A DNA stretch of 63,959 nt, the filler included, from Neolecta irregularis DAH-3 (taxonomy: Eukaryota), in the NCBI GenBank assembly GCA_001929475.1. It is 10 parts of 10 records of this genome, joined end to end, with 100 filler letters (N's around TTAATTAATTAA, not from the genome) between each part and the next. Parts side by side here need not be neighbours in the genome. Positions count along the whole stretch, not along the records: positions 1 to 20,082 come from LXFE01000853.1; positions 20,183 to 28,704 come from LXFE01000856.1; positions 28,805 to 31,700 come from LXFE01000857.1; positions 31,801 to 35,101 come from LXFE01000858.1; positions 35,202 to 46,474 come from LXFE01000859.1; positions 46,575 to 48,516 come from LXFE01000862.1; positions 48,617 to 52,051 come from LXFE01000863.1; positions 52,152 to 54,973 come from LXFE01000869.1; 2 more parts are not named here. One strand, written 5' to 3'. A program made the translations under genes and the position numbers. The first letter of the stretch is position 1. Every line of letters begins with the position of its first letter. Below are positions 1-63,959 of this stretch, piece by piece. Below the pieces are notes generated by a model that was not told where the DNA came from, searched no databases, and saw nothing but the letters and a program-made list of their open reading frames with translations.

Positions 1-567
1 AATGTGTTCCACCGCACAATATCGCAGTAGGTCATCTAACATTATCATCCTCATTCACATTCACATTCACATGTCAAGATAATTGTGTGAGTATTATTCT
101 TGTAGACGTCTCTGTTTTGTTTCTCTAGGAAATCAAACAAAATATAAGTCCGGAAGTCCGAAAACCATATTCGGAATTGATGACGACATGATTTACACCA
201 TTTCCAAGTATTCATCCAGAAAAATTACACCAAGATATAATTATTATTGTTGTAATGATCTTCTTAACCGTGATAATCAGAGTCATGACGAGAGAATTAG
301 TCATTGCTGGTCAAAGCTATAATATTTAGCTCGACCTGAAGATCTCAAAATGGAATCAATAATGTATCTCACTAAATTATCTTACATAGCCCGACAAGAT
401 CGAAAAAGAAAGTCATTTGATCATATGAAGACTGATATCGCTGTCGACAGCTATCTTGCAGCTTGAGGGTTTACAGTATTGAATAGAAATATGTTTCTTC
501 AGTGTCAAGAGATCTACATTTAGAGCCCAGAGGGGCAAAATATGGGGGTTACACAGTACAAAATGAT

Positions 568-2364
568 TCAACGGCCAGATTTGAGGAAAAGACTATAGAC
601 TTTATTCGATGTTTCTTCAATGTGTGGAAAGCCAAGCTTCCGGAGAAAGTCGTCAAAGGTTGTGTTATCAACAGCTGGAACCTGAATAGCTACAAGGACT
701 TTTCCAACATCTAATGAGTTAGTATATCCCTGTACAGCAACTTACCAGATCCATGATTTCTATAATGAAAAAGAGAGATATTCCAGTCAGTTTTCAAGCC
801 TGCTAAAAACTTAGACAAAGCACCGGGTCTTTCTGGAAATTCTAAATATATCAGTAATTTTACAAAACAACGATAATACCGAATCTGAATAGTCTTTCAT
901 TATCGACTTGTGCTTTACCGCCAGACAGGTATCGTATATGATCTTTTACCATCTCGTCACCACTGATATCAGTTGCAACAAAACCTTCTTTGCCAAACTC
1001 CCTGCGAACCTTCTCAATGTCCTCCCAATTTGTGATCTGGAACCCAATCAAAACCACAGCTCTCGCCTTGTCAGAATATCGATAAGAAAATTCGGTAACA
1101 GCCCGTGGATAAATCACACTGGTCAATCGCACAAACGTCCCTGGAGTTTCTGGAATGACAACGCTCATCAATACCTCGCGTTGTTCACCAATCTCTGCTC
1201 GTTCTGCAACAAACCGTAAGCGATCAAAGTTCATGTTTGCGCCTGAAAGGATTGCACAATAAGAAGTTTGAGAAGTTGGGGGATTCAATGTCAGATATTT
1301 CTTAAGTCCAGCCACTGATAAAGCGCCCGCAGGCTCAACAATACTTCTCGTATCTGTTCCGTAATTATTATCTATATAACAGCTGGAAATACCTTCAAAA
1401 ACATCCTTGATAGCAGCGCAAATCTCATCTGTGGAAACAAGAACCATCTCATCGACATATTTTGAACATAATCTAAAAGTCTCGGTGCCAACAACACGAA
1501 CAGCAGCGCCATCAGCAAACAATCCCACTTCGTTTAATCTTGTAATCTCTCTCTCTTCTAATGATCTTGTCATCGCATCTGCATCAAAAGTTTCGACGCC
1601 AATTATCTTGATATGTGGAGCAATTCTCTTGAGATAAGTTGCAACGCCAGCGATTAAACCACCACCACCAACGCAACAAAAGACGATTTCAAGTTTGTCA
1701 AGGTTACATTGTCGAAGGATTTCCATGGCAATCGTTCCTTGACCGGCTATAACGTATGGATCGTCGTAAGGAGGTATATCTGTTAATCCATGTTTTAGTG
1801 ATAATCGAAGACATTCTTCTTTCGCCTGATCGAAATCATCGCCGTAAAGAACGACTTTACTTCCCATTCGCGTTACATTCAAGTGTTTGATGCTCGGCGT
1901 GACGACTGGCATTACGATTGTAGAAGGAATTTTCAAACGTTGAGCAGAATAAGCAACTCCTTGAGCATGGTTCCCTCAGAATGTCAGGCTTGAATACAAC
2001 TATACTGAATACCGGCAGAACATGCGATAATTCCCTTCCAGCAGTCTTCTTTGGGTAAATGTGCAATTTTGTTATACGCTCCCCGGATCTTAAAACTAAA
2101 GACTGGTTGAAGATCTTCTCTTTTTAACAACACTTGTGCACCAAGTCTTGATGAGAGGTTTGTAGCAGGTGTTAAAGGCGTCTCTTCAATTATATCGTAA
2201 ACTTTTGAAGTGAGTATTAAACGAATATAATCGGGTGTTCCATCTGAAAGAAGAAAAGACGAAGCTATATCAGGGTATAAATTTGAATCCGGATCTGTTG
2301 ATGATCTTCGAGAATTCAATTGTTGGTTTTCCTCTGTGCAATCTGAGTTTTCATTTAATGACAT
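568..2364 (-). CDS. ILV1: Threonine dehydratase (threonine ammonia-lyase), spliced
   Basis: PLP motif [26 protein letters not shown] across an intron, GGGGL loop, [18 protein letters not shown]-terminal ACT-like repeats ([18 protein letters not shown]); stop TGA at 570-568. Confidence 0.96.
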
Positions 2365-2513
2365 TTTTGTCTATTGCAATGATCTGATCTGATGTTGGAT
2401 TTAATGGTTATCGCAATTTGCCGCAAATATCCCGTGATTCGCCGCTGATCTTCTTCCAACCTACTGGCAAATCTCAATCTAGTCAAGATAATACATAACC
2501 ACCTTTTGCAATA

Positions 2514-3652
2514 ATGGAAAGGTTACAAAGACTGTTTGGTTCCGGTGTTGGGAGTATGGGATTAGGCCAGACTTCGCAGGTGGCCGGAATTGTATAATCG
2601 GGTTGAATTATCAATGATGACGAATCCAGGATCAACCAATAGTCGATAACTCTGAATGTGTATACATATCGTCATTGGCATTATTGAAAATGCTGAAACA
2701 TGGCCGAGCAGTAGTTTTGTTGCTGTAACATGAATTGATCGACCAGGGTGTGCCAATGGAAGTTATGGGACTGATGTTGGGCGAGTTTATCGATGAATAT
2801 ACAGTGCGGTATATCCCATTCTTTGTTTTCTGCAGCTAATGCATTCAAGTGTAGTCGATGTGTTTGCAATGCCGCAGTCTGGAACTGGGGTATCGGTGGA
2901 AGCTGTAGATCCTGTATTCCAGCAGAAAATGATGGAGATGTTGAAACAGACAGGGAGGTATTAATTTCCTCACGTATTATCGGTTGATTTTTATCAGACC
3001 TGAAATGGTAGTCGGGTGGTATCATTCGCATCCAGGATTCGGCTGTTGGTTGAGCAGTGTCGATACGAATACGCAACAGTCATTCGAACAATTAAATCCG
3101 CGTGCTGTTGCTGTTGTTATTGATCCTATTCAGTCCGTCAAGGGGAAGGTTTTCACCTCCTTCTGGTATGCGTTTTGACTTTAGGTTGTCATTGATGCAT
3201 TCCGTCTGATCAATCCTTCTACAGCTATGATGGGCCAGGAACCTCGGCAAACGACGTCAAATATTGGACATCTCAATAAACCGTCTATCCAGGCTCTCAT
3301 CCATGGTCTGAATCGTCAATACTACTCTATCCGCATTGATTATCGCAAGAGCGAGCTTGAAGAGAATATGTTGTTGAATCTCCACAAAAACACCTGGACA
3401 CATGGTCTAACACTCGGAGACTTTGATCTTCATAATAAAGAGAATCAGAAATCTATGGAACAAATGGCTAAGTTGGCCGAAGGGTACACTAAACAAGTCA
3501 AGGAAGAATCTGATTTGACGCCCGAACAACTCAAAACTCAGCATGTGGGAAAGCAGAATCACAAAAGACATCTCGAAGAAAGCGTTGAGAAAGTCATGGG
3601 TGACAATATCAGTACTATGCTTAGTTCCATCATTGATAAAGTCTCGTTCTAA
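2514..3652 (+). CDS. RPN11: 26S proteasome lid deubiquitinase Rpn11 (MPN/JAMM)
   Basis: MERLQRL start; [32 protein letters not shown] motif [19 protein letters not shown]; several short introns. Confidence 0.98.
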
Positions 3653-3730
3653 GTCGAATTCTTCGAGTCCTGTTCTTCTATGTCCTGCTCATTGTCTCGT
3701 TCCTAATCCAAGTTATCTGAATAATTCCTA

Positions 3731-4160
3731 CTATGCAGTTTCAAGTTTCTCCAAAGCTGCTTCTCTCCTCTTTTCCTTTTGGTCCATTTCATCCAATTTT
3801 TTGAGCCATTCTTGCTGAAACCAATCAATATATCAAGAGACATGATCCCACCTGCCGAACACGCCTTTGATCACTGTCATCATCCTGTCGTTGGGAACTG
3901 CTTCCTTTCTTGCTGTAGTAAAGACTTCCACCAATAAGTGCAACCACGGTTGCTCCCTGAGCAGCTACTCGTAGTCTAAACATATAGTTCATCATCAATT
4001 TGTTTCCTTTTCTTCCTGCGATCGCAGCTCCGATTAAAGCACCGCAAGTTATTAAACATCCGAGTGGGACTAATGGCTGGCGCTTGCTCTCGTAAACTAT
4101 TTTTGACCATCCGCTCAAAGGTTTTTCAGGATCTGGAGCAGACGAAAATTGGCTCGACAT
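3731..4160 (-). CDS. RCF1: Respiratory supercomplex factor 1 (HIG1 domain)
   Basis: QPLVPLGCLIT...MFRLRVAAQGATVVAL; second exon QEWLKKLDEMDQK; stop at 3733-3731. Confidence 0.9.
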
Positions 4161-4240
4161 AGCAATATATCGGTGTATAGATTGTTGAATTTAAAGATCG
4201 ATGACGAAAATCCCAACCTCCAATATTCAATTGGCGATCT

Positions 4241-7200
4241 ATGGATCTCGGATTCAGCAGCGCACAAGAGGCAATTGAATCGCTAAAGAGATACCAGTTT
4301 TCGGTTCTATTGAAAAACGATATCTCAACTGAAGAAATTGGAATTATCAACCAGAAAGTGCGTTGGTAGCCTGAATCCGACATGAGCTAAATAGTAGGTG
4401 TCATTGTTTCAGGAACAGCCGCAACTCCTTGATCCATATCTCGAGGAGCTTTTAAATCCATTATCATCACCACTTGTTGAGGCAATCTGTCGACGAACAT
4501 TGAATAATCGCGACCACCAACTGTTTTCATTACTATACACATTTACCAAAGTTCGTGGTTACAAGACCATAAGTAAATATCAGGAGATATGTCAATTTTC
4601 TGACTAGAAGTCAGGTTTTTGCCACACGATGTACACCTTTTAGAACCCTTTCTTGATTGCCTACTCGCCCAAGATGTACTTGACTTTGAGCTGTGGATGA
4701 CTCGTTACATAATGCTGCTATGGCTATCGCTTATCATTATGACGCCATTTGACCTACAACTCATTGAAAGCACTGAAAAGAAGCTCGTGGATCAGATACT
4801 AAATATCGGAAAGCCGTATCTGCAGTCTAGCGGGAAAGAAAGAGAAGGTGCTGCAGTACTAATCGCGAGATTGCTTGGTCGAAAAGATACATGCGGTGAA
4901 CTCGGAGGATATATTGAATGGTGTTATGAAACATGGAATGCAGATAATTCTGACGTATTTCTGGTAGCATGAGTCCTGAAAAGCTGAACTGATTGAGAGA
5001 AAACAGGTATTCTCAACAGTCTTTGCGAAATCCACGAAAAGGGCGATCGGAAATATGTTCAAAATATCCAACCGCAAATGCGTGAAATCATGGCACGGGT
5101 TGATTCTGATGACCTTGTCAAGAACAATATCCTTGTTCGTAAGCTTCGAGTAAAGCTCGTTTGCAGGATTGGACTGTCTATACTGAAACCACGAACTGCT
5201 AGGTGGAGATATACTCAGAAAAATCGATCATTGTTGAAGAACCTGGGGCAAGCTGTAACAGATGAAGAACAACTTGATGAAGAATATTTTGAGATTGATG
5301 GCAAGATTGAAGAGATTGTGGGATATTTACTGGATGCATTAAAAGATAAGGTAATCCGCCTCCACTTATCTTTGTTGAAATACAGGACACAATTGTTCGA
5401 TGGTCTGCTGCCAAAGGAATTGCTCGAATCACAACACGTCTTCCAAAGGACTTTGCTGATCAGGTTGTATCGGCTTTACTGGACCTATTTGCCGAAAACA
5501 ACGGGAAGCAAAGTATAGCTTCGACATCAGATGCAACATGGCATGGATCATGTCTAGCTGTAGCTGAGCTCTGTCGAAATGGCCTCATCTTGCCCCCGCG
5601 TATTCCAGATTTTCTGCCATATCTTCAAGTGGTAAAATCACATGTACTTCATATACTTTACTTATTAAATAGGCACTGCTCTTCGATATTCGTCGCGGTG
5701 CGCATTCAATTGGTTCTCACGTTCGCGATGCTGCTTGCTACGTTATCTGGTCTCTCGTCCGGACATATCCAGTTGAAATTCTTTCGCCTTTTACCCATTT
5801 TCTTACATCCAATCTTATCATCGTATCCTGCTTTGACCGTGAAATCAATGTTCGAAGGGCGGCTAGTGCTGCTTATCAAGAAGGGACTGGTCGCCAAGGC
5901 AATTTTCCCGAGGGAATCGCAATTATCGGCATTATGGACTACTTTGCAGTGGGCACCAGGAAAAGTGCATTTTCAGTCGGTATGGAAATCGCCACGAGAG
6001 AGGAGTATAAAAAGGACATTATAAAACACCTTCAAGAGAGAGTAATCCGACATTGGGACCGAGATATGAGAGAATTAGGGGCAGAATGTTTTGGAAAACT
6101 GTCAATCTTCGATGTTCAATCTGCGAAGAAGATATTGCTAGAAATGGTTTATTGCTATGGTTTGATACTCTACTCACCTGTAGATTTCAAATACTGAGGT
6201 TATGGATTCAACTCGACTTCATGGAGTCATTCTATCAATCTCACACATAATCGATCACTTTCCAGAAACCAAAATGGAAGAATCGCTACAGTTATATCTG
6301 CCCGGTATTATAGGCCGTCTACCTGAGCGTATATGGAGATCAAGCGATGCAGATATTTTAAATGAAGCAACTTGTCAATTGATCGTATCATTGTGCTCAA
6401 AACCTCTCAAGCTGGTATGTGAACCGCTTCTCAACAGAATCAAGGCAGCTTTTATAAGTTCAAGTATTTCGGTCCACAAAAAAGCATGTCAAGCTACAAT
6501 GACAGTATTCACTACGTTTCAGATTCCAGACGCTATCGACGATTTTGTCAAGCGGATTGATTCAAAGGCATCCATAACATCGAGGAGAGGTTTCACCAAG
6601 GCTCTCGGCGCGATTTGCTTTCTAAATTACGAGGCGAAGCTTGAAGGCGTTTTGTTCGCGTTACAACGCAGTATTGATGAATTGGTATGCGCCTGGTGAT
6701 CTAGGGATTTCTTCTCATGAAGGTTACGTACGACACCGATACTCGAGCGAACGCAATTTCTGCAATTGACTCCATCTTTCATAATTCCTTTGTCTTTCTA
6801 AAGAATGGTAGAGTTCATTCAAGTAGTCATTTTCTAAAGCCTAGCTCTAGCCGCTTCATCATTCCAGTCCATATTAAGATCAGTATTAAGAGGCCTTGAA
6901 GACTATACGACAGATTCTCGTGGTGATATTGGTTCGATTGTCCGGCAGGCATCAATTTGTACTCTCACTACTTGTCTCAGACTATCTATGGGAACATCAT
7001 GGTTATCAGACGACTTGGCTCAATCCATCTACTCTGGGATTCTCAAGCAGAGTGTCGAGAAAATTGATCGAGTAAGACAACTTGCTAGCGAGAAGTTCAT
7101 AGAGATTTTGAAAATGGATGAACTCGTATTTAAACCACGAGATCGGGAGCTTTTCGGCCAACTCTTGCAAATCGAGTGCGTGCTCTCTCACTCCCTTTAT

Positions 7201-8144
7201 TGACCTCATCATAGCAATTCTGTGGGCTTTCCTCAAGACTTTTGGTCATCTAGCGAATTCTTTCTGGCTATGCTCAAATCCCTTCAAGTCCCGAATTATC
7301 GTATCTCGATACTCTCGGGGTTTGTGACCAGCGCAGGCGCAGGCAGCGAATCTCTTGTACGAACAAATGCTCTAACAAGAATCTCATTGTTAACTCTCTT
7401 TAGTTACGTGTGACAAGCACCGCTTTAATCAGCTTTACCAGTCAACTTTCTCTGACTTCCAATTGTCATATACTTACACTCTTGGAATTTCTTGAATCAT
7501 TAATTCAAATGATTACGGAAAACTTTGAGACTGACCGAATCATGATTCCTGCACTCGTGGTAATCGGAAATTTATTCGAATTACAGATTTTGCAGAAGGT
7601 TGACGGACACTACAAGTACCTAGTCCTGTTTTAATTCCGGTTTTACAAATATCAGTTTTGGCCACTTGTTTGATCTCATCCATCAAGCAACTTTGAAGAG
7701 TCGAAATGTGTCTAAACTTGCAGCCTCAATTCGCGTGTAAATTCCTTTGAAATTGTGCACACCAAGCTGATCATCGGGTAGATATTCTGGCCTCGCGACA
7801 CTTCACAAAGACAAAGCAGGCTATAACGCCATTTTGAAACTAACTAATTTACTACTACATCCGTTTCCGAGGGTATAACGGGACAAATATCCAGACTCTA
7901 ACTATCTTAGATTCGAAGCTTGGCTGCAGATAATCTTTTTGTGTATACAAGTTCTCAAAATGTGATCAGTCAGCATCTAGTAGAAGAATGTGAAACTGTG
8001 CTGTTGGAGTGTGATTGGTAGCGTCCATCCATATCCACGCATCGCTCTAAATTGATTAGGTCGACCAATATCAAAGACTTGAAGACTCAGGTGGTCGTTC
8101 TACGACCACTCCTCTTAGAAATATTTCGGGGTGCACATGACTAG
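4241..8144 (+). CDS. Tubulin-folding cofactor D (TBCD/Alp1/Cin1), ~14 introns
   Basis: [106 protein letters not shown]. Confidence 0.93.
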
Positions 8145-8314
8145 CAATGGGAGATATTCGGCATCGTAAGTTGCCAGCTGGCTAATTCCGGCTCATATTA
8201 CTAGCCGCATGTACACTATACCATAAACGTGTCATGGAACAGCATGTTACAAGTGTACGACTCTTCTTTATATAAACCCGTCTCCCATCTTCCTTTCTCC
8301 CCTGTTCTCTTCCA

Positions 8315-9413
8315 ATGTCCTGCGGCACCATATTCAAAACTCTCACCAAAAGATTCATATGTCTTCGGCGCAGAAAGACCAAAGATCCTTGCTGCGAAAC
8401 CATTGCCATAACGACCGTCGACTCTTCGACGCAAACCCCACCGCCCCACGAACCTCCTAAACATAACATCTTTTGGCTTCCTCGAGAATTGCTCTTGAAT
8501 ATCGCCAATCGGCTTAGTCCTGCCGACATCATCAGATTGTCTTGGATGAACAAAAGGATGTATCGAATAATTCATAGACCCGCGCTGTGGAAGGCACGTA
8601 TCGAGAGGGAATTTGGCCCAAAAAGCCACGAATTACTCGAGCCAGATGCGACCGCTACTCAGTACGTCTCGGCTTACCGGAAGCTGTGTAAAAGACACTG
8701 GTTCTGACGATATTGACATGACAGCCCAACCCTTTGTTACATCTTGTGCCGACTGGGAATATGCCTGGCTACAATCTGGTTATTGGGAAATCAACGCCAA
8801 CGAAAACTCAAAATTTCAAAAGACAGCAGATCTCAGTAAAACATTTGTCTGGTGGCTTCATGGCCACAAGACTCTTCTTGTGCAGCCTGGCATATACAAG
8901 ATCACTTGGGCATTACAACTTCAGATAGGTGCGGTTTCGCGATCCATTCTTGATGCCGTTAGTTTGAACGTTGTCTCACAGAATGCTCCCAGCGGCCAGA
9001 TTGATGCTGCCTACAGGATACTGTTTGGTAGCATTCGAAGTCAAATTCCTCTCGATCTTCCTGATACATTCCATGAATTTGAAATGCCAGGATATATTCA
9101 CATTCCTTTCGCCGATTCTCCGGATAGAAAGGATTGGTGTCGAGTCAAGTTTGAGATTCGAGATACTGAAGTATACTCTGATTTTCAATGAAAATTATAA
9201 CAATCTTAGAGTCAACGACCCAAGAGCGGCATTAATCTCGACTATGTTAAGCTCACGCCCATTGATTCCATAAATTCTTCTTCCAACATTCTCAACATCA
9301 TCCCTTATTCGACAAACGAGTCTACTACATCTACATCAGAGCTCGCCAGAAGTCTTACCATGAAGGCGGAGCTGCAGGCAGTCATTCCTCAAACTTCGGT
9401 TCCTTGTACATGA
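8315..9413 (+). CDS. F-box protein with C-terminal PP2/Nictaba-like lectin domain (paralog 1)
   Basis: F-box LPRELLLNIANRLSPADIIRLSWMNKRM; introns 8688-8724 and 9171-9209; AWLQSGYW...SKF..TADL..VWWLHG...PGIYKITW...VKFEIRD...KSGINLDYVKLTP; TATATAAA at ~8269. Confidence 0.8.
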
Positions 9414-10449
9414 TTTTTCACTTCGCGCCACATTTATGATGATAATGCTATAGTGGGTTCTAAATATCTATAGATGGATCTAACTATTCCGCCGGGGGAC
9501 CTTCATGGATGTATTAAGGTATTTAAGGTTTATCATTGCAAAGGAGTTATGTTTGGAGTGACGAGGCATGTTTAAGAATCACGCAGGTGGATGATAGATC
9601 ATTAGAATGAATTGCCATGTTAGAGTATTGAACGAAACGATGAGCTGTGACACTACTATGTTTCAGTCATTAACATAGCATGATTTTGTAACAGGATTAG
9701 CACCTTAGCCTAGATAATTATTGACAAGGCAATAATGCATTGTTCAAGTACCTTCACAACTTGATAAAAACCACAACCTTGATAACTAGTTACTAAAGTA
9801 TGAGGTGCACTTAGAACAACCGGATAGATTCGGTTCGAATAATAATATTGACACTACGTTGTATCTTTTCCAAGATCTCACAACTGAAAGGTCAGTACTA
9901 TGGGGATTCGAAGTCATCCCACTGTAATAAGATCCACCTCACCGTTGGAGGTAGCTGAAGGAACTGTCATGGGAAGCCGAAGCTTCATGACCTGGTTTAT
10001 TCGGGGCTATCACAGGAATCGCCCGCCACCTAGTACGGAATAGGGAGGCGAATAGGCAACGACGGCAGTGTGCAGATGGCCTGATTTTGTATATAAGTAG
10101 CGCCGAGCCTGATTAGCAGATTAGACGATATCTGATATTCAGCATAGGTACTTTAACTCCAAGTACCTACATCGGAATACCCAACTAAAGTCCCGCCTAG
10201 CATCAAAATAGAGCTCGAGTGCTGACAAGTACCATTTGTGTCTCGCGAATGGTTTTCAACCACAGTCGATGTAAGAATACGACGTAATATTTCTGCCACA
10301 CAACCATATCGAAATGGATGATAAACCTCATACTTGGCGACTTGTAAATATTGTGAAACTTTCAAGTTCTTGCTATTTCAGCAAATTCATCATTCCCGAA
10401 ACGATTAGGGAGAGCCGAATTAACCTTTCCGGTTTTAGAATTTGCCACT

Positions 10450-11409
10450 ATGCCTCCCTCCAAAATTGAAACGTTACCGACCGAGTTGCTTGCGGAAATT
10501 GTTCTTTATCTCGTTCTCCCAGATATAATTAACTTCACCCTTACCTCGAAAACAATCTGCCGAATTGTACACAGCCCGCCGACTTGGCTGCTCAAGATAC
10601 ATCATGATTTTGGACATTCAGAATCGGCTGAATTGTCTCTAGAGTCCCCAGCCAAGGATTGGGCTCTTCAGTATGAGCGCCTGCGTATATTGCTTGTATC
10701 ACTATCATATGCTGAACCAGTCAGTTCAACCATTGTATACATCTATCGCAGAGTGGCAGTTCGCTTGGATCGACAATCGATATTGGAGGGTAACAGATAC
10801 TCCACAGAGCCCTTTTGGAAAAACTCTGAATCTGGACAACCGTATTGTTTGGTGGGTTTCCGGGCAGAAAACCTTTCCAGTTCCACCTGGTCAATACAAA
10901 GTGACATGGGGTCTTCAAGTTTCTCCTCGAGGAATGGCTCAAAGCCCCAATCTCTTATCGGTTGGCATTCGACAAGTCAAATTCCGAGTCAAATGCCTCG
11001 ATTCTCAGGAATTTGTATCCTCGCAGGTGGAAGGATCATTGAGTGATATCAATGGATCGGAAATTAGAGACTGGACTGAAGTGTCGTTCAAAGGTGTACT
11101 TGATGTGCCGTTTGCCAATGTTACAACAAAAGAGCTGAGTAATGTTCAGTTTGAAGTCAGAGGCATTGCACGTACTCCTATTTTCATCATTTCTAAGCTT
11201 TATAGGAGGGTACAATCAAGATTGGACTTAATCTTGACTTTGTCAAACTTACTCGTATTTTGCATTGTGACGAAGAACCGGAACAAACTACTCTGCAGCC
11301 ATATGAATTTCAAAATGGAGCGCCAAAACTGAGTACCGGCTTAACGAATTCTAAACACATACAGCAATCCACAGGGATATGGTATCGCTTAGCAAGAATA
11401 TTCATGTAA
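10450..11409 (+). CDS. F-box protein with C-terminal PP2/Nictaba-like lectin domain (paralog 2)
   Basis: F-box LPTELLAEIVLYLVLPDIINFTLTSK; introns 10685-10724 and 11168-11205 (GC-AG) at positions equivalent to paralog 1; AWIDNRYW...SPF...VWWVSG...PGQYKVTW...DWTEV...VQFEVR...KIGLNLDFVKLT. Confidence 0.8.
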
Positions 11410-11626
11410 AGACGCCTTTCTATAGCGATTGTATTATTTTCCTGCATGTTGGCGTAATTGGATTGATTGCCCAAGCAACTCTAGCTCAAAGTTGCTTGGC
11501 ACAAGTTATGTATTAATGTGGCTACACGAAGATCTAGCTCCAACATTAATCAAATGAAACTGTAAGTACCGCACAATTCTGATACACAGCATGCAATATA
11601 TATATGCCCCAAATGAAACCAAAAGT

Positions 11627-14164
11627 TTATTCGCCTCGCAATAAATAAGCTGCCAGGGCCTCTTGATCTTCTAAAGAATTCAAATCACCAACTTGAAATG
11701 CTTTATTCTTTTTTGGCATATGGTGATCATCGAACCAATTGACCTTTCGTTTTTTGGTCTTCTCTTCATCGACTAGCACAGGGGGTGATTTGTCTTCATC
11801 ATTAGATACAGGTTGAACACCTTCATCCGAGCTCTCTTCTCGTTCACGAGCCTTTCTTCGTAAAATCTTCTCCCGATGTTTTTCTTTTGAATGTTGTTTA
11901 TCAAGTAAATCCTTCTCTTCCATATCTCCAGACTGAATTTTCAAATATTCTAATTTCTGACGTTCGGGTAGACCAGCCTTCAAAAAGAATTGTTCGTCTT
12001 GGAGTTCGTAGATGGGATGTGCTTCTCCTTCATCATCAAATACCAGCCTTGTGCCCTTTGGAGCGTTTTTTGCAATCGCCTTTTTGGAGAGGGCTTGTTG
12101 GGCCTTGCGTTTTGAGGGCGGCTTTCTCATCTGGTTTATTAGTTCCATACCGTGAACAAGTTTCTGTACTTCTGAAGGTTCTCTAATTTCATCTACAAGA
12201 TCATGATCTGTCCGTTTCACAGCCATGAAATCGTCATCAACATCTGCGTCAATGGTATCCTTGTTTTCTTTTATTAATTTCCCGTAATGCTCAGACAGAA
12301 TATCCTGATTGCGCCTTTCAAACATCCGATCATATTTCGTACGAATTTTAGCTTTATCGGTTCTTCGTTCTCTGCGAGACTGTGCAGAAGCTTCAAATTC
12401 TGGGGTATTTGTTGATGAATCATCTCCATCTGAACCAGATGATATTTCCGCGGCTGTTAATCTTTTGGTCTGAGTGTTGTTTTTGAGCGCTTTGGCTTGA
12501 CAAGTCTGTAAATATGAGCATCGACAGAGCGATAAAACTTACGCTTCCGAATTTAATTTTGGGCGCTCCTGCAAGTCCTAAACTCGCTGCATACTCTTCG
12601 AGAAGAAGATCTTGCATATTAAAGGTCTCTCTGTCCTTTTTCAAATAAATGCTTCGTATATACGATACAAAGGCCTTTTGTCCGAGATACTTGATCTCTG
12701 GATCCTTGAAACACATTGCCTGAAGTTGTTCCTTCACACTCAATCTTTTACTGCTCTTAATCGTAATCTTCTCGATTGGAACCTTTTTAGTGCATAAGCG
12801 TTCAACAAAACTGGATTCTTCGCCCGGACTCAACATCAACAAAGCCCGTCCGTTTCGTTCATATCTTGCAGTCCGTCCAACCCGATGAATATAAGTATCC
12901 GCATCCTCAGGAGCGTCTACCTGAACAACCCAATCCACTGCAGGAAAATCGAGACCCCGAGCAACAATGTCTGTTGAAAATAGACAAACCTGTTTTGAGG
13001 AAGAAAATCGAGCGGTAATTTCAGCTCTAGCGGTTTGCTTTTGCTTTCCGTGAAGATGGAGTAGCGGAATCCCGGGATGCATTCTTTTGAATGTCTCGTA
13101 TGCAAAGCGAACCTTTTATAATTAATCGATATCAAAATGGAAAATTGCCTGTTTACAGGACGAGAAGAAAACCAGAATCTTGCTCTTGAGATGAGTTTTG
13201 AGAAAAGCGAATAAAGTGTCTAATTTATTGGGCAAAGGAACAACGACATAGTGCTGTTGTAAGGTTTCAGGCGTGCTACTTTGTGACGCTTCATGAACAG
13301 CAACATATTCCGGTTCTTTCAAACTCAATCTTGCAAGATCACCAACACTTTTAGTTTGAGTAGCACTAAACAAAAGCGTTTGTCGATTGGGTGGGAGATT
13401 CTCGATAATCCCATCAATTGTTTTTCGAAATCCCATATCAAGAATTCTGTCTGCTTCGTCAAGAACGAGGATTTGCAAGTTGTTTGCTTCAAAACCAGCA
13501 GTCTGGTCCATATGTTGCAACATTCTCCCGGGTGTACAAACGAGAATATTCATCTTTGATAAACGATCTCGTTCAGTTTGTAAATCTTTACCGCCAATCA
13601 CTAATCCTGCTGAAAAGTCGTGCTCGCGGCCTACCTTTCGGAGAACTTGGAATATCTGAACTGCCTGAACCATATAAGCTCTCTAATTTCAAAACCAAAC
13701 AAACAAGTTCTCTTGTTGGAGAAATAATTAATGCTCCAAGACCATCGTGTTGGTTCCATTTTCGAACAAGAAGACCTTCAAGAACCGGAATGATAAAGGC
13801 CAATGTCTTTCCACTGCCAGTTCTAGCTGCCCCCAACACATCCTTTCCCTTTAATGCAAGAGGTAAAGCTTTTCGCTGGATATCGGCAAGGGTAACAAAA
13901 TGCGACTGTTTCAGGCCTGATTTGTCAAATTATATTCTGCCGCAAAGCGAAAATACCTTGGGCTGTCTCTTTGGATAAAGGCAACTCGCTGAATTTCGTA
14001 ATCTCTTTGCTCAAATCCTGTTTCAAATAAGCTGATATTCTGATTAAACCAGATCTTGCAAATTCTTCAATCCGCTGTTTCAGCCGGACTAATTCTGATT
14101 CCTCGCTTTGTCTTTTCTGCTGTCTTGCTTCTTTGGATCTTCCAACCTTGATGCGCCCGGGCAT
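11627..14164 (-). CDS. DBP4: DEAD-box RNA helicase Dbp4/Hca4 (DDX10)
   Basis: [67 protein letters not shown]; Dbp4-type tail ([19 protein letters not shown]). Confidence 0.96.
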
Positions 14165-14261
14165 TTAGATAAATCCTTTCTATTTCGGGAATAAAGTTGG
14201 GATTGTGTAAAAGAATAAAAATTTCGGGTGTCGATAATTGAGAATAATGATAAACCACCAC

Positions 14262-15054
14262 ATGCCAGATTTTCTGACCGAGAGTGTAAACGAACATCTC
14301 GACCCATTTATAAAAAGACTGAAGGCCTTTCTAGAAAAAGAAGTAGAATCTGGTCTTTTGAAACAGGTTCAAGAGAGAATTAGAGAAAGCCTCGATGTTT
14401 TACGGCAGGCATTGGATCGGTTCAGGCGAGTTTATCGGAAATAAATATTCTAAGACCACAGCTCCAAGTCAATCGCATTATCATTCAACGGAGGAAAAGA
14501 CTGTGAAGTTCTTCTTTTTCTATACCTGTATGTGCTTTTTCCGACAGATCAGCCAATTCCGACCCTTTTTATAACTCCCCAGCATTCGTTTCCTCAAGTA
14601 GAAAAATTCGTAAACGAATGTTCGGCAAAGTACCATTTGCATCTTTCCAGAAAGCCTGTTCCAATGAAACAAGCATTTGCCGAATATCTCAAAGAACACC
14701 GGATCATCAAAGCAGTTCTAGTCGGAACCAGACGTAACGATCCATTTGCGCAAGACCTGAAATATATTCAACCAACAGACCATGGCTGGCCGCCTTGTGT
14801 GAGAATTCACCCAATCATAGATTGGCAGTACGCCGAGATCTGGGAGGTAAATTTTCATATACAAGCGTCATATTCAGACATAGTTTCTAAGGTTTTTCGA
14901 CATCCCGTATTGTTCGCTCTACGACCAAGGATATACATCCCTGGGCGGTACAACAAATACAATACCGAATCCCTCACTCCAGACCATTGATGGAAATTAT
15001 CTTCCTGCATATCATTTGAAAGACCAATCTCAAGAGCGGCTGGGACGCGACTAG
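14262..15054 (+). CDS. FAD1: FAD synthetase (PAPS-reductase family)
   Basis: SFNGGKDC, VGTRRNDP, PTDHGWP..RIHPIIDW, YCSLYDQGYTSLGG, ERLGR*. Confidence 0.93.
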
Positions 15055-15845
15055 AGATATCCTCCTCCCGAAAACATGTTGTTTCCTCGATCCCTTGTAC
15101 GCATCGCCAACTCATTTTTTTGTTTAGACGTCATATGGCGGCCGTACAAGTCTTTTTCTTTGTCGAACGGGTGTGTGGATGGGTTATCATTATAGCGTTT
15201 CTGTGAGGACTGGTGTATTTCGACCAGGGACTTGGGGTGGTTTGTAGACTTCGCTATTAGCATTTAGAGCGATAAATAGATATGCATTGTGAGTTTCCAC
15301 ATCCCTTGGTGTTGTTTTTGCCATCGACTGACGTTGTTGCTTTTCATTTGGAGCACCATTTTTGGGAGTTTGTGTCCATAAAGACTGATCAACGTCACCA
15401 GCTACGGCGTATTTTCCAGACTTTCCGGAATTAAATGACCGTGCTTTTAATATTGACGGATCCAGTTTTCCGCTCCAATCTGCTCGACTAGGTGGTTTCA
15501 TCATCCATTCTTCTCGTTGTAATGTCTCATTTTTTTCCCGTGGCTCGGGCGATATTTTACGCTGAGCACGTTCCTCGAATTCTCTTATGGCTAGTGATTG
15601 CGCATCTTCCTCCTGCAAAATCAATTTCTTTTGGTTGGCTAGTCACAGACCGGTATTTCACCATCTTTCGGTAGTTGTGGTCCAAAGTCATCATCGCTAG
15701 AACTATCTGTTTCGTGGTCTTGGTTGCTTGGAGCAATCTTTTTAGCAGTTGGTCTGTCTTCTGGTCCGTCGATATCCCTCTTCCTTTTGGACAGTTCATC
15801 TCTGGCGATTTGCAGATGTATAGGCAACCGTGGTCCGATTGGCAT
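15051..15845 (-). CDS. GPALPP1/DUF3752-like protein
   Basis: MPIGPRLP, SSSDDDFGPQLP, QREEWMMKPP, SLWTQTP, KSLVEIH, PFDKEKDL, FSGGGYL* match the DUF3752 layout; two short introns. Confidence 0.8.
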
Positions 15846-16067
15846 AGTATATGGCGTTGATCTTGAGATTCCAACATAATCATTCTGGCAAATACAAGAC
15901 AAGATGAAAACATGAGAACGAACCAGAAGAATAAATAAGAAAAGCTATGTATAGACCCAGTGACTGAAATTATTCTTCAGTCCTCGATGTTTTGCCGACA
16001 TTTCGTTTTCAGCGGCAGCATTAACCTGCTCATTTTATATTTGACTAACCGCTGAAACTTCTTCCAC

Positions 16068-16917
16068 TTATGAAAAAGCTTTTTTTCTCGACGAATGGGT
16101 TTCCCTAACATTATGGGCATGATGAATTAAGAGTGTATCTATACCCATGACATCGCGAACGGTCTGTTCAACCGGTGGCCGGCTGTAGATCTCAGCTGAG
16201 AGATCTACTTGTTGTTCCTCTGGCAGTTCAGAAGAAGTAGAGCAGTTGGACATTTCTATTTCTTCATGTAAACCGCAGCCTGTTCTTGCGTTAGTAAAAA
16301 TAGCGTGAAAGCGAATGTAGCCTACTAAGGAGACTCCGTTCTTCTTCGTCGTCGAGACGAATGTCGATGATATCAATCGTGTTCGTGATAGGAGAAGATC
16401 GGACTTTGTACACAAAGCTCTCGTGCCATTGATAATATATACTTGCAAGTTCTCTGCGATGTAGAAATAGGTCTGGTGTAATGTCTAGTAAGAGCCCGAC
16501 GTTTTCCAGGATCGCGGTACATGTATTGTATAATATGGCCAAGGGATGGTGCAATTCTGGATGCTGCAGATTGAAAAGTCGAGCCTTTTGAATAAGACGG
16601 TCTGTTAAAGTGATGACCGAATAAAGAGGATCTTTGATTTTGGCTTCCCAGGCTTCTTGATGCTCCTCCTTGGAGAAGAATGCAAAAATCACACCTCTTG
16701 TAACATCTCGGAGCTCGTGGTACGAGTTTAGGATTTCGTTGTAGTTTAGGTAGTGATATACCTGCCGTTCAAGAGCATCTATATCGCTAATCGATACGCA
16801 CACGATCATACGAAATGTTTCTGCAAGGTCAATATCTGCCATATGGATTGAAAAAGTGCGGGCTGGAGGAGAAAAAGAAAGACTCTCAAGTTGCATATCA
16901 AAAGCCCAGGTATGCAT
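16068..16917 (-). CDS. Hypothetical (orphan-looking) protein, probably two exons
   Basis: 208-aa ORF joinable to the 16068 frame by a ~45-nt GT-AG intron with a CTAAC branch site near 16280-16325; no recognised motif. Confidence 0.5.
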
Positions 16918-17320
16918 GGTAGATGACGTCTTTAACTATCTCCCATCTCTGAAGAATGGGAGCAAGATATGCCTTTGGACAGTGGCTTATGTGTGAATTT
17001 CCATGAAAATGCAATACTTCAGCTGTGTTGTTGGTATAGTATTTGACACGATCGTGTGTTACTCTCTTTTGGTAAAAATATATCGATCGAAAGTGATAGC
17101 TATAGACAAATCGAGCCGAGTTTACAAATGCAGAGTAACTTTTGGTACCTGGTAGTCAATCTTATTTTGTTGAAAACTCCAGTCCAGTTTACAAAATGAC
17201 CATAAACTGATCTATTGCTGGCTGTTTATGTCGTTTATCAAGTCGTTAGGAGGCCAACAATTTTTTCGCGCTCAAGTAGACCTCCACAAAAGCTATTCTG
17301 CCAATCCTATCAACCAAGAC

Positions 17321-20074
17321 ATGGTCCATCGCGCCGAATCTCCCGCTGACAGCGAGCATGAAGTCGATATTTCAGAGTGGTTAACAGCATCTGCAAAGCA
17401 AAACACACAAAAATTTATTTCTCCAGGAGAATTGCTTCCACAAGACAGCGATGAGGATGAAGAGTTTATATCCAACCAACGACTTGTCGCAAATCGAAAA
17501 ACCAAAGGTCAGAAGATATTTAAAGGCGGTGCATTTCAGACTATGGGACTGAATCAGACTCTACTCAAGGCGATCACACATAAAGGGTTTAAAGTTCCAA
17601 CGCCGATTCAGCGGAAAACAATACCTTTGCTTCTTCAGGGGCGGGATGTGGTCGGTATGGCCAGGACAGGGTCTGGTAAAACTGCTGCTTTTGTTATACC
17701 GATGATTGAAAAATTAAAAACACATACTGCAAAGGCAATACTACAAAGAGTGAACTAGTTGACAATTCAGGTCGGAGCTCGGGCTATAATCATGTCACCG
17801 TCCCGAGAACTTGCAATACAGAGTCTTAAAGTAGTCAGAGAATTGGGCAAAGGTACAGATTTGAAATCTGCTTTACTCGTTGGTGGAGACAGCCTTGAGG
17901 ACCAATTTGGCTTGATGGTCAATAATCCAGATATGCAAGTCGCATTAGTATTCTTCCATTTGATGTTTTAGTATCATTGCGACTCCTGGTCGATTCCTAC
18001 ATCTGATGGTTGAAATGAATTTGGATCTCCGGTCAGTCGAATACATATGCTTTGACGAGGCTGATCGGTACAAAACATCTAGTTCTTGCTAATATACATA
18101 GCCTTTTCGAAATGGGTTTTGCTTCCCAGCTTTCCGAAGTTCTATATAAACTCCCAGACTCACGGCAAACTCTTTTGTTTTCTGCAACACTGCCAAAATC
18201 ACTCGTCGAGTTCGCTAAAGCGGGTCTACAGGAACCCATACTCGTACGATTAGACGTCGACAATAAAATCTCTACAGAACTAGAAAGTGCATTCTTTAGT
18301 ATCAAGTCTGCTGATAAAGAAGGATCATTGCTGTATCTCTTACAAGAGGTCATTCAAATACCTCTAGATCTCAATGAACAAGAGCAAAATATTATGACTG
18401 ATGGGAAGAAAAAAAGGAAACACACACAAGGCCAATATCAAGCAACTTCTCAATATTCAACAATACTCTTTTGCGCAACCAAGCACCATGTAGAATATCT
18501 TTCTCGGTTCTTAACTCTAGCTGGATATAAAGTATCATTGGTTTATGGATCACTCGATCAAGTAGCGCGACGCGCTCACATTGAGGCATTTCGAAATGGT
18601 CGTTCAAATATTTTGATTGTCACGGATGTTGCAGCTCGAGGAATTGACATTCCCCTCCTTTCCAATGTCATAAATTATGATTTCCCTGCGGAACCTAAGA
18701 TATTTGTCCATAGAGTTGGCCGTACAGCTAGAGCTGGGAGAAGAGGTTGGGCATATAGTTTTGTTCGTGCGGAGGACGCTTCATACCTTCTCGACCTACA
18801 ACTCTTTCTCGGCAGAGGGATTGTATCTACTGGTAAAAATGTCGTGGATTACACCAGGGATGTTGTTTTAGGCTGTATGCCACGAGAAGAGGTGGAGAAA
18901 TGCTCTGAGTGGGTTACCAAGGTAATGGGCGAAGATGCCGAGTTGAGTAGTTTGAAAGGAGTCGTTGGAAAATCCGAACGTTTGTATCTGAAGACGAGGC
19001 CAAATGCAAGTACCGAAAGCATCAAGCGAGCGAAAAAAGTGGTTGAATCGAGAGCGTGGTATACAGTTAATCCTCTGTTGGGTATTATATCCCATTTCAC
19101 TACTCTGCCTGACTTGTAGCATGTAAATCTTCCGATGCAAACGAAATGCGTGAGAAACTCCTCGCTAAAGTTTCGGGATTTCGTCCCTCCGAAACAGTTT
19201 TCGAGATTGGCTGTCGAGGACTGAAACGAACGGAGGCCGCTGATGTGATGAGACGTCGAAGAGATCTGATTACACCGGCAGCTCGGAAGACAATTGACAA
19301 TGAACGACAAAACTCTGGAGACGAAACACTACCATCTGAAGATGAAGACGTCGATCTAGATGGTGTGTTCTCAATATCTATGTCAACTAGGAAACGCAAA
19401 AAGCCAAAGATGATCTCATTCCGCGATAGCGAGAATTTCATCTCGCACTATGCTCCCACTAGTGCAATCGAAGAGTCTGGTTATTCAATATCAAAAGGTA
19501 CAAATAAATCGTTTGCAGAGGCTGCTCGTGGTGCAACAATGGATCTCGTCCACGATGAGACAGTAGATCAATTCGGAGCTGCTCAGCGTATAAAGGGACA
19601 GAGATGGGATCCCAAGAAGAAGAATTTCGTCAACAAAATGAACGATGAAGACGGTTCTAAAGGTGGTGCACCAAAGATGATTAGAGGTGAAAGTGGAGTG
19701 AAGATTCCAGCGACTTATAAAAGTGGACGGTAACTCTTAATTTAAATTGCCGTATCCTGATTACCAGCTTTGAAGCTTGGAGATCTTCTCATAAGACCAA
19801 AGTCCCACGAGTTGGAGACGAAGAATCAAACAGTCAAAACACAGCGATTGGAAATGGAAAGAGATTCAAACATCGCAAAATCCAAGCACCCAAACTACCT
19901 GACAAAGCACGAGATGATTATCATTCACGCAAAAAGAGAGTGCATGAGGCCAGGGAGAAGGGATTATATGGAAAGGCAAAGAGTGAGCTTAAAAATCTCT
20001 CTGCTATTCGGCGTGACAAGAGACTTAAAGAGAAAAGGAAAGCCAAGAATGCTAGACCTAGTAGAAAGAAGTAG
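17321..20074 (+). CDS. DBP10: DEAD-box RNA helicase Dbp10 (DDX54)
   Basis: [56 protein letters not shown]10CT region [28 protein letters not shown]; ends KNARPSRKK*. Confidence 0.97.
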
Positions 20075-20082
20075 GACCTAAT

Positions 20083-20182
20083 NNNNNNNNNNNNNNNNNN
20101 NNNNNNNNNNNNNNNNNNNNNNNNNNTTAATTAATTAANNNNNNNNNNNNNNNNNNNNNNNNNNNNNNNNNNNNNNNNNNNN
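20083..20182. other. Assembly spacer (44N-TTAATTAATTAA-44N); also at 28705, 31701, 35102, 46475, 48517, 52052, 54974, 61696
   Basis: Identical 100-nt linker with stop codons in all six frames, present nine times. Confidence 0.99.
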
Positions 20183-22065
20183 ACATATTGGAATATCTCG
20201 ATATCACCGAATATTGCAATAAGTGGGTCAATCTTGTGGCTGGCGAACGCACCCTAAATGTAAATCGTTGGTCTTTGCTTATTTGCAGGGATTATTGGGG
20301 CTCGAGTTTGAAGATATGGATTTTTAGACTCCGTTCGAGATTTGGAATGCACCCGTAACTATGAGATCATGCATCTCTTCAGAGAAGCTTGAGAAGCTTG
20401 ATCTCGTCTCCTCTTCGAGGCAGTCCCCTTGCACAACTAAATAGAACGATTCTACCGATGGAAAGCCAGGGTTAGCTTATCAGGTAGAAGCCATGGGAGA
20501 TATGAGCTGAATTTTGCGCAGATAGAACTGTGGGTTACAGATGCATCACAGGCCAATCATTGTCCTCCATTCATCTCTCTTGTTTTATGAACCGTCTTCA
20601 AGTTAAGTCATCATGATCAGAATTGATTCATGTTAACTCTCACTAAATTCCCGGGATATGAATGACCAGCCACCCTTGTACAGTACCTACACTAGTTTCT
20701 AATTGGCCACTTAAAATTGCGGTATTTATTTAACGAGCTCAGAGCTGTTGGTTAATACGCCCTCGAATCAGACCATTGTTCGCGACCTTGTTTGATCGAC
20801 CGAAAGTTTCAGAAGAGCAGGTCTTCATATTGGTTCGGTTTTGCAAGAGCGTGTACTACTAATTTACAGAGAACTATGGCTAGGCAGCAAAACCTTTCTA
20901 CGTTTTCCTCGTTCACCAATCCTGTGGTCGTGGGTTGACGGGACCTTCCAGCCAATCACAAACTTTTCTCTGCTAGATGGGTAATAAAAGAAGGACCGTT
21001 TTTTCTGATGATTCAAGTTGTCATTAACCTAGAAGAACAATCCCACATCAGTATTTCTTCGTATACTTGCCATAGTAGTACCAAGTGACACCGGTGTCTT
21101 CCGCCTAAAATATTTGAATTAGGAGGCTAATATTCCACCTGATCACTCACTTATTAAGCTTGCAGGCTGATGTGTCCACTTCTTGTAAATCAATGAATGT
21201 TTGCAGCGCAAGGACTTTCTGGCTTAGCCGTAGCTTCGAAAATTTCTTAACACAAATAAAATCGACGGGATTCGTCTCAAGATCACATGGATCATGCGTG
21301 CGAAATAGCCCTTATCATCATTTTATAAGATCCGGTAGAGAAAATCTAACAGGGGTTCCTCATATCTCCGCTTTGTAAATCTTTTCTCTAGTCCGACTAT
21401 CGCAGTCAGTTTGGGAATATTTACTAATACTATAATGGCGATACATCATGCTATGTTCGTCAGTGCCTGTTGTCTAATATTTAAATGTTGTTCTTCCGAA
21501 TTTCTCAATTCCACAATCTTATGAGCCTAGCTGGCCCAAATGCTTGTCCATTATTCTTTTCCGGTAAGATTGCCAGCGGTGATAACACTAGAAAGGCCTT
21601 TTCAGTCACACACCGCTTTTAACATGGGTCTCGATTTCGATACTATTATAGGGCTGATGACATATATATTGTATACGCCAATGGGCCTGATAGCAGACTC
21701 TCTGACAAGTTCCTGTCTGTTGATTGGCCACAATAGCTAGGTATCAACTCTTGTTTGGGGTTCCTCCTACGGCTCGACGATTTTTGAGTGGAATAAGCAC
21801 GGCCTGGTGTGTCTTTTTAAGTAGACAGGAGTCATTCTTTCCAACATTGCACTCAGGTGCGGTTCGAAGATAGAAGACATAAACTGTCTAACTAAAGGGC
21901 TAACAGCTGCAATATCCTTCGTTGTCGACGTGTTCTTTTCTGGCGCTCGGAAGCTACCTGGTCTCGGGGTTCATAGCATCGATCTGTCGATATCTCATCA
22001 AACAATTATAACAACTTTGGTCACTGTGCATCTTCAATCATTCACGAGTTGTCTTGTGGCCCGCC

Positions 22066-23199
22066 ATGCCTATGACGAAACACCCATGTCTTGCTTGTAA
22101 ACAAGCGAAAACCAAGGTTTGCATTACTAGGTCGAGGAATACTGACTAGGTGCAAGTGCGACGGCGTTCGTCCTTGTTCTCGATGTATTAGCCGTGAACT
22201 GAGCTGCTATAGTCCAATAGACGCCGCTTGTGATGGATGCTTTGAGAGACCGCGAGGGAGAAATGCATATTTCCATCGACTTAAATTCCTAACTGAAACA
22301 ATAGTGTAACCTTCGATATCCGTGTGGCGAATGTGGAAAGCGCAGCGAGAAATGCTCGTACATCCGATTTGCAAACCATGGAATGGATACACCTCTGAAT
22401 TCATCTCTATATGGATATGATACTCGGTATCATAATCTGCAGGACAGTTTGACAGTTGCGGCCGAACTTCAGACTAAAGCAAAAGGAAGTTGTGTCAAAA
22501 TATCGACCGAGCCCTATTATCTTTCTCCTACGTCACAAGAACAAATCCCTATTTACCACGAGCTGGTAGATGTTCATACACTTATTTCAAGATCTCATTT
22601 TGAAATCCAGCCATCTGATTTTAATTTGTCGCCACTCAACGAGACATTCGAGATCGATCCAGCAGCCAACATCTTTTGCCCCAAACCATCAAGTTTCGGC
22701 GGCCTTACGGCTACAGATGACGCCAATATGTTTGCTTTCACCTTTGGATATTGTCAGGAAATTCCATGCCGACGATCTCCCCATCCACTTGATTTTTCAC
22801 GTATGGCGCAGTTGACGTTTCATGTAAAATTTAATGAATATTTTTTCGGCACGCTAATCCGCAAAGTATCCAAGTGTCAAGCAAGCTTTGTTGGCGTATG
22901 GTGCATACAGCCTTGCAATGCGGATCACGGATGTCCATGCCAAGAATCGATATTTGGAGCTTGCGCTTTCCTACGAGAGCATGGCTATCCGACTGCTTTA
23001 TGGGACGCTACATATTGCCGATGGAGATGAGGCACACAAACAAACCTGTCTCTTTCTGCATTTCAAGGCTGTGCGTTCATTGTTTGGGTGGCTGCAGACT
23101 AATGAGTCAGGGTATGGAACGGGACGAGTGTCGACATGTAATATCGGGTCTCGGATGGGCTTATTTCACTGGGTAGATGCCAAGAGTAAAATCTTCTGA
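22066..23199 (+). CDS. Transcription factor with two tandem Zn2Cys6-like clusters
   Basis: CLACKQAKTK|CDGVRPCSRCISRELSC, then CDGCFERPRGRN|CNLRYPCGECGKRSEKC; introns 22117-22156 and 22265-22304; third exon region YPSVKQALLAYGAYSL..YLELALSYESMAIRLL; 3' end uncertain. Confidence 0.8.
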
Positions 23200-24154
23200 A
23201 ACGAACAGAAAACTTATGTCTACGGGAATGCCATTGCCACCCTTTGATAAACCAGGGTTGCTTTCTTCGCGGATCAAGGCTTTGTTCGATGATAATTTGT
23301 TTAAAGCCCAGGCATGGTATCCGTCAGTAGTGCATTCGAATCGCCAGTATGCTATGCCTTGGCGGCCACCCTCAACTCGCACTACTCTTTCGCACAATCA
23401 ATTATTGCAAGATACTGTCCCAATGTATGCAAATATCCCAATACCTAATAGCAGCGATCCGAGACAGCCACTACTCGCTAATTTTGATATGGCGCTGATT
23501 CGCTTGTGTACTTTCTCCGTTCCAGAGGCGTTGAAGTAGCCGGTGCGCACTTAACTTTTCGGCCTGTTCATCCGTAAAATAAGCAATCACTTTATTAAGC
23601 ATGTTGGCAACAGTTTCACTTTGGGGCCTGTTACTCAACACCGTTTCTGGAAATAGACCAGGGTATCATGAAGATCTTATGTATAGGTCCATCGAAGCTT
23701 TGTGGTACATGTGGTATGTGGCTGCCTGTGTATTAAACTGTCCTTGCAGATGCATAGTGGAGCATCGAGTTATTGATGACGCTTTGTAGTCTGTTCACCG
23801 CGAGAACGATATTTATATCAATGGACACAAAGAAGCGCTCCTGAACACCGATGGTGACAAACGCACTGAAAAAGATGTACAGTTACCATTCAGGGGCTCG
23901 AAAATCATGAGACGCAAGCCTTTTTCAATTATCTGGCACTGTCACAACACACCAGTCAATATTCTGGTGTTTTGTATCAGACAGAAGAAAAAACGAAGTA
24001 CCGAATATCATTTCTCGCACGGTTCACTCAAGACATTTATGTCTTACGCGGGAGACGACGTGTCTCAGTCAAATGGCCTAATCCGTGGTGGAACGTGACT
24101 GCTATATATAACCTCGCCGCCATTTTCTTTGCCATAGTTTCCTTCTCTGCCTTT

Positions 24155-27100
24155 ATGTCTCCTGCTCAAGTCATGGTCTCCAACTCCTCACACCTAGCAG
24201 AAACAGAAACGAAAGGGTCTGTCAAGGTTCTAGACGAGCTTTTTCAGAAGCTCACTGTTGCCACCTCGCCAGAAGATATCGACGCTGCTTCAAAGAACAT
24301 CGCCTCGTTCATCAACGGCCCCATCGAAGAACAAGATGCTCCTACAAAGATCGTGGAAAATTTGAAAACGGCCCTAAACAACAAGAAAGACCATGCTGCT
24401 CGTGAAAAGGCGCTCGTTGCCATCGGAAGGATTGCTTCTCACTCTGTAGCCCCTAATGTCGAACCCTACCTTGTGTCGCTTTTGCCAAGCGTGCTAGACA
24501 AGATCGGTGACAAGATGATTCCAGTACAGAATGCTGCAAAAGGTGCTGCTCAAGCTATCGGTCGTGCCATAAACCCATTCGCCGTAAAAGCTGTACTCCC
24601 TCCTATTCTTGAAAGTATCAAGACCGCAAACAAATGGCAGCAGAAACTTGCGACCCTGCATCTTTTGAATGACCTTGTCGACCATGCCCCTTCGCAGCTG
24701 GGCATTCGCATGCCTGAAATTATTCCGGTTGTATCTGAAGCAATGTGGGATACCAAACCAGAAGTCAAGAAAGGCGCACGCGAGACCATGACCAAGACAT
24801 GTACACTCGTTGCAAATGCAGATATTGAACGTTTTATCCCTGCTTTAATCGAATGTATAGCCAGACCTGAAGAAGTCCCCGAAACTGTTCATCTTCTCGG
24901 TGCAACTACATTCGTTCAGGAAGTGCAATCGCCAACATTGGCAATCATGGTTCCCCTTCTCTCTCGAGGTCTCCATGAGCGAGCCCATCTTAAAGCAACC
25001 GAGATTAAACGAAAAGCGGCAGTTATTGTGGAGAATATGTGCAAACTCGTCGATCAGCCACACTACCTGATTCCGTTCAAAGGCAAACTGGAGTTGGATT
25101 TGAAAAATGCCTTTGAATCTGTTGCAGATCCCGAAGTACGAGAAGTTATGCAGCGAGCAATCGATACACTCAACAAATTTGGTCAAGTCGACCCCTCTGT
25201 CATTGCAGCTTCAGACCCAACTGAACTTCTCAAGACTCTTAAATCGGTTCTTAGTGCCCACAAACTTCATCCTTCACATGAAACTATCCTTTCGTACATC
25301 TCCACCATGGCCGCACAGCTGGTCGATGAACGAAATAGCGATTCAATTGACTGGATCAACATTACCGTTCCTTTCCTTGCGGCAATCGTCAGGGAAACTG
25401 ATGCCAAAGCAGTCGCCGATACTTTCCGAAAACGAAGCATCTCGGCTATGGGTGAAAACATTGGTCAAGACGATGATGAGGACGAAGGAGAAGATCTCTG
25501 CAATTGCGAGTTCTCTCTGGCTTATGGTGCCAAGATTCTTCTAAATCGAACCAATCTTCGCTTGAAACGAGGTCGGAGATATGGTCTATGTGGTCCCAAC
25601 GGTTCTGGAAAATCTACGCTCATGAGTATGATTGTCTACATTTTGTACATATTCTAACCTGTATAGGAGCTATTACGAATGAGCAGGTTGAGGGTTTCCC
25701 ACCAGCCAGTGAGCTCAAGACAGTGTACGTCGAACATGATATCGATTCAACAGAAGCTGACACCCCGGTTGTGGACTTTATTGCCAATGACGAACGAATC
25801 AAATCTTCTCGAGAAGAAGTTGTCAAAGCACTTTCCACGGTTGGATTTACTCCTGAAATGCTTAGTATGGCAATTTGTTCTCTTTCTGGTGGATGGAAGA
25901 TGAAGTTGGCTCTCGCTCGTGCTATGTTGCAAAAGGTATGCTTTATCACTAGCCGTTTTCGCTCATCATCAGGCCGATATTCTGCTCCTGGATGAACCAA
26001 CTAATCATCTTGATGTCAAAAACGTTGCCTGGTTGGAAAATTTCTTGACATCGCAAAAGAACGTTACATCGCTTATCGTTTCTCACGATTCTGGATTCCT
26101 TGATCGAGTTGTAGAATACATTATCCATTACGAACGATTTAAACTCAAGCGATACAAGGGAAACCTCTCCGAATTCGTCAAGAAGGTTCCTTCTGCCAAA
26201 TCTTATTACGAACTCGGTGCTTCTGAAATGGAGTTCAAGTTCCCGGAACCCGGTTTCCTCGAAGGTGTCAAGGTATTCTCACGCGACCAGTTAGAATATA
26301 TACTAATATAAAGACTAAACAAAAGGCTATTGTCAAAGTGAGCAAAATGTCGTTCCAATACCCTGGTACCTCAAAGCCCCAAATCAGTGATATCACTTTT
26401 CAATGCTCGCTCGCTTCTCGAATCGCAGTTATCGGACCTAACGGAGCTGGAAAGTCGACTCTCATCAAAGTCTTGACTGGTGAACTTGTGCCGACGACTG
26501 GAGATGTCTATCAACATGAAAATTGTCGGATTGCTTACATTGCTCAAGACGCCTTCCACCATATCAATAACCACCTTGACAAGACTCCGTCTGAGTACAT
26601 TCAGTGGCGCTATCAAACTGGCGAAGATCGTGAAACGATGGATCGAGCAAATCGAGTAATAACTTCTGAAGACGAAGAAGGCATGAAAAAGATTTATAAA
26701 GTTGAAGGATCATCTCGTCGTGTCATTGAGATCTTATCTCGAAGAAAACTTAAAAATTCGTACGAATACGAATGTTCCTTTGAGCTCGGTGCAAATGTTG
26801 GTCAGAAACATGAAACTTGGACAAGAATGATGACTGCCGATAATGCCTGGCTTCCACGAAATGAACTTCTCACGACGCACGCCAAAATGGTCGCTGAAGT
26901 CGATCTCAAAGAAGCTCTGAAAAGCGGCAATTTCAGAGCACTCACCAAGAAAGAAATTGAAAAGCACTGCGACCAGCTGGGTCTGGAAGCAGAGTTGGTG
27001 TCGCATTCTCGAATTCGCGGGTTAAGTGGTGGTCAGAAAGTTAAACTGGTACTCGCTGGTTGTACCTGGCTGAATCCTCATTTGATTGTCCTTGACGAAC

Positions 27101-27465
27101 CGACGAATTATCTCGATCGAGATTCGCTCGGTGCTCTATCAAAGGCACTCAAAGCTTATGGCGGTGGAGTGATCCTTATTACTCACTCTGCTGAATTCAC
27201 CAAAGACATTACTGACGAAGTTTGGTCCGTTCTGGATGGTAAGATGACTCCCTCGGGTCACAATTGGGTACAAGGACAAGGTGTTGGTCCCCGTCTTGGC
27301 CAAGACGACAACGAGGGCGACAAGTATGACGCATTTGGCAACAAAATCACCTCTACAAAGAAAGATAGAAAGCTTACCGGTGCGGAATTGCGAAAGAAAA
27401 AGAAGGAGCGCATGCGTAGAAAGAAGGAACTCGGTGATGCATATATCTCAGACGATGAGGAATAG
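24155..27465 (+). CDS. YEF3: Translation elongation factor 3 (eEF3, ABC-F)
   Basis: HEAT N-terminus, [67 protein letters not shown], acidic/basic tail. Confidence 0.98.
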
Positions 27466-27742
27466 GCTTTTGCATTATTTTCTTTGAGTTGGATGGTTCT
27501 TGGATAGATTTGGAATCTTGAATTTCCCGGATCATATTGCGATTTGATGTTGACGTATTTTTTATAAAACTTGACATTTGCTTTGATTAGAGACGAATTC
27601 ATGTAAACAATCTGCAGTTCCACGGCATGAATCACTGCCACAAAATCACTCCTAGCACGCTTCAATTTAAGGCACCAAATTCCTTCAGAAATCAAATTGC
27701 AAACACATTGACACTTCAAATACTGTACAAACAAACGATTAA

Positions 27743-27976
27743 TGTAGTAAGGGTATACCCGGATATTACGGGATATACCCATACCAATACAGTAGGTGGC
27801 GGATAAAGAAATAAGGGACATTAGATAGAAATGTATGTAAGGGCTACGCTCACATATCTTAGTCTAAGCTCACACGCCTACAAGCTTAGATTAAGGTATG
27901 TGAAGCTCACACGCCAGCAAGCTTAGATCGAGGAAATATAACCTGATCTTATCGTACTCGAGCTCCAACACTTACA
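27743..27976 (+). mobile_element. Solo LTR with 5-bp target-site duplication
   Basis: TG...CA termini (TGTAG...TTACA) flanked by ATTAA at 27738-27742 and 27977-27981; similar to the copies at 28222, 31801, 32405 and 63877. Confidence 0.8.
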
Positions 27977-28221
27977 ATTAAAGCTAATGAGACATCGCCA
28001 TATTCATGGGGAACCTTGTGAAATTCCTGTCGAAACTGGCCTTTCAAGTGATATTAGACAATACAATTCAGGGCAGCGCTCTCCCCTGTCTCAACCCTAT
28101 CCGACTTCCAGCCCGCGTCCCGCCTATGTTACCTAAATCTTCCGCTCCCAATCCTCCATTGTCTCCAAAAACTCTCGCACTACCTTGACAAACCATCGCT
28201 CCCCGCCCCAGCCAAACCATC

Positions 28222-28418
28222 TGTAAGGATATATCCGGGGTATTACCAGATATATCTTACCAATGAAGCAAGTGTCAGAAAAGAAATAACGGCAATTGTA
28301 TTTAGAACGTATATAAAGACTTAGCGGGCATACCTTAACCTAAGGTCATAAAGTCTACAAGCTTAGATTAAGGGATATACCCTAGTCTTATTTGTACACA
28401 AGAGCTCAACACGTTACA
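28222..28418 (+). mobile_element. Solo LTR, same family
   Basis: TGTAAGG...TTACA; near-identical 5' part to 31801-31970 (reverse) and 63877-63959; no clear TSD. Confidence 0.8.
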
Positions 28419-28579
28419 GTGGCAGTGGTAGGAGTAGTGATAGTAGTGGTATCTTGATCTTTATTGCACCTTTGACTTCAGGTATAAGTTGACCACAAGA
28501 TACATCATTGTTAATTCAAAAATTCCCATTATAACCAAGCAACATATATCTATTAGAAAATATTTTCTCAATGTATAGG

Positions 28580-28641
28580 ATGGTCCAGACGGACCAGACC
28601 AGGGGTCTTGGTCGGTCTGGTCCAGTCGGTTAGGAACCCTG
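28580..28641. mobile_element. hAT-like terminal fragment
   Basis: GGTCTGG/CCAGACC subterminal repeats ending GTCCAGTCGGTTAGGAACCCTG, shared with 35318-35338. Confidence 0.55.
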
Positions 28642-29396
28642 CCTATTGGCTCCTTCCTCTACGGAGCCTCATCCGTTCCGTACATCTCCTCATTGAGCTC
28701 ACTANNNNNNNNNNNNNNNNNNNNNNNNNNNNNNNNNNNNNNNNNNNNTTAATTAATTAANNNNNNNNNNNNNNNNNNNNNNNNNNNNNNNNNNNNNNNN
28801 NNNNATGGGCTCTGTTGAGTCACTTCTAAATATTCTTTACTTGCTGCATTTAACTGACAGACAATACAACATGGCAATAATAGCCACTTGATATTCTCTC
28901 AGCTAATTCCATAAGGATACTCAAGTTCAAGGTAAGTTTTTTCTATAGCACCATGGTTCAGATCTTGATGAGTCTTTAGAATCCAATTGTATGCTGTATG
29001 CATTATTAATAGTGTTGCTGGTTCCTGTAGAAGTGGATCACGTAGAACAGGCATCTCGGTGGGTACCCATAAGCAAAGTAAACAAAGGTTCGAGTTGGTG
29101 TGGTGGCGGTGGTTATTTCCCTTTACGTTTCGCGCGGAACAAATGCAATATTGAGCAATTGAGTGGTTGGGATATATTTACGATTAGCAAGTGAATTTTC
29201 ATTCCTGCAAAAGAATAAATTTGTTTTCCATGCTCTGCCAGTAATATTAAATTCCAGGTTTTGTTTTGTTTGTTTAAGTGACATATTGGAAAAGAAAGAA
29301 ACGACTCGGCTTAATGATGAGGTGACGTCGGTCCTAGAGATAGATTCGACTCCAGTTAATCAAAATCCTCATCATCTACATGGTTATCAATGCAGG

Positions 29397-31409
29397 ATGA
29401 GATCATTGTACAGTGCGCTCTTCAGAGACAAAGTACTGTTTCCGACAATTAGGTCTCGAAGGGACACACTCATCGCTCAAACGGAAGGATCCATTGATAC
29501 TTTGAGAGAAATTACTAAAAAGGGCGAAGGTATTTGTGATGAGACACTGAGATCTGTTTGTTGGCAGGTATTCTTTCCTGAAAAGATATAAATTTACAAA
29601 GGGCCTTTCTATTATCGACGAGCGATTCTTTCTATGAATTGGATTTATTAGTGCAGGGACGTAGAGCACAATACTCTGAGCTCAAATTTGAACTCATAAC
29701 TTCGCGGAAACACCCTCAAGACGAAGTTGGGGATTTGAACCAAATACATCCACTGTCTTTACATGAATCTGTACGTCAATGGGATCAATATGAAAGCTGA
29801 TCCATATAGAATCCGTGGCGTAGGTTCTTCGAGGATGAAGAATTACGCAAAGTCATTGACCAGGTTTGTCCGTTCGACCACCACTGCAACTCACCTTGCA
29901 GGATATAAATCGAGCGTTTGTTCTGGATTCACTTCTCCAGTGGCTGACCAAGCCCAGGTTTCCTGAGGACGATTACTTTCGAGAAAATTCGACGCAATTA
30001 TATTTGCGAAACGTCTTGTTTATCTACAGCAGAATTAATTCGGATTTATCTTATCGTCAAGGAATGCATGAATTACTGGGAATCCTCTTGAAAGTTGTGG
30101 AAAGAGATGCGGTGTCACTAGAATTCCTGGAACACGACTCGTTCACCTTGTTCGAGGCCCTAATGAGTGGAATGAAACGGTGGTTTCTTGTGAATGAAGA
30201 GCTTGTAAGCTGCACCCTTTGATTTCATACATACATTCATTAACAAGCAAGGAATCTCCCATTACAAAATTGTGTCGGAAGATTCAGTTTGAAGATCTGC
30301 CTATCTTTGACTGTATTCTAGCAAAACACCTCGAGAAATCTCAAGTTGAGCCAACTATGTATGGAATGTAATGACTTGAATCATTATTATCTACTCATAC
30401 CCTAGACGATGGATGCGAACGCTATTCACTTCAGAATTTCACGATGCCGAATTGCTGCATTTATGGGACCGCATATTTTCTTATGATCCTTCTCTTCAAG
30501 TTACACCCTACATTGTCTTGGTAATGCTTATTCAGATCCGAGATGAACGTAACAAAAGCTGTCGGTTCTGAGGTACGCTGATCATCAGTCCTTCGTTCAA
30601 ATTTCAATGGCATTATCACCAAGATTATCAGGTATAAATCTCCATCTCCATCAATGCTTGTTGAAGAAGCCATGGAGCTTTTGCAAAATCCGTCACAAAC
30701 AACCGGAGTCAATCTAATTCGAAAATATAGTACTCTTCGATATGCCGAAGGCTCTTCCTCCCCATCTTCTTCTGCTCCTTCTCCTCCTCTCAAATCAAAT
30801 CCACACTCTCGCTTAAATAGCAAAGAATCTCAATCAGGTGCTGCAAAGACCATCAGCGGAAGACCAGGTTTTGATAAAACAACATTGTTTACGTTCGACG
30901 AAGGATGGAAAAGTGCTACCAATTGTTGGATGGATTCTACGTTCATTCCTGGTCCTGAAGATCTACGGATGCATACCTACAGAAAAGACTCGAAAGATCG
31001 GCGACTGATGCGCGAGAGAGATGAGATGCTTGGCGAAATTCTCGACATCAGCATTCTGAAACTCAACGGTGTGGCAGAAGAAAGAAAAGATGCAATAGCT
31101 GGTGTGAAGCATGTACGAGATGTTTTGCATAACGACGCATCCTTGGATACGGATTTACTTCGAAAAATGAAAGAGAAAAGAATGGGTAGAAGCAAGATTT
31201 GGATCCCACCTAGACTCCCTGATCACCCTCAGAATGCAATGACTATAGAGAGATCCCCGATATCAAATAACTACGATGATCTGTACTCAAATTCATGGAC
31301 ATCGGTCACGAAAAATCAGCAAATTTGGATGCTAGGAGATGAGGATACTCGGAAACCAGCTTCTCGAAGCACTTCAAGACATAAACATGATAGGAAAGCT
31401 GCATCTTAA
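29397..31409 (+). CDS. TBC-domain Rab GTPase-activating protein (TBC1D5/Gyp6-like)
   Basis: LRSVCWQ, HPLSL...PW..FFEDEELRKVIDQDINRAFPE..YF, YRQGMHELL, LEHDSFTLF, RWMRTLF..EF, LHLWD. Confidence 0.88.
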
Positions 31410-31478
31410 TGTGAATATATTACGGAAAATCCGGGGATAGCTATGACATGTTTAGGGAGTTTGGAAATTTGTGCATGG

Positions 31479-31610
31479 GTCCAGACTTGCTAACAAGTAA
31501 GCAAGTCCAATTCTGGACTTCGGACTTGCTTGCTTGCATATTTCAGGCCTTTGGACTTGCTTGCTTGGACTTACTTGCTATAATTCTGGACTTGCTTGTC
31601 TGGACTGGAT
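31479..31610. repeat. GGACTTGCTT-type short repeat cluster (transposon subterminal-like)
   Basis: Multiple direct and inverted GGACTT(G/A)CTT units near a contig end. Confidence 0.55.
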
Positions 31611-31800
31611 CAATATATCATGTGATCCGTGACAAAATCTTGCGAGTGAAACTTTGAGCAAATTGCAAATCCATTCACAGTTGAACAACAAACCAACGTA
31701 NNNNNNNNNNNNNNNNNNNNNNNNNNNNNNNNNNNNNNNNNNNNTTAATTAATTAANNNNNNNNNNNNNNNNNNNNNNNNNNNNNNNNNNNNNNNNNNNN

Positions 31801-31970
31801 CTTTATGAGCTTCACATACCTTAATCTAAGCTTGTAGACTTTATGAGCTTAGGTTAAGGTATGCTCGCTAAGTCTTTATATACGTTCTAAATACAATTGC
31901 CGTTATTTCTTTTCCGCCACTTGCTTCATTGGTAAGATATATCCGGTAATACCCCGGATATATCCTTACA
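31801..31970 (-). mobile_element. Solo LTR (reverse orientation, cut by gap)
   Basis: Reverse complement of the 28222 copy, ending ...GGATATATCCTTACA. Confidence 0.8.
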
Positions 31971-32404
31971 ACCAGCGGTTGGGCATCGACTGTCTGTACC
32001 AGGGGAGCAATGGTAGAGCGAATTGCGGCAGGTGCTGAACGGATTGTAACGGAGTGTTGGGGATGGGCCGGGCCACCAGCCCACCCTTCCCACCCTCCTC
32101 GTCCGTTTTCGGCGCTGCGGCCGTGGGAAGAGCGCGCATGGAGGCAATTATACCCGCAGCTGCGTCCAGCAACTTGAAGCCTCTGGCCACGGCTAGGCCT
32201 ACCTACCAGCTTTCTCGAGGCCATATTTGCATACTCGGTCATCATCCACAAACCTCCAACCACTGCAATGGCATCGCAGGCATAGCGACAATTGCGCCAG
32301 CAGAGCTGCAGCTGCGCATGCGCGGCAGGCTGGTTGTCAAGCTGCGCCTTGATGACGCTGACATGGCTGATCGCGAGCATGGCATCACCCAAGAGTAGCA
32401 GCAT

Positions 32405-32560
32405 TGTAAGGGTATATCCGGGTAATAGCCGGGATATACCCTTACAGACTATCTAGCTAAGATTCTCATATCTTAAGCTAGATATGTCCCTTTGAAGATT
32501 CTCGTATCTTAAGCTAGAAATATATCCTAGTCTTATTCGTGCTGAGGTCTCATACTTATA
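32405..32560 (+). mobile_element. Diverged LTR-family copy
   Basis: TGTAAGGGTATATCCGG...CCGGGATATACCCTTACA palindrome; 3' part TATATCCTAGTCTTATT...CTTATA resembles the other copies. Confidence 0.65.
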
Positions 32561-32766
32561 AGCGCTGTGCGGCCAAACACCTGGCACACTGTATAGTAAA
32601 CCTACTCTTATTGGTACTCGAGCTTCAACATTCAGCTAACAGCAATTATCTGGCCATTCAGGCTTTAGCAAATAATTTTTCAAAAGACTTGATTCTACTT
32701 TTCAGTAGAAATAATCACCAGTAATAAATCAATAAGTATCAATCCATGACTCGATAACGTCACTCT

Positions 32767-34188
32767 TTAATTCTCTAAATATTTCTTCACGGGAGCACCG
32801 ACTTCCTTTTCAAGGAGCTAAAATCAGCAGGTTACGTCCACTTTATGCATACCAGAAATGAATCATGTCCAAATAATGAAACGTCTTCACCTAATTCGAT
32901 ATGTTTGGTGGTAGTATTCCCAGCATCGTGCAAACCCTGCACAATTTCCGTCTGTTGCCAAGCTGGAAATAAGATATCACTTTGAACGCCAAGGACAAGG
33001 ATATCATGGTCCACAAGCGGTTTCAACCCATTTGCAAGGTCAATTTGTGGAGAAATGGTTGTTTGTTCTGGCGGCAAGTATGTATTTCTCTCCACGTTAC
33101 GTTTTAACGACGACATGTTTGATTCAGAGAGGTCGAATAAATCCATTGCTTTGGAGATATATAGTAGTGAATTCGCATCATATTCAAGACACCATTTCTC
33201 CCCCTGGAATAAGGCGTCAACGTACCATTCATTTTTACAAAGTGGAGTACCTGATGATCTAGATACTCTTCAATGGCGAAATCAGGGCACAAAGCAGGTG
33301 TATTTTGGCTTCGTCTGCGACCGAAACGGTTCTCCCATTCAGGTCCAGATCGATATGTGATTGTAGCAATTTCCCGAGCGAGTTTCATGCCAACATGGGG
33401 TGGTATCCCATCATAATAAAAACCTCTATTGAAATTTGGATCGGCCATCAGAACTTTTCATTAGACATACAGAAAAGTAGGAGCGTAATGCCTTGTCGTT
33501 GGGTATGTCGAAGGGCGATACTATAAGGATGACTTTTAGCACATCCACTGATACTTATGATTCGACCGACTCGACTTGGATTCATAACACCTGCTGCTAA
33601 ACTTTGCATTCCACCCATACTACTCCCGACACTAGCAAACAATTTTTGAATACCGAGAAAGTCGAGCAATTCAAACTGTCGTCTAACCATATCATTTAAC
33701 GAGATAATTGGAAATTTCGTGGCGTAAGGTTTGCCGTCTAGTGGATTGATAGAGCTGGGACCGGTACTTCCAAAACAACCACCAAGAACGTTTGTACAAA
33801 TTACAAAAAAGTGGTTTGTGTCAAGTGCTTTACCTGGCCCGATGAATTTCTCCCACCAACCCGGTGATTTATTCTTATCGTGGCTTTTTGCGTGGGATGA
33901 GGCAGAGAGGCCTGTATGCAGTAGAATTGCATTTGAAGCAGTAGAATTGAGACTACCCCATGTTTCATACGCGACTTTTAAAGAGGGAAGGGATCCTCCG
34001 TAATCGAGTTGGACGGGGGAATCGTGCAAGTAGAGGTTATATCCCATGGGAACCGAGTAAGCCGGATCTGGACCGTGGGAAAGAGCCGCGGATCGAGAAT
34101 CAAGCAAGTCTAGACAGGGAAAAGAGAGCGCACGGGCGGCAATAGAAACGTTACGCAGCCAAGGGACTTGGCGGCAGCGGCAGAGCAT
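32767..34188 (-). CDS. Serine O-succinyltransferase/homoserine acyltransferase-like (Cys2/CysE type), likely mitochondrial
   Basis: [49 protein letters not shown] nucleophile elbow, FGHDSFL; Arg-rich N-terminus. Confidence 0.9.
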
Positions 34189-34369
34189 TGCAGAAAGATA
34201 CAAAGCATTCCGTTCTGGTGGTTACCCCAACTCTACCGATCACGACATCGACTACACATATGAGGAACAACCCCGGCTACGTATCAAATCTCCAACCAAT
34301 TATCCACTCGGTTGTTTTAAAAGCAGCAGTACTACCAAAAGTGACATCCATATGCGCGGTAGAAGGGGA

Positions 34370-34730
34370 TCATTTGGTACTCGAATCATCATCTAATTCA
34401 AAGTCTTGTGGATTTTTTTGAAGAGGATGATTCCCACGAAACCGCTTCCGCATATCGAGCTAACCAGTCAACAATAATCTCCCCATAATCAAAAATACCA
34501 ATCCACGTCTGCATTCATAATAACTTTTCCTTAATTGGTGGCAATGCAGTGGGACTTGATTTTGAAAGAGATCATTGTTAGATAGACATTGTGAGACTTT
34601 ATTATTGTTTTTCTGAACACAGTCAGAGTTGGTTATACATTCAGCCAAAAGAAGTTTTAAATCACGACAGGAACTGGGCTTGATGTGTTTGTTAATTTGA
34701 GGAAATGGGATAGGACGGGGGGAATACCAT
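34370..34730 (-). CDS. PET191: Cytochrome c oxidase assembly factor Pet191/COA5
   Basis: ATG-only first exon, then PSSCRDLK..LAECITNSDCV...CL...C...YYECRRGL|LDMRKRFRGN. Confidence 0.9.
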
Positions 34731-34793
34731 TTGTATGCAGTGGTGGGGTTTTTCAGACTCAACCGTATTCAGGTTTCCCTCCTGTTTTTCGCG

Positions 34794-35101
34794 ATGGGCA
34801 TTCCCATAGTATCCCGTCTTTCACCGTACCAAACCTTTCTACGATCCCGGAATTGACGAGTAATAGCCGAGGCTATATGGCGCTCGTATTTGGCATTTTG
34901 TTGATTATCGTTGAAGCTTGTATTCGGTTTGTCACGCTCGCGTTGCCGCGGCCTGTACTCAACGTATTTTACCAGTGGTCTCAAAAGTCACGTAATGTCT
35001 CATTATAATAGGCTGACCAGGTAGATTATGGAACTACTTTGGTTCTGGAGAGAATGTTCCGACGTTGGAGCAATCCCTTCGTGATGCCTCTGATTTTATT
35101 G
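34794..35101 (+). CDS. Sterol esterase/lipase Tgl1-like, N-terminal part only (cut by gap)
   Basis: MGIPIVSRL..YMALVFGILLIIVEACIRFVTLALP..V...Y...LRDASDF resembles the Tgl1-family N-terminus. Confidence 0.7.
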
Positions 35102-35201
35102 NNNNNNNNNNNNNNNNNNNNNNNNNNNNNNNNNNNNNNNNNNNNTTAATTAATTAANNNNNNNNNNNNNNNNNNNNNNNNNNNNNNNNNNNNNNNNNNN
35201 N

Positions 35202-35338
35202 GGACCAAAATTATTGCCGGTCTGGTCTGGTCTACTTGGACCGTCTACTTGGACCGTCTACTTGGACTGTCTACTTGGACCGTCTACTTGGACCGTCTAT
35301 TTGGACCGTCTATTTGGTCCAGTCGGTTAGGAACGCTG
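35202..35338. mobile_element. hAT-like end with 7 x 13-bp tandem repeat GTCTA(C/T)TTGGACC
   Basis: Units from 35230 to 35320; terminus AGTCGGTTAGGAACGCTG (reverse complement begins CAGCGTTCC). Confidence 0.65.
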
Positions 35339-35339
35339 G

Positions 35340-36400
35340 TAATGACCGCCGATATTTTCTATCCTGTTGATTATGAGGTTTCCATTGGAGCCTTGATTGA
35401 TAGAATTTTGCAAGAGCGGTTATTGACGGCAAAATCCCACCTGGAAAGATCTGATATATCAGCTTTTGATAAAAGTGATCAAAGCTACGAATTTTCGGAT
35501 GAGGCCGACACCTTTAGAATATTGCTCGTAACGAGTTTCCGGCATTGTAATCCCTTGAATTACAGCAATTCCACCATCAGCTTTAAGCAATTGGTCGATA
35601 ACTTTGAAATAAGTAGGCAGAAACGCCTTTCTTACACTTTCGACCATCTCAATTGAACAAATCTTATCATATCGCTTCACCGGTACATGATTTCGATAGT
35701 CACAAAGTAAAACAACAATTTTATCTTGGTATCCTTTCTCACGGGTTCTCTTTTCCGTAGTTCGATTCTGATCAGAGGAAAGGGTTATAGGGATAACCTG
35801 GCACCCAAATTTTTCGACTGCTCTAATCGCAAAACTCCCCCTTCCAGTTCAAATTTCAAGGACATGATCAGTTTCTTTGATCCTTGCAGAATCAATTATT
35901 CGATCTAACTTTCTCATCTGGGCATCATAGAGAGATCCATTTGGAAACTCTTTATTCTAAATAGCGGATGAGTATGTCATATCCTCTGAAAGAAAAGCTT
36001 AAAAAATTTCATTACTCAAGTCGTAATGAGCAGCTATATTGTTTCGCGAAAGACACATACCAATCGTCAAGAACGGTCTCTTTGATCTATAGATGGCGAG
36101 GTCTCGTGCGCACGAAAGCAAAGTATCTGCAGAATCGACAAGTTGATAGAAAGCGCTCTTATCGTAGGGGGGCTTAGTTTCATGGTCATTCATTATTATG
36201 ATGTGTGAGTAGCTGGTTCGTCTGATTGGAACAGCCCATAACGATAGCAAAATTCCATGATGCCAGCATTCATGGCTGTTCATTGCGTGCTCGGCAAATT
36301 CTTAATCTCAAAGGGGGTCGGACGATATACGCCAAAGCAGAGAGACTCGCATGCAGACACCTTCCTAAGTCTCATCTTACATAATAACGGGATAAGGACC
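35340..36400 (-). pseudogene. Decayed cyclopropane-fatty-acyl-phospholipid synthase (CFA/UfaA-like) methyltransferase
   Basis: Fragments NNIAAHYDLSNEIF, VLE..GG.FAIRAV, YDKICSIEMVE..LPTYFKVIDQLL..GGIAVIQGITMPETRYE.Y, FPGGILPS in different frames, with stops; 5' boundary approximate. Confidence 0.8.
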
Positions 36401-36869
36401 TTTTGGGGTCGTCAATATGTCCTAGAGAAATTCTCCCGCGAGAAACAGATCATGGTACTTGCAGCTAGAGACAAACTTTGGTATCTGAAAGAATCATTTA
36501 AAAACATCAGTCAAGTCGAAATATAACGGAATGTGATTTCTTGACGATCGGATCGTTGGTGTGGTTGCATTTTTACGAATACGCACTAGAGAAAAATACC
36601 CATCAACTCAATCTGGAATGCCGAGACACTTATTTCTTAGACAGATATAATGGTTGTGTAAGTGAATCTTGTCAAATCCGTGATGCTCCATACAATTTGC
36701 TTGGTTGCTCTATTAATCTGTGAAGGAGGTTGCGTTGATTCTTCAAGATAATGACCAAGGTGGCGTGCCGGTGATATAGCCTTCAGGAATTCTTGGCATA
36801 TATCTGTATTACAAGGTAATATATTTTTATCTATCCTTTATAATATTTTCGTATTGTTTATTGCACCAG

Positions 36870-37660
36870 CTACTCCGTCTTGCCCACACGCTTACGATCC
36901 CTCTTGGCATAAATTTCCGCGGTGAATGGTCTATAGGGGCATTAGCAGAGGTTCCATGTGAATTTCCCTACTCTTCATATCTCAAAGCTGCAATATACCC
37001 CATGAGAACTTCTAGTGAAAGAAAAACTCCAGAAGGTTTGGCGAGCCTTTGGGGTGATTAGCCCTAGTTGAATCAGATATGACATACCAAATTGCACTAC
37101 CGAGGAACGCCATGAAGCTCCCATAATACATCGGATTATTGGTAATGTTAAACGGGAAGCCTGTAACCCGCTTCTCCATCAAAATACCAAAATAATCGCC
37201 TAACGATAAACCACAGCTGGAAGCAGCACTGACCAAGGTATGTTCCCGTAACGCCCAATGTCCACATTGAAGACACAACGAGCACATTTCCGCTCGCAAA
37301 GAGAAATGCTGCCAGGACTTTGAATAAAGCTGTATCGAGGCAAGACAATGTAGGCTGACTCCGCAATGCCTTTTCGTACCTATAGGTTCAACTTTCCCAT
37401 CCTCAAGCATTAAATCTGCACAATCGATCTCGAATAATCCCAATTGTGAATATTGTTACAGCAAGCACATAGCATCCCCTCACCGGATTTCCCCCAGCCA
37501 ACCTGGTCAATATCTTGTCATTGTACTCTATGATTTTAGATATTATTTTGCCGTGATTCAAACCCTTTCTCGCGACAAAATTCCAAAAGATCGGGTTAAA
37601 TGCGATCGAGGCCGCTGCAATCCATAGATCCTTTTGCGAGAAATCAAGAAACGAGATCAT
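36870..37660 (-). CDS. OPI3: Phospholipid methyltransferase (PEMT)
   Basis: [76 protein letters not shown]. Confidence 0.95.
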
Positions 37661-37901
37661 TATTGGATTCGGTTTTAATAATTTATGTGAGATTCTCTTA
37701 AAAATGGAGATTCTATAGCAATCAGGGTATATGAAAGAAAATGATCTAGATCTTTCCATCTATCTCTATAATCTGCTCTCCTTTGAAAATCTATTACGGC
37801 TTCTTCATATATCCAAGACGTTATTGCTCATTGACAGCACATGTGATTCCGTGTCGCGAAAAACACTCCGGATGTCTCCGACTTCTCGAAATCAATATTA
37901 A

Positions 37902-38483
37902 ATGAATGTTGTACTAAAAGGATCTGAAAGTGTTGTCGAGGCGCATATTTTGCCCTGTCATATCGCGTATAATGGGAAAGCAGATGTATCGAAGCACTTT
38001 GTAGTAACAGACGGTGAAGATGGTAGTATTGTATTGCAAATAGCGTCTTAAATCCAGGGATAAAACATGCATCGTTTCGAGGAAGGGCATTGCAAGGAAC
38101 CAAGGTTGATTTGCCAGAAGGATATACAGGTAATTGGTCTTGTTCGATGGTTTAATGTTTATTCATTCAGCTCACGTCCATCATATACCTACCAAGTCGA
38201 CATCTGAATTTACCTATGATGAGAATGGGGAAGAAACAACAGAGGCAATTGAATCTCAAGCTACAGAATCGTTTAAAGAATTCGTCCTCTGGAACCATAA
38301 TTCCCCACCTGATATGCGGAGCGATAAATTGGTACGCGGAGTTCGAGAATGGGTAAATTTAGCTTCCATGGTATATCTAGACATGACACTGTTAACAGCA
38401 AGATTCATGATGAAGAAGATACTGAAGATGAAAGCAATGAAGAGGAAGCCAAAGTAGCCCATTTAGAAATCCCCAAGAAATAG
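37902..38483 (+). CDS. RNH203: Ribonuclease H2 subunit C
   Basis: HILPCHIAYNGKADVSKHF, ASFRGRALQG..VDLPEGYTG, FVLWNHNSPP, VREWVNLASMIH. Confidence 0.9.
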
Positions 38484-38501
38484 GTGGAAGATAAAAGTCT
38501 T

Positions 38502-40086
38502 TTATTTCTTAGTTTCCAGAACCTGAAGACTCTCATCAAAACACCATCCTTGAATCCCGTAATTCCTACATGATACAAAAACAAGCCAATCGGAATTCCC
38601 TACCAGTCGAACTTGATTTGGTAATTGGGAAGTTTGGACTTGAAACTCGTCGATTGCTATGAGTTGTGATGTGCTCAAGTCCTTGCTGAAGTAGAGATGT
38701 TTGAGTGATTGATTTGATGCGGCATATGCTGAATAGCCACATGCTGAGCTCGATGTCGTTATAAAACGACCGAGATTAGAAATTTGCGGGGAATGTATCA
38801 AAGTTATTCTGTTTGATAATGGGGTGATAAAGAGTGTATTTTTGGAATCGGCATGCAAGTGCATTTGAATTATCGGTATTCTCCCGCCTGGTAACCAATC
38901 CCAGTCGAGTTTAACACCATCTGGATCAATTTGGTGTCTTTCATGTGGGTTGAACGTGTGCTGATATATAAGCTTCCCGTTGTCAATCGAAAAGAATATA
39001 ACAGATGAAACGTGATAATTATGTTGGTCTCCATTAGATCCCGAGATCGATCCCATGAACAACAGGTCGCCATGGGGTTGAAGTGAAAGGATAAGCTTCA
39101 AAGAATTCACCTTGTTTTCATCAGTAAAAGCAAAATAAAGATAATCCTACATAACGAAGAGAAATATTTCTGGTTACAATGCGCCTCTTATTATCCCACA
39201 AGATAATTTCTTCATTTACGACAAGAGCTACATGAGATTGATTTGCCGCGATTGCTTTCACGTTGGCATTAGGAAGGCGAAAGTCGCCGATCTGTGAACG
39301 CAGATACAAAGACCAAACGTAGCAGCGGCTTATATTACTAGTTTTTATGACAAAGAGACAAACCCTAATAAAGTTGTAATGACAAGGTATCCATTAGTCA
39401 ATTTTTTCAACGAGAATTGTTCATATTGCGGACAATGAATCTCGATCCAATCGTTTGCCCTGAGATTCAGTACGAAACATTCCCGAGGAGAAAGACTATA
39501 TGGAACGATTAAAATATAATGACCGTCTAATTGAAGATCCCACGGAGAAGATGATATCTCGAATGACGGAGTGTATTGCAACTCGTTGATCGAAATTGGC
39601 AGGGATCGTTGAAATATGGTCATAAAAGCAGGCTTTCCCATTCGAAATCTGAAATTTGCTTTTGCCATCCTTTCAAACTCTGTTCGAAAATCATAAAGAT
39701 AAGATTCACGGTAGACAGCTGGGAACCAATGACTTAATGCCCATTGGCAAGTTTCCTGCGATGTGAATATGGAGTACCATCCTTTACTGACCTATACAAT
39801 CAGCATCCCGTTTGGATCGCATAAACTTGTCGCATTAGACATATTTGGTTTGGTAGCAGATATTGAATTATGCTCGAGACAAGTTCTGTCGGCAGGGACC
39901 CTATGATGTCAAAAGTCGTAGCAAGTTTCTCTGCGATTTCGTATTTCAGAATCTGTATTTCGTGATGTTCAAGCACATTAATAGCTTGGCGAAGACTGTA
40001 ATACATTGAGATACCGCTGGAGACAATCCATTTTACAATGCAAGGCGTTCTTTTGAACTTGCAGCTCCAAGCTTCTCAATATCCAT
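38502..40086 (-). CDS. F-box protein with divergent beta-rich C-terminus
   Basis: FDIIGSLPTELVSSIIQYL..NQICLMRQ|VSKGW; exons joinable by short GT-AG introns. Confidence 0.75.
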
Positions 40087-40304
40087 TACAGATGGCTGCG
40101 CCGGTCATTATTGTCTCCAAACTTATTTCTGGGTGGTGATAAATGGTGTAGATACATTCAAGATGACAACCTAGTCACCGCTAAAAGTAGGTCGGCCGCG
40201 ATCAAAAACGTGACCTGGGAAGAGGAGTATTGCCAACTTCTCACATTAAACGGATTGCCGCCGCTTTGGATTTCGCCTGGATTTCGTATTTTAATCATCT
40301 ATAA

Positions 40305-41903
<1,599 letters not shown>

Positions 41904-42012
41904 AGCACCCAAACATTCCCTTTTCTATATATCTTTTTATGGCGCCAGGGAATCGAGTATGTTTTTTTCTGGATGTAATATTCTTTCTGCGTTACTGTAC
42001 AATATTAACACA

Positions 42013-44158
42013 TCATGTCCTGTGCTTTTTAATTCCAGATTTCGCTTTAATCTATGCTATTAGTTCGATAGCGCAAAGGCGGTTTACAGAGTTGACTAAA
42101 TCCTTCAATTCTCCAATTTTAGGTACGTCCATTTCCATAATCTTTCGGTGTTTTTTCTGCTTTGGACGTTCCTCAGTAACATCCTCGTCCCTCATATTTT
42201 CCATCCTCCTTCTGCGTTCAGAAAGGATGTTATCCATGGCCTCGGTCTTCTTGAATCTGGGATTTGTGGGATCAATGGCATAATTTGGATCTTGATAAAC
42301 GGCTGTAAATCTCAGGTCTTGAACATCGATTTTAAAGTTCTCTTGTAGTCCTTCTGTGACTGCCTTTCCGTGTCTCTTTTTGAATCTCTTTTGTTTTTCA
42401 GATTTCAGGATTGCTTTCATATCGAAATGTGCTGAATTATTCTTTAAAGAGTCGTTTTCATCCATCATAATCAATTCTAGCTCTGCGCGGCGAATGTCGT
42501 CTTCCTCAATATGTTTTTTGCTATCCTTTTTCTTTTGTTTTGTTTTCGATGATTTTGCTAATGGTAAGTTTACAGAACGACAAGGTGGAGAAACCGTCGA
42601 TATTAAAGAACGGATCTTCAAACCCTAGATCTGCCACTTGTTTACTTTCCTCTTCGTTTACAGTCTCCCCGACTTCTTCAGTCCGATTCTTTTGTTTCCT
42701 CATCTTGCGTTCCTTCTCTTTTCTTCTATACCTTTCCAAAGTAGTCTCCTCTTTCGAATTTTCTGCAGTATCTAAAGTTTTCTCCGGTGGGGAAGTGTTT
42801 TCAGAAAACGCTGGAGCAAAAGTAATTTCCATTTCACCCTCGATATTATCATCGCCTTCGCCTTCTTCGGGAGCATTGATGCCGTCCAACAGATCTCTAT
42901 ACCTTTTCTTCGAGGCTTCCCGTTCGATTGCGTCAGAATCGCTATCACTCGAGGCAAGATAGTCTCGCAGATCCATATCCGCCTGTTCCTGTTGTGAGAA
43001 TGCCTTTTTCGTAATATTAACGCGTTGGGGATCATCGTTATCCCAAGTAAGCTTTACTTTTGTATGTTGAAGTGCCTACATTTTAGAGTCATCATTCCTT
43101 AAGACACAAACATCTGTAACGAATTCAGTAGGAGAATAATCTTGAGGAAGATGGGAGGATTGGTCTCGAATTTCTGACTCAGAAAATTCAGTGTCATCCG
43201 GAATAAAACGTATATCAAAAAAGTTGGCGCTGTTTTCATATTCTGCACCATCACACGCATCGTAAATGTGTTTGGCTGTAATCTCGTTGTCACATTCAAC
43301 AACAGCATAGTAATACCTTTGTATTGTCAGTACTTTTTATAGACAAAAACCAAACCTTAGTCTTTCCAACTGGTATTTTCGTAGTTTTTGAAAATCGTAC
43401 TCTTCGTCGTTACCTTCTTCGATAAGATCTTTGATTGTGATTTCTTTATCTTCGATTTCAGCAGTATTTTCACTCCCATAATCCTCATCCTTGAGGTCTT
43501 TGAATATTTCTCTTGGGGGACCTTGCTGGTCCTCTTGTGCCATTCGGTCTTTTCCAAATTCACTGGGAAAGATTTGCACCCGAATGATTTTGCCGTTTAC
43601 TGGCTTGAAGCTTTGCAAAACCGCAAGCAAATCAACTGATTTCACATTGTCCCAATCCAAATTAACAACGGCAAACCGTCTTGAAGCATCTCCTAATGGA
43701 ATTTGGCATTCATCCGCAAATGGTTCAGCGAGTTCTCTATTTTCAAGTGCTTCCTCGATTTCGGCATCCAGTTCTTCATCAGAAGAAACTTCATCGCCAG
43801 ATGCAAGCAGTCCTTCCCCTCGAGCTGGATCATAGACAGGCTCTTCTTCATCATCGTCCATCCGGTAGAATTTTCTTATCTCAGTTGCGCCTTTGTTTTT
43901 TTCAATTTTGCGTCCATATCTATCCACCTTTGCTGTTTTATGAGCCTCTAAAACAAAAAGAAAACTTGTACGTCCGTCTGCAAAGTCCTTTTCCCGCAAC
44001 ATATGTTTAAACCGATCATCGACAGCGAATTTAATGTCTTTGCGTTTCGGCTTTGCGAATCTTGGATCGCTATGAACAACTGAAAATCTGGGATCATCTG
44101 TGACCGGCACCTTTGCAGCATCTCTTGTCTTGCTATTTCTTTCCGCGACACCAGACAT
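42013..44158 (-). CDS. ESF1: Pre-rRNA processing protein Esf1
   Basis: DPRFS.VHSDPRF, VDRYGR, RFAVVNLDWDNVKSVDL, FPSEFGKDRM, LRKYQLERLRYYYAV, NUC153 motif DPNYAIDPTNPRFKKT. Confidence 0.96.
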
Positions 44159-44259
44159 TTGGTTTCGTGGTTTTTTAGTTTAAAAACAAATCTTATTGTG
44201 GAGGTCGCACGTGTATAACCCCATTTTTAACCCCGATCCAATTAAAGTTCAATACTCGA

Positions 44260-46431
44260 ATGAGTACCTTGCCGTTTTTGCCTCGTCTTAGCCAATTTAC
44301 ATCTGCAAAAACATTTCCACCAAAACCTGTTCGAAGATATGCAGCACAGCCTTTTTATCCACCGAGAACTCGCATCCAAAAGATGCTAAAGACTTCGAAG
44401 CGATTCGTCGGATACGGTTCTGCATTTATTGTTGTTTCTGTCGCAGGACTATTTGTATACGATGCGTGCACATATCCGGGATCCAGAAATTTTCCGGTTC
44501 CGATAAATCCACTTGCATTGAATCCAAGGACTGGAGGACCAAAGAACTTGCCGATTGCAGAGCTCCTCCTAGACGATGTCAACGACGAAGATGTCAAAAA
44601 ACAGAAACTGGTCATTCTGGGATCTGGATTTGCAGTATAAATACTGGCTGAAAACCCCAATTGACGCATAGGCAATTTCGTTGGCAAAGACTTTGGATGC
44701 GGGAAAATATCACGTCGTTCTGATATCCCCGTCAAATTACTTTTTATTCACTCCATTGCTTCCAAGTGCTACTGTTGGGACAGTAGAACCGCGGTATAAA
44801 CTCGAGAATATTCTGCATTTTTACTGTCTAGGTCAATCATCGAGCCCGTTCGAAAGATCGTCAATCGATGCTTAGGTCACTATCTCGAGGCATCCGCACT
44901 CGGCGTTGAGTTGAAGGATCGTCTAGTCGAGGTTGTTAGTTATCATGAAGGCAAAGAACGCAGATTCTATGTTCCCTACGATAAACTCGTTATTTCAGTC
45001 GGTGCACAAAGCAACACTCATGGTGTTCCTGGTCTTGAGAACTGCTATTTCTTGAAGACTTTGCCTGATGCAATTCGCATGAGAAAACGAATTATGGGCA
45101 ATTTTGAAAAGGTAAAAATGATCTGCATGGTTGGTACTACAATATAGGCATGTCTACCGACGACAAGCCCCAAAGAACGTAAGAAACTACTCAGCTTTGT
45201 GGTTTGTGGTGCTGGTCCTACCGGTGTTGAATTTGCAGCCGAGTTACATGATATGGTCAAAGAAGATCTAGTCAACTTTGTATGTTGCTGCATTTCCAAC
45301 TACCGGCCTGACATCAGTTTCCAAAACTTCTAAGACAACATCTTTCTATTCATATAATCCAGTCTCAAGATCACATTCTAAACACTTACGATGAGAAAAT
45401 TAGCAAGTACGCCGAGTCCAAATTTGTCAAGGAGGGAATTGATCTGATAACAAATGCTCGAGTCAAAGAAGTCCAAGACGACCGCGTAATTTATACTCAA
45501 AAGCAGCAGAATGGGCAAATTATCGAGAAAGAAGTCGAAGCGGGTGCTATCTTATGGTCAACTGGTCTCGGTAAGTTCGTGCTACGAGTACATGTCATGA
45601 TACTTTAGCCTTAACGCCCCTCACACATTCAATCGTCTCTTCAATCCCAGAGCAGAGGAATAAAAAAGCCATAGAAACGGATTCTCATCTACGTGTTCTC
45701 GGAGCTCCAAGTGGCGAAGTCTACGCTATAGGTGATTGTGCCACAGTCCAAAATAATATTTCATCCCGTCTGGTTCATCTTCTTCAAAGTATAAATGCTG
45801 CCGATGGAGAAGACTCTAAAGTACAACTATCGTTCCAGCAATGGCGAAATTTAGCCGAGAGGGCGAGAAGGAAATTTCCTCAGGCCTCAGTTCATTTACA
45901 GAGACTGGATAAATTATTTTTACAATATGATAAAGATAACTCGGGAACATTGGATATGAAGGAACTTGAGGCATTATTCAACCACATCGATCGAAAGTTG
46001 ACTAGTTTGCCAACAACTGCACAAAGAGGGTCACAACAGTACGTCTTGTCACATGTAATCTAAACTAACGTTGTAGAGGGTAACTATTCCAAGCCCCTTC
46101 AAGACTGACGATAAGTAAATACCTCGGGAAGAAACTCAACAAGCTTGCCGACGCCCAAATTAATATAGATCCCACCCAATTCTATGACGGAGATCTCGAT
46201 GATACAATCTACAAACCCTTTGATTTTCACAATCTCGGAAGTCTGGCGTATCTTGGCGATGCAGCAGCCTATGATTCTGGCACAGGAACTACTTTTGCTG
46301 GAGGTTTATTAGCGATGTATCTATGGAGATCAGTCTACTGGAGTGAACAAATATCTTTCCGAACTCGATGTTTGCTAGCTGTCGACTGGATGAAGCGAAG
46401 TATTTGGGGGAGAGACCTATCAAAGTTTTAA
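44260..46431 (+). CDS. Type II (alternative) mitochondrial NADH dehydrogenase with EF-hand insertion
   Basis: [48 protein letters not shown]-hand [25 protein letters not shown]. Confidence 0.94.
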
Positions 46432-46574
46432 ACTTTTTTGCAATACAGATGGTGACCTTCACATATCTACATTANNNNNNNNNNNNNNNNNNNNNNNNNN
46501 NNNNNNNNNNNNNNNNNNTTAATTAATTAANNNNNNNNNNNNNNNNNNNNNNNNNNNNNNNNNNNNNNNNNNNN

Positions 46575-47033
46575 TGATTTGGCTATTTGGCAAATATTTG
46601 AATTTGGTTTATTGTCGTTTGATTTGTTAGGAACACTGGGGGAATGTAGAGGGACACAAGTACTAGAAAGTAAATCATATAGAAATCTTTATGAACATAT
46701 CAATGCTTAGAGTCTGGGAATAATCACTGTTTTACAATCTACTACTACAAAGTCTAGATAGTATCTCAAGTTCTTAATGTATAACACTTTGGCATTGGAA
46801 AGTTCTTGTCGGGAAAATAGTAGTCACATGATGTGCGTGGACTGGACCGGACCCTCAGGAAGGTCCTTGGGCTAGACTTTCCAAAAAGTCCGTGGACTTT
46901 GGTCTATCCGAAACACTGGACCGACTTGACATTTGGTCTGGTCCGTCTAGACCAATTTTAGCATCAGTCTGGTCTGGTCTATATAGACCGTCTAGACCGA
47001 CCGTCGATTTGGTCTAGTCGATTGCGAACACTG
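46575..47033. mobile_element. Cluster of nested hAT-like ends
   Basis: Three AACACTG termini (46638, 46918, 47033) preceded by ATTTGG or GGTCT/AGACC subterminal repeats. Confidence 0.55.
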
Positions 47034-47319
47034 GTCTTCAAGACTCAGAAATGGAAATAGATTAAATATTAATACAGTCAGCTAAACTATAGAGAAGACA
47101 GCCCATATTTATAGCAGCAGGCTGGTAACAAACCGGAAAGAGCAGAGTGACAAAATAGGAGAACGTGAAAACAGGAAATTACTGAGGTAGAAAAACGGGA
47201 GCAGTCAATGGCCAGTAGCCTACCACCCCGGAAGAAGAGATAAAATAGATAACTGAAATAAGAAAAGGAAATACCCGCCATCATCATCCTGGATCCAGTC
47301 AAGGAGAAAAAGGGACAGG

Positions 47320-48432
47320 TCAGTACATCATCATAATTTGACAGACTTCTTCATCCCTAGGCGTTTTCGTTGGGGGGAACTTGTACTGCACGTACTGATC
47401 AATCTTGTATACGGAGTACTCGATGATATCCTGCAACGAAAAATCACCATTCTGCAGTCCTAAATCCTGCTCGATTTTAGGAGCGATGCGTTTCGCAATA
47501 GCCGTAATAACAAAATCTGTCGCGACGAATGGAATCCCGAATTGAAGTTGTACGGTGAGGCAGAGGCCGGGTTTGATCGCCTGCTTAAATACCCCGCTGT
47601 ACAAATTTAATATCCAGTCCTTGGCCTTGAAAAGCCATCCAAGACCCCATCTATTGCCTGCTTCCTTGATTTCAGTTTTCTTCTCCAGCTGCCTTTCTCG
47701 CATCAACTGCTCGATTTGAGCTACGGCTTGGAATTCAGCTTCTGGGATTGGGTTCACGAGAACCCAGCCGGAATCTTCTCTTTCATATATTTCCTCAAGG
47801 GTTTGATCGAGTAGTTGGATTTTCTCCGGTAAAAGCTCCTTTCTTACTTTATCCACCAAGGATATGGTATTGATGTTGGCTTGCTCCATAATTTCGGGGA
47901 ATGATAAATCGTATTCCACTGGTATTTCAGCTTGGACATTCTTCTGAATTTCGGGGGATGATAAATCATCACCCAAACTGGAAATCTTAGGTATTCCCGC
48001 CAGTGTATTCTTCAAAGTTCCAGCTAGGGCATTCTTCAAAATTCAGATGACTTTTAAATCCCAACTAACCTTAATTTTCCTGATCTTGTAGTACGCCAAT
48101 CCGTAGAAAGATAACTCACCTGCAGCATAGGTGATTGGCGTAAGGTTCACAGCTGATCCTTCATTAAATAGGTAGCACTTGTAGAAATCTAATCCATCCT
48201 CATCAAATACCGAAAGGAAAGAACCACACAAAAAGTCCGTGACGCAGTGTTTAGCACAGGCTTCCTCGCGTCGGCTGCTTTTTTCTTCCTTGAGAGGGAC
48301 AATATGAGACGGTTGCAAGAGTTTGGGATCTACTGTGCTGGGGGGCATCGGATCCTTATCAAATTTGTCAAGATACAATGTTGCAAAGGAAAGCTTTCCA
48401 CACAAGGCGATGAGCAAAAAGATCGACAACAT
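47320..48432 (-). CDS. Putative secreted protein with PAN/apple-like Cys motif
   Basis: Signal-like MLSIFLLIALCGKLSFA; EEACAKHCVTDFLCGSF...CYLF; 36-nt GT-AG intron near 48034-48069 joins the two ORFs in frame. Confidence 0.7.
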
Positions 48433-48729
48433 GGTTCGCGATAAATTGAAAAAGATTTAGGGCGGGCTCCTTGCCCTTAAGTAATATTCTACAATCTGAA
48501 AAGTGCAAATGGCTGANNNNNNNNNNNNNNNNNNNNNNNNNNNNNNNNNNNNNNNNNNNNTTAATTAATTAANNNNNNNNNNNNNNNNNNNNNNNNNNNN
48601 NNNNNNNNNNNNNNNNGTAACTAAGTCAGAGCACCCAACCCAAGTCTCAACCAGCACCACATACCGACGAGTGTGCTGACACCAAACATCGGCTCTCAAT
48701 TTAAGGTTTTACGAGAATTGAGACTTATA

Positions 48730-49302
48730 CAGTCAAACCTGGATATAATGAATGTGGCTTGGCAGCGTTTTCAGTTCGTTAAAACGAGGATTCGTTGTAT
48801 GGAGAGGAAATAAACAAGATCCAAGCAAACTGTGGGACTTAATCATGCCCCACGATCAGACACCGGCGCCCCGCATTGCAAGCCACCATGACTCACCCAA
48901 CGCAAGACCACTGACGTCGAAGCCCATTAAAGCAGCCTGACTGTGGCAAGCAGTACCACCGAGCCAAGTCAAGACGATTACTAGGCAGGGAGACAAACAG
49001 AGATGAAGGAAGCACATGTGCCAGTTCTATAAGTAGGGCCTGGCTTGATTAGCAAGCCAGGCCAAACCGGAACAATAATATACGTAGTTGCCTTTTCTAC
49101 TGAATCGCGATCGTATACCCACACTGGTGGTATGCAGAGCAATCTTTGCTCGTTTATAATGAAGGGCATTTCATGTATTTTTAATACGAACTTTGCATTA
49201 ATCTAACAAACTTTGATGGTTTAAATTCGTTAAACCCCATACAGATCAATTTTGGCCGAGTTGGATTCGTTATACGGATGTTCCCTATAGCTAGGTTGAC
49301 TG
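48730..49302. mobile_element. pogo/Tigger-like (Tc1-mariner) MITE
   Basis: TA|CAGTCAAACCTGGATATA at left and TATAGCTAGGTTGACTG|TA at right (imperfect TIRs, TA flanks); subterminal TTCGTT motifs; no transposase ORF. Confidence 0.6.
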
Positions 49303-50211
49303 TAATTTCAAACTTAATATCTAGACATCTCGAGCAAGCCTCAACACAGGTAACCGTTGTTGAGTCTAAAGAGCAAGTCATTTAATCCCGCAATTTCTGC
49401 TTTGTCGATAATCGGCAAGATTTGACAAATCCACCTTGTTATTGAGAAATTTATGGTTCTGAATCATTCTTGCATAATATTGATCCGTTTGTCTGTAAAT
49501 CAAAGAGCGTATAGGATACGATAGGGGACCCAAATTGAACCCTTCTGAACGAAAGCAACTCGGGACTATATGCGACATCTCTGCCACGAAGCAATCGCAG
49601 AGCAAGCTCTTAAACCTATGGGTAATGCTGTCATTTACCGGTAAAGGACGCCGTCTTTGACACTTTCCCAAGTCCTTGATAATGCATTCATTCCATTTAC
49701 GTCATCTTTGATATACGCAGCTCTAAACAAACGATGTAGTGAGTGCCAGACAAATAGTCTGAAACCAGGACATTTTCCAGTAATATAGATCGATTAAACA
49801 GCTCATTAGATTAGCCATGATGTTTATTTCAATGACTGGGTAGCATCCAGAATTTGTGATGGCAGGTCAGTAAAGATTGTCAAGTTAACTCCATGTCTCG
49901 ATATTCCAGCGCAGCGTCGTATTTAACCTATCTATTAGAAAATCTTCAGATTAAGTAATAAAAGGCGATGTCCATCAGATACCGTAGTAGTCTATATTAT
50001 GCCGTCACCATCTCAAGATTCCAGCAAATTTTCGAAAACATCATATGGACAGAAAGAATAAGACATACCGTTGAAAATGGAGAAATAGATGGAGAAAATG
50101 TTGGCAAGTGGTAGGGAATCATTTTAAATGGTACCGGTATGTCCGCAAATTAGGCAAACAGTCACTTTAATCTCTCCACCAGTTTCCGACGCATAGCCTT
50201 CCACCACGAAA

Positions 50212-51394
<1,183 letters not shown>

Positions 51395-51437
51395 ATTGGT
51401 ATTTTATGTAGTCTCCAATGTATCTGGGGACATTGCC

Positions 51438-51484
51438 CATGATACGAATATCATTGATACGAATATCATTGATACGATTATCAT
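51438..51484. repeat. 15-bp tandem repeat GATACGAATATCATT (~3 copies)
   Basis: Direct repeats 3' of RPL4. Confidence 0.7.
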
Positions 51485-51899
51485 GCCATAATACGTGATG
51501 AGATTATTTAATACGTTGATGTGATTATATCAGAAATAATACGTGGATCCATGTAAAATAAATTATCATATACCATTTCAATACTGTACAACATGAAGGC
51601 CTAATCAGGCAGGGTGCCTATTTGTCAGCGCGGTGTTCCATGGATGCATACAGGGACATTGTTTATTCCGATTTAACAGGGGTGGATAGATGGTGATATA
51701 CCAAGATCAGCAACATTGCGGAGACGCCCTAATATTAGACAGAAAATAATATTAGGTACGAGAGAAGTTGCGATGAAATTGAGTTGGATATCGGAGATCA
51801 TGGTGGGGATGAGGTCAACCTGACTAGTTTATATCTTGATCTGATATTTAGGAATATCGATAGTCACAGGATAATCGCATGTACTCGATTCAATGCTCG

Positions 51900-52051
51900 A
51901 TACATAAATAGAATAAATAGAAGAAACGAATAGATACAAATAAATAGAAATGATGAAATAAACGTGAAATAACGATGAATAAACGTGAAATAACGATGAA
52001 TAAACGATGAAATAACAAAGAGTAAACGATGAAATAACAAAGAGTAAACGA
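51900..52051. repeat. A-rich minisatellite (AAACG(T/A)TGAAATAAC-type units)
   Basis: Degenerate tandem units running into the gap. Confidence 0.75.
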
Positions 52052-52528
52052 NNNNNNNNNNNNNNNNNNNNNNNNNNNNNNNNNNNNNNNNNNNNTTAAT
52101 TAATTAANNNNNNNNNNNNNNNNNNNNNNNNNNNNNNNNNNNNNNNNNNNNCGTAAGATACGACACTGGGGCTAGTACTATAAGCCTTGTTGTATTTGTA
52201 CTTTGGAGTATCATAACATACATGTTCCCACAAGTCGAAACTCTGAGTCTTGCGGTATGGCACGCGGCAAATAGAGCGAGCCGCAGAAAGTGCCGGGCGG
52301 TGCTTGTTTGAGCATGTGGCTTGTGTTCCGCGGACACCAGCCACATGCGCCACATATACGGAGGGTTCGGATGTGTCTTCCGAAAAAAAGCCTGGATGGG
52401 GCGATGTGTTCGATGATTTGGGCCGCGCGGCCTGCCGGTGTCTCAGGGCGTCGTAGTTAATCTCCGTATCCGTCGCCCCCCTGGCCGGCGGGATATAAAC
52501 AAAACAGGTCCCGAGATCATGCACAATT

Positions 52529-53359
52529 ATGGCCAACTGGCGCCTTTCGCTCGGCTTTGCGTGGATCCCTGTAGCGACCCTCGGGATTTGGGTCGGCATG
52601 CTCGTCACAAGTGTTTCTGCCCTTCTTCGCGCCTAATCGATAGTGGCGATCTACTGGACCGCCGAGGGTCGTCCCAGCTACCAGTGGACGCCCCACAGCC
52701 TCGTCTTCATTTCAGACATTGGCCTCAAGTTGACACCCCTGTTCATCCCTTGTTGCTCGATCGTCGGTCTTGGTTTCGCCCTTACCTTGATGGCCGACAA
52801 GTATCTTCGACTCAAGAGCCATCTGGCCGGAACACAAGATCGCGCCGAACAAATCTTAGCTGCGCTAATCATCTTCTGCGGCGTCGTTGCTGCTATGACA
52901 CTGACCATGTTGCCATTTTACGATGACAAGTATCAAATGCACTGGGATTTTGCCTGTTCGTTCGTCGTAACAGTAACTTTCACCATCATCTTATCCATCA
53001 TCGAGTTCGGACGGCTATACAAATACAATCGAAAATGCAAGAGTCTGGTCATCTCTTGTATTTTTAAAGTATCCTTTCTAGTCGTCGCTTTTGGCATCAT
53101 CCTTACTGGGATCGTGTCATCCGACAATAGCAGTCGACGAGCCGTCATGGAATGGCTAGCAGCTTTCATCTTTGGATTGGTCCTGGCTACTATGATTTAT
53201 GATCTCTTGGAAGTTAGCAAGTGCCAGGAATCAGACTCCGACTTTAGTTTTGCCTCGTATGAAGAGCAGCAAAGTTTTGCAGAGAAAATGTCCAGTACTC
53301 CGAACTCCCCCCGGGATGGGGTCGGATGGATGTGTCGGAGTTTGCATCCCCGCACTTAG
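52529..53359 (+). CDS. Frag1/DRAM/Sfk1-family membrane protein
   Basis: WIPV...IWVGML..MAIYW..EGRPSY, VFISDIG..LTPLFI, MH..F, AVMEWLAAFIF; six hydrophobic segments; one intron. Confidence 0.85.
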
Positions 53360-53987
53360 GCTACATTTTGTAAACTATATTTTTGCCTGCATGTGTGGTG
53401 GGAGATTGAGAACGTGGTTTTGGAAGAAGGGGAGGTCCGAGAGGTGCGGGAAGGACTCTTGGGGGCGTTGTAAGAACATGGATCAGAGGAAGACCAGAAT
53501 AGATATCCTAATAGATTTACATGAGCCAAGTCATTGTAGAAAACCAAGGAAATGTATAATAATAGAAAACCCATCAGATAACTGCCATGATACTACATGT
53601 ATCATTTTCGTATAACATGGTCCCTCATATTTAATGAGCACAAGGTTTTCCGAGTTTGACGAAAAACGGTACTAAGAAAAGATTTCAGACGATCCACATA
53701 TCTCGTCGATGCGGGGAAAGACACGGATAATATCAATGTCGAAAACGTCCAAGATGAGATGTGAGATTATCGTTCCACTAAGACTCTATGCACAGTGTAT
53801 CCAACCGCCCGCCGAAGAGGTCTGAACCGCCCGCCCGCCGGAGTGGCGGGTCGGAAAGAAGGAACTGAGAAATAAAGTGTATAGCGTAGTATATTGTTTC
53901 AACACTAGTGTCAAGTATAAGCACATTTTTCTCCTGTTACAAGGAGTAGCTCCCTCACTCGAAGATACCGATGGGCTAAAATTCGAC

Positions 53988-54752
53988 ATGACGACGAAAC
54001 CGACTCTGCGAAAATCGCTCAAAGCCATCTTGAATACAGTCCCACAAGCGTCCATTCTAAACCAATGTATTTAATAGAGAAGAGAATCTTGACAAGCCTA
54101 TAGCGAAAACCGTAATGAAATGTTTGTTTAATTCGGTTTCTTTCGAATCGTATGATCATATATCTTGCTATCTTAGCATGGAGAAAGAGCTCCAGACTCT
54201 TGGGATCATCGAGAGACTTTTCTCAATGGGTACTTTCTATATTACTCCACACTTATGGATACGTAGGCAAAAAGGTCTATGTTCCTCACATCACCGGAGA
54301 TTATATGAAAATGGTGCCCTTATACTCTTCGGACTTGCAACATCTCAAGCGAGATAAATTGGGAATACCAGTACTCCCAACCAGAGAAGGTGAGAATGTT
54401 TTCTTTCCAACTTGAACAAAACAGCTGTTCAACCACACATTCTTGATTTGATCATCGTACCGGGCTTAGGGTTCGATATTGATTGTGGTCGACTAGGCTA
54501 TGGCAAAGGTTATTACGATCGATATTTCAGCTTGATCTTGGAGGAATGTCAGAATTGGGGAAAGAGGAAACCGGCATTCGGTAATCTCTAGGTAAGCTTG
54601 ACGCTCACATGGGAGTTGGTGTTGGACTGCTGGAACAGATCGTTGACGAAGTACCGATGGAAGCTACAGACTGGAGATTGGACGGCCTTATCATTGGAGA
54701 TGGACGTCTTCATTCAAGGGATCCTTTAGCTCCTATAACAGATACTAGGTGA
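53988..54752 (+). CDS. FAU1: 5-formyltetrahydrofolate cyclo-ligase
   Basis: KPTLRK, ISCYLSMEKELQT, KVYVP, LDLIIVPGLGFD..GRLGYGKGYYD, VPMEATDWRLD. Confidence 0.92.
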
Positions 54753-55415
54753 TATCGAGATATTTAGGATTCCAGAATGAGGCCTTTTGTAAGGATACAG
54801 GGTATATTACCAATTATGCACAGAGCGGGGAGAAACGAGTCATAGAAATCTTTATTGAAAAATCGTCCACTTGAAAAAGCTAACTCGGAGCGTACATAAA
54901 CATTTAAACCAAAACAAGAAACCTCTGACCTTTTATAACATACATTTAAGTATTATTAATGGCGTGTAATGATNNNNNNNNNNNNNNNNNNNNNNNNNNN
55001 NNNNNNNNNNNNNNNNNTTAATTAATTAANNNNNNNNNNNNNNNNNNNNNNNNNNNNNNNNNNNNNNNNNNNNCATAGGTGGTGGTGAGGTTGGTGGAGG
55101 ACGGTCACAGATTTGGTGGTGAAGTTGGGCGATTCCACAAGTGGGACAGAACACGCGCGTTTGGTGCACCACTTTCTTGGAATAATTTTCGCTGTCTTTC
55201 CAAATTCTTCAAAAAAGAAATAGCAGGTGGACGCTGTTTTTTCTTTTTTCGTGATGACACCTGAGAGGAGAAATCGCAAGGTCCCTCTCCCACACAACAC
55301 CCACAACATAAATTGGAAAATCTTTTCAATACCAAAAATTCTACTCATGGACTATGAGGAGTTACAAAAAAGGATAACAATTCAAAAGCAACACCGCGCC
55401 GAACTTGGTGTAAAA

Positions 55416-56864
55416 CTAATCTCTTCCACCCATGATTGCTCTTGTTATCTCGGAATCGACTCTCTTCAGCTTCATGCTTCTTTTCCGGTAGAGACCCATT
55501 TTCTGGTATTCAATCTCAGGAGCATGGCTTATATCTACACAAGCTGGTTTTCCCGATGTGAGAGGTGAAAAAGAGGCCGATCTGCTTAACGCCGATGGTT
55601 TTAGTTCTAATGGCAATGGCCTTTGCTTATCGCGCGATGAAAATGGTTGCGAATTTTCGCGAATCATACTCAAATAAGTTGCCTGTTGCCCTCCTTCGAG
55701 ATATTGACTATTGGAGAAGGACGACGAAGGAGGGCTGGGTGCATCGCGTAACTGTGGAGAATTGTGGAACATTGAAACGTGAGGATCGACCGTATGCCTC
55801 TGTCTCATGGTAACAAAGTTCCTTTGCTCAAATTGAGGATGAAGTATTCTTAGTCTTTTGGCAGCAGATAGTTCCACACCTTCTCTAAGAAGAAGATTTT
55901 GTGATGATGTGCGGGTCAGGAGATACAGCAAAAAGACAGGAATTCCAGAAGAGTGAAAGAGTGTTTCAGTTATAACGAGAACAAATCGGATGTCTTGTTT
56001 CGTGATACCGAGGACATAGAGAGGTAAGAAAGTGAGCTTGACTATGAGATATTTAAGGAATGATAGAGGTTTACCCATTGTATGGCAACTAAGACTGCAA
56101 ATGAAACGGTCTGGCCATCACTCAGACGGTATTCATGATCATTCCTGAGCCGCCTATAACTGAAAGCGATAAAAGTACTTGAGAAAATGAGAATGAAACA
56201 GGCTGATGCTATATTCACGAGGGCTGAAAGCGCCAGGTTGAATGTTTCAAGGTTATTTCCTATCGAAATTTCCAGGACGTAAGGCGAGCAAGATGGAAGC
56301 TTGAAGAGTTGCGAAGGGAGGTCTAGCAGTGCAGAAAAAACGGCGATAGATACAAGGTGGATGATTTCTCGACGCAAGCGAAACTTTGGGATGAAATCAA
56401 TCACTAACAAACAGGTGACGTACCTGGAAAACAATTCGAAAAACTATTGCCAAACATCGGAAGATCATTACACAGAGAGGTAACCAAAGAGCTTGCCAAG
56501 GTCAATGCAAGATTGAGCTGAAAAGGCTTGCATACCCCACCAAGTTATCCGTCTCCAGGTGTTACAAGCTTCATTAGTCGATTTCCCAGAGTGGATATAA
56601 TAGAACTCAAAGGCGGTCATTGTTACGCTAGATATGAAGATCTAGTCATCAATTTTCAGTTCTGCGCTGTATCTCTACCGCAGCCGAAAGATACAAAGGC
56701 GTTTTCTGAGGTTCGCTCATGCCCTGTCCCTGTCTCTTTGAGTCCACGTAGGCGATTGAAGCAGTTGAAAGACTGGCTATAGAGTTTACAGTTGCCAACA
56801 CCAGGACAGCAAGCTCGTAATCCAGCGAGTGTGTGTCAAGATTTGTCGGGTTTGAGAAGCTCAT
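55416..56864 (-). CDS. Seven-transmembrane protein, GPCR-like candidate
   Basis: Joining about 5 exons gives 7 hydrophobic helices, Cys before TM3 and in ECL2, TM7 LFHSSGIPVFLLYLL and a Ser-rich tail. Confidence 0.65.
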
Positions 56865-57497
56865 ACATGAACCGATGAAATGAGTGAGAGAAGTGGGAAA
56901 AGAGTTGAGCCACGCCCTAAAGCTTTAGGCCTGGTACATTTGGTTCCCCTTTTGACAAATAATGAAAGGTTTCAGATCGAGCTTAATGGTTTTTAGATAT
57001 GATACGATCATCAGACGTGAAAGCTAGTGAAGCCAAGTTTGCTGGAGTGAATTCTTTCACAGCACACAATCAGGGCCATACCTCGGGACAGGTGTAAAAC
57101 ACGAGAATTTGTACGCCAATCTCGTAATAAAAGTGCCAAATCAGTCTTTGGATTTCAGTAACGATAAAAAGAAAGTTGCTCTGGAAATGATTTCCTAGTC
57201 AAGGCTGTCTATAGGCCTGAAACGAACAAAGTAGAGATATCAAAGGGTATTCTAAAGACTAGTGTTCAGTCATAGAAAGGCGGAATAGTACTTGTAGTAT
57301 CAAATACACTGATTGAAAATATCGCTCCAAGAGTGAAAGATCTTAGATATGGTCAATTGAGACCGATGTCCAGAATCCATGCTATATATCAGCACAGCAG
57401 CTAATTCCACTGAAATATCATAGCTAATGATTACATGTACTTTGTTGGGGGTCAGACGTAACTATATAATCAGAGGCAATGACCTAGCGCTTGTGAC

Positions 57498-58637
57498 ATG
57501 TCTATCACCCCTTTTAACGCAAGTTTAATTCCCGACCTTTCTGGGAAGATTGCCCTTGTTACTGGCGGCAATACGGGCATTGGTTATATAACCTGCCTTG
57601 AACTTGTCCGACATAATGCCAAAGTTTATCTGGGGGCTCGAAATAAGGACCGTGCTCAGGAAGCGATCAAGCAACTCAAGAACCAAGGTTTGCTGAATTC
57701 CATGGTATTTGATTCGAATTGCAGTCCCAACTGCACAGGTCGAGTGGTTGTCACTTGACTTGGGAGACTTGAATCGGGTCGAGGAAGCAGCGAGCAACTT
57801 TAAAAAGAAGGAAAGTAGACTTCACCTTTTGATCAATAATGCCGGGGTTTGATTCTCTCAGGTTGTCAGTATGCTTATATCAAGATTATGGCCACTCCGT
57901 ACGAAACGAATAAAGATGGCATCGAGATTCAATTCGCGACCAACTATATCGGGCATTTCTTTCTCACACATCTACTTCTCCCGACGCTTTCCTTGACCGC
58001 TAAAGACTCTGCTGCTCACCAAGTTCGCGTTGTCAATATATCCAGCCTGGCCCATAACATGGCTCCAAATGGCGGAATTAATTTCGATGATCCGAATAAC
58101 ACTGGACGATTTTTCCTCAAACCTTGGGCTCGGTATTGAAACAGACTCCTTTTCTAACTCGCCTAGATATGCACAATCTAAACTGGCAAACATCCTTCAT
58201 GCTAATTACCTTGACCGGCACTACAGTAATCGAGGGATCGATTTTATTTCCTTGCATCCTGGCAGCATTAGTACGACATGTTGTAGTTCTTGCTGATTTA
58301 AGAAAGTGATTTGATTCGAGGTCCTGTGTCTTACTGTACCACAAGACTAGGAATTTTCTAACGATCAGCCTGCATTTTCAAAGTTATCTACTGGTTTGCC
58401 TTTTTTGTCTTTATCACACCGGATCAAGGAGCGTTGACGACTTTGTTTGCTGCAACGTCGCCAAAAGCGGAGTCGGGAAAATATTATATTCCATTTGGCA
58501 AAGAAGGAACTATTTCTTCTTGTGCGGGTGATGATAAACTTCAAGACGTATGTGTCGCTATTTATATATTGACAATTCAGAGACTTTATGAATGGACTTG
58601 CACCAAGCTCAAGTCTCTTGGATATATCCAAGATTGA
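57498..58637 (+). CDS. Short-chain dehydrogenase/reductase (retinol-DH/WWOX-like)
   Basis: TGGNTGIG, LINNAG, QFATNYIGHFFLT, RVVNISS, YAQSKLAN, LHPG. Confidence 0.93.
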
Positions 58638-58670
58638 ACATCGCAGTCAATACGTATCTAGTTTTATGGC

Positions 58671-59078
58671 TTATTTCGTATTACTCAACAGATTTGAAAG
58701 TTTGATGCTGTCTTTATTCTGTTTCCGCTGAAACTCTCTTGTTTTCCAATGCTCGTGATTTACAACTGGAGAGTCACTTTTCTTTGGATCTATCCGTTTT
58801 CCGCCGTTGGAGATGGTCCATAGCCACGATGGATATTCTGATTCAGGTAATGCAACTGGATCTGACCCGAGCTTGAGAATATTGAGACCTTTGAGAATAG
58901 TTCCCTCTGGGCATGAACTCGTTGGTATAAGAGAGCTTGCTTCTGGCTGTCAACTATAATAATATTTGGATCTACCAAAAGTGCGCGATGCCGAGTATAA
59001 TCTGTTGCGAATTCCGCTTGGAACATTTATTCTGGGAATTATTTGTAAAAGATGGGCAAATGGTCCGACTGCGGTCAT
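58671..59078 (-). CDS. MRPL37: Mitochondrial ribosomal protein mL54 (MRPL37); absent from the ORF track
   Basis: Presequence-like exon 1, then SSCPEGTILKGLNILKLGSDPVALPESEYPSWLWTI...RKQNKDSIKLSN. Confidence 0.88.
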
Positions 59079-59125
59079 TTAGGAGGTTGAAATCTGGACA
59101 GCCAGTCACTAAACAGCAGCCTTCC

Positions 59126-61105
59126 ATGGGACTTTTGACTGCAGTTGGCGCTCCGTTATCATGGCAAGACACCAAGAAGCATGCTGACCATGTCCGGTAC
59201 CATGGAATCACTCAGTTCATCAACATTTGGCGATCTGCCAAGAATAAAGAACGGGATGCGCTGATGTGGGGCGATGAAGTACGACACAAATAACACGAGA
59301 TTGATACTTAGATTGAATACCATGTCATTGCATTTGACGACGAAAAGAAGAATGCAAAGATATGCCTGCGATCATCCGAGATTTTGCAGCAATTGAAGAG
59401 TCAGCAAAGTGGTGCATTATTCCATGAAGAATATGGGAGGTACATGCTGGAGTCGACTCCGGGGACGCCTTATACAGGGGGACTACAAGATCTTTTGACA
59501 GTGGAAACAAACATGCGTAATAGGTGTTGTTACGACTTGACCAACGCTAAGTGTTGAGACGAAGGGTGGCGAAGCAGAGTATGAATGCGGATGAATATCC
59601 GATTACGATACCTGCCTTTCCGCGCCTTGGAGCGCCTGGACAATTCACGGAACCGTATTTCGAGCCCAGCGGTTCGATTTCGCGGAGCCTGTTTATTCCC
59701 GATGAGATTATCAATGCGCATTTTCGATTTCCAACGCTGACTGCTAATATCCGGGAGAGAAGGAAGAGTAAAGTTGCTATGAATGTGCCTGTATTCGTTG
59801 ACACGAATACGCCTCGGCCGTTTATTGACGCTATGATTCCGGATAGATATTTGTATCCCGAAGACGACGACTCGAGAGCCGGAGCTGCAAAAGAAGATCA
59901 CATATATATGGACGCAATGGGATTTGGGATGGGCTGTTGTTGCCTGCAGATTACGTTTCAGGCCAAGAATGTGATTGAAGCCAGAAGGTTGTACGACCAG
60001 TTGGCGCCTGTTGGACCGATTATGCTTGCTTTGACAGCTGCGTCGCCTATCTGGAGGGGGTATCTTGCCGACCAGGACGCTCGATGGAATGTGATCGCGG
60101 GGTCTGTGGATGATCGGACTGAGGAGGAGAGGGGATTGAAGGTGTGTTGGTTGGGGTCGCTGCTGACAAGAGGCACTGGAGAACGACCGCTTTGTGATTC
60201 CCAAGTCGAGATACGATACGATCTCGTCGTATATCTCTCAAGATCCACAGCTTCGAAAGGAGTACAATGACACGAATTTGGTGAGAGATGAATCGATACG
60301 GACACGACTGCTTGAACAAGGTGGTTGTAATTTTTATTTTGCTAACGGCAGGCATTGACGAGCTCATGGCCGATCATATATCGCACTTGTTTATCCGGGA
60401 TCCCCTGGTAGTGTACTCTGGGCTTCTTGAACAAGACGACGAGGTGTCTTCGAATCATTTTGAGGCATGCTACCTGGATATTGGGCTTACTATAGAACAT
60501 ACAGTCGACCAACTGGCAGCACATGCGGTTCAAGCCGCCGCCGCCGGGGGGCAATATTGGCTGGAGAGTGGAGTTTCGCAGCATGGAAGTGCAGCCGACT
60601 GATTTTGAGAACGCGGCATTTTCTGTGTTTATTGTTCTTTTGACGCGGGCTATACTCTCGTTCCGGCTGAATTTCTACATTCCTATCTCGAAGATTGACG
60701 AAAACATGAGGGAGGCGCATTGTCGGGATGCGGCTGTGGGGGGGCAGTTTTGGTTTCGAAAGGATGTATTTGGCCCGGGACCTGAGACGGACGGCGACAA
60801 GATGGGTATCGACGAGATAGTCAACGGGGGGACGGGGTTCCCTGGGCTGTGTCCTCTCATTACGCGGTATCTGGACTCTGTGAACACGGACATTGAGACG
60901 CGGTGCCAGATCGAGCAGTACCTGGGGGTGGTGTCGAAGAGGGCGAGCGGTGAGTGCGGTGTGAGCGGAGCTGACTGCAGGGACTGTTCCGACGGCCGCG
61001 GGGTGGATGCGCGAATTTGTGGGGGAGCACGAGGACTATTTGCACGACAGCATTGTAAGCCAAAGGATAAACTATGATCTTTTGAAGAAGATGTGTGATG
61101 GATAG
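59126..61105 (+). CDS. GSH1: Glutamate-cysteine ligase catalytic subunit
   Basis: MGLLT..G.PLSW, MWGDEIEY, EYGRYMLESTPG, HIYMDAMGFGMGCCCLQITFQ, HFENIQSTNWQ, IGWRVEFRSMEVQPTDFENAA. Confidence 0.97.
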
Positions 61106-61130
61106 GACGTATAAGATATTGATTGATGCC

Positions 61131-61296
61131 GACACGTGATACCCTGAGATACCTCTGACACGTGAGATACCTCTGACACGTGAGATACCTCTGACACGTG
61201 AGATACCTCTTGGTATTGATTGACGTGAAGCAACGTCATCGTGAAATACTCACGTGATGTGTATGATTCTTATGACACGTGCATACGTCTGACTCA
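61131..61296. promoter_or_regulatory. 18-bp tandem repeat (GACACGTGAGATACCTCT) / CACGTG cluster plus TGACTCA
   Basis: CACGTG at 61133, 61159, 61177, 61195, 61251, 61276; TGACTCA at 61290; regulatory role inferred. Confidence 0.55.
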
Positions 61297-61311
61297 ACGT
61301 CAATATCCCAA

Positions 61312-61695
61312 ATGGCCATTCCCGGCCTTTCCAAGGCCCGGTATTCCGGGGTCACGGTATACGAATACAAGGTGTCTGGGTCGCCGGGGGTCGCGGTGAT
61401 GCGGCGGGCGCAGGACAACTACGTCAACGCGACGCACATCCTGATCTGCGCGGGGCACGACAAGGCGGCGCGCACGCGGATCCTGGAGCGCGAGGTGCAG
61501 ACGGGGCCGCACGAAAAGATCCAGGGCGGCTACGGGCGGTACCAGGGTATGTCGCCGCCCTGCTGGCGCACGCTGACGTCAGGCACGTGGGTCGACTATG
61601 CGCGCGCGCGCGAGCTGGCCGCGCAGCACGGCGTGGCCGCGCGGCTGGCGCCGATCTTCGACCTGGGCGCGTCGGCGTCGGCGTCGCCGCCGGGC
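61312..61695 (+). CDS. Mbp1/Res1/Res2-type APSES (KilA-N) transcription factor, N-terminus only
   Basis: ARYSGVTVYEY, AVMRRAQDNYVNATHIL, RTRILEREVQTGPHEKIQGGYGRYQG|TWV; cut by gap. Confidence 0.92.
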
Positions 61696-63399
61696 NNNNN
61701 NNNNNNNNNNNNNNNNNNNNNNNNNNNNNNNNNNNNNNNTTAATTAATTAANNNNNNNNNNNNNNNNNNNNNNNNNNNNNNNNNNNNNNNNNNNNTGATA
61801 GAACGGATTGATCTTTGCCCAGAAAGGACCCTTGAATGTTGCGAGTGGATGAAGAGCAACAAGATAGAACACATAGCCGAGGGCCTATATGATTAATTCA
61901 AATCATAATAGTTAAAATTACCAGTGCAACAGTTGTGCATACGAATGCAATTGTGGGATGTGAGAAGATGAAGTTGGCTCTTTGAGACAGGACTTGGAAC
62001 ATATTCGTCCGTTTGTCTCATTTTGCAGGGTGCAATATCGATTACTTTATTTGAAGCTGCTGGCCAAACTGGCTCCGAAGGACACAGTATTCTTGTTTGT
62101 CAAATGGCCAAGGCAATAATCCTTTGGCCTTTATCATCCTAGAAATCAATTTCCATCGCTATCTTAGCGTAGGGAACTGAAGATAATTAGAGGCTTTGTT
62201 CCTATCTTTACTTCCAACTCAGGGAGACATAACTATGTTGCAATCGAAGCTGACGGGTACGATAACTGTTGAGAACTTCCAATGGATTTGGCATTTCCCG
62301 ATATTTAGCTTCCATCTTGGCTACTCGTGAATCATTCGCAACCACATGACGAGATGGCAATAGATCTCTACATCGTTCTTCTCACGAAGAACATTCTTAA
62401 GTTGTTTTGGGTTGGTTTACATTTGAAAATGATTGGACCTAGTGACTCCTATCTCCCAGGCTTTGCTCATGGCCGACTGTCCTGCCCCAATCTTCTCAGC
62501 CTGTCAGAAATTCCTACGTCCTCCTGCACTCGTATCTCCTGCGCTCGTATCTCTTGTCCGATCTCCATCAGCAACTTGTTTGTTCGATGCCAACACCTGC
62601 TTCTACCGCCAGCGATACTCCTTTCGGCTGCCCATTACACCTCATCGTTACTGTTTGTTGAATTGCCGCTGCCCTTGGCTCCTCTGGCCTTGTGGCAATA
62701 GGGAAGCTTCATCTCGTAAAAGAGAATTTCCATCATACTGTTTCCCTCAAAATCCGGAAGAGAGTTGTGGCAAAAAGGAATACATTACAGATCCTATAGC
62801 ATTGTACCTACAGAGGCCGTCACCAAACTCTGGAAGCGAGGAGGCGGAATTATAAGCTCCCTTTATTTGCCCTTTTTTGGTAAACTGACAAATTGATTGG
62901 ATAGCCTAACTCCGTAGCTTATTCTCGTATTAACCAGTAGATTTCTGGCGACGTTTGTCATGTGCTTGTTGCAATATGTTAACGTTTCGCAAGCGGAATT
63001 GTCTAGATTTTGTCCTACCCTTTCAGATATTGGTATGGGTAAAGTTTTGCACAAACCTTCAGCATTAATCGTCCCTTGGGCAGTTCGGGAGAGAAGATAT
63101 ACCCACAAGCGTAAACGGTTGAGAAAAAGGTACGTGCATACTTCTTGAGAAGACTATGCGCGGTTCTTTCACGCGATGACGTGGAAAAATTCAAATTTTC
63201 TTCTGCCCTTCTCTGAAATAGTTTATCTCAGGCTAACTAAGCACTTGCAATTTTCTGTCGATCATCTCTCTATTTATTCCTTTAAGAGATGGAGCAAGGA
63301 ATTCCATTAGTGTCTGGTTACTTCGCAAAGGGACATGTCAGACACTAATTATGAATGTTCTATTTCCTGTCATTGATTTGGCTTCTTCCTCTTCAGATT

Positions 63400-63490
63400 A
63401 TGGAAATATAAATGGAAATCTGAATCCGAACCTGGATTCAGATTCATGAATCCATGCTTCTTGAATCTGAATCTGATCAATTGATTCATT
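63400..63490. repeat. GAATC/GATTC inverted and direct short repeat cluster
   Basis: GAATCTGAATC...GATTCAGATTC...; probably a transposon subterminal remnant. Confidence 0.4.
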
Positions 63491-63658
63491 CATGGGGTAG
63501 TTTTGGGGATGGGATAACAAAGTGTTTGAAATTGAGATACTATCTAGACTTTGTAGTAGGTGATTATTGAGTGACAATTATTCCCAACTAATCTCAGCAT
63601 TGATATATTCTAAAAGGTTTGTATGTAATTTGCTCTCTACTCCTAACCATCATCAAGT

Positions 63659-63770
63659 CAGTGTTAGGGGCCAGCTGTGGGCTTAGCCCTGCCCATTAAA
63701 GCCCCTATTGCTGCCCTCTAGTGTTGTGGACGGGCCATGGGCTTAGCCCGGCCCATGAAAAGCCCGTGGT
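63659..63770 (+). mobile_element. hAT-like left-end fragments
   Basis: CAGTGTT and TAGTGTT starts each followed by GGGCTTAGCCC(T/G)GCCCAT. Confidence 0.45.
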
Positions 63771-63876
63771 CTCCAGCGTCTCTCCTGCCTTGCCCACCCA
63801 TCTCGCCTCGCCCGCCCGTCTCGCCTGCCTCTCCCATCTCGTGCTCCTTCTCCCCCACCTCGCCCACCTCACTCGC

Positions 63877-63959
63877 TGTAAGGATATATCCGTGGTATTA
63901 CCGGATATATCTTACCAATGAAGCAAGTGGCGGAAAAGAAATAACGGCAATTGTATTTA
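63877..63959 (+). mobile_element. LTR-family copy (cut by window end)
   Basis: Near-identical to 28222-28303 and to the reverse complement of 31889-31970. Confidence 0.85.

Follow-up and report, generated by a model that had tools for sequence, protein, structure and literature searches.

Do the two adjacent plus-strand genes between positions 8315 and 11409 of our Neolecta irregularis DAH-3 window (the whole stretch of DNA analysed, 63,959 nucleotides joined from ten records of assembly GCA_001929475.1) encode F-box lectins of a plant type, and, if so, where did they come from and what might they do in a fungus? The initial annotation had read them as tandem F-box and PP2/Nictaba-like lectin genes. 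The features on which the question turns are as follows.

8166..8204, plus strand: 39-nt GT-AG intron in the 5' UTR of gene 1, upstream of the start; one contig carries it together with the coding exons
8315..9413, plus strand: gene 1, F-box and PP2/Nictaba-type protein, 340 aa (exons 8315-8687, 8725-9170, 9210-9413)
8471..8596, plus strand: F-box of gene 1 (aa 53-94; PF12937 33.7 bits, PF00646 26.7 bits, both above cut-off)
8688..8724, plus strand: intron 1 of gene 1, 37 nt, GT-AG, phase 1, skipped in assembly X2
8725..9260, plus strand: PP2/Nictaba-type domain, about aa 125-290 of gene 1, split by intron 2
9171..9209, plus strand: intron 2 of gene 1, 39 nt, GT-AG, phase 0, skipped in assembly X2
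10450..11409, plus strand: gene 2, F-box and PP2/Nictaba-type protein, 293 aa (exons 10450-10684, 10725-11167, 11206-11409)
10465..10590, plus strand: F-box of gene 2 (aa 6-47; PF00646 28.9 bits, PF12937 24.4 bits, on the NCBI model)
10685..10724, plus strand: intron 1 of gene 2, 40 nt, GT-AG, phase 1, skipped in assembly X2
10725..11256, plus strand: PP2/Nictaba-type domain of gene 2, split by intron 2 (Pfam PP2 E 2.5e-4, 21.5 bits)
11168..11205, plus strand: intron 2 of gene 2, 38 nt, GC-AG, phase 0, skipped in assembly X2
11627..13920, minus strand: DEAD-box helicase gene (Pfam DEAD), tail-to-tail with the F-box gene

Both genes are real and spliced, and each encodes its F-box and second domain in a single product. 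Spliced at the introns first annotated, genes 1 and 2 give stop-free frames, and the public assembly X2 skips exactly 8688-8724, 9171-9209 and 10685-10724 (GT..AG) and 11168-11205 (GC..AG), which confirms the tandem paralogs and their four introns. All three exons of gene 1 lie in X2 record 9 and all three of gene 2 in record 10, so the two domains are fused as claimed and not divided between separate transcripts. The library type of X2 was guessed as 'DNA?'; we treated it as a spliced-RNA assembly because the introns, which assembly X1 retains, are absent from it. P0002, a protein 88% identical to the gene 1 product, has the same joined architecture. The intron sites and phases are equivalent in the two paralogs: the intron that follows the F-box/linker is in phase 1, the one ahead of the last strand in phase 0. 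The paralogs align to each other with a score of 360; none of 200 shuffles exceeded 51. The NCBI model of gene 2 (NEOLI_002783, 235 aa) uses a GT donor 4 nt downstream in intron 2 and loses the last strand, and the GC-AG form scores 182.9 bits versus 152.5 otherwise under a profile from which Neolecta rows were left out. Two other donors for this intron, GT at 11156 and at 11172, were rejected, since they either remove conserved residues or break the reading frame; X2 uses 11168. A corrected NEOLI_002783 gene model with a GC-AG intron is a practical yield of the analysis. Rfam gave no match in 7000-12000.

The N-terminal F-box claimed for each paralog was upheld by the Pfam profiles, with both exceeding the gathering scores (PF12937 24.3 bits; PF00646 20.5 bits) and gene 2 reaching 29.4 bits for PF00646 on exon frames. 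Profile comparisons and structure models support a divergent PP2/Nictaba-type second domain, although Pfam PP2 (PF14299, IPR025886; cut-off 25 bits) gives a near miss: 13.5 bits for gene 1 and 21.5 for gene 2 on exon frames, 21.4 for the NCBI gene 2 model and 22.6 for P0002 (model positions 19-148), all being scores of partial or proxy sequences rather than of fully spliced window proteins. In a profile search over 1.84 billion proteins, 12 of the 19 matches passed this cut-off. A family profile matched Nictaba 8AD2 (E 0.0035, positions 107-253 against chain 8-156) and a second profile did so at E 0.0065; a two-sequence profile run against the PDB returned two unrelated matches (E 0.28 and 0.41) and no PP2 structure, whereas the wider profiles succeeded. 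The ESM Atlas clusters nearest to the gene 2 domain are PP2 (0.90-0.92). Fold comparisons used a model of P0002 (pLDDT 78), which is identical to gene 1 at 157 of 166 residues in the PP2 part and at 31/50 and 32/50 in the termini. Its best match is the PP2 phloem lectin 7vs6 (Z 12.9, rmsd 2.7, 141 aligned, rank 1 of 48,161), with 8jmr and 7zvo within 1 Z of it, Nictaba 8ad2 at Z 10.8 and numerous unrelated carbohydrate-binding modules at Z 10-12. Foldseek ranks Fbs1, Cus17 and Nictaba first to third. The FBA family of Fbs proteins is not listed at E <= 10 (exon frames) or E <= 0.1 (NCBI model and homologs), where PP2 is, and at the domain level PP2 outscores Fbs2 (Z 9.4, rmsd 11.0). The analysis thereby gives a domain assignment to two proteins lying below the Pfam cut-off.

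Is such an architecture an oddity in a fungus? The Nictaba domain was already reported and counted in fungi in 2019 (PMC6362431), and all 10 named matches of the 1.84-billion-protein search are fungal (Saitoella, Lipomycetaceae, Basidiobolus, Lobosporangium), with 26 further named Mortierellaceae proteins found afterwards. The same F-box-PP2 fusion is present in Saitoella, Lipomycetaceae, Mortierellaceae and Basidiobolus, so the original picture of a plant-type peculiarity was not sustained. The homologs (e.g., Saitoella BFZ65046, Lipomyces ODQ71156, Basidiobolus KAK9711518 and Lobosporangium ORZ29043) are 21-31% identical to P0002 and stand in databases as 'hypothetical' or 'F-box domain-containing' proteins, many already carrying the Pfam label. 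P0016, a SpaA-repeat protein matched over only 19 positions, was dropped as spurious. In the gene tree, the ascomycete members form one clade (support 100/99) and the Neolecta paralogs are sisters (96/85), but the inner ascomycete branches are poorly supported (only 26% of bootstrap trees unite Lipomycetaceae, and Taphrinomycotina have 48/65). The locus itself is conserved: in L001, from a distant intronless fungus, an F-box-PP2 gene again lies tail-to-tail with the same DEAD-box helicase (presumably DBP4-type), whose core is 67-68% identical to L001:8893-11034 by tblastn. The widespread vertical inheritance across ascomycetes that would remove the novelty thus holds in part: the fusion is vertically inherited and broad in early-diverging fungi and early-branching ascomycetes, though protein searches of limited reach gave no match in Pezizomycotina, Basidiomycota, Schizosaccharomyces or Saccharomycetaceae. 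The fungal distribution looks patchy. Exact-pattern searches, which are weak, found no relative among 20 matches in prokaryote genomes or 16 in viral contigs and one among 122 in metagenome contigs; exon 2 of gene 2, used in a word-index search, found its own record alone among 14 candidates, and a full-length alignment search was swamped, with 3 matches among 8000 scored. Judged from sequence, the Neolecta pair is best explained by a fungal F-box-PP2 gene, passed down vertically, that underwent tandem duplication long ago in the Neolecta lineage; the ascomycete clade, the fungal homologs and the synteny with L001 favour the 'old retained module' of the initial annotation.

Whether the domain could bind sugar depends on its pocket. 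In Nictaba this comprises Thr14, Trp15, Tyr21, Val39, Ala40, Trp41, Asp148, Lys149 and Trp151, with Trp15 and Trp41 as sugar contacts in the crystal structure; Trp41 stacks on the sugar and adds a backbone hydrogen bond, and Ala40 and Asp148 make contact through backbone atoms (PMC11632377). A W-x6-W pair had been put forward as the sugar-binding tryptophans, but the second Trp of that pair is not among the sugar contacts named from the structure (PMC11632377), and both paralogs have W-x5-W, one residue shorter than in Nictaba. The Neolecta paralogs keep four of the nine pocket residues (Trp15, Tyr21, Val39 and Trp41), whereas Thr14 is replaced by Ala and Ala40 by Trp; the pocket-equivalent residues are W139, Y144, V166, W167 and W168 in gene 1 and W93, Y98, V120, W121 and W122 in gene 2. 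The presumed Trp151 position, mapped through the Cus17 alignment, holds Pro or Ile (P277 in gene 1), and the alignment is unreliable around Asp148 and Lys149, a conserved Lys falling after the Trp151 position. Across 41 family rows the Val39, Trp41 and Trp22 equivalents are invariant and the Tyr21 equivalent is Y/F in 40. The Trp15 equivalent is W in 15 of 16 rows outside Mortierellaceae and His in all 25 Mortierellaceae rows; Mortierellaceae keep a Trp at the presumed Trp151 position, which is found in only 1 of 12 ascomycete-clade rows. Because the Trp151, Ala40 and Trp15 positions vary, the pocket is not conserved in one form family-wide.

We propose, with the scales evenly balanced, that each protein is an SCF adaptor which binds GlcNAc-containing glycans. 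By docking its F-box on Skp1, the protein would serve an SCF ubiquitin ligase as substrate receptor; the jelly-roll PP2/Nictaba domain would bind a GlcNAc-containing glycan (the N-glycan chitobiose core or chito-oligomers) in a shallow aromatic pocket; and cytosol-exposed glycoproteins, either ER-dislocated or from damaged endomembranes, would be ubiquitinated. Skp1 binding is predicted with high confidence and glycan binding is somewhat favoured, while the nature of the substrates is conjectural. F-box proteins of the lectin type have precedents in mammals and plants in a 2019 review (PMC6389600). Plant F-box/Nictaba proteins (e.g., Arabidopsis At2g02360) likewise join an N-terminal F-box to a C-terminal PP2/Nictaba domain, but the Neolecta domain is 13-17% identical to solved plant domains, has a W-x5-W loop, V-W-W for V-A-W and no Trp151 equivalent, and occurs in two paralogs in the window against the dozens known in plants (PMC6389600). 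Even the closest Arabidopsis F-box/Nictaba protein binds glycans other than those of Nictaba (PMC6389600). Nictaba (8AD2/8QMG) and Cucumis Cus17/PP2 (7VS6, 7YAQ) share the jelly-roll fold, the N-terminal Trp/Tyr loop and the V-x-W strand, but are stand-alone dimeric lectins without an F-box. Vertebrate Fbs1, Fbs2 and Fbs3 (FBXO2, FBXO6, FBXO27), with their F-box, helical linker and beta-sandwich, serve as our functional model and differ in domain family (FBA, not PP2); in whole-chain Foldseek the P0002 model matches Fbs1 (rank 1, E 8e-7) and Fbs2, with poor superposition (rmsd 11-12). Their sugar-recognition mode is unlike that of Nictaba, and the review describes their genes as vertebrate-only (PMC6389600). 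The other fungal proteins (Saitoella, Lipomyces, Basidiobolus, Lobosporangium and other Mortierellaceae) are true homologs of the same architecture. Neither Neolecta paralog has a hydrophobic signal-like segment outside the F-box, so both are probably nucleocytoplasmic; an N-terminal hydrophobic segment occurs in 4 of 6 Lipomycetaceae rows and a C-terminal one in Lobosporangium.

Conceivably, the proteins are true SCF adaptors of an old fungal family whose PP2 domain reads a protein surface, a peptide degron or a small molecule, the aromatics being structural or otherwise employed. We regard this as possible, if on the unlikely side. The lost Trp151 equivalent, the bulky Trp for Ala40, the shorter loop and the Mortierellaceae His would fit it, as would the use of the same fold by an enzyme, hinokiresinol synthase (8jmr, the second-best match at Z 12.2). 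FBG3 (3wso), a mammalian Fbs family member which is not known to bind glycans, is also among the Foldseek matches of the P0002 model. Yet the residues equivalent to Trp41 and Val39 never vary in the family, and side-chain changes at Ala40 and Asp148 need not matter, since those contacts are made by the backbone. It is improbable, in our judgement, that the proteins bind glycans outside a working SCF ligase, as a Skp1-only dimer, a chaperone or a free cytosolic lectin. In the inner ear, Fbs1 pairs with Skp1 as a heterodimer and no SCF is formed (PMC6389600), and F-box scores are weak in the family members P0004 (15.4 bits) and P0007 (13.5 bits), with none for P0033; both Neolecta F-boxes, however, clear the Pfam cut-off, and F-box and PP2 both occur at E <= 0.1 in 12 of the 19 profile-search matches.

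More improbable still is horizontal transfer from a plant, whether a recent one into Neolecta or one that reached a fungal ancestor very early. F-box/Nictaba is common to all Viridiplantae (PMC6362431), the large Atlas clusters nearest to the bare gene 2 domain are Streptophyta among the clusters of at least 50 searched, and the patchy fungal distribution would suit such an origin; nevertheless, the 2019 survey itself prefers differential loss (PMC6362431). Recent plant origin is not supported by the sequences, as no plant is among the 10 named profile-search matches, Neolecta scores lower for Pfam PP2 (21-23 bits) than early-diverging fungi (29-54 bits), and the neighbours are conserved in L001. 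Coding GC (0.44-0.46) lies within the 0.40-0.47 of seven neighbouring stretches, with GC3 of gene 1 (0.47) just above their 0.34-0.43. The ascomycete clade also opposes recent transfer, although the tree, for which the searches returned no plant sequence, holds no plant rows and is silent on an ancient one. The suggestion of a plant-derived acquisition by the Neolecta lineage is accordingly not supported, and vertical inheritance with tandem duplication is preferred.

Our literature search met no description of a fungal F-box-PP2 family, and subscription papers, figures and supplements may list such architectures. In the available part of the 2019 review, the F-box proteins named as recognising sugars come from mammals and plants and from no other group, and a single plant F-box/Nictaba protein had been characterised by that year (PMC6389600); fungi, through a family of the plant architecture, become the third kingdom. 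The surprise is modest, since the domain was counted in fungi in 2019 and many homologs were already Pfam-labelled. The family has orthologs in few copies in fungi that can be cultured (Lipomyces starkeyi, Mortierella alpina), where deletion and substrate trapping are simpler than with dozens of plant paralogs, and it bears on whether the F-box-PP2 fusion predates the plant-fungus split. Speculatively, the fusion could be an ancient eukaryotic glycan-degron reader rather than a plant invention, one that rotifers, early-diverging fungi and early-branching ascomycetes retain and that model yeasts and moulds have lost; it would act as an overlooked fungal SCF ligase reading cytosol-exposed N-glycans or chito-oligomers, membrane-tethered in several lineages like vertebrate Fbs3, its job in Neolecta being split between two paralogs with different pockets. 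In essence, the family may be a means by which fungi tag sugar-coated proteins to be destroyed.

The two tandem F-box + PP2/Nictaba-type paralogs of Neolecta irregularis DAH-3 lie on one strand, with four introns (37, 39, 40, and 38 nt) that match between the genes in position and phase. Their products align with a score of 360, against a maximum of 51 in 200 shuffles. We aligned two public sequence assemblies, X1 and X2, to window 8000-12000; X1 retains the introns and X2 skips them exactly.

8315-9413, plus strand: gene 1, stop-free 340 aa when joined
10450-11409, plus strand: gene 2, stop-free 293 aa when joined
8688-8724: intron, GT..AG, exact skip in X2
9171-9209: intron, GT..AG, exact skip in X2
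10685-10724: intron, GT..AG, exact skip in X2
11168-11205: intron, GC..AG, exact skip in X2, overlooked by the NCBI model NEOLI_002783

From this intron loss at canonical sites we infer that X2, whose kind is guessed as DNA, is RNA-derived. All three exons of gene 1 lie on one X2 contig and all three of gene 2 on another. The database ortholog P0002 (88% identity to gene 1 over 274 columns) has the same joined product, and against a profile of 18 homologs, Neolecta rows excluded, the GC-AG form of gene 2 scores 182.9 bits vs 152.5 for the NCBI form. The F-box and the second domain are therefore not on separate transcripts, and the splice coordinates of the initial annotation are borne out by the stop-free frames, the X2 skips, P0002, and the profile scores. 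NEOLI_002783 (235 aa) is 100% identical to gene 2 exon 2; its donor is a GT 4 bases downstream of the true one, and the last strand is lost. The profile and follow-up protein searches returned P0002 as the nearest protein to gene 1 and no identical one, and gene 1 may be without annotation. The gene 1 N-terminal extension of 50 residues is basic and Cys-rich, with 31/50 kept in P0002, and could be a membrane or lipid-modification signal.

Spliced joints on the minus strand were also seen between the paralogs in X2 (window 9778-10232).

10197-10232, minus strand: intron, GT..AG
10132-10166 or 10132-10170 (two donors), minus strand: intron, GT..AG
near 9884-9919 and 9778-9814, minus strand: less clear skips

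After joining, the longest ATG frame is 36 aa, and Rfam gave no match for the region; a non-coding, spliced RNA is the probable product. A TATA-like motif lies in a 32-nt stretch (10086-10117) that recurs elsewhere, as extra X1 and X2 contigs match it and then diverge; this stretch may be a short repeat or an LTR remnant close to where the minus-strand transcript starts. The X2 contig of gene 1 extends upstream of 8059 with a loose end and >2 kb of additional sequence (window 8059-8204), which reflects either another splice farther upstream or fusion with the adjoining tubulin-cofactor-D transcript.

The F-box is above the Pfam cut-off in both genes. Pfam PP2 scores fall below the cut-off of 25 bits in the exon frames (13.5 and 21.5), the NCBI model (21.4), and P0002 (22.6, model positions 19-148 of 148). 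Family profiles matched tobacco Nictaba in the PDB (E 0.0035 and 0.0065), and a two-sequence profile did not match it. The AlphaFold model (15-row alignment, pLDDT 78) is of P0002, the ortholog of gene 1; its best match among 48,161 chains was the phloem lectin PP2 (Z 12.9, rmsd 2.7, 141 aligned). Hinokiresinol synthase (12.2) and a CBM (12.0) tied within 1 of the top Z, and Nictaba scored 10.8. Foldseek ranked the vertebrate sugar-recognising Fbs1 first, the Cucumis phloem lectin Cus17 second, and Nictaba third. In the ESM Atlas, the bare domain met PP2 clusters of Streptophyta (0.90-0.92), and P0002 met a PP2 cluster at 0.95 (Mucoromycota, a phylum taken from one member). The top clusters for P0002 residues 45-292 were F-box+PP2 (0.98 and 0.96), with Rotifera commonest; the fusion is present in an animal group too, retained or else acquired. 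The domain call was right and, with the gene models, improves on the public annotation.

With the two exon-2 sequences as query, a full HMMER scan returned 19 hits among 1.84 billion representatives; 18 were looked up, and all 10 with an organism name were fungal (Neolecta, Saitoella coloradoensis, three Lipomyces, Kockiozyma, two Limtongia, Basidiobolus, and Lobosporangium). F-box and PP2 occurred together at E <= 0.1 in 12/19, the PP2 cut-off was passed by 12/19, and P0016 was rejected as spurious. Further search added Acaulospora, and an additional search gave 35 hits, the 26 named ones all in genera that we take to be Mortierellaceae, a sample biased because the query contained two fragments of that type. 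Neither the HMMER scan nor the further searches returned plant proteins; Pezizomycotina, Basidiomycota, and model yeasts were not returned either, in searches too narrow to imply absence. Hydrophobic segments were predicted in P0005, P0006, P0007, P0009, and P0019. They are N-terminal in 4/6 Lipomycetaceae rows and C-terminal in the Lobosporangium homolog, which suggests membrane-anchored forms; the Neolecta pair has none outside the F-box.

In a tree of the two window proteins and 22 homologs (eight Mortierellaceae rows, no plant rows, rooted on Basidiobolus), Neolecta, Saitoella, Lipomycetaceae, and three further proteins form an ascomycete clade of 12 rows (100/99), and the Mortierellaceae rows form a separate one (100/99). 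Genes 1 and 2 are sisters (96/85), with two further proteins next (97/94); inner branches of the ascomycete clade lack resolution, and several branches of the tree are long. The metagenome contig L001 carries a single F-box-PP2 gene (28-31% identity with the Neolecta domains), whose tail-to-tail neighbour is a DEAD-box helicase. The helicase immediately downstream of gene 2 matches it at 67-68% identity. At both loci, DBP10 and a gene with a PAPS-reductase domain (putatively of FAD synthetase type) are found no more than 10 kb away. The two Neolecta genes have a coding GC of 0.44-0.46, within the 0.40-0.47 of seven neighbouring stretches. Tree, synteny, and GC therefore say that a distant common ancestor already carried the gene at this locus and that it was later duplicated in the Neolecta lineage. 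L001 itself (1-14916) is apparently fungal and near Neolecta in the tree, a relative, poor in introns, of a lineage that is rich in them, with a compact gene set in long, unbroken frames (DBP10, DEAD-box helicase, PAPS-reductase-domain, and, named by sequence appearance only, TSC1-like and DnaJ-like).

Of the two origins initially proposed, an old retained module or a plant-derived acquisition, the old inherited locus is favoured; the tree, GC, and, as independent support, the L001 synteny speak against a recent plant transfer. Plant transfer as a whole is very improbable, nearly all its weight being on an ancient event. Passages of Van Holle and Van Damme (2019, PMC6362431) describe the Nictaba domain as largely confined to Archaeplastida and fungi, prefer differential loss to transfer, and give F-box/Nictaba as common to all Viridiplantae.

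The sugar site of the Nictaba crystal structure (PMC11632377) comprises Thr14, Trp15, Tyr21, Val39, Ala40, Trp41, Asp148, Lys149, and Trp151, with Ala40, Trp41, and Asp148 contacting sugar via backbone atoms. Profile alignment retains Trp15, Tyr21, Val39, and Trp41 in both Neolecta proteins, with Ala at Thr14, Trp at Ala40, and, in a mapping via Cus17, Pro or Ile at Trp151; unlike that of Nictaba, their Trp loop is one residue shorter (W-x5-W). Across 41 rows (two window proteins and 39 homologs, leaving out short fragments, P0059, P0001, P0016, and near-copies within clusters), the Val39, Trp41, and Trp22 equivalents are invariant, and that of Tyr21 is Y in 31, F in 9, and H in 1. The Trp15 equivalent is W in 15/16 non-Mortierellaceae rows and H in 25/25 Mortierellaceae rows; the Trp151 position is W in 24/25 Mortierellaceae rows vs 1/12 ascomycete-clade rows. 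Judged from these residues, the pocket core appears present and does not reveal specificity.

The F-box motif makes it highly probable that these proteins would dock on Skp1 and enter SCF, and a lectin acting outside SCF is improbable. From the modelled fold and the four kept pocket residues, the PP2 domain rather probably binds a GlcNAc-containing glycan; a ligand other than glycan is unlikely, if the more plausible of these two rivals. In Yoshida and colleagues (2019, PMC6389600), sugar-recognising F-box proteins are described for mammals and plants, Fbs genes are vertebrate-only, and Fbs3 is membrane-bound and acts on ruptured lysosomes; At2g02360 binds LacNAc glycans (also in PMC8358183) and not Nictaba's Man3GlcNAc2. 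Our literature search, which missed subscription journals, found no description of fungal F-box-PP2 proteins. By analogy with Fbs1-3, glycoproteins that enter the cytosol, whether dislocated from the ER or through damaged membranes, might be ubiquitinated, and a membrane-associated version would be compatible with the hydrophobic segments of the Lipomycetaceae and Lobosporangium rows. Taken whole, an SCF adaptor that reads GlcNAc glycans stands at about even chances. The framing of the pair as a plant-type oddity fails: the architecture was already known, and the Neolecta proteins belong, as divergent members, to a fungal family that is old and uncharacterised.

Follow-up and report, generated by a model that had tools for sequence, protein, structure and literature searches.

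Frequent GC-AG introns in a 64-kb window of the Neolecta irregularis genome

Introduction

In most eukaryotes about 1% of introns are of the GC-AG type, and in fungi 98.7% are GT-AG, according to the figures given in two surveys (PMC7072748, PMC3033335). In the stretch of 63,959 nucleotides of Neolecta irregularis DAH-3 analysed here (the window), which is gene-dense, consists of several contigs joined by spacers and has introns of 31-46 nt, the first-pass annotation had counted about 10 GC-AG introns among roughly 110. This raises the question of whether these GC donors are genuine, whether they are really in excess, and how a fungal spliceosome might recognise them. Our literature search found no published account of frequent GC-AG introns in Neolecta.

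Results

Frequency of GC-AG introns

All ten GC...AG segments proposed earlier were present, each linking two open frames, and we added two more, 29564-29601 and, as probable, 7369-7403, both placed by evidence other than residue-exact homology. Each of the 12 segments has a GC 5' end and an AG 3' end and interrupts a coding frame. Together with 96 GT introns they make a curated set of 108, so that GC introns represent 11% in the 64-kb window, about ten times the usual rate and in agreement with the original rough count. Against a fungal reference rate of ~1.07%, 12 of 108 gives a binomial p = 2e-9 (95% CI 5.9-18.6%); the denominator of 108 comes from our own gene finder and curation, and as it covers only 64 kb the genome-wide rate may differ. 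The excess of GC-AG introns in the window is confirmed as real.

Sampling noise was weighed at this point, namely that the introns are genuine while the genome-wide rate is just modestly raised (~2-4%). Eight of the 12 fall in the first 20 kb, two genes carry two apiece, and a single window was sampled, all of which would fit a local cluster. However, the introns are spread over 10 different genes on five of the joined contigs, and even 10 GC introns among 130 would still give p = 1.6e-6 against 1.07%, and we regard a local cluster as quite unlikely.

When our self-trained gene finder was allowed a second donor dinucleotide, GC was the best choice (9 introns, score +28), with the 14 others giving 0-6 introns and scores of at most +14.9. 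In a forced-path control at junctions lacking GT, GC reached +68 versus at most +44.5 for other dinucleotides; the latter also filled the junctions, so this control separates the candidates by score only. Five GC calls of the gene finder (at 16285, 54574, 58265, 10372 and 29145) proved false on inspection and were dropped.

Base composition is no explanation for the excess. G+C content is 39-45% across the window in 4-kb steps and 38% in the introns, and the value given for the N. irregularis genome is 44% (PMC5309816); the window thus lies below the genomic G+C of more than ~64% that marks a composition-driven excess of the Aureococcus or Micromonas type.

GC introns fixed by homologous proteins

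Seven of the ten introns proposed earlier, and hence seven of the 12 in the curated set, were confirmed because their flanking exons abut residue-for-residue in homologues, restoring a conserved protein exactly. Two lie on the plus strand in DBP10. At 17735-17770 (36 nt, donor GCAATA), both orthologues shown, from Saitoella and Taphrina, read KMHTAK/TGARAVIM across the join and have an exact 12-residue gap in place of the segment, where the NCBI model, with a GT intron of 21 nt, ends up five residues longer. At 17935-17971 (37 nt, GCAAGT), the same two orthologues read across the join with an exact NPDIIIATPG, and the NCBI model reads through and loses the DEAD box exon.

Two others lie on the minus strand in DBP4. 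The segment at 13113-13148 (36 nt, GCAATT) contains in-frame stops and corresponds to an exact 12-residue gap in both orthologues shown, with the join FLSSCKQ/VRHAFETF; the NCBI model splices from a GT 21 nt upstream, so that VFFSSCKQ is missing. The segment at 14018-14059 (42 nt, GCAAGA) is in frame and stop-free, and the NCBI model keeps its 14 residues, which are exactly the gap in both orthologues shown. A 32-nt GT alternative at this site would put the conserved ELPLS exon out of frame.

In a PAPS-reductase-domain gene on the plus strand, which we take to be a probable FAD synthase, the segment at 14426-14461 (36 nt, GCGAGT) holds two stops and matches an exact 12-residue gap in six of the nine homologues shown; two of the remaining three have insertions of their own there, and the alignment of the third begins downstream. 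From our reading of the sequence, the sole nearby GT donor (32 nt) would break the frame.

Solved structures fix the last two of the seven. In homoserine O-acetyltransferase (33454-33491, minus strand, 38 nt, GCATTA), the upstream exon aligns with PDB chain 3vvl up to residue 211 and the downstream exon from 214, an interval that accommodates the V of the split codon and the next L; the alignment with chain 2b61 runs to 204 and resumes at 208, and Pfam Abhydrolase_1 passes from position 115 to 117. In glutamate-cysteine ligase (60465-60495, plus strand, 31 nt, GCATGC), residue 438 of PDB chain 3ig5 is the last of SSNHFE and residue 439 the first of NIQSTNWQ, the orthologue P0438 passes from 425 to 426, and Pfam GCS meets at position 168 on both sides.

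These junctions bear on whether the excess could be a gene-modelling artefact, as in the first gene set of Heterorhabditis bacteriophora. Such cases are documented (PMC5906903), and our own gene finder produced the five false calls given above. Nevertheless, seven junctions are set to the residue by structures or orthologues, and the GT-only NCBI models mis-splice all four GC introns checked, either forcing GT or reading through, with loss of conserved residues or insertion of spurious ones (5 and 14 residues) at each. We therefore consider an artefact very improbable.

GC introns placed by frame, domain or motif

The other five of the 12 are placed by frame, by Pfam domain or by motif: forced frames or Pfam matches support four, and 7369-7403 is probable besides. 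Three of these had been proposed earlier, and their support is indirect: the reading frame, a Pfam match or, in one case, a spliced contig with its end at the junction. The intron at 11168-11205 (plus strand, 38 nt, GCACGT) in an F-box/PP2-like gene joins an open frame of 175 codons to one of 67, and a spliced contig piece of run X2 starts exactly at 11206, right after it; GT donors in the same frame would make introns of 50 or 62 nt and scored much lower. In a DUF3752 gene, the Pfam domain is split by frame at 15249-15285 (minus strand, 37 nt, GCATAT), with positions 1-56 read in one frame and 89-145 in another, and the GC donor gave the top intron score of 16 dinucleotides (4.5 versus at most 0.9). 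The frame change in a Zn2Cys6-type gene is forced at 22265-22304 (plus strand, 40 nt, GCATAT, with a CTAAC branch motif), where no other canonical-like donor in frame serves the forced acceptor and the GC donor has the best score among all dinucleotides; the exon that follows from 22305 is 241 codons long.

Of the two additions, 29564-29601 (plus strand, 38 nt, GCAGGT) in a RabGAP-TBC gene links frames of 133 and 65 codons, and its split codon yields the W of LRSVCW, presumably the RxxxW motif of the TBC domain. The probable intron at 7369-7403 (plus strand, 35 nt, GCTCTA...TTTAG) in a tubulin cofactor D gene separates positions 99 and 100 of Pfam TFCD_C, which lie in two frames on either side, and has a TTAAC branch motif. 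No in-frame GT donor was found at either junction.

Spliced contigs and base calls

Run X2, whose kind was given as 'DNA?' by automatic guess, consists of spliced contigs with 51 joints in 83-20082. Among the 15 of these joints listed, all are GT-AG and 35-41 nt long, with minus-strand genes seen as CT..AC. In X2 record 10, 468 nt are missing from 12131-16324, equal to the summed length of 12 curated introns, four of them GC, a match in total length, as the individual GC joints are not among the 15 listed. In the control interval 2592-3184, the missing 191 nt equal five listed RPN11 joints.

Contig data also speak to whether the GC donors could stem from a T miscalled as C in sequencing or assembly, or be corrected at the RNA level. 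Run X1 (DNA contigs, word depth ~400) and X2 together list 17 variant places over the 20 kb, none of them at the seven claimed GC donors there, although X1 is perhaps the source data of the assembly and would then not be independent of it. Moreover, twelve independent errors at one and the same intron position are implausible. We found no support for base-call error or RNA-level correction, an explanation that we regard as hardly credible.

Donor, branch site and length features

GC donors usually carry strong, otherwise near-consensus flanks of the AG/GCAAGT type. As a set, the 12 GC introns lack such compensating donors. The poor downstream consensus described in the first-pass annotation (GCATTA, GCAATT, GCAATA, GCATAT) reappeared in our donor tabulation, where GCAATA, GCATTA and GCATAT are all included and five flank positions are matched in only three of the 12. 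Over six flank positions, GC donors scored 3.58 matches versus 2.81 for GT donors (p = 0.018). The flanks of GC donors are therefore just mildly better than those of GT donors, so that the 'near-perfect donor' rule is not followed while some compensation is left, and this mild compensation indicates that base pairing still matters. The 96 GT donors are themselves degenerate, with G at -1 in 61%, A at +3 in 67%, G at +5 in only 41% and T at +6 in 46%. The earlier suggestion of relaxed 5' splice-site recognition is partly supported, being consistent with the degenerate GT donors and tempered by the better flanks of the GC donors.

In length and branch site the two classes agree. GT introns are 34-41 nt long in 88 of 96 cases and GC introns 31-42 nt; yTrAy occurs near the 3' end in 57/96 GT and 7/12 GC introns, and the looser nTnAy in 85/96 and 11/12, respectively. 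U12-type introns are defined by an ATATCC 5' splice site and a CCTTAAC branch site (PMC3033335), and the 12 GC introns showed neither motif. The conserved proteins are obtained only when the GC...AG segments are taken out, and these segments have the same length and branch-site placement as GT introns.

Discussion

We consider it likely that these are genuine U2-type spliceosomal introns that start with GC and make up ~10% of the window's introns, against ~1% in other fungi, and that they are recognised as ~37-nt units with weak U1/U6 pairing. On this reading, the intron would be recognised as a unit of ~37 nt, and much of the information would lie in the distance from the 5' end to a yTrAy branch site lying 6-10 nt upstream of the terminal AG. 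Pairing of U1/U6 with the 5' splice site would contribute little information, a low weight suggested by the degeneracy seen even among GT donors. Replacing T by C at +2 of the intron would then be cheap, and because it costs little it could persist and accumulate; this would require no GC-rich genome and not necessarily a changed snRNA. The length-based intron definition raised in the first-pass annotation gains partial support from the narrow range of GT intron lengths and of the listed X2 joints.

Alternatively, U1 or U6 snRNA might be altered, as the first-pass annotation proposed, or else U1C, Luc7 or Prp8; one example would be a purine opposite +2 able to pair with U as well as C, so that GC would be read nearly like GT. 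Poor-flank GC donors (GCAATA, GCATTA and, twice, GCATAT) are indeed used in essential genes. However, GT donors still outnumber GC donors 8 to 1, with C making up 37% of intron pyrimidines, and Aureococcus and Micromonas, two algae rich in GC-AG introns, are described as having the canonical U1 5' end AUACUUACCUG (PMC3033335), so that a changed U1 is not needed for such an excess. No snRNA gene was found in the window. We regard altered machinery as unlikely.

The Neolecta introns resemble ordinary U2-type GC-AG introns in their GC and AG ends, in having a U2-type branch motif and in not differing in length from the species' own GT introns, but they are about ten times more frequent and several of their donors have no strong flanking consensus. 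GC-AG introns reach 39.6% in Aureococcus anophagefferens, 22.2% in Micromonas pusilla and 7.7% in Chlorella sp. (Iwata and Gotoh 2011, PMC3033335); the same source gives these algal genomes 65-70% G+C, puts the excess down partly to composition and terms its cause 'an enigma'. Both the algae and Neolecta show GC donors in excess throughout the lineage, with the major spliceosome processing them, as far as Neolecta can be judged from one 64-kb window, whereas Neolecta is a fungus with ~37-nt introns and 39-45% G+C in the window. In the copepod Eurytemora affinis, GA and GG donors are reported for ~12% of introns (PMC5714493); there, as in Neolecta, a non-GT donor class of ~10% harms automated gene models, but the fungal donors are GC. 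The first gene set of H. bacteriophora had 8.9% GC-AG introns, which fell to 0.8% on re-annotation and is reported as an annotation artefact (PMC5906903). The apparent rate is similar, but in Neolecta the public annotation avoids GC and homology backs the GC junctions.

In the known GC-AG-rich lineages, algae of 65-70% G+C, composition confounds the cause. Neolecta, a fungus with 42-44% G+C, ~37-nt introns and degenerate donors, makes composition separable from donor reading, so that the role of intron position +2 becomes testable. As a tentative suggestion, the Neolecta spliceosome might read +2 loosely, through altered U1/U6/Prp8 contacts or strict measurement of ~37 nt. Among fungal lineages it would then be the first, as also among genomes of ordinary composition, in which one intron in ten starts with GC. 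This 'living fossil' would in that case offer a natural mutant for 5' splice site proofreading, and a large share of published Neolecta proteins would be mis-spliced. The N. irregularis proteome is much used for studies of fungal multicellularity and intron evolution (e.g. PMC7940399). With genes of several introns each and GC introns at ~10%, we extrapolate that a sizeable part of it may be wrong.

Homologues place the GC introns

All ten segments that the first-pass annotation had proposed as GC introns begin with GC, end with AG and connect open reading frames, and seven of them are fixed by residue-exact contiguity with homologues. In the helicase gene DBP10, the Saitoella and Taphrina orthologues show a 12-residue gap lying exactly over 17735-17770, and they carry NPDIIIATPG unbroken across the join at 17935-17971. 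At the DBP4 introns 13113-13148 and 14018-14059, both orthologues shown lack exactly 12 and exactly 14 residues, respectively. The intron at 14426-14461 contains two stops and lies in a PAPS-reductase-domain gene, probably an FAD synthase; an exact 12-residue gap covers it in six of the nine homologues shown, while two of the other three have insertions of their own and the alignment of the last begins downstream. For homoserine O-acetyltransferase (33454-33491), the upstream exon aligns to residue 211 of PDB 3vvl (204 of 2b61) and the downstream exon from 214 (208), which in 3vvl leaves just two residues for the join, V from the split codon and L after it. The glutamate-cysteine ligase exons run from SSNHFE, up to residue 438 of PDB 3ig5, to NIQSTNWQ, from 439, and adjoin at 425/426 of the orthologue P0438, so the intron is the 31-nt version at 60465-60495.

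The remaining three introns are present as proposed, with support that is indirect. At 11168-11205, in an F-box/PP2 gene, a spliced piece of X2 (a sequencing run with contigs aligned to the first 20 kb) starts at 11206, and splicing from an in-frame GT donor would make the intron 50 or 62 nt. The segment at 15249-15285 splits the Pfam DUF3752 domain of its gene into halves in different frames, and GC scores best of 16 donor dinucleotides there. In a Zn2Cys6-type gene, the acceptor of 22265-22304 is forced, and the GC is the sole canonical-like donor in frame with it.

Contigs of two sequencing runs over the first 20 kb

Over 83-20082, X2 shows 51 joints, its kind being labelled 'DNA?' and no run being labelled RNA. 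Each of the 15 joints listed among these 51 skips 35-41 nt that begin with GT and end with AG (CT and AC for minus-strand genes), which indicates that X2 is made of spliced contigs; there is no GC joint in this subset. The X2 contigs also cross neighbouring genes on both strands; together with the 51 intron-sized deletions, this is the behaviour of an unstranded transcript assembly from a very compact genome.

Record 10 of X2 spans 16325-17081 and 11206-12130 and is 468 letters short of the genome in between. The 12 curated introns within 12131-16325, including the GC introns at 13113, 14018, 14426 and 15249, total exactly 468 nt, a match that serves as a consistency check and proves no single intron. 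The same bookkeeping in a control interval, 2592-3184, gave 191 nt, the sum of five listed RPN11 joints. At the seven proposed GC donors of the first 20 kb, neither X2 nor the second run, X1 (DNA contigs with a word depth of about 400, which may be the assembly's own data), carried a variant. At 10086-10117, upstream of the F-box/PP2 gene, the contigs of both runs depart from the window with loose ends on either side, suggesting an assembly difference of about 30 nt.

Gene content and the share of GC introns

The window is built of about ten contigs with nine spacers, each of 44 N, TTAATTAATTAA and 44 N, starting at 20083 (to 20182), 28705, 31701, 35102, 46475, 48517, 52052, 54974 and 61696. 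Its G+C content is 39-45% in 4-kb steps. A Pfam scan of all 663 stop-free segments of at least 45 aa mapped about 30 genes, including those for EF3 and for a Zn2Cys6 protein, in keeping with a fungal source; ARAGORN and Rfam gave no match over the window. A CMAS-type methyltransferase frame at 35780-36100 (-), close to a contig start, has three in-frame stops at conserved-looking positions (NEIF*AFL, SSAI*NKEF and LEI*TGRGSFA) and may be a pseudogene or poor sequence at the contig end.

Introns were called with a self-trained gene finder whose score draws on codon statistics, on matrices for donors and acceptors, on the branch motif and on intron length. When it ran freely over both strands with a second donor type allowed, the best choice was GC, with 9 introns and a score of +28; the 14 other dinucleotides gave 0-6 introns each and scored no higher than +14.9. 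Limited to the mapped genes, and with in-frame stop-free introns barred, the run returned 92 GT and 16 GC introns. By curation, five GC calls were taken out and three in-frame introns with outside support were put in, at 1354-1392 (GT), 12131-12169 (GT) and 14018-14059 (GC). The curated set comprises 108 introns, 96 GT and 12 GC (11.1%), in line with the earlier rough count of about 10 GC introns among some 110; the total of 108 is the softest number, as several weakly coding regions fall outside the gene models. Tested against the fungal average, this GC share (95% CI 5.9-18.6%) has a binomial p of 2e-9. In the first contig, 42 introns were modelled (8 GC) versus the 51 joints of X2.

Beyond the ten proposed sites, the set contains a GC intron in a RabGAP gene (29564-29601) and a probable one in a tubulin cofactor D gene (7369-7403). 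The exons flanking 29564 yielded nothing usable from Pfam at E ≤ 10 or from a PDB search. In a forced-path control, each of 15 other donor dinucleotides produced 6-23 'introns' at the same GT-less junctions, and GC is set apart from them in this control by total score only. Naive ORF-joining scans over all donor dinucleotides gave a signal drowned by background.

Several gene-finder calls were rejected. For the GC call at 16285-16321, an X2 piece boundary at 16325 points, with a one-base ambiguity, to a GT-AG intron at 16280-16325 (-), which at 46 nt exceeds the usual 35-41 nt and has a perfect TACTAAC branch motif. The call at 54574-54615 gave way to a GT intron at 54581-54615 that restores a conserved C-terminus, and that at 58265-58302 to a GT intron at 58271-58302 that yields HPGSIKSDL. 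Calls at 10372-10408 and 29145-29187 were spurious, making implausible N-terminal extensions, and those at 6945-6980 and 45863-45901 were in frame, stop-free and without support. The in-frame GT call at 3019-3057 is unspliced in X2.

Public gene models avoid GC donors

The public NCBI models of N. irregularis were wrong at all four GC introns checked, a comparison resting on two genes, DBP10 and DBP4, because GC donors are avoided. The DBP10 model ('ATP-dependent RNA helicase dbp10 [Neolecta irregularis DAH-3]', 99% identical to the largest DBP10 exon) takes a GT intron of 21 nt and reads straight on afterwards, so that the DEAD-box exon is lost, while the DBP4 model deletes VFFSSCKQ and keeps 14 intronic residues. 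A protein search with a DBP4 exon led to N. irregularis as well. No annotated N. irregularis GCS protein was present among the 120 matches listed of at least 339 aa.

Both models (DBP10, 17228-20074 +; DBP4, 11627-14164 -) are mis-spliced beyond the GC sites too. That of DBP4 leaves the GT intron 13665-13704 unspliced and passes through it in another frame, which costs it 21 residues, and retains 12131-12169 (-), an in-frame, stop-free GT-AG intron of 39 nt in the C-terminal region. Beside this intron, an X2 piece stops exactly at 12130, and there is a gap of 13 residues close by in the Taphrina orthologue.

Intron anatomy and 5' splice-site recognition

GT introns are 31-65 nt long (median 38) and GC introns 31-42 nt (median 37). 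The branch-site motif yTrAy occurs within the last 22 nt of 57 of the 96 GT introns and 7 of the 12 GC introns. Of the 48 introns in the first training set, 29 carried it, where shuffling predicts 11, and its usual place was 6-10 nt from the 3' end. U12-type donors and branch sites are absent from all 12 GC introns, which are ordinary-looking major-type introns with C as the second base. Introns have 38% G+C, and C makes up 37% of their interior pyrimidines; composition is therefore no driver of the GC excess, and T at position +2 is still favoured, less strongly than elsewhere.

GT donors carry little information past GT itself (-1 G 61%, +3 A 67%, +5 G 41%, +6 T 46%). A poor downstream consensus had been claimed for several GC donors, and GCAATA, GCATTA and GCATAT are indeed among them; over six flanking positions, the mean number of consensus matches is slightly higher for GC donors (3.58) than for GT donors (2.81; p = 0.018). 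The proposal of relaxed 5' splice-site reading or length-based intron definition is partly supported by the degenerate GT donors and the fixed short length, while the mild flank compensation at GC donors counts against it. The intron is probably recognized as a unit of fixed tiny length whose branch site is well placed. The sequence at the 5' splice site would then add little to recognition, and a T-to-C change at +2 would be nearly harmless and would persist.

The canonical U1 5' end is AUACUUACCUG. Changes in U1, U6 or splicing proteins are a possible cause of GC use, but the GC-AG-rich algae keep the canonical U1 5' end, according to a survey of introns (PMC3033335).

Neolecta among GC-AG-rich lineages

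That survey puts the GC-AG share over 61 species at 1.3% of introns (PMC3033335), and 98.7% of fungal introns are given as GT-AG in another study (PMC7072748). Three algae show large excesses in the survey: 39.6% in Aureococcus, 22.2% in Micromonas pusilla and 7.7% in Chlorella. Their genomes are all very GC-rich (PMC3033335), whereas the Neolecta window has 39-45% G+C. The 8.9% rate obtained for one set of nematode genes was an artefact of the annotation (PMC5906903); the situation in Neolecta is reversed, with public models that avoid GC donors. The main text of the Neolecta genome paper has no mention of intron, splice or GC-AG, and its supplements may hold intron statistics (PMC5309816). 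Our search of the Neolecta literature on introns, splicing or GC-AG found no report on GC-AG introns, as judged mainly by title or abstract. On the evidence of this window, Neolecta counts as a further lineage rich in GC-AG introns. What sets it apart is that it is a fungus, that its base composition is ordinary and that its introns are ultrashort.
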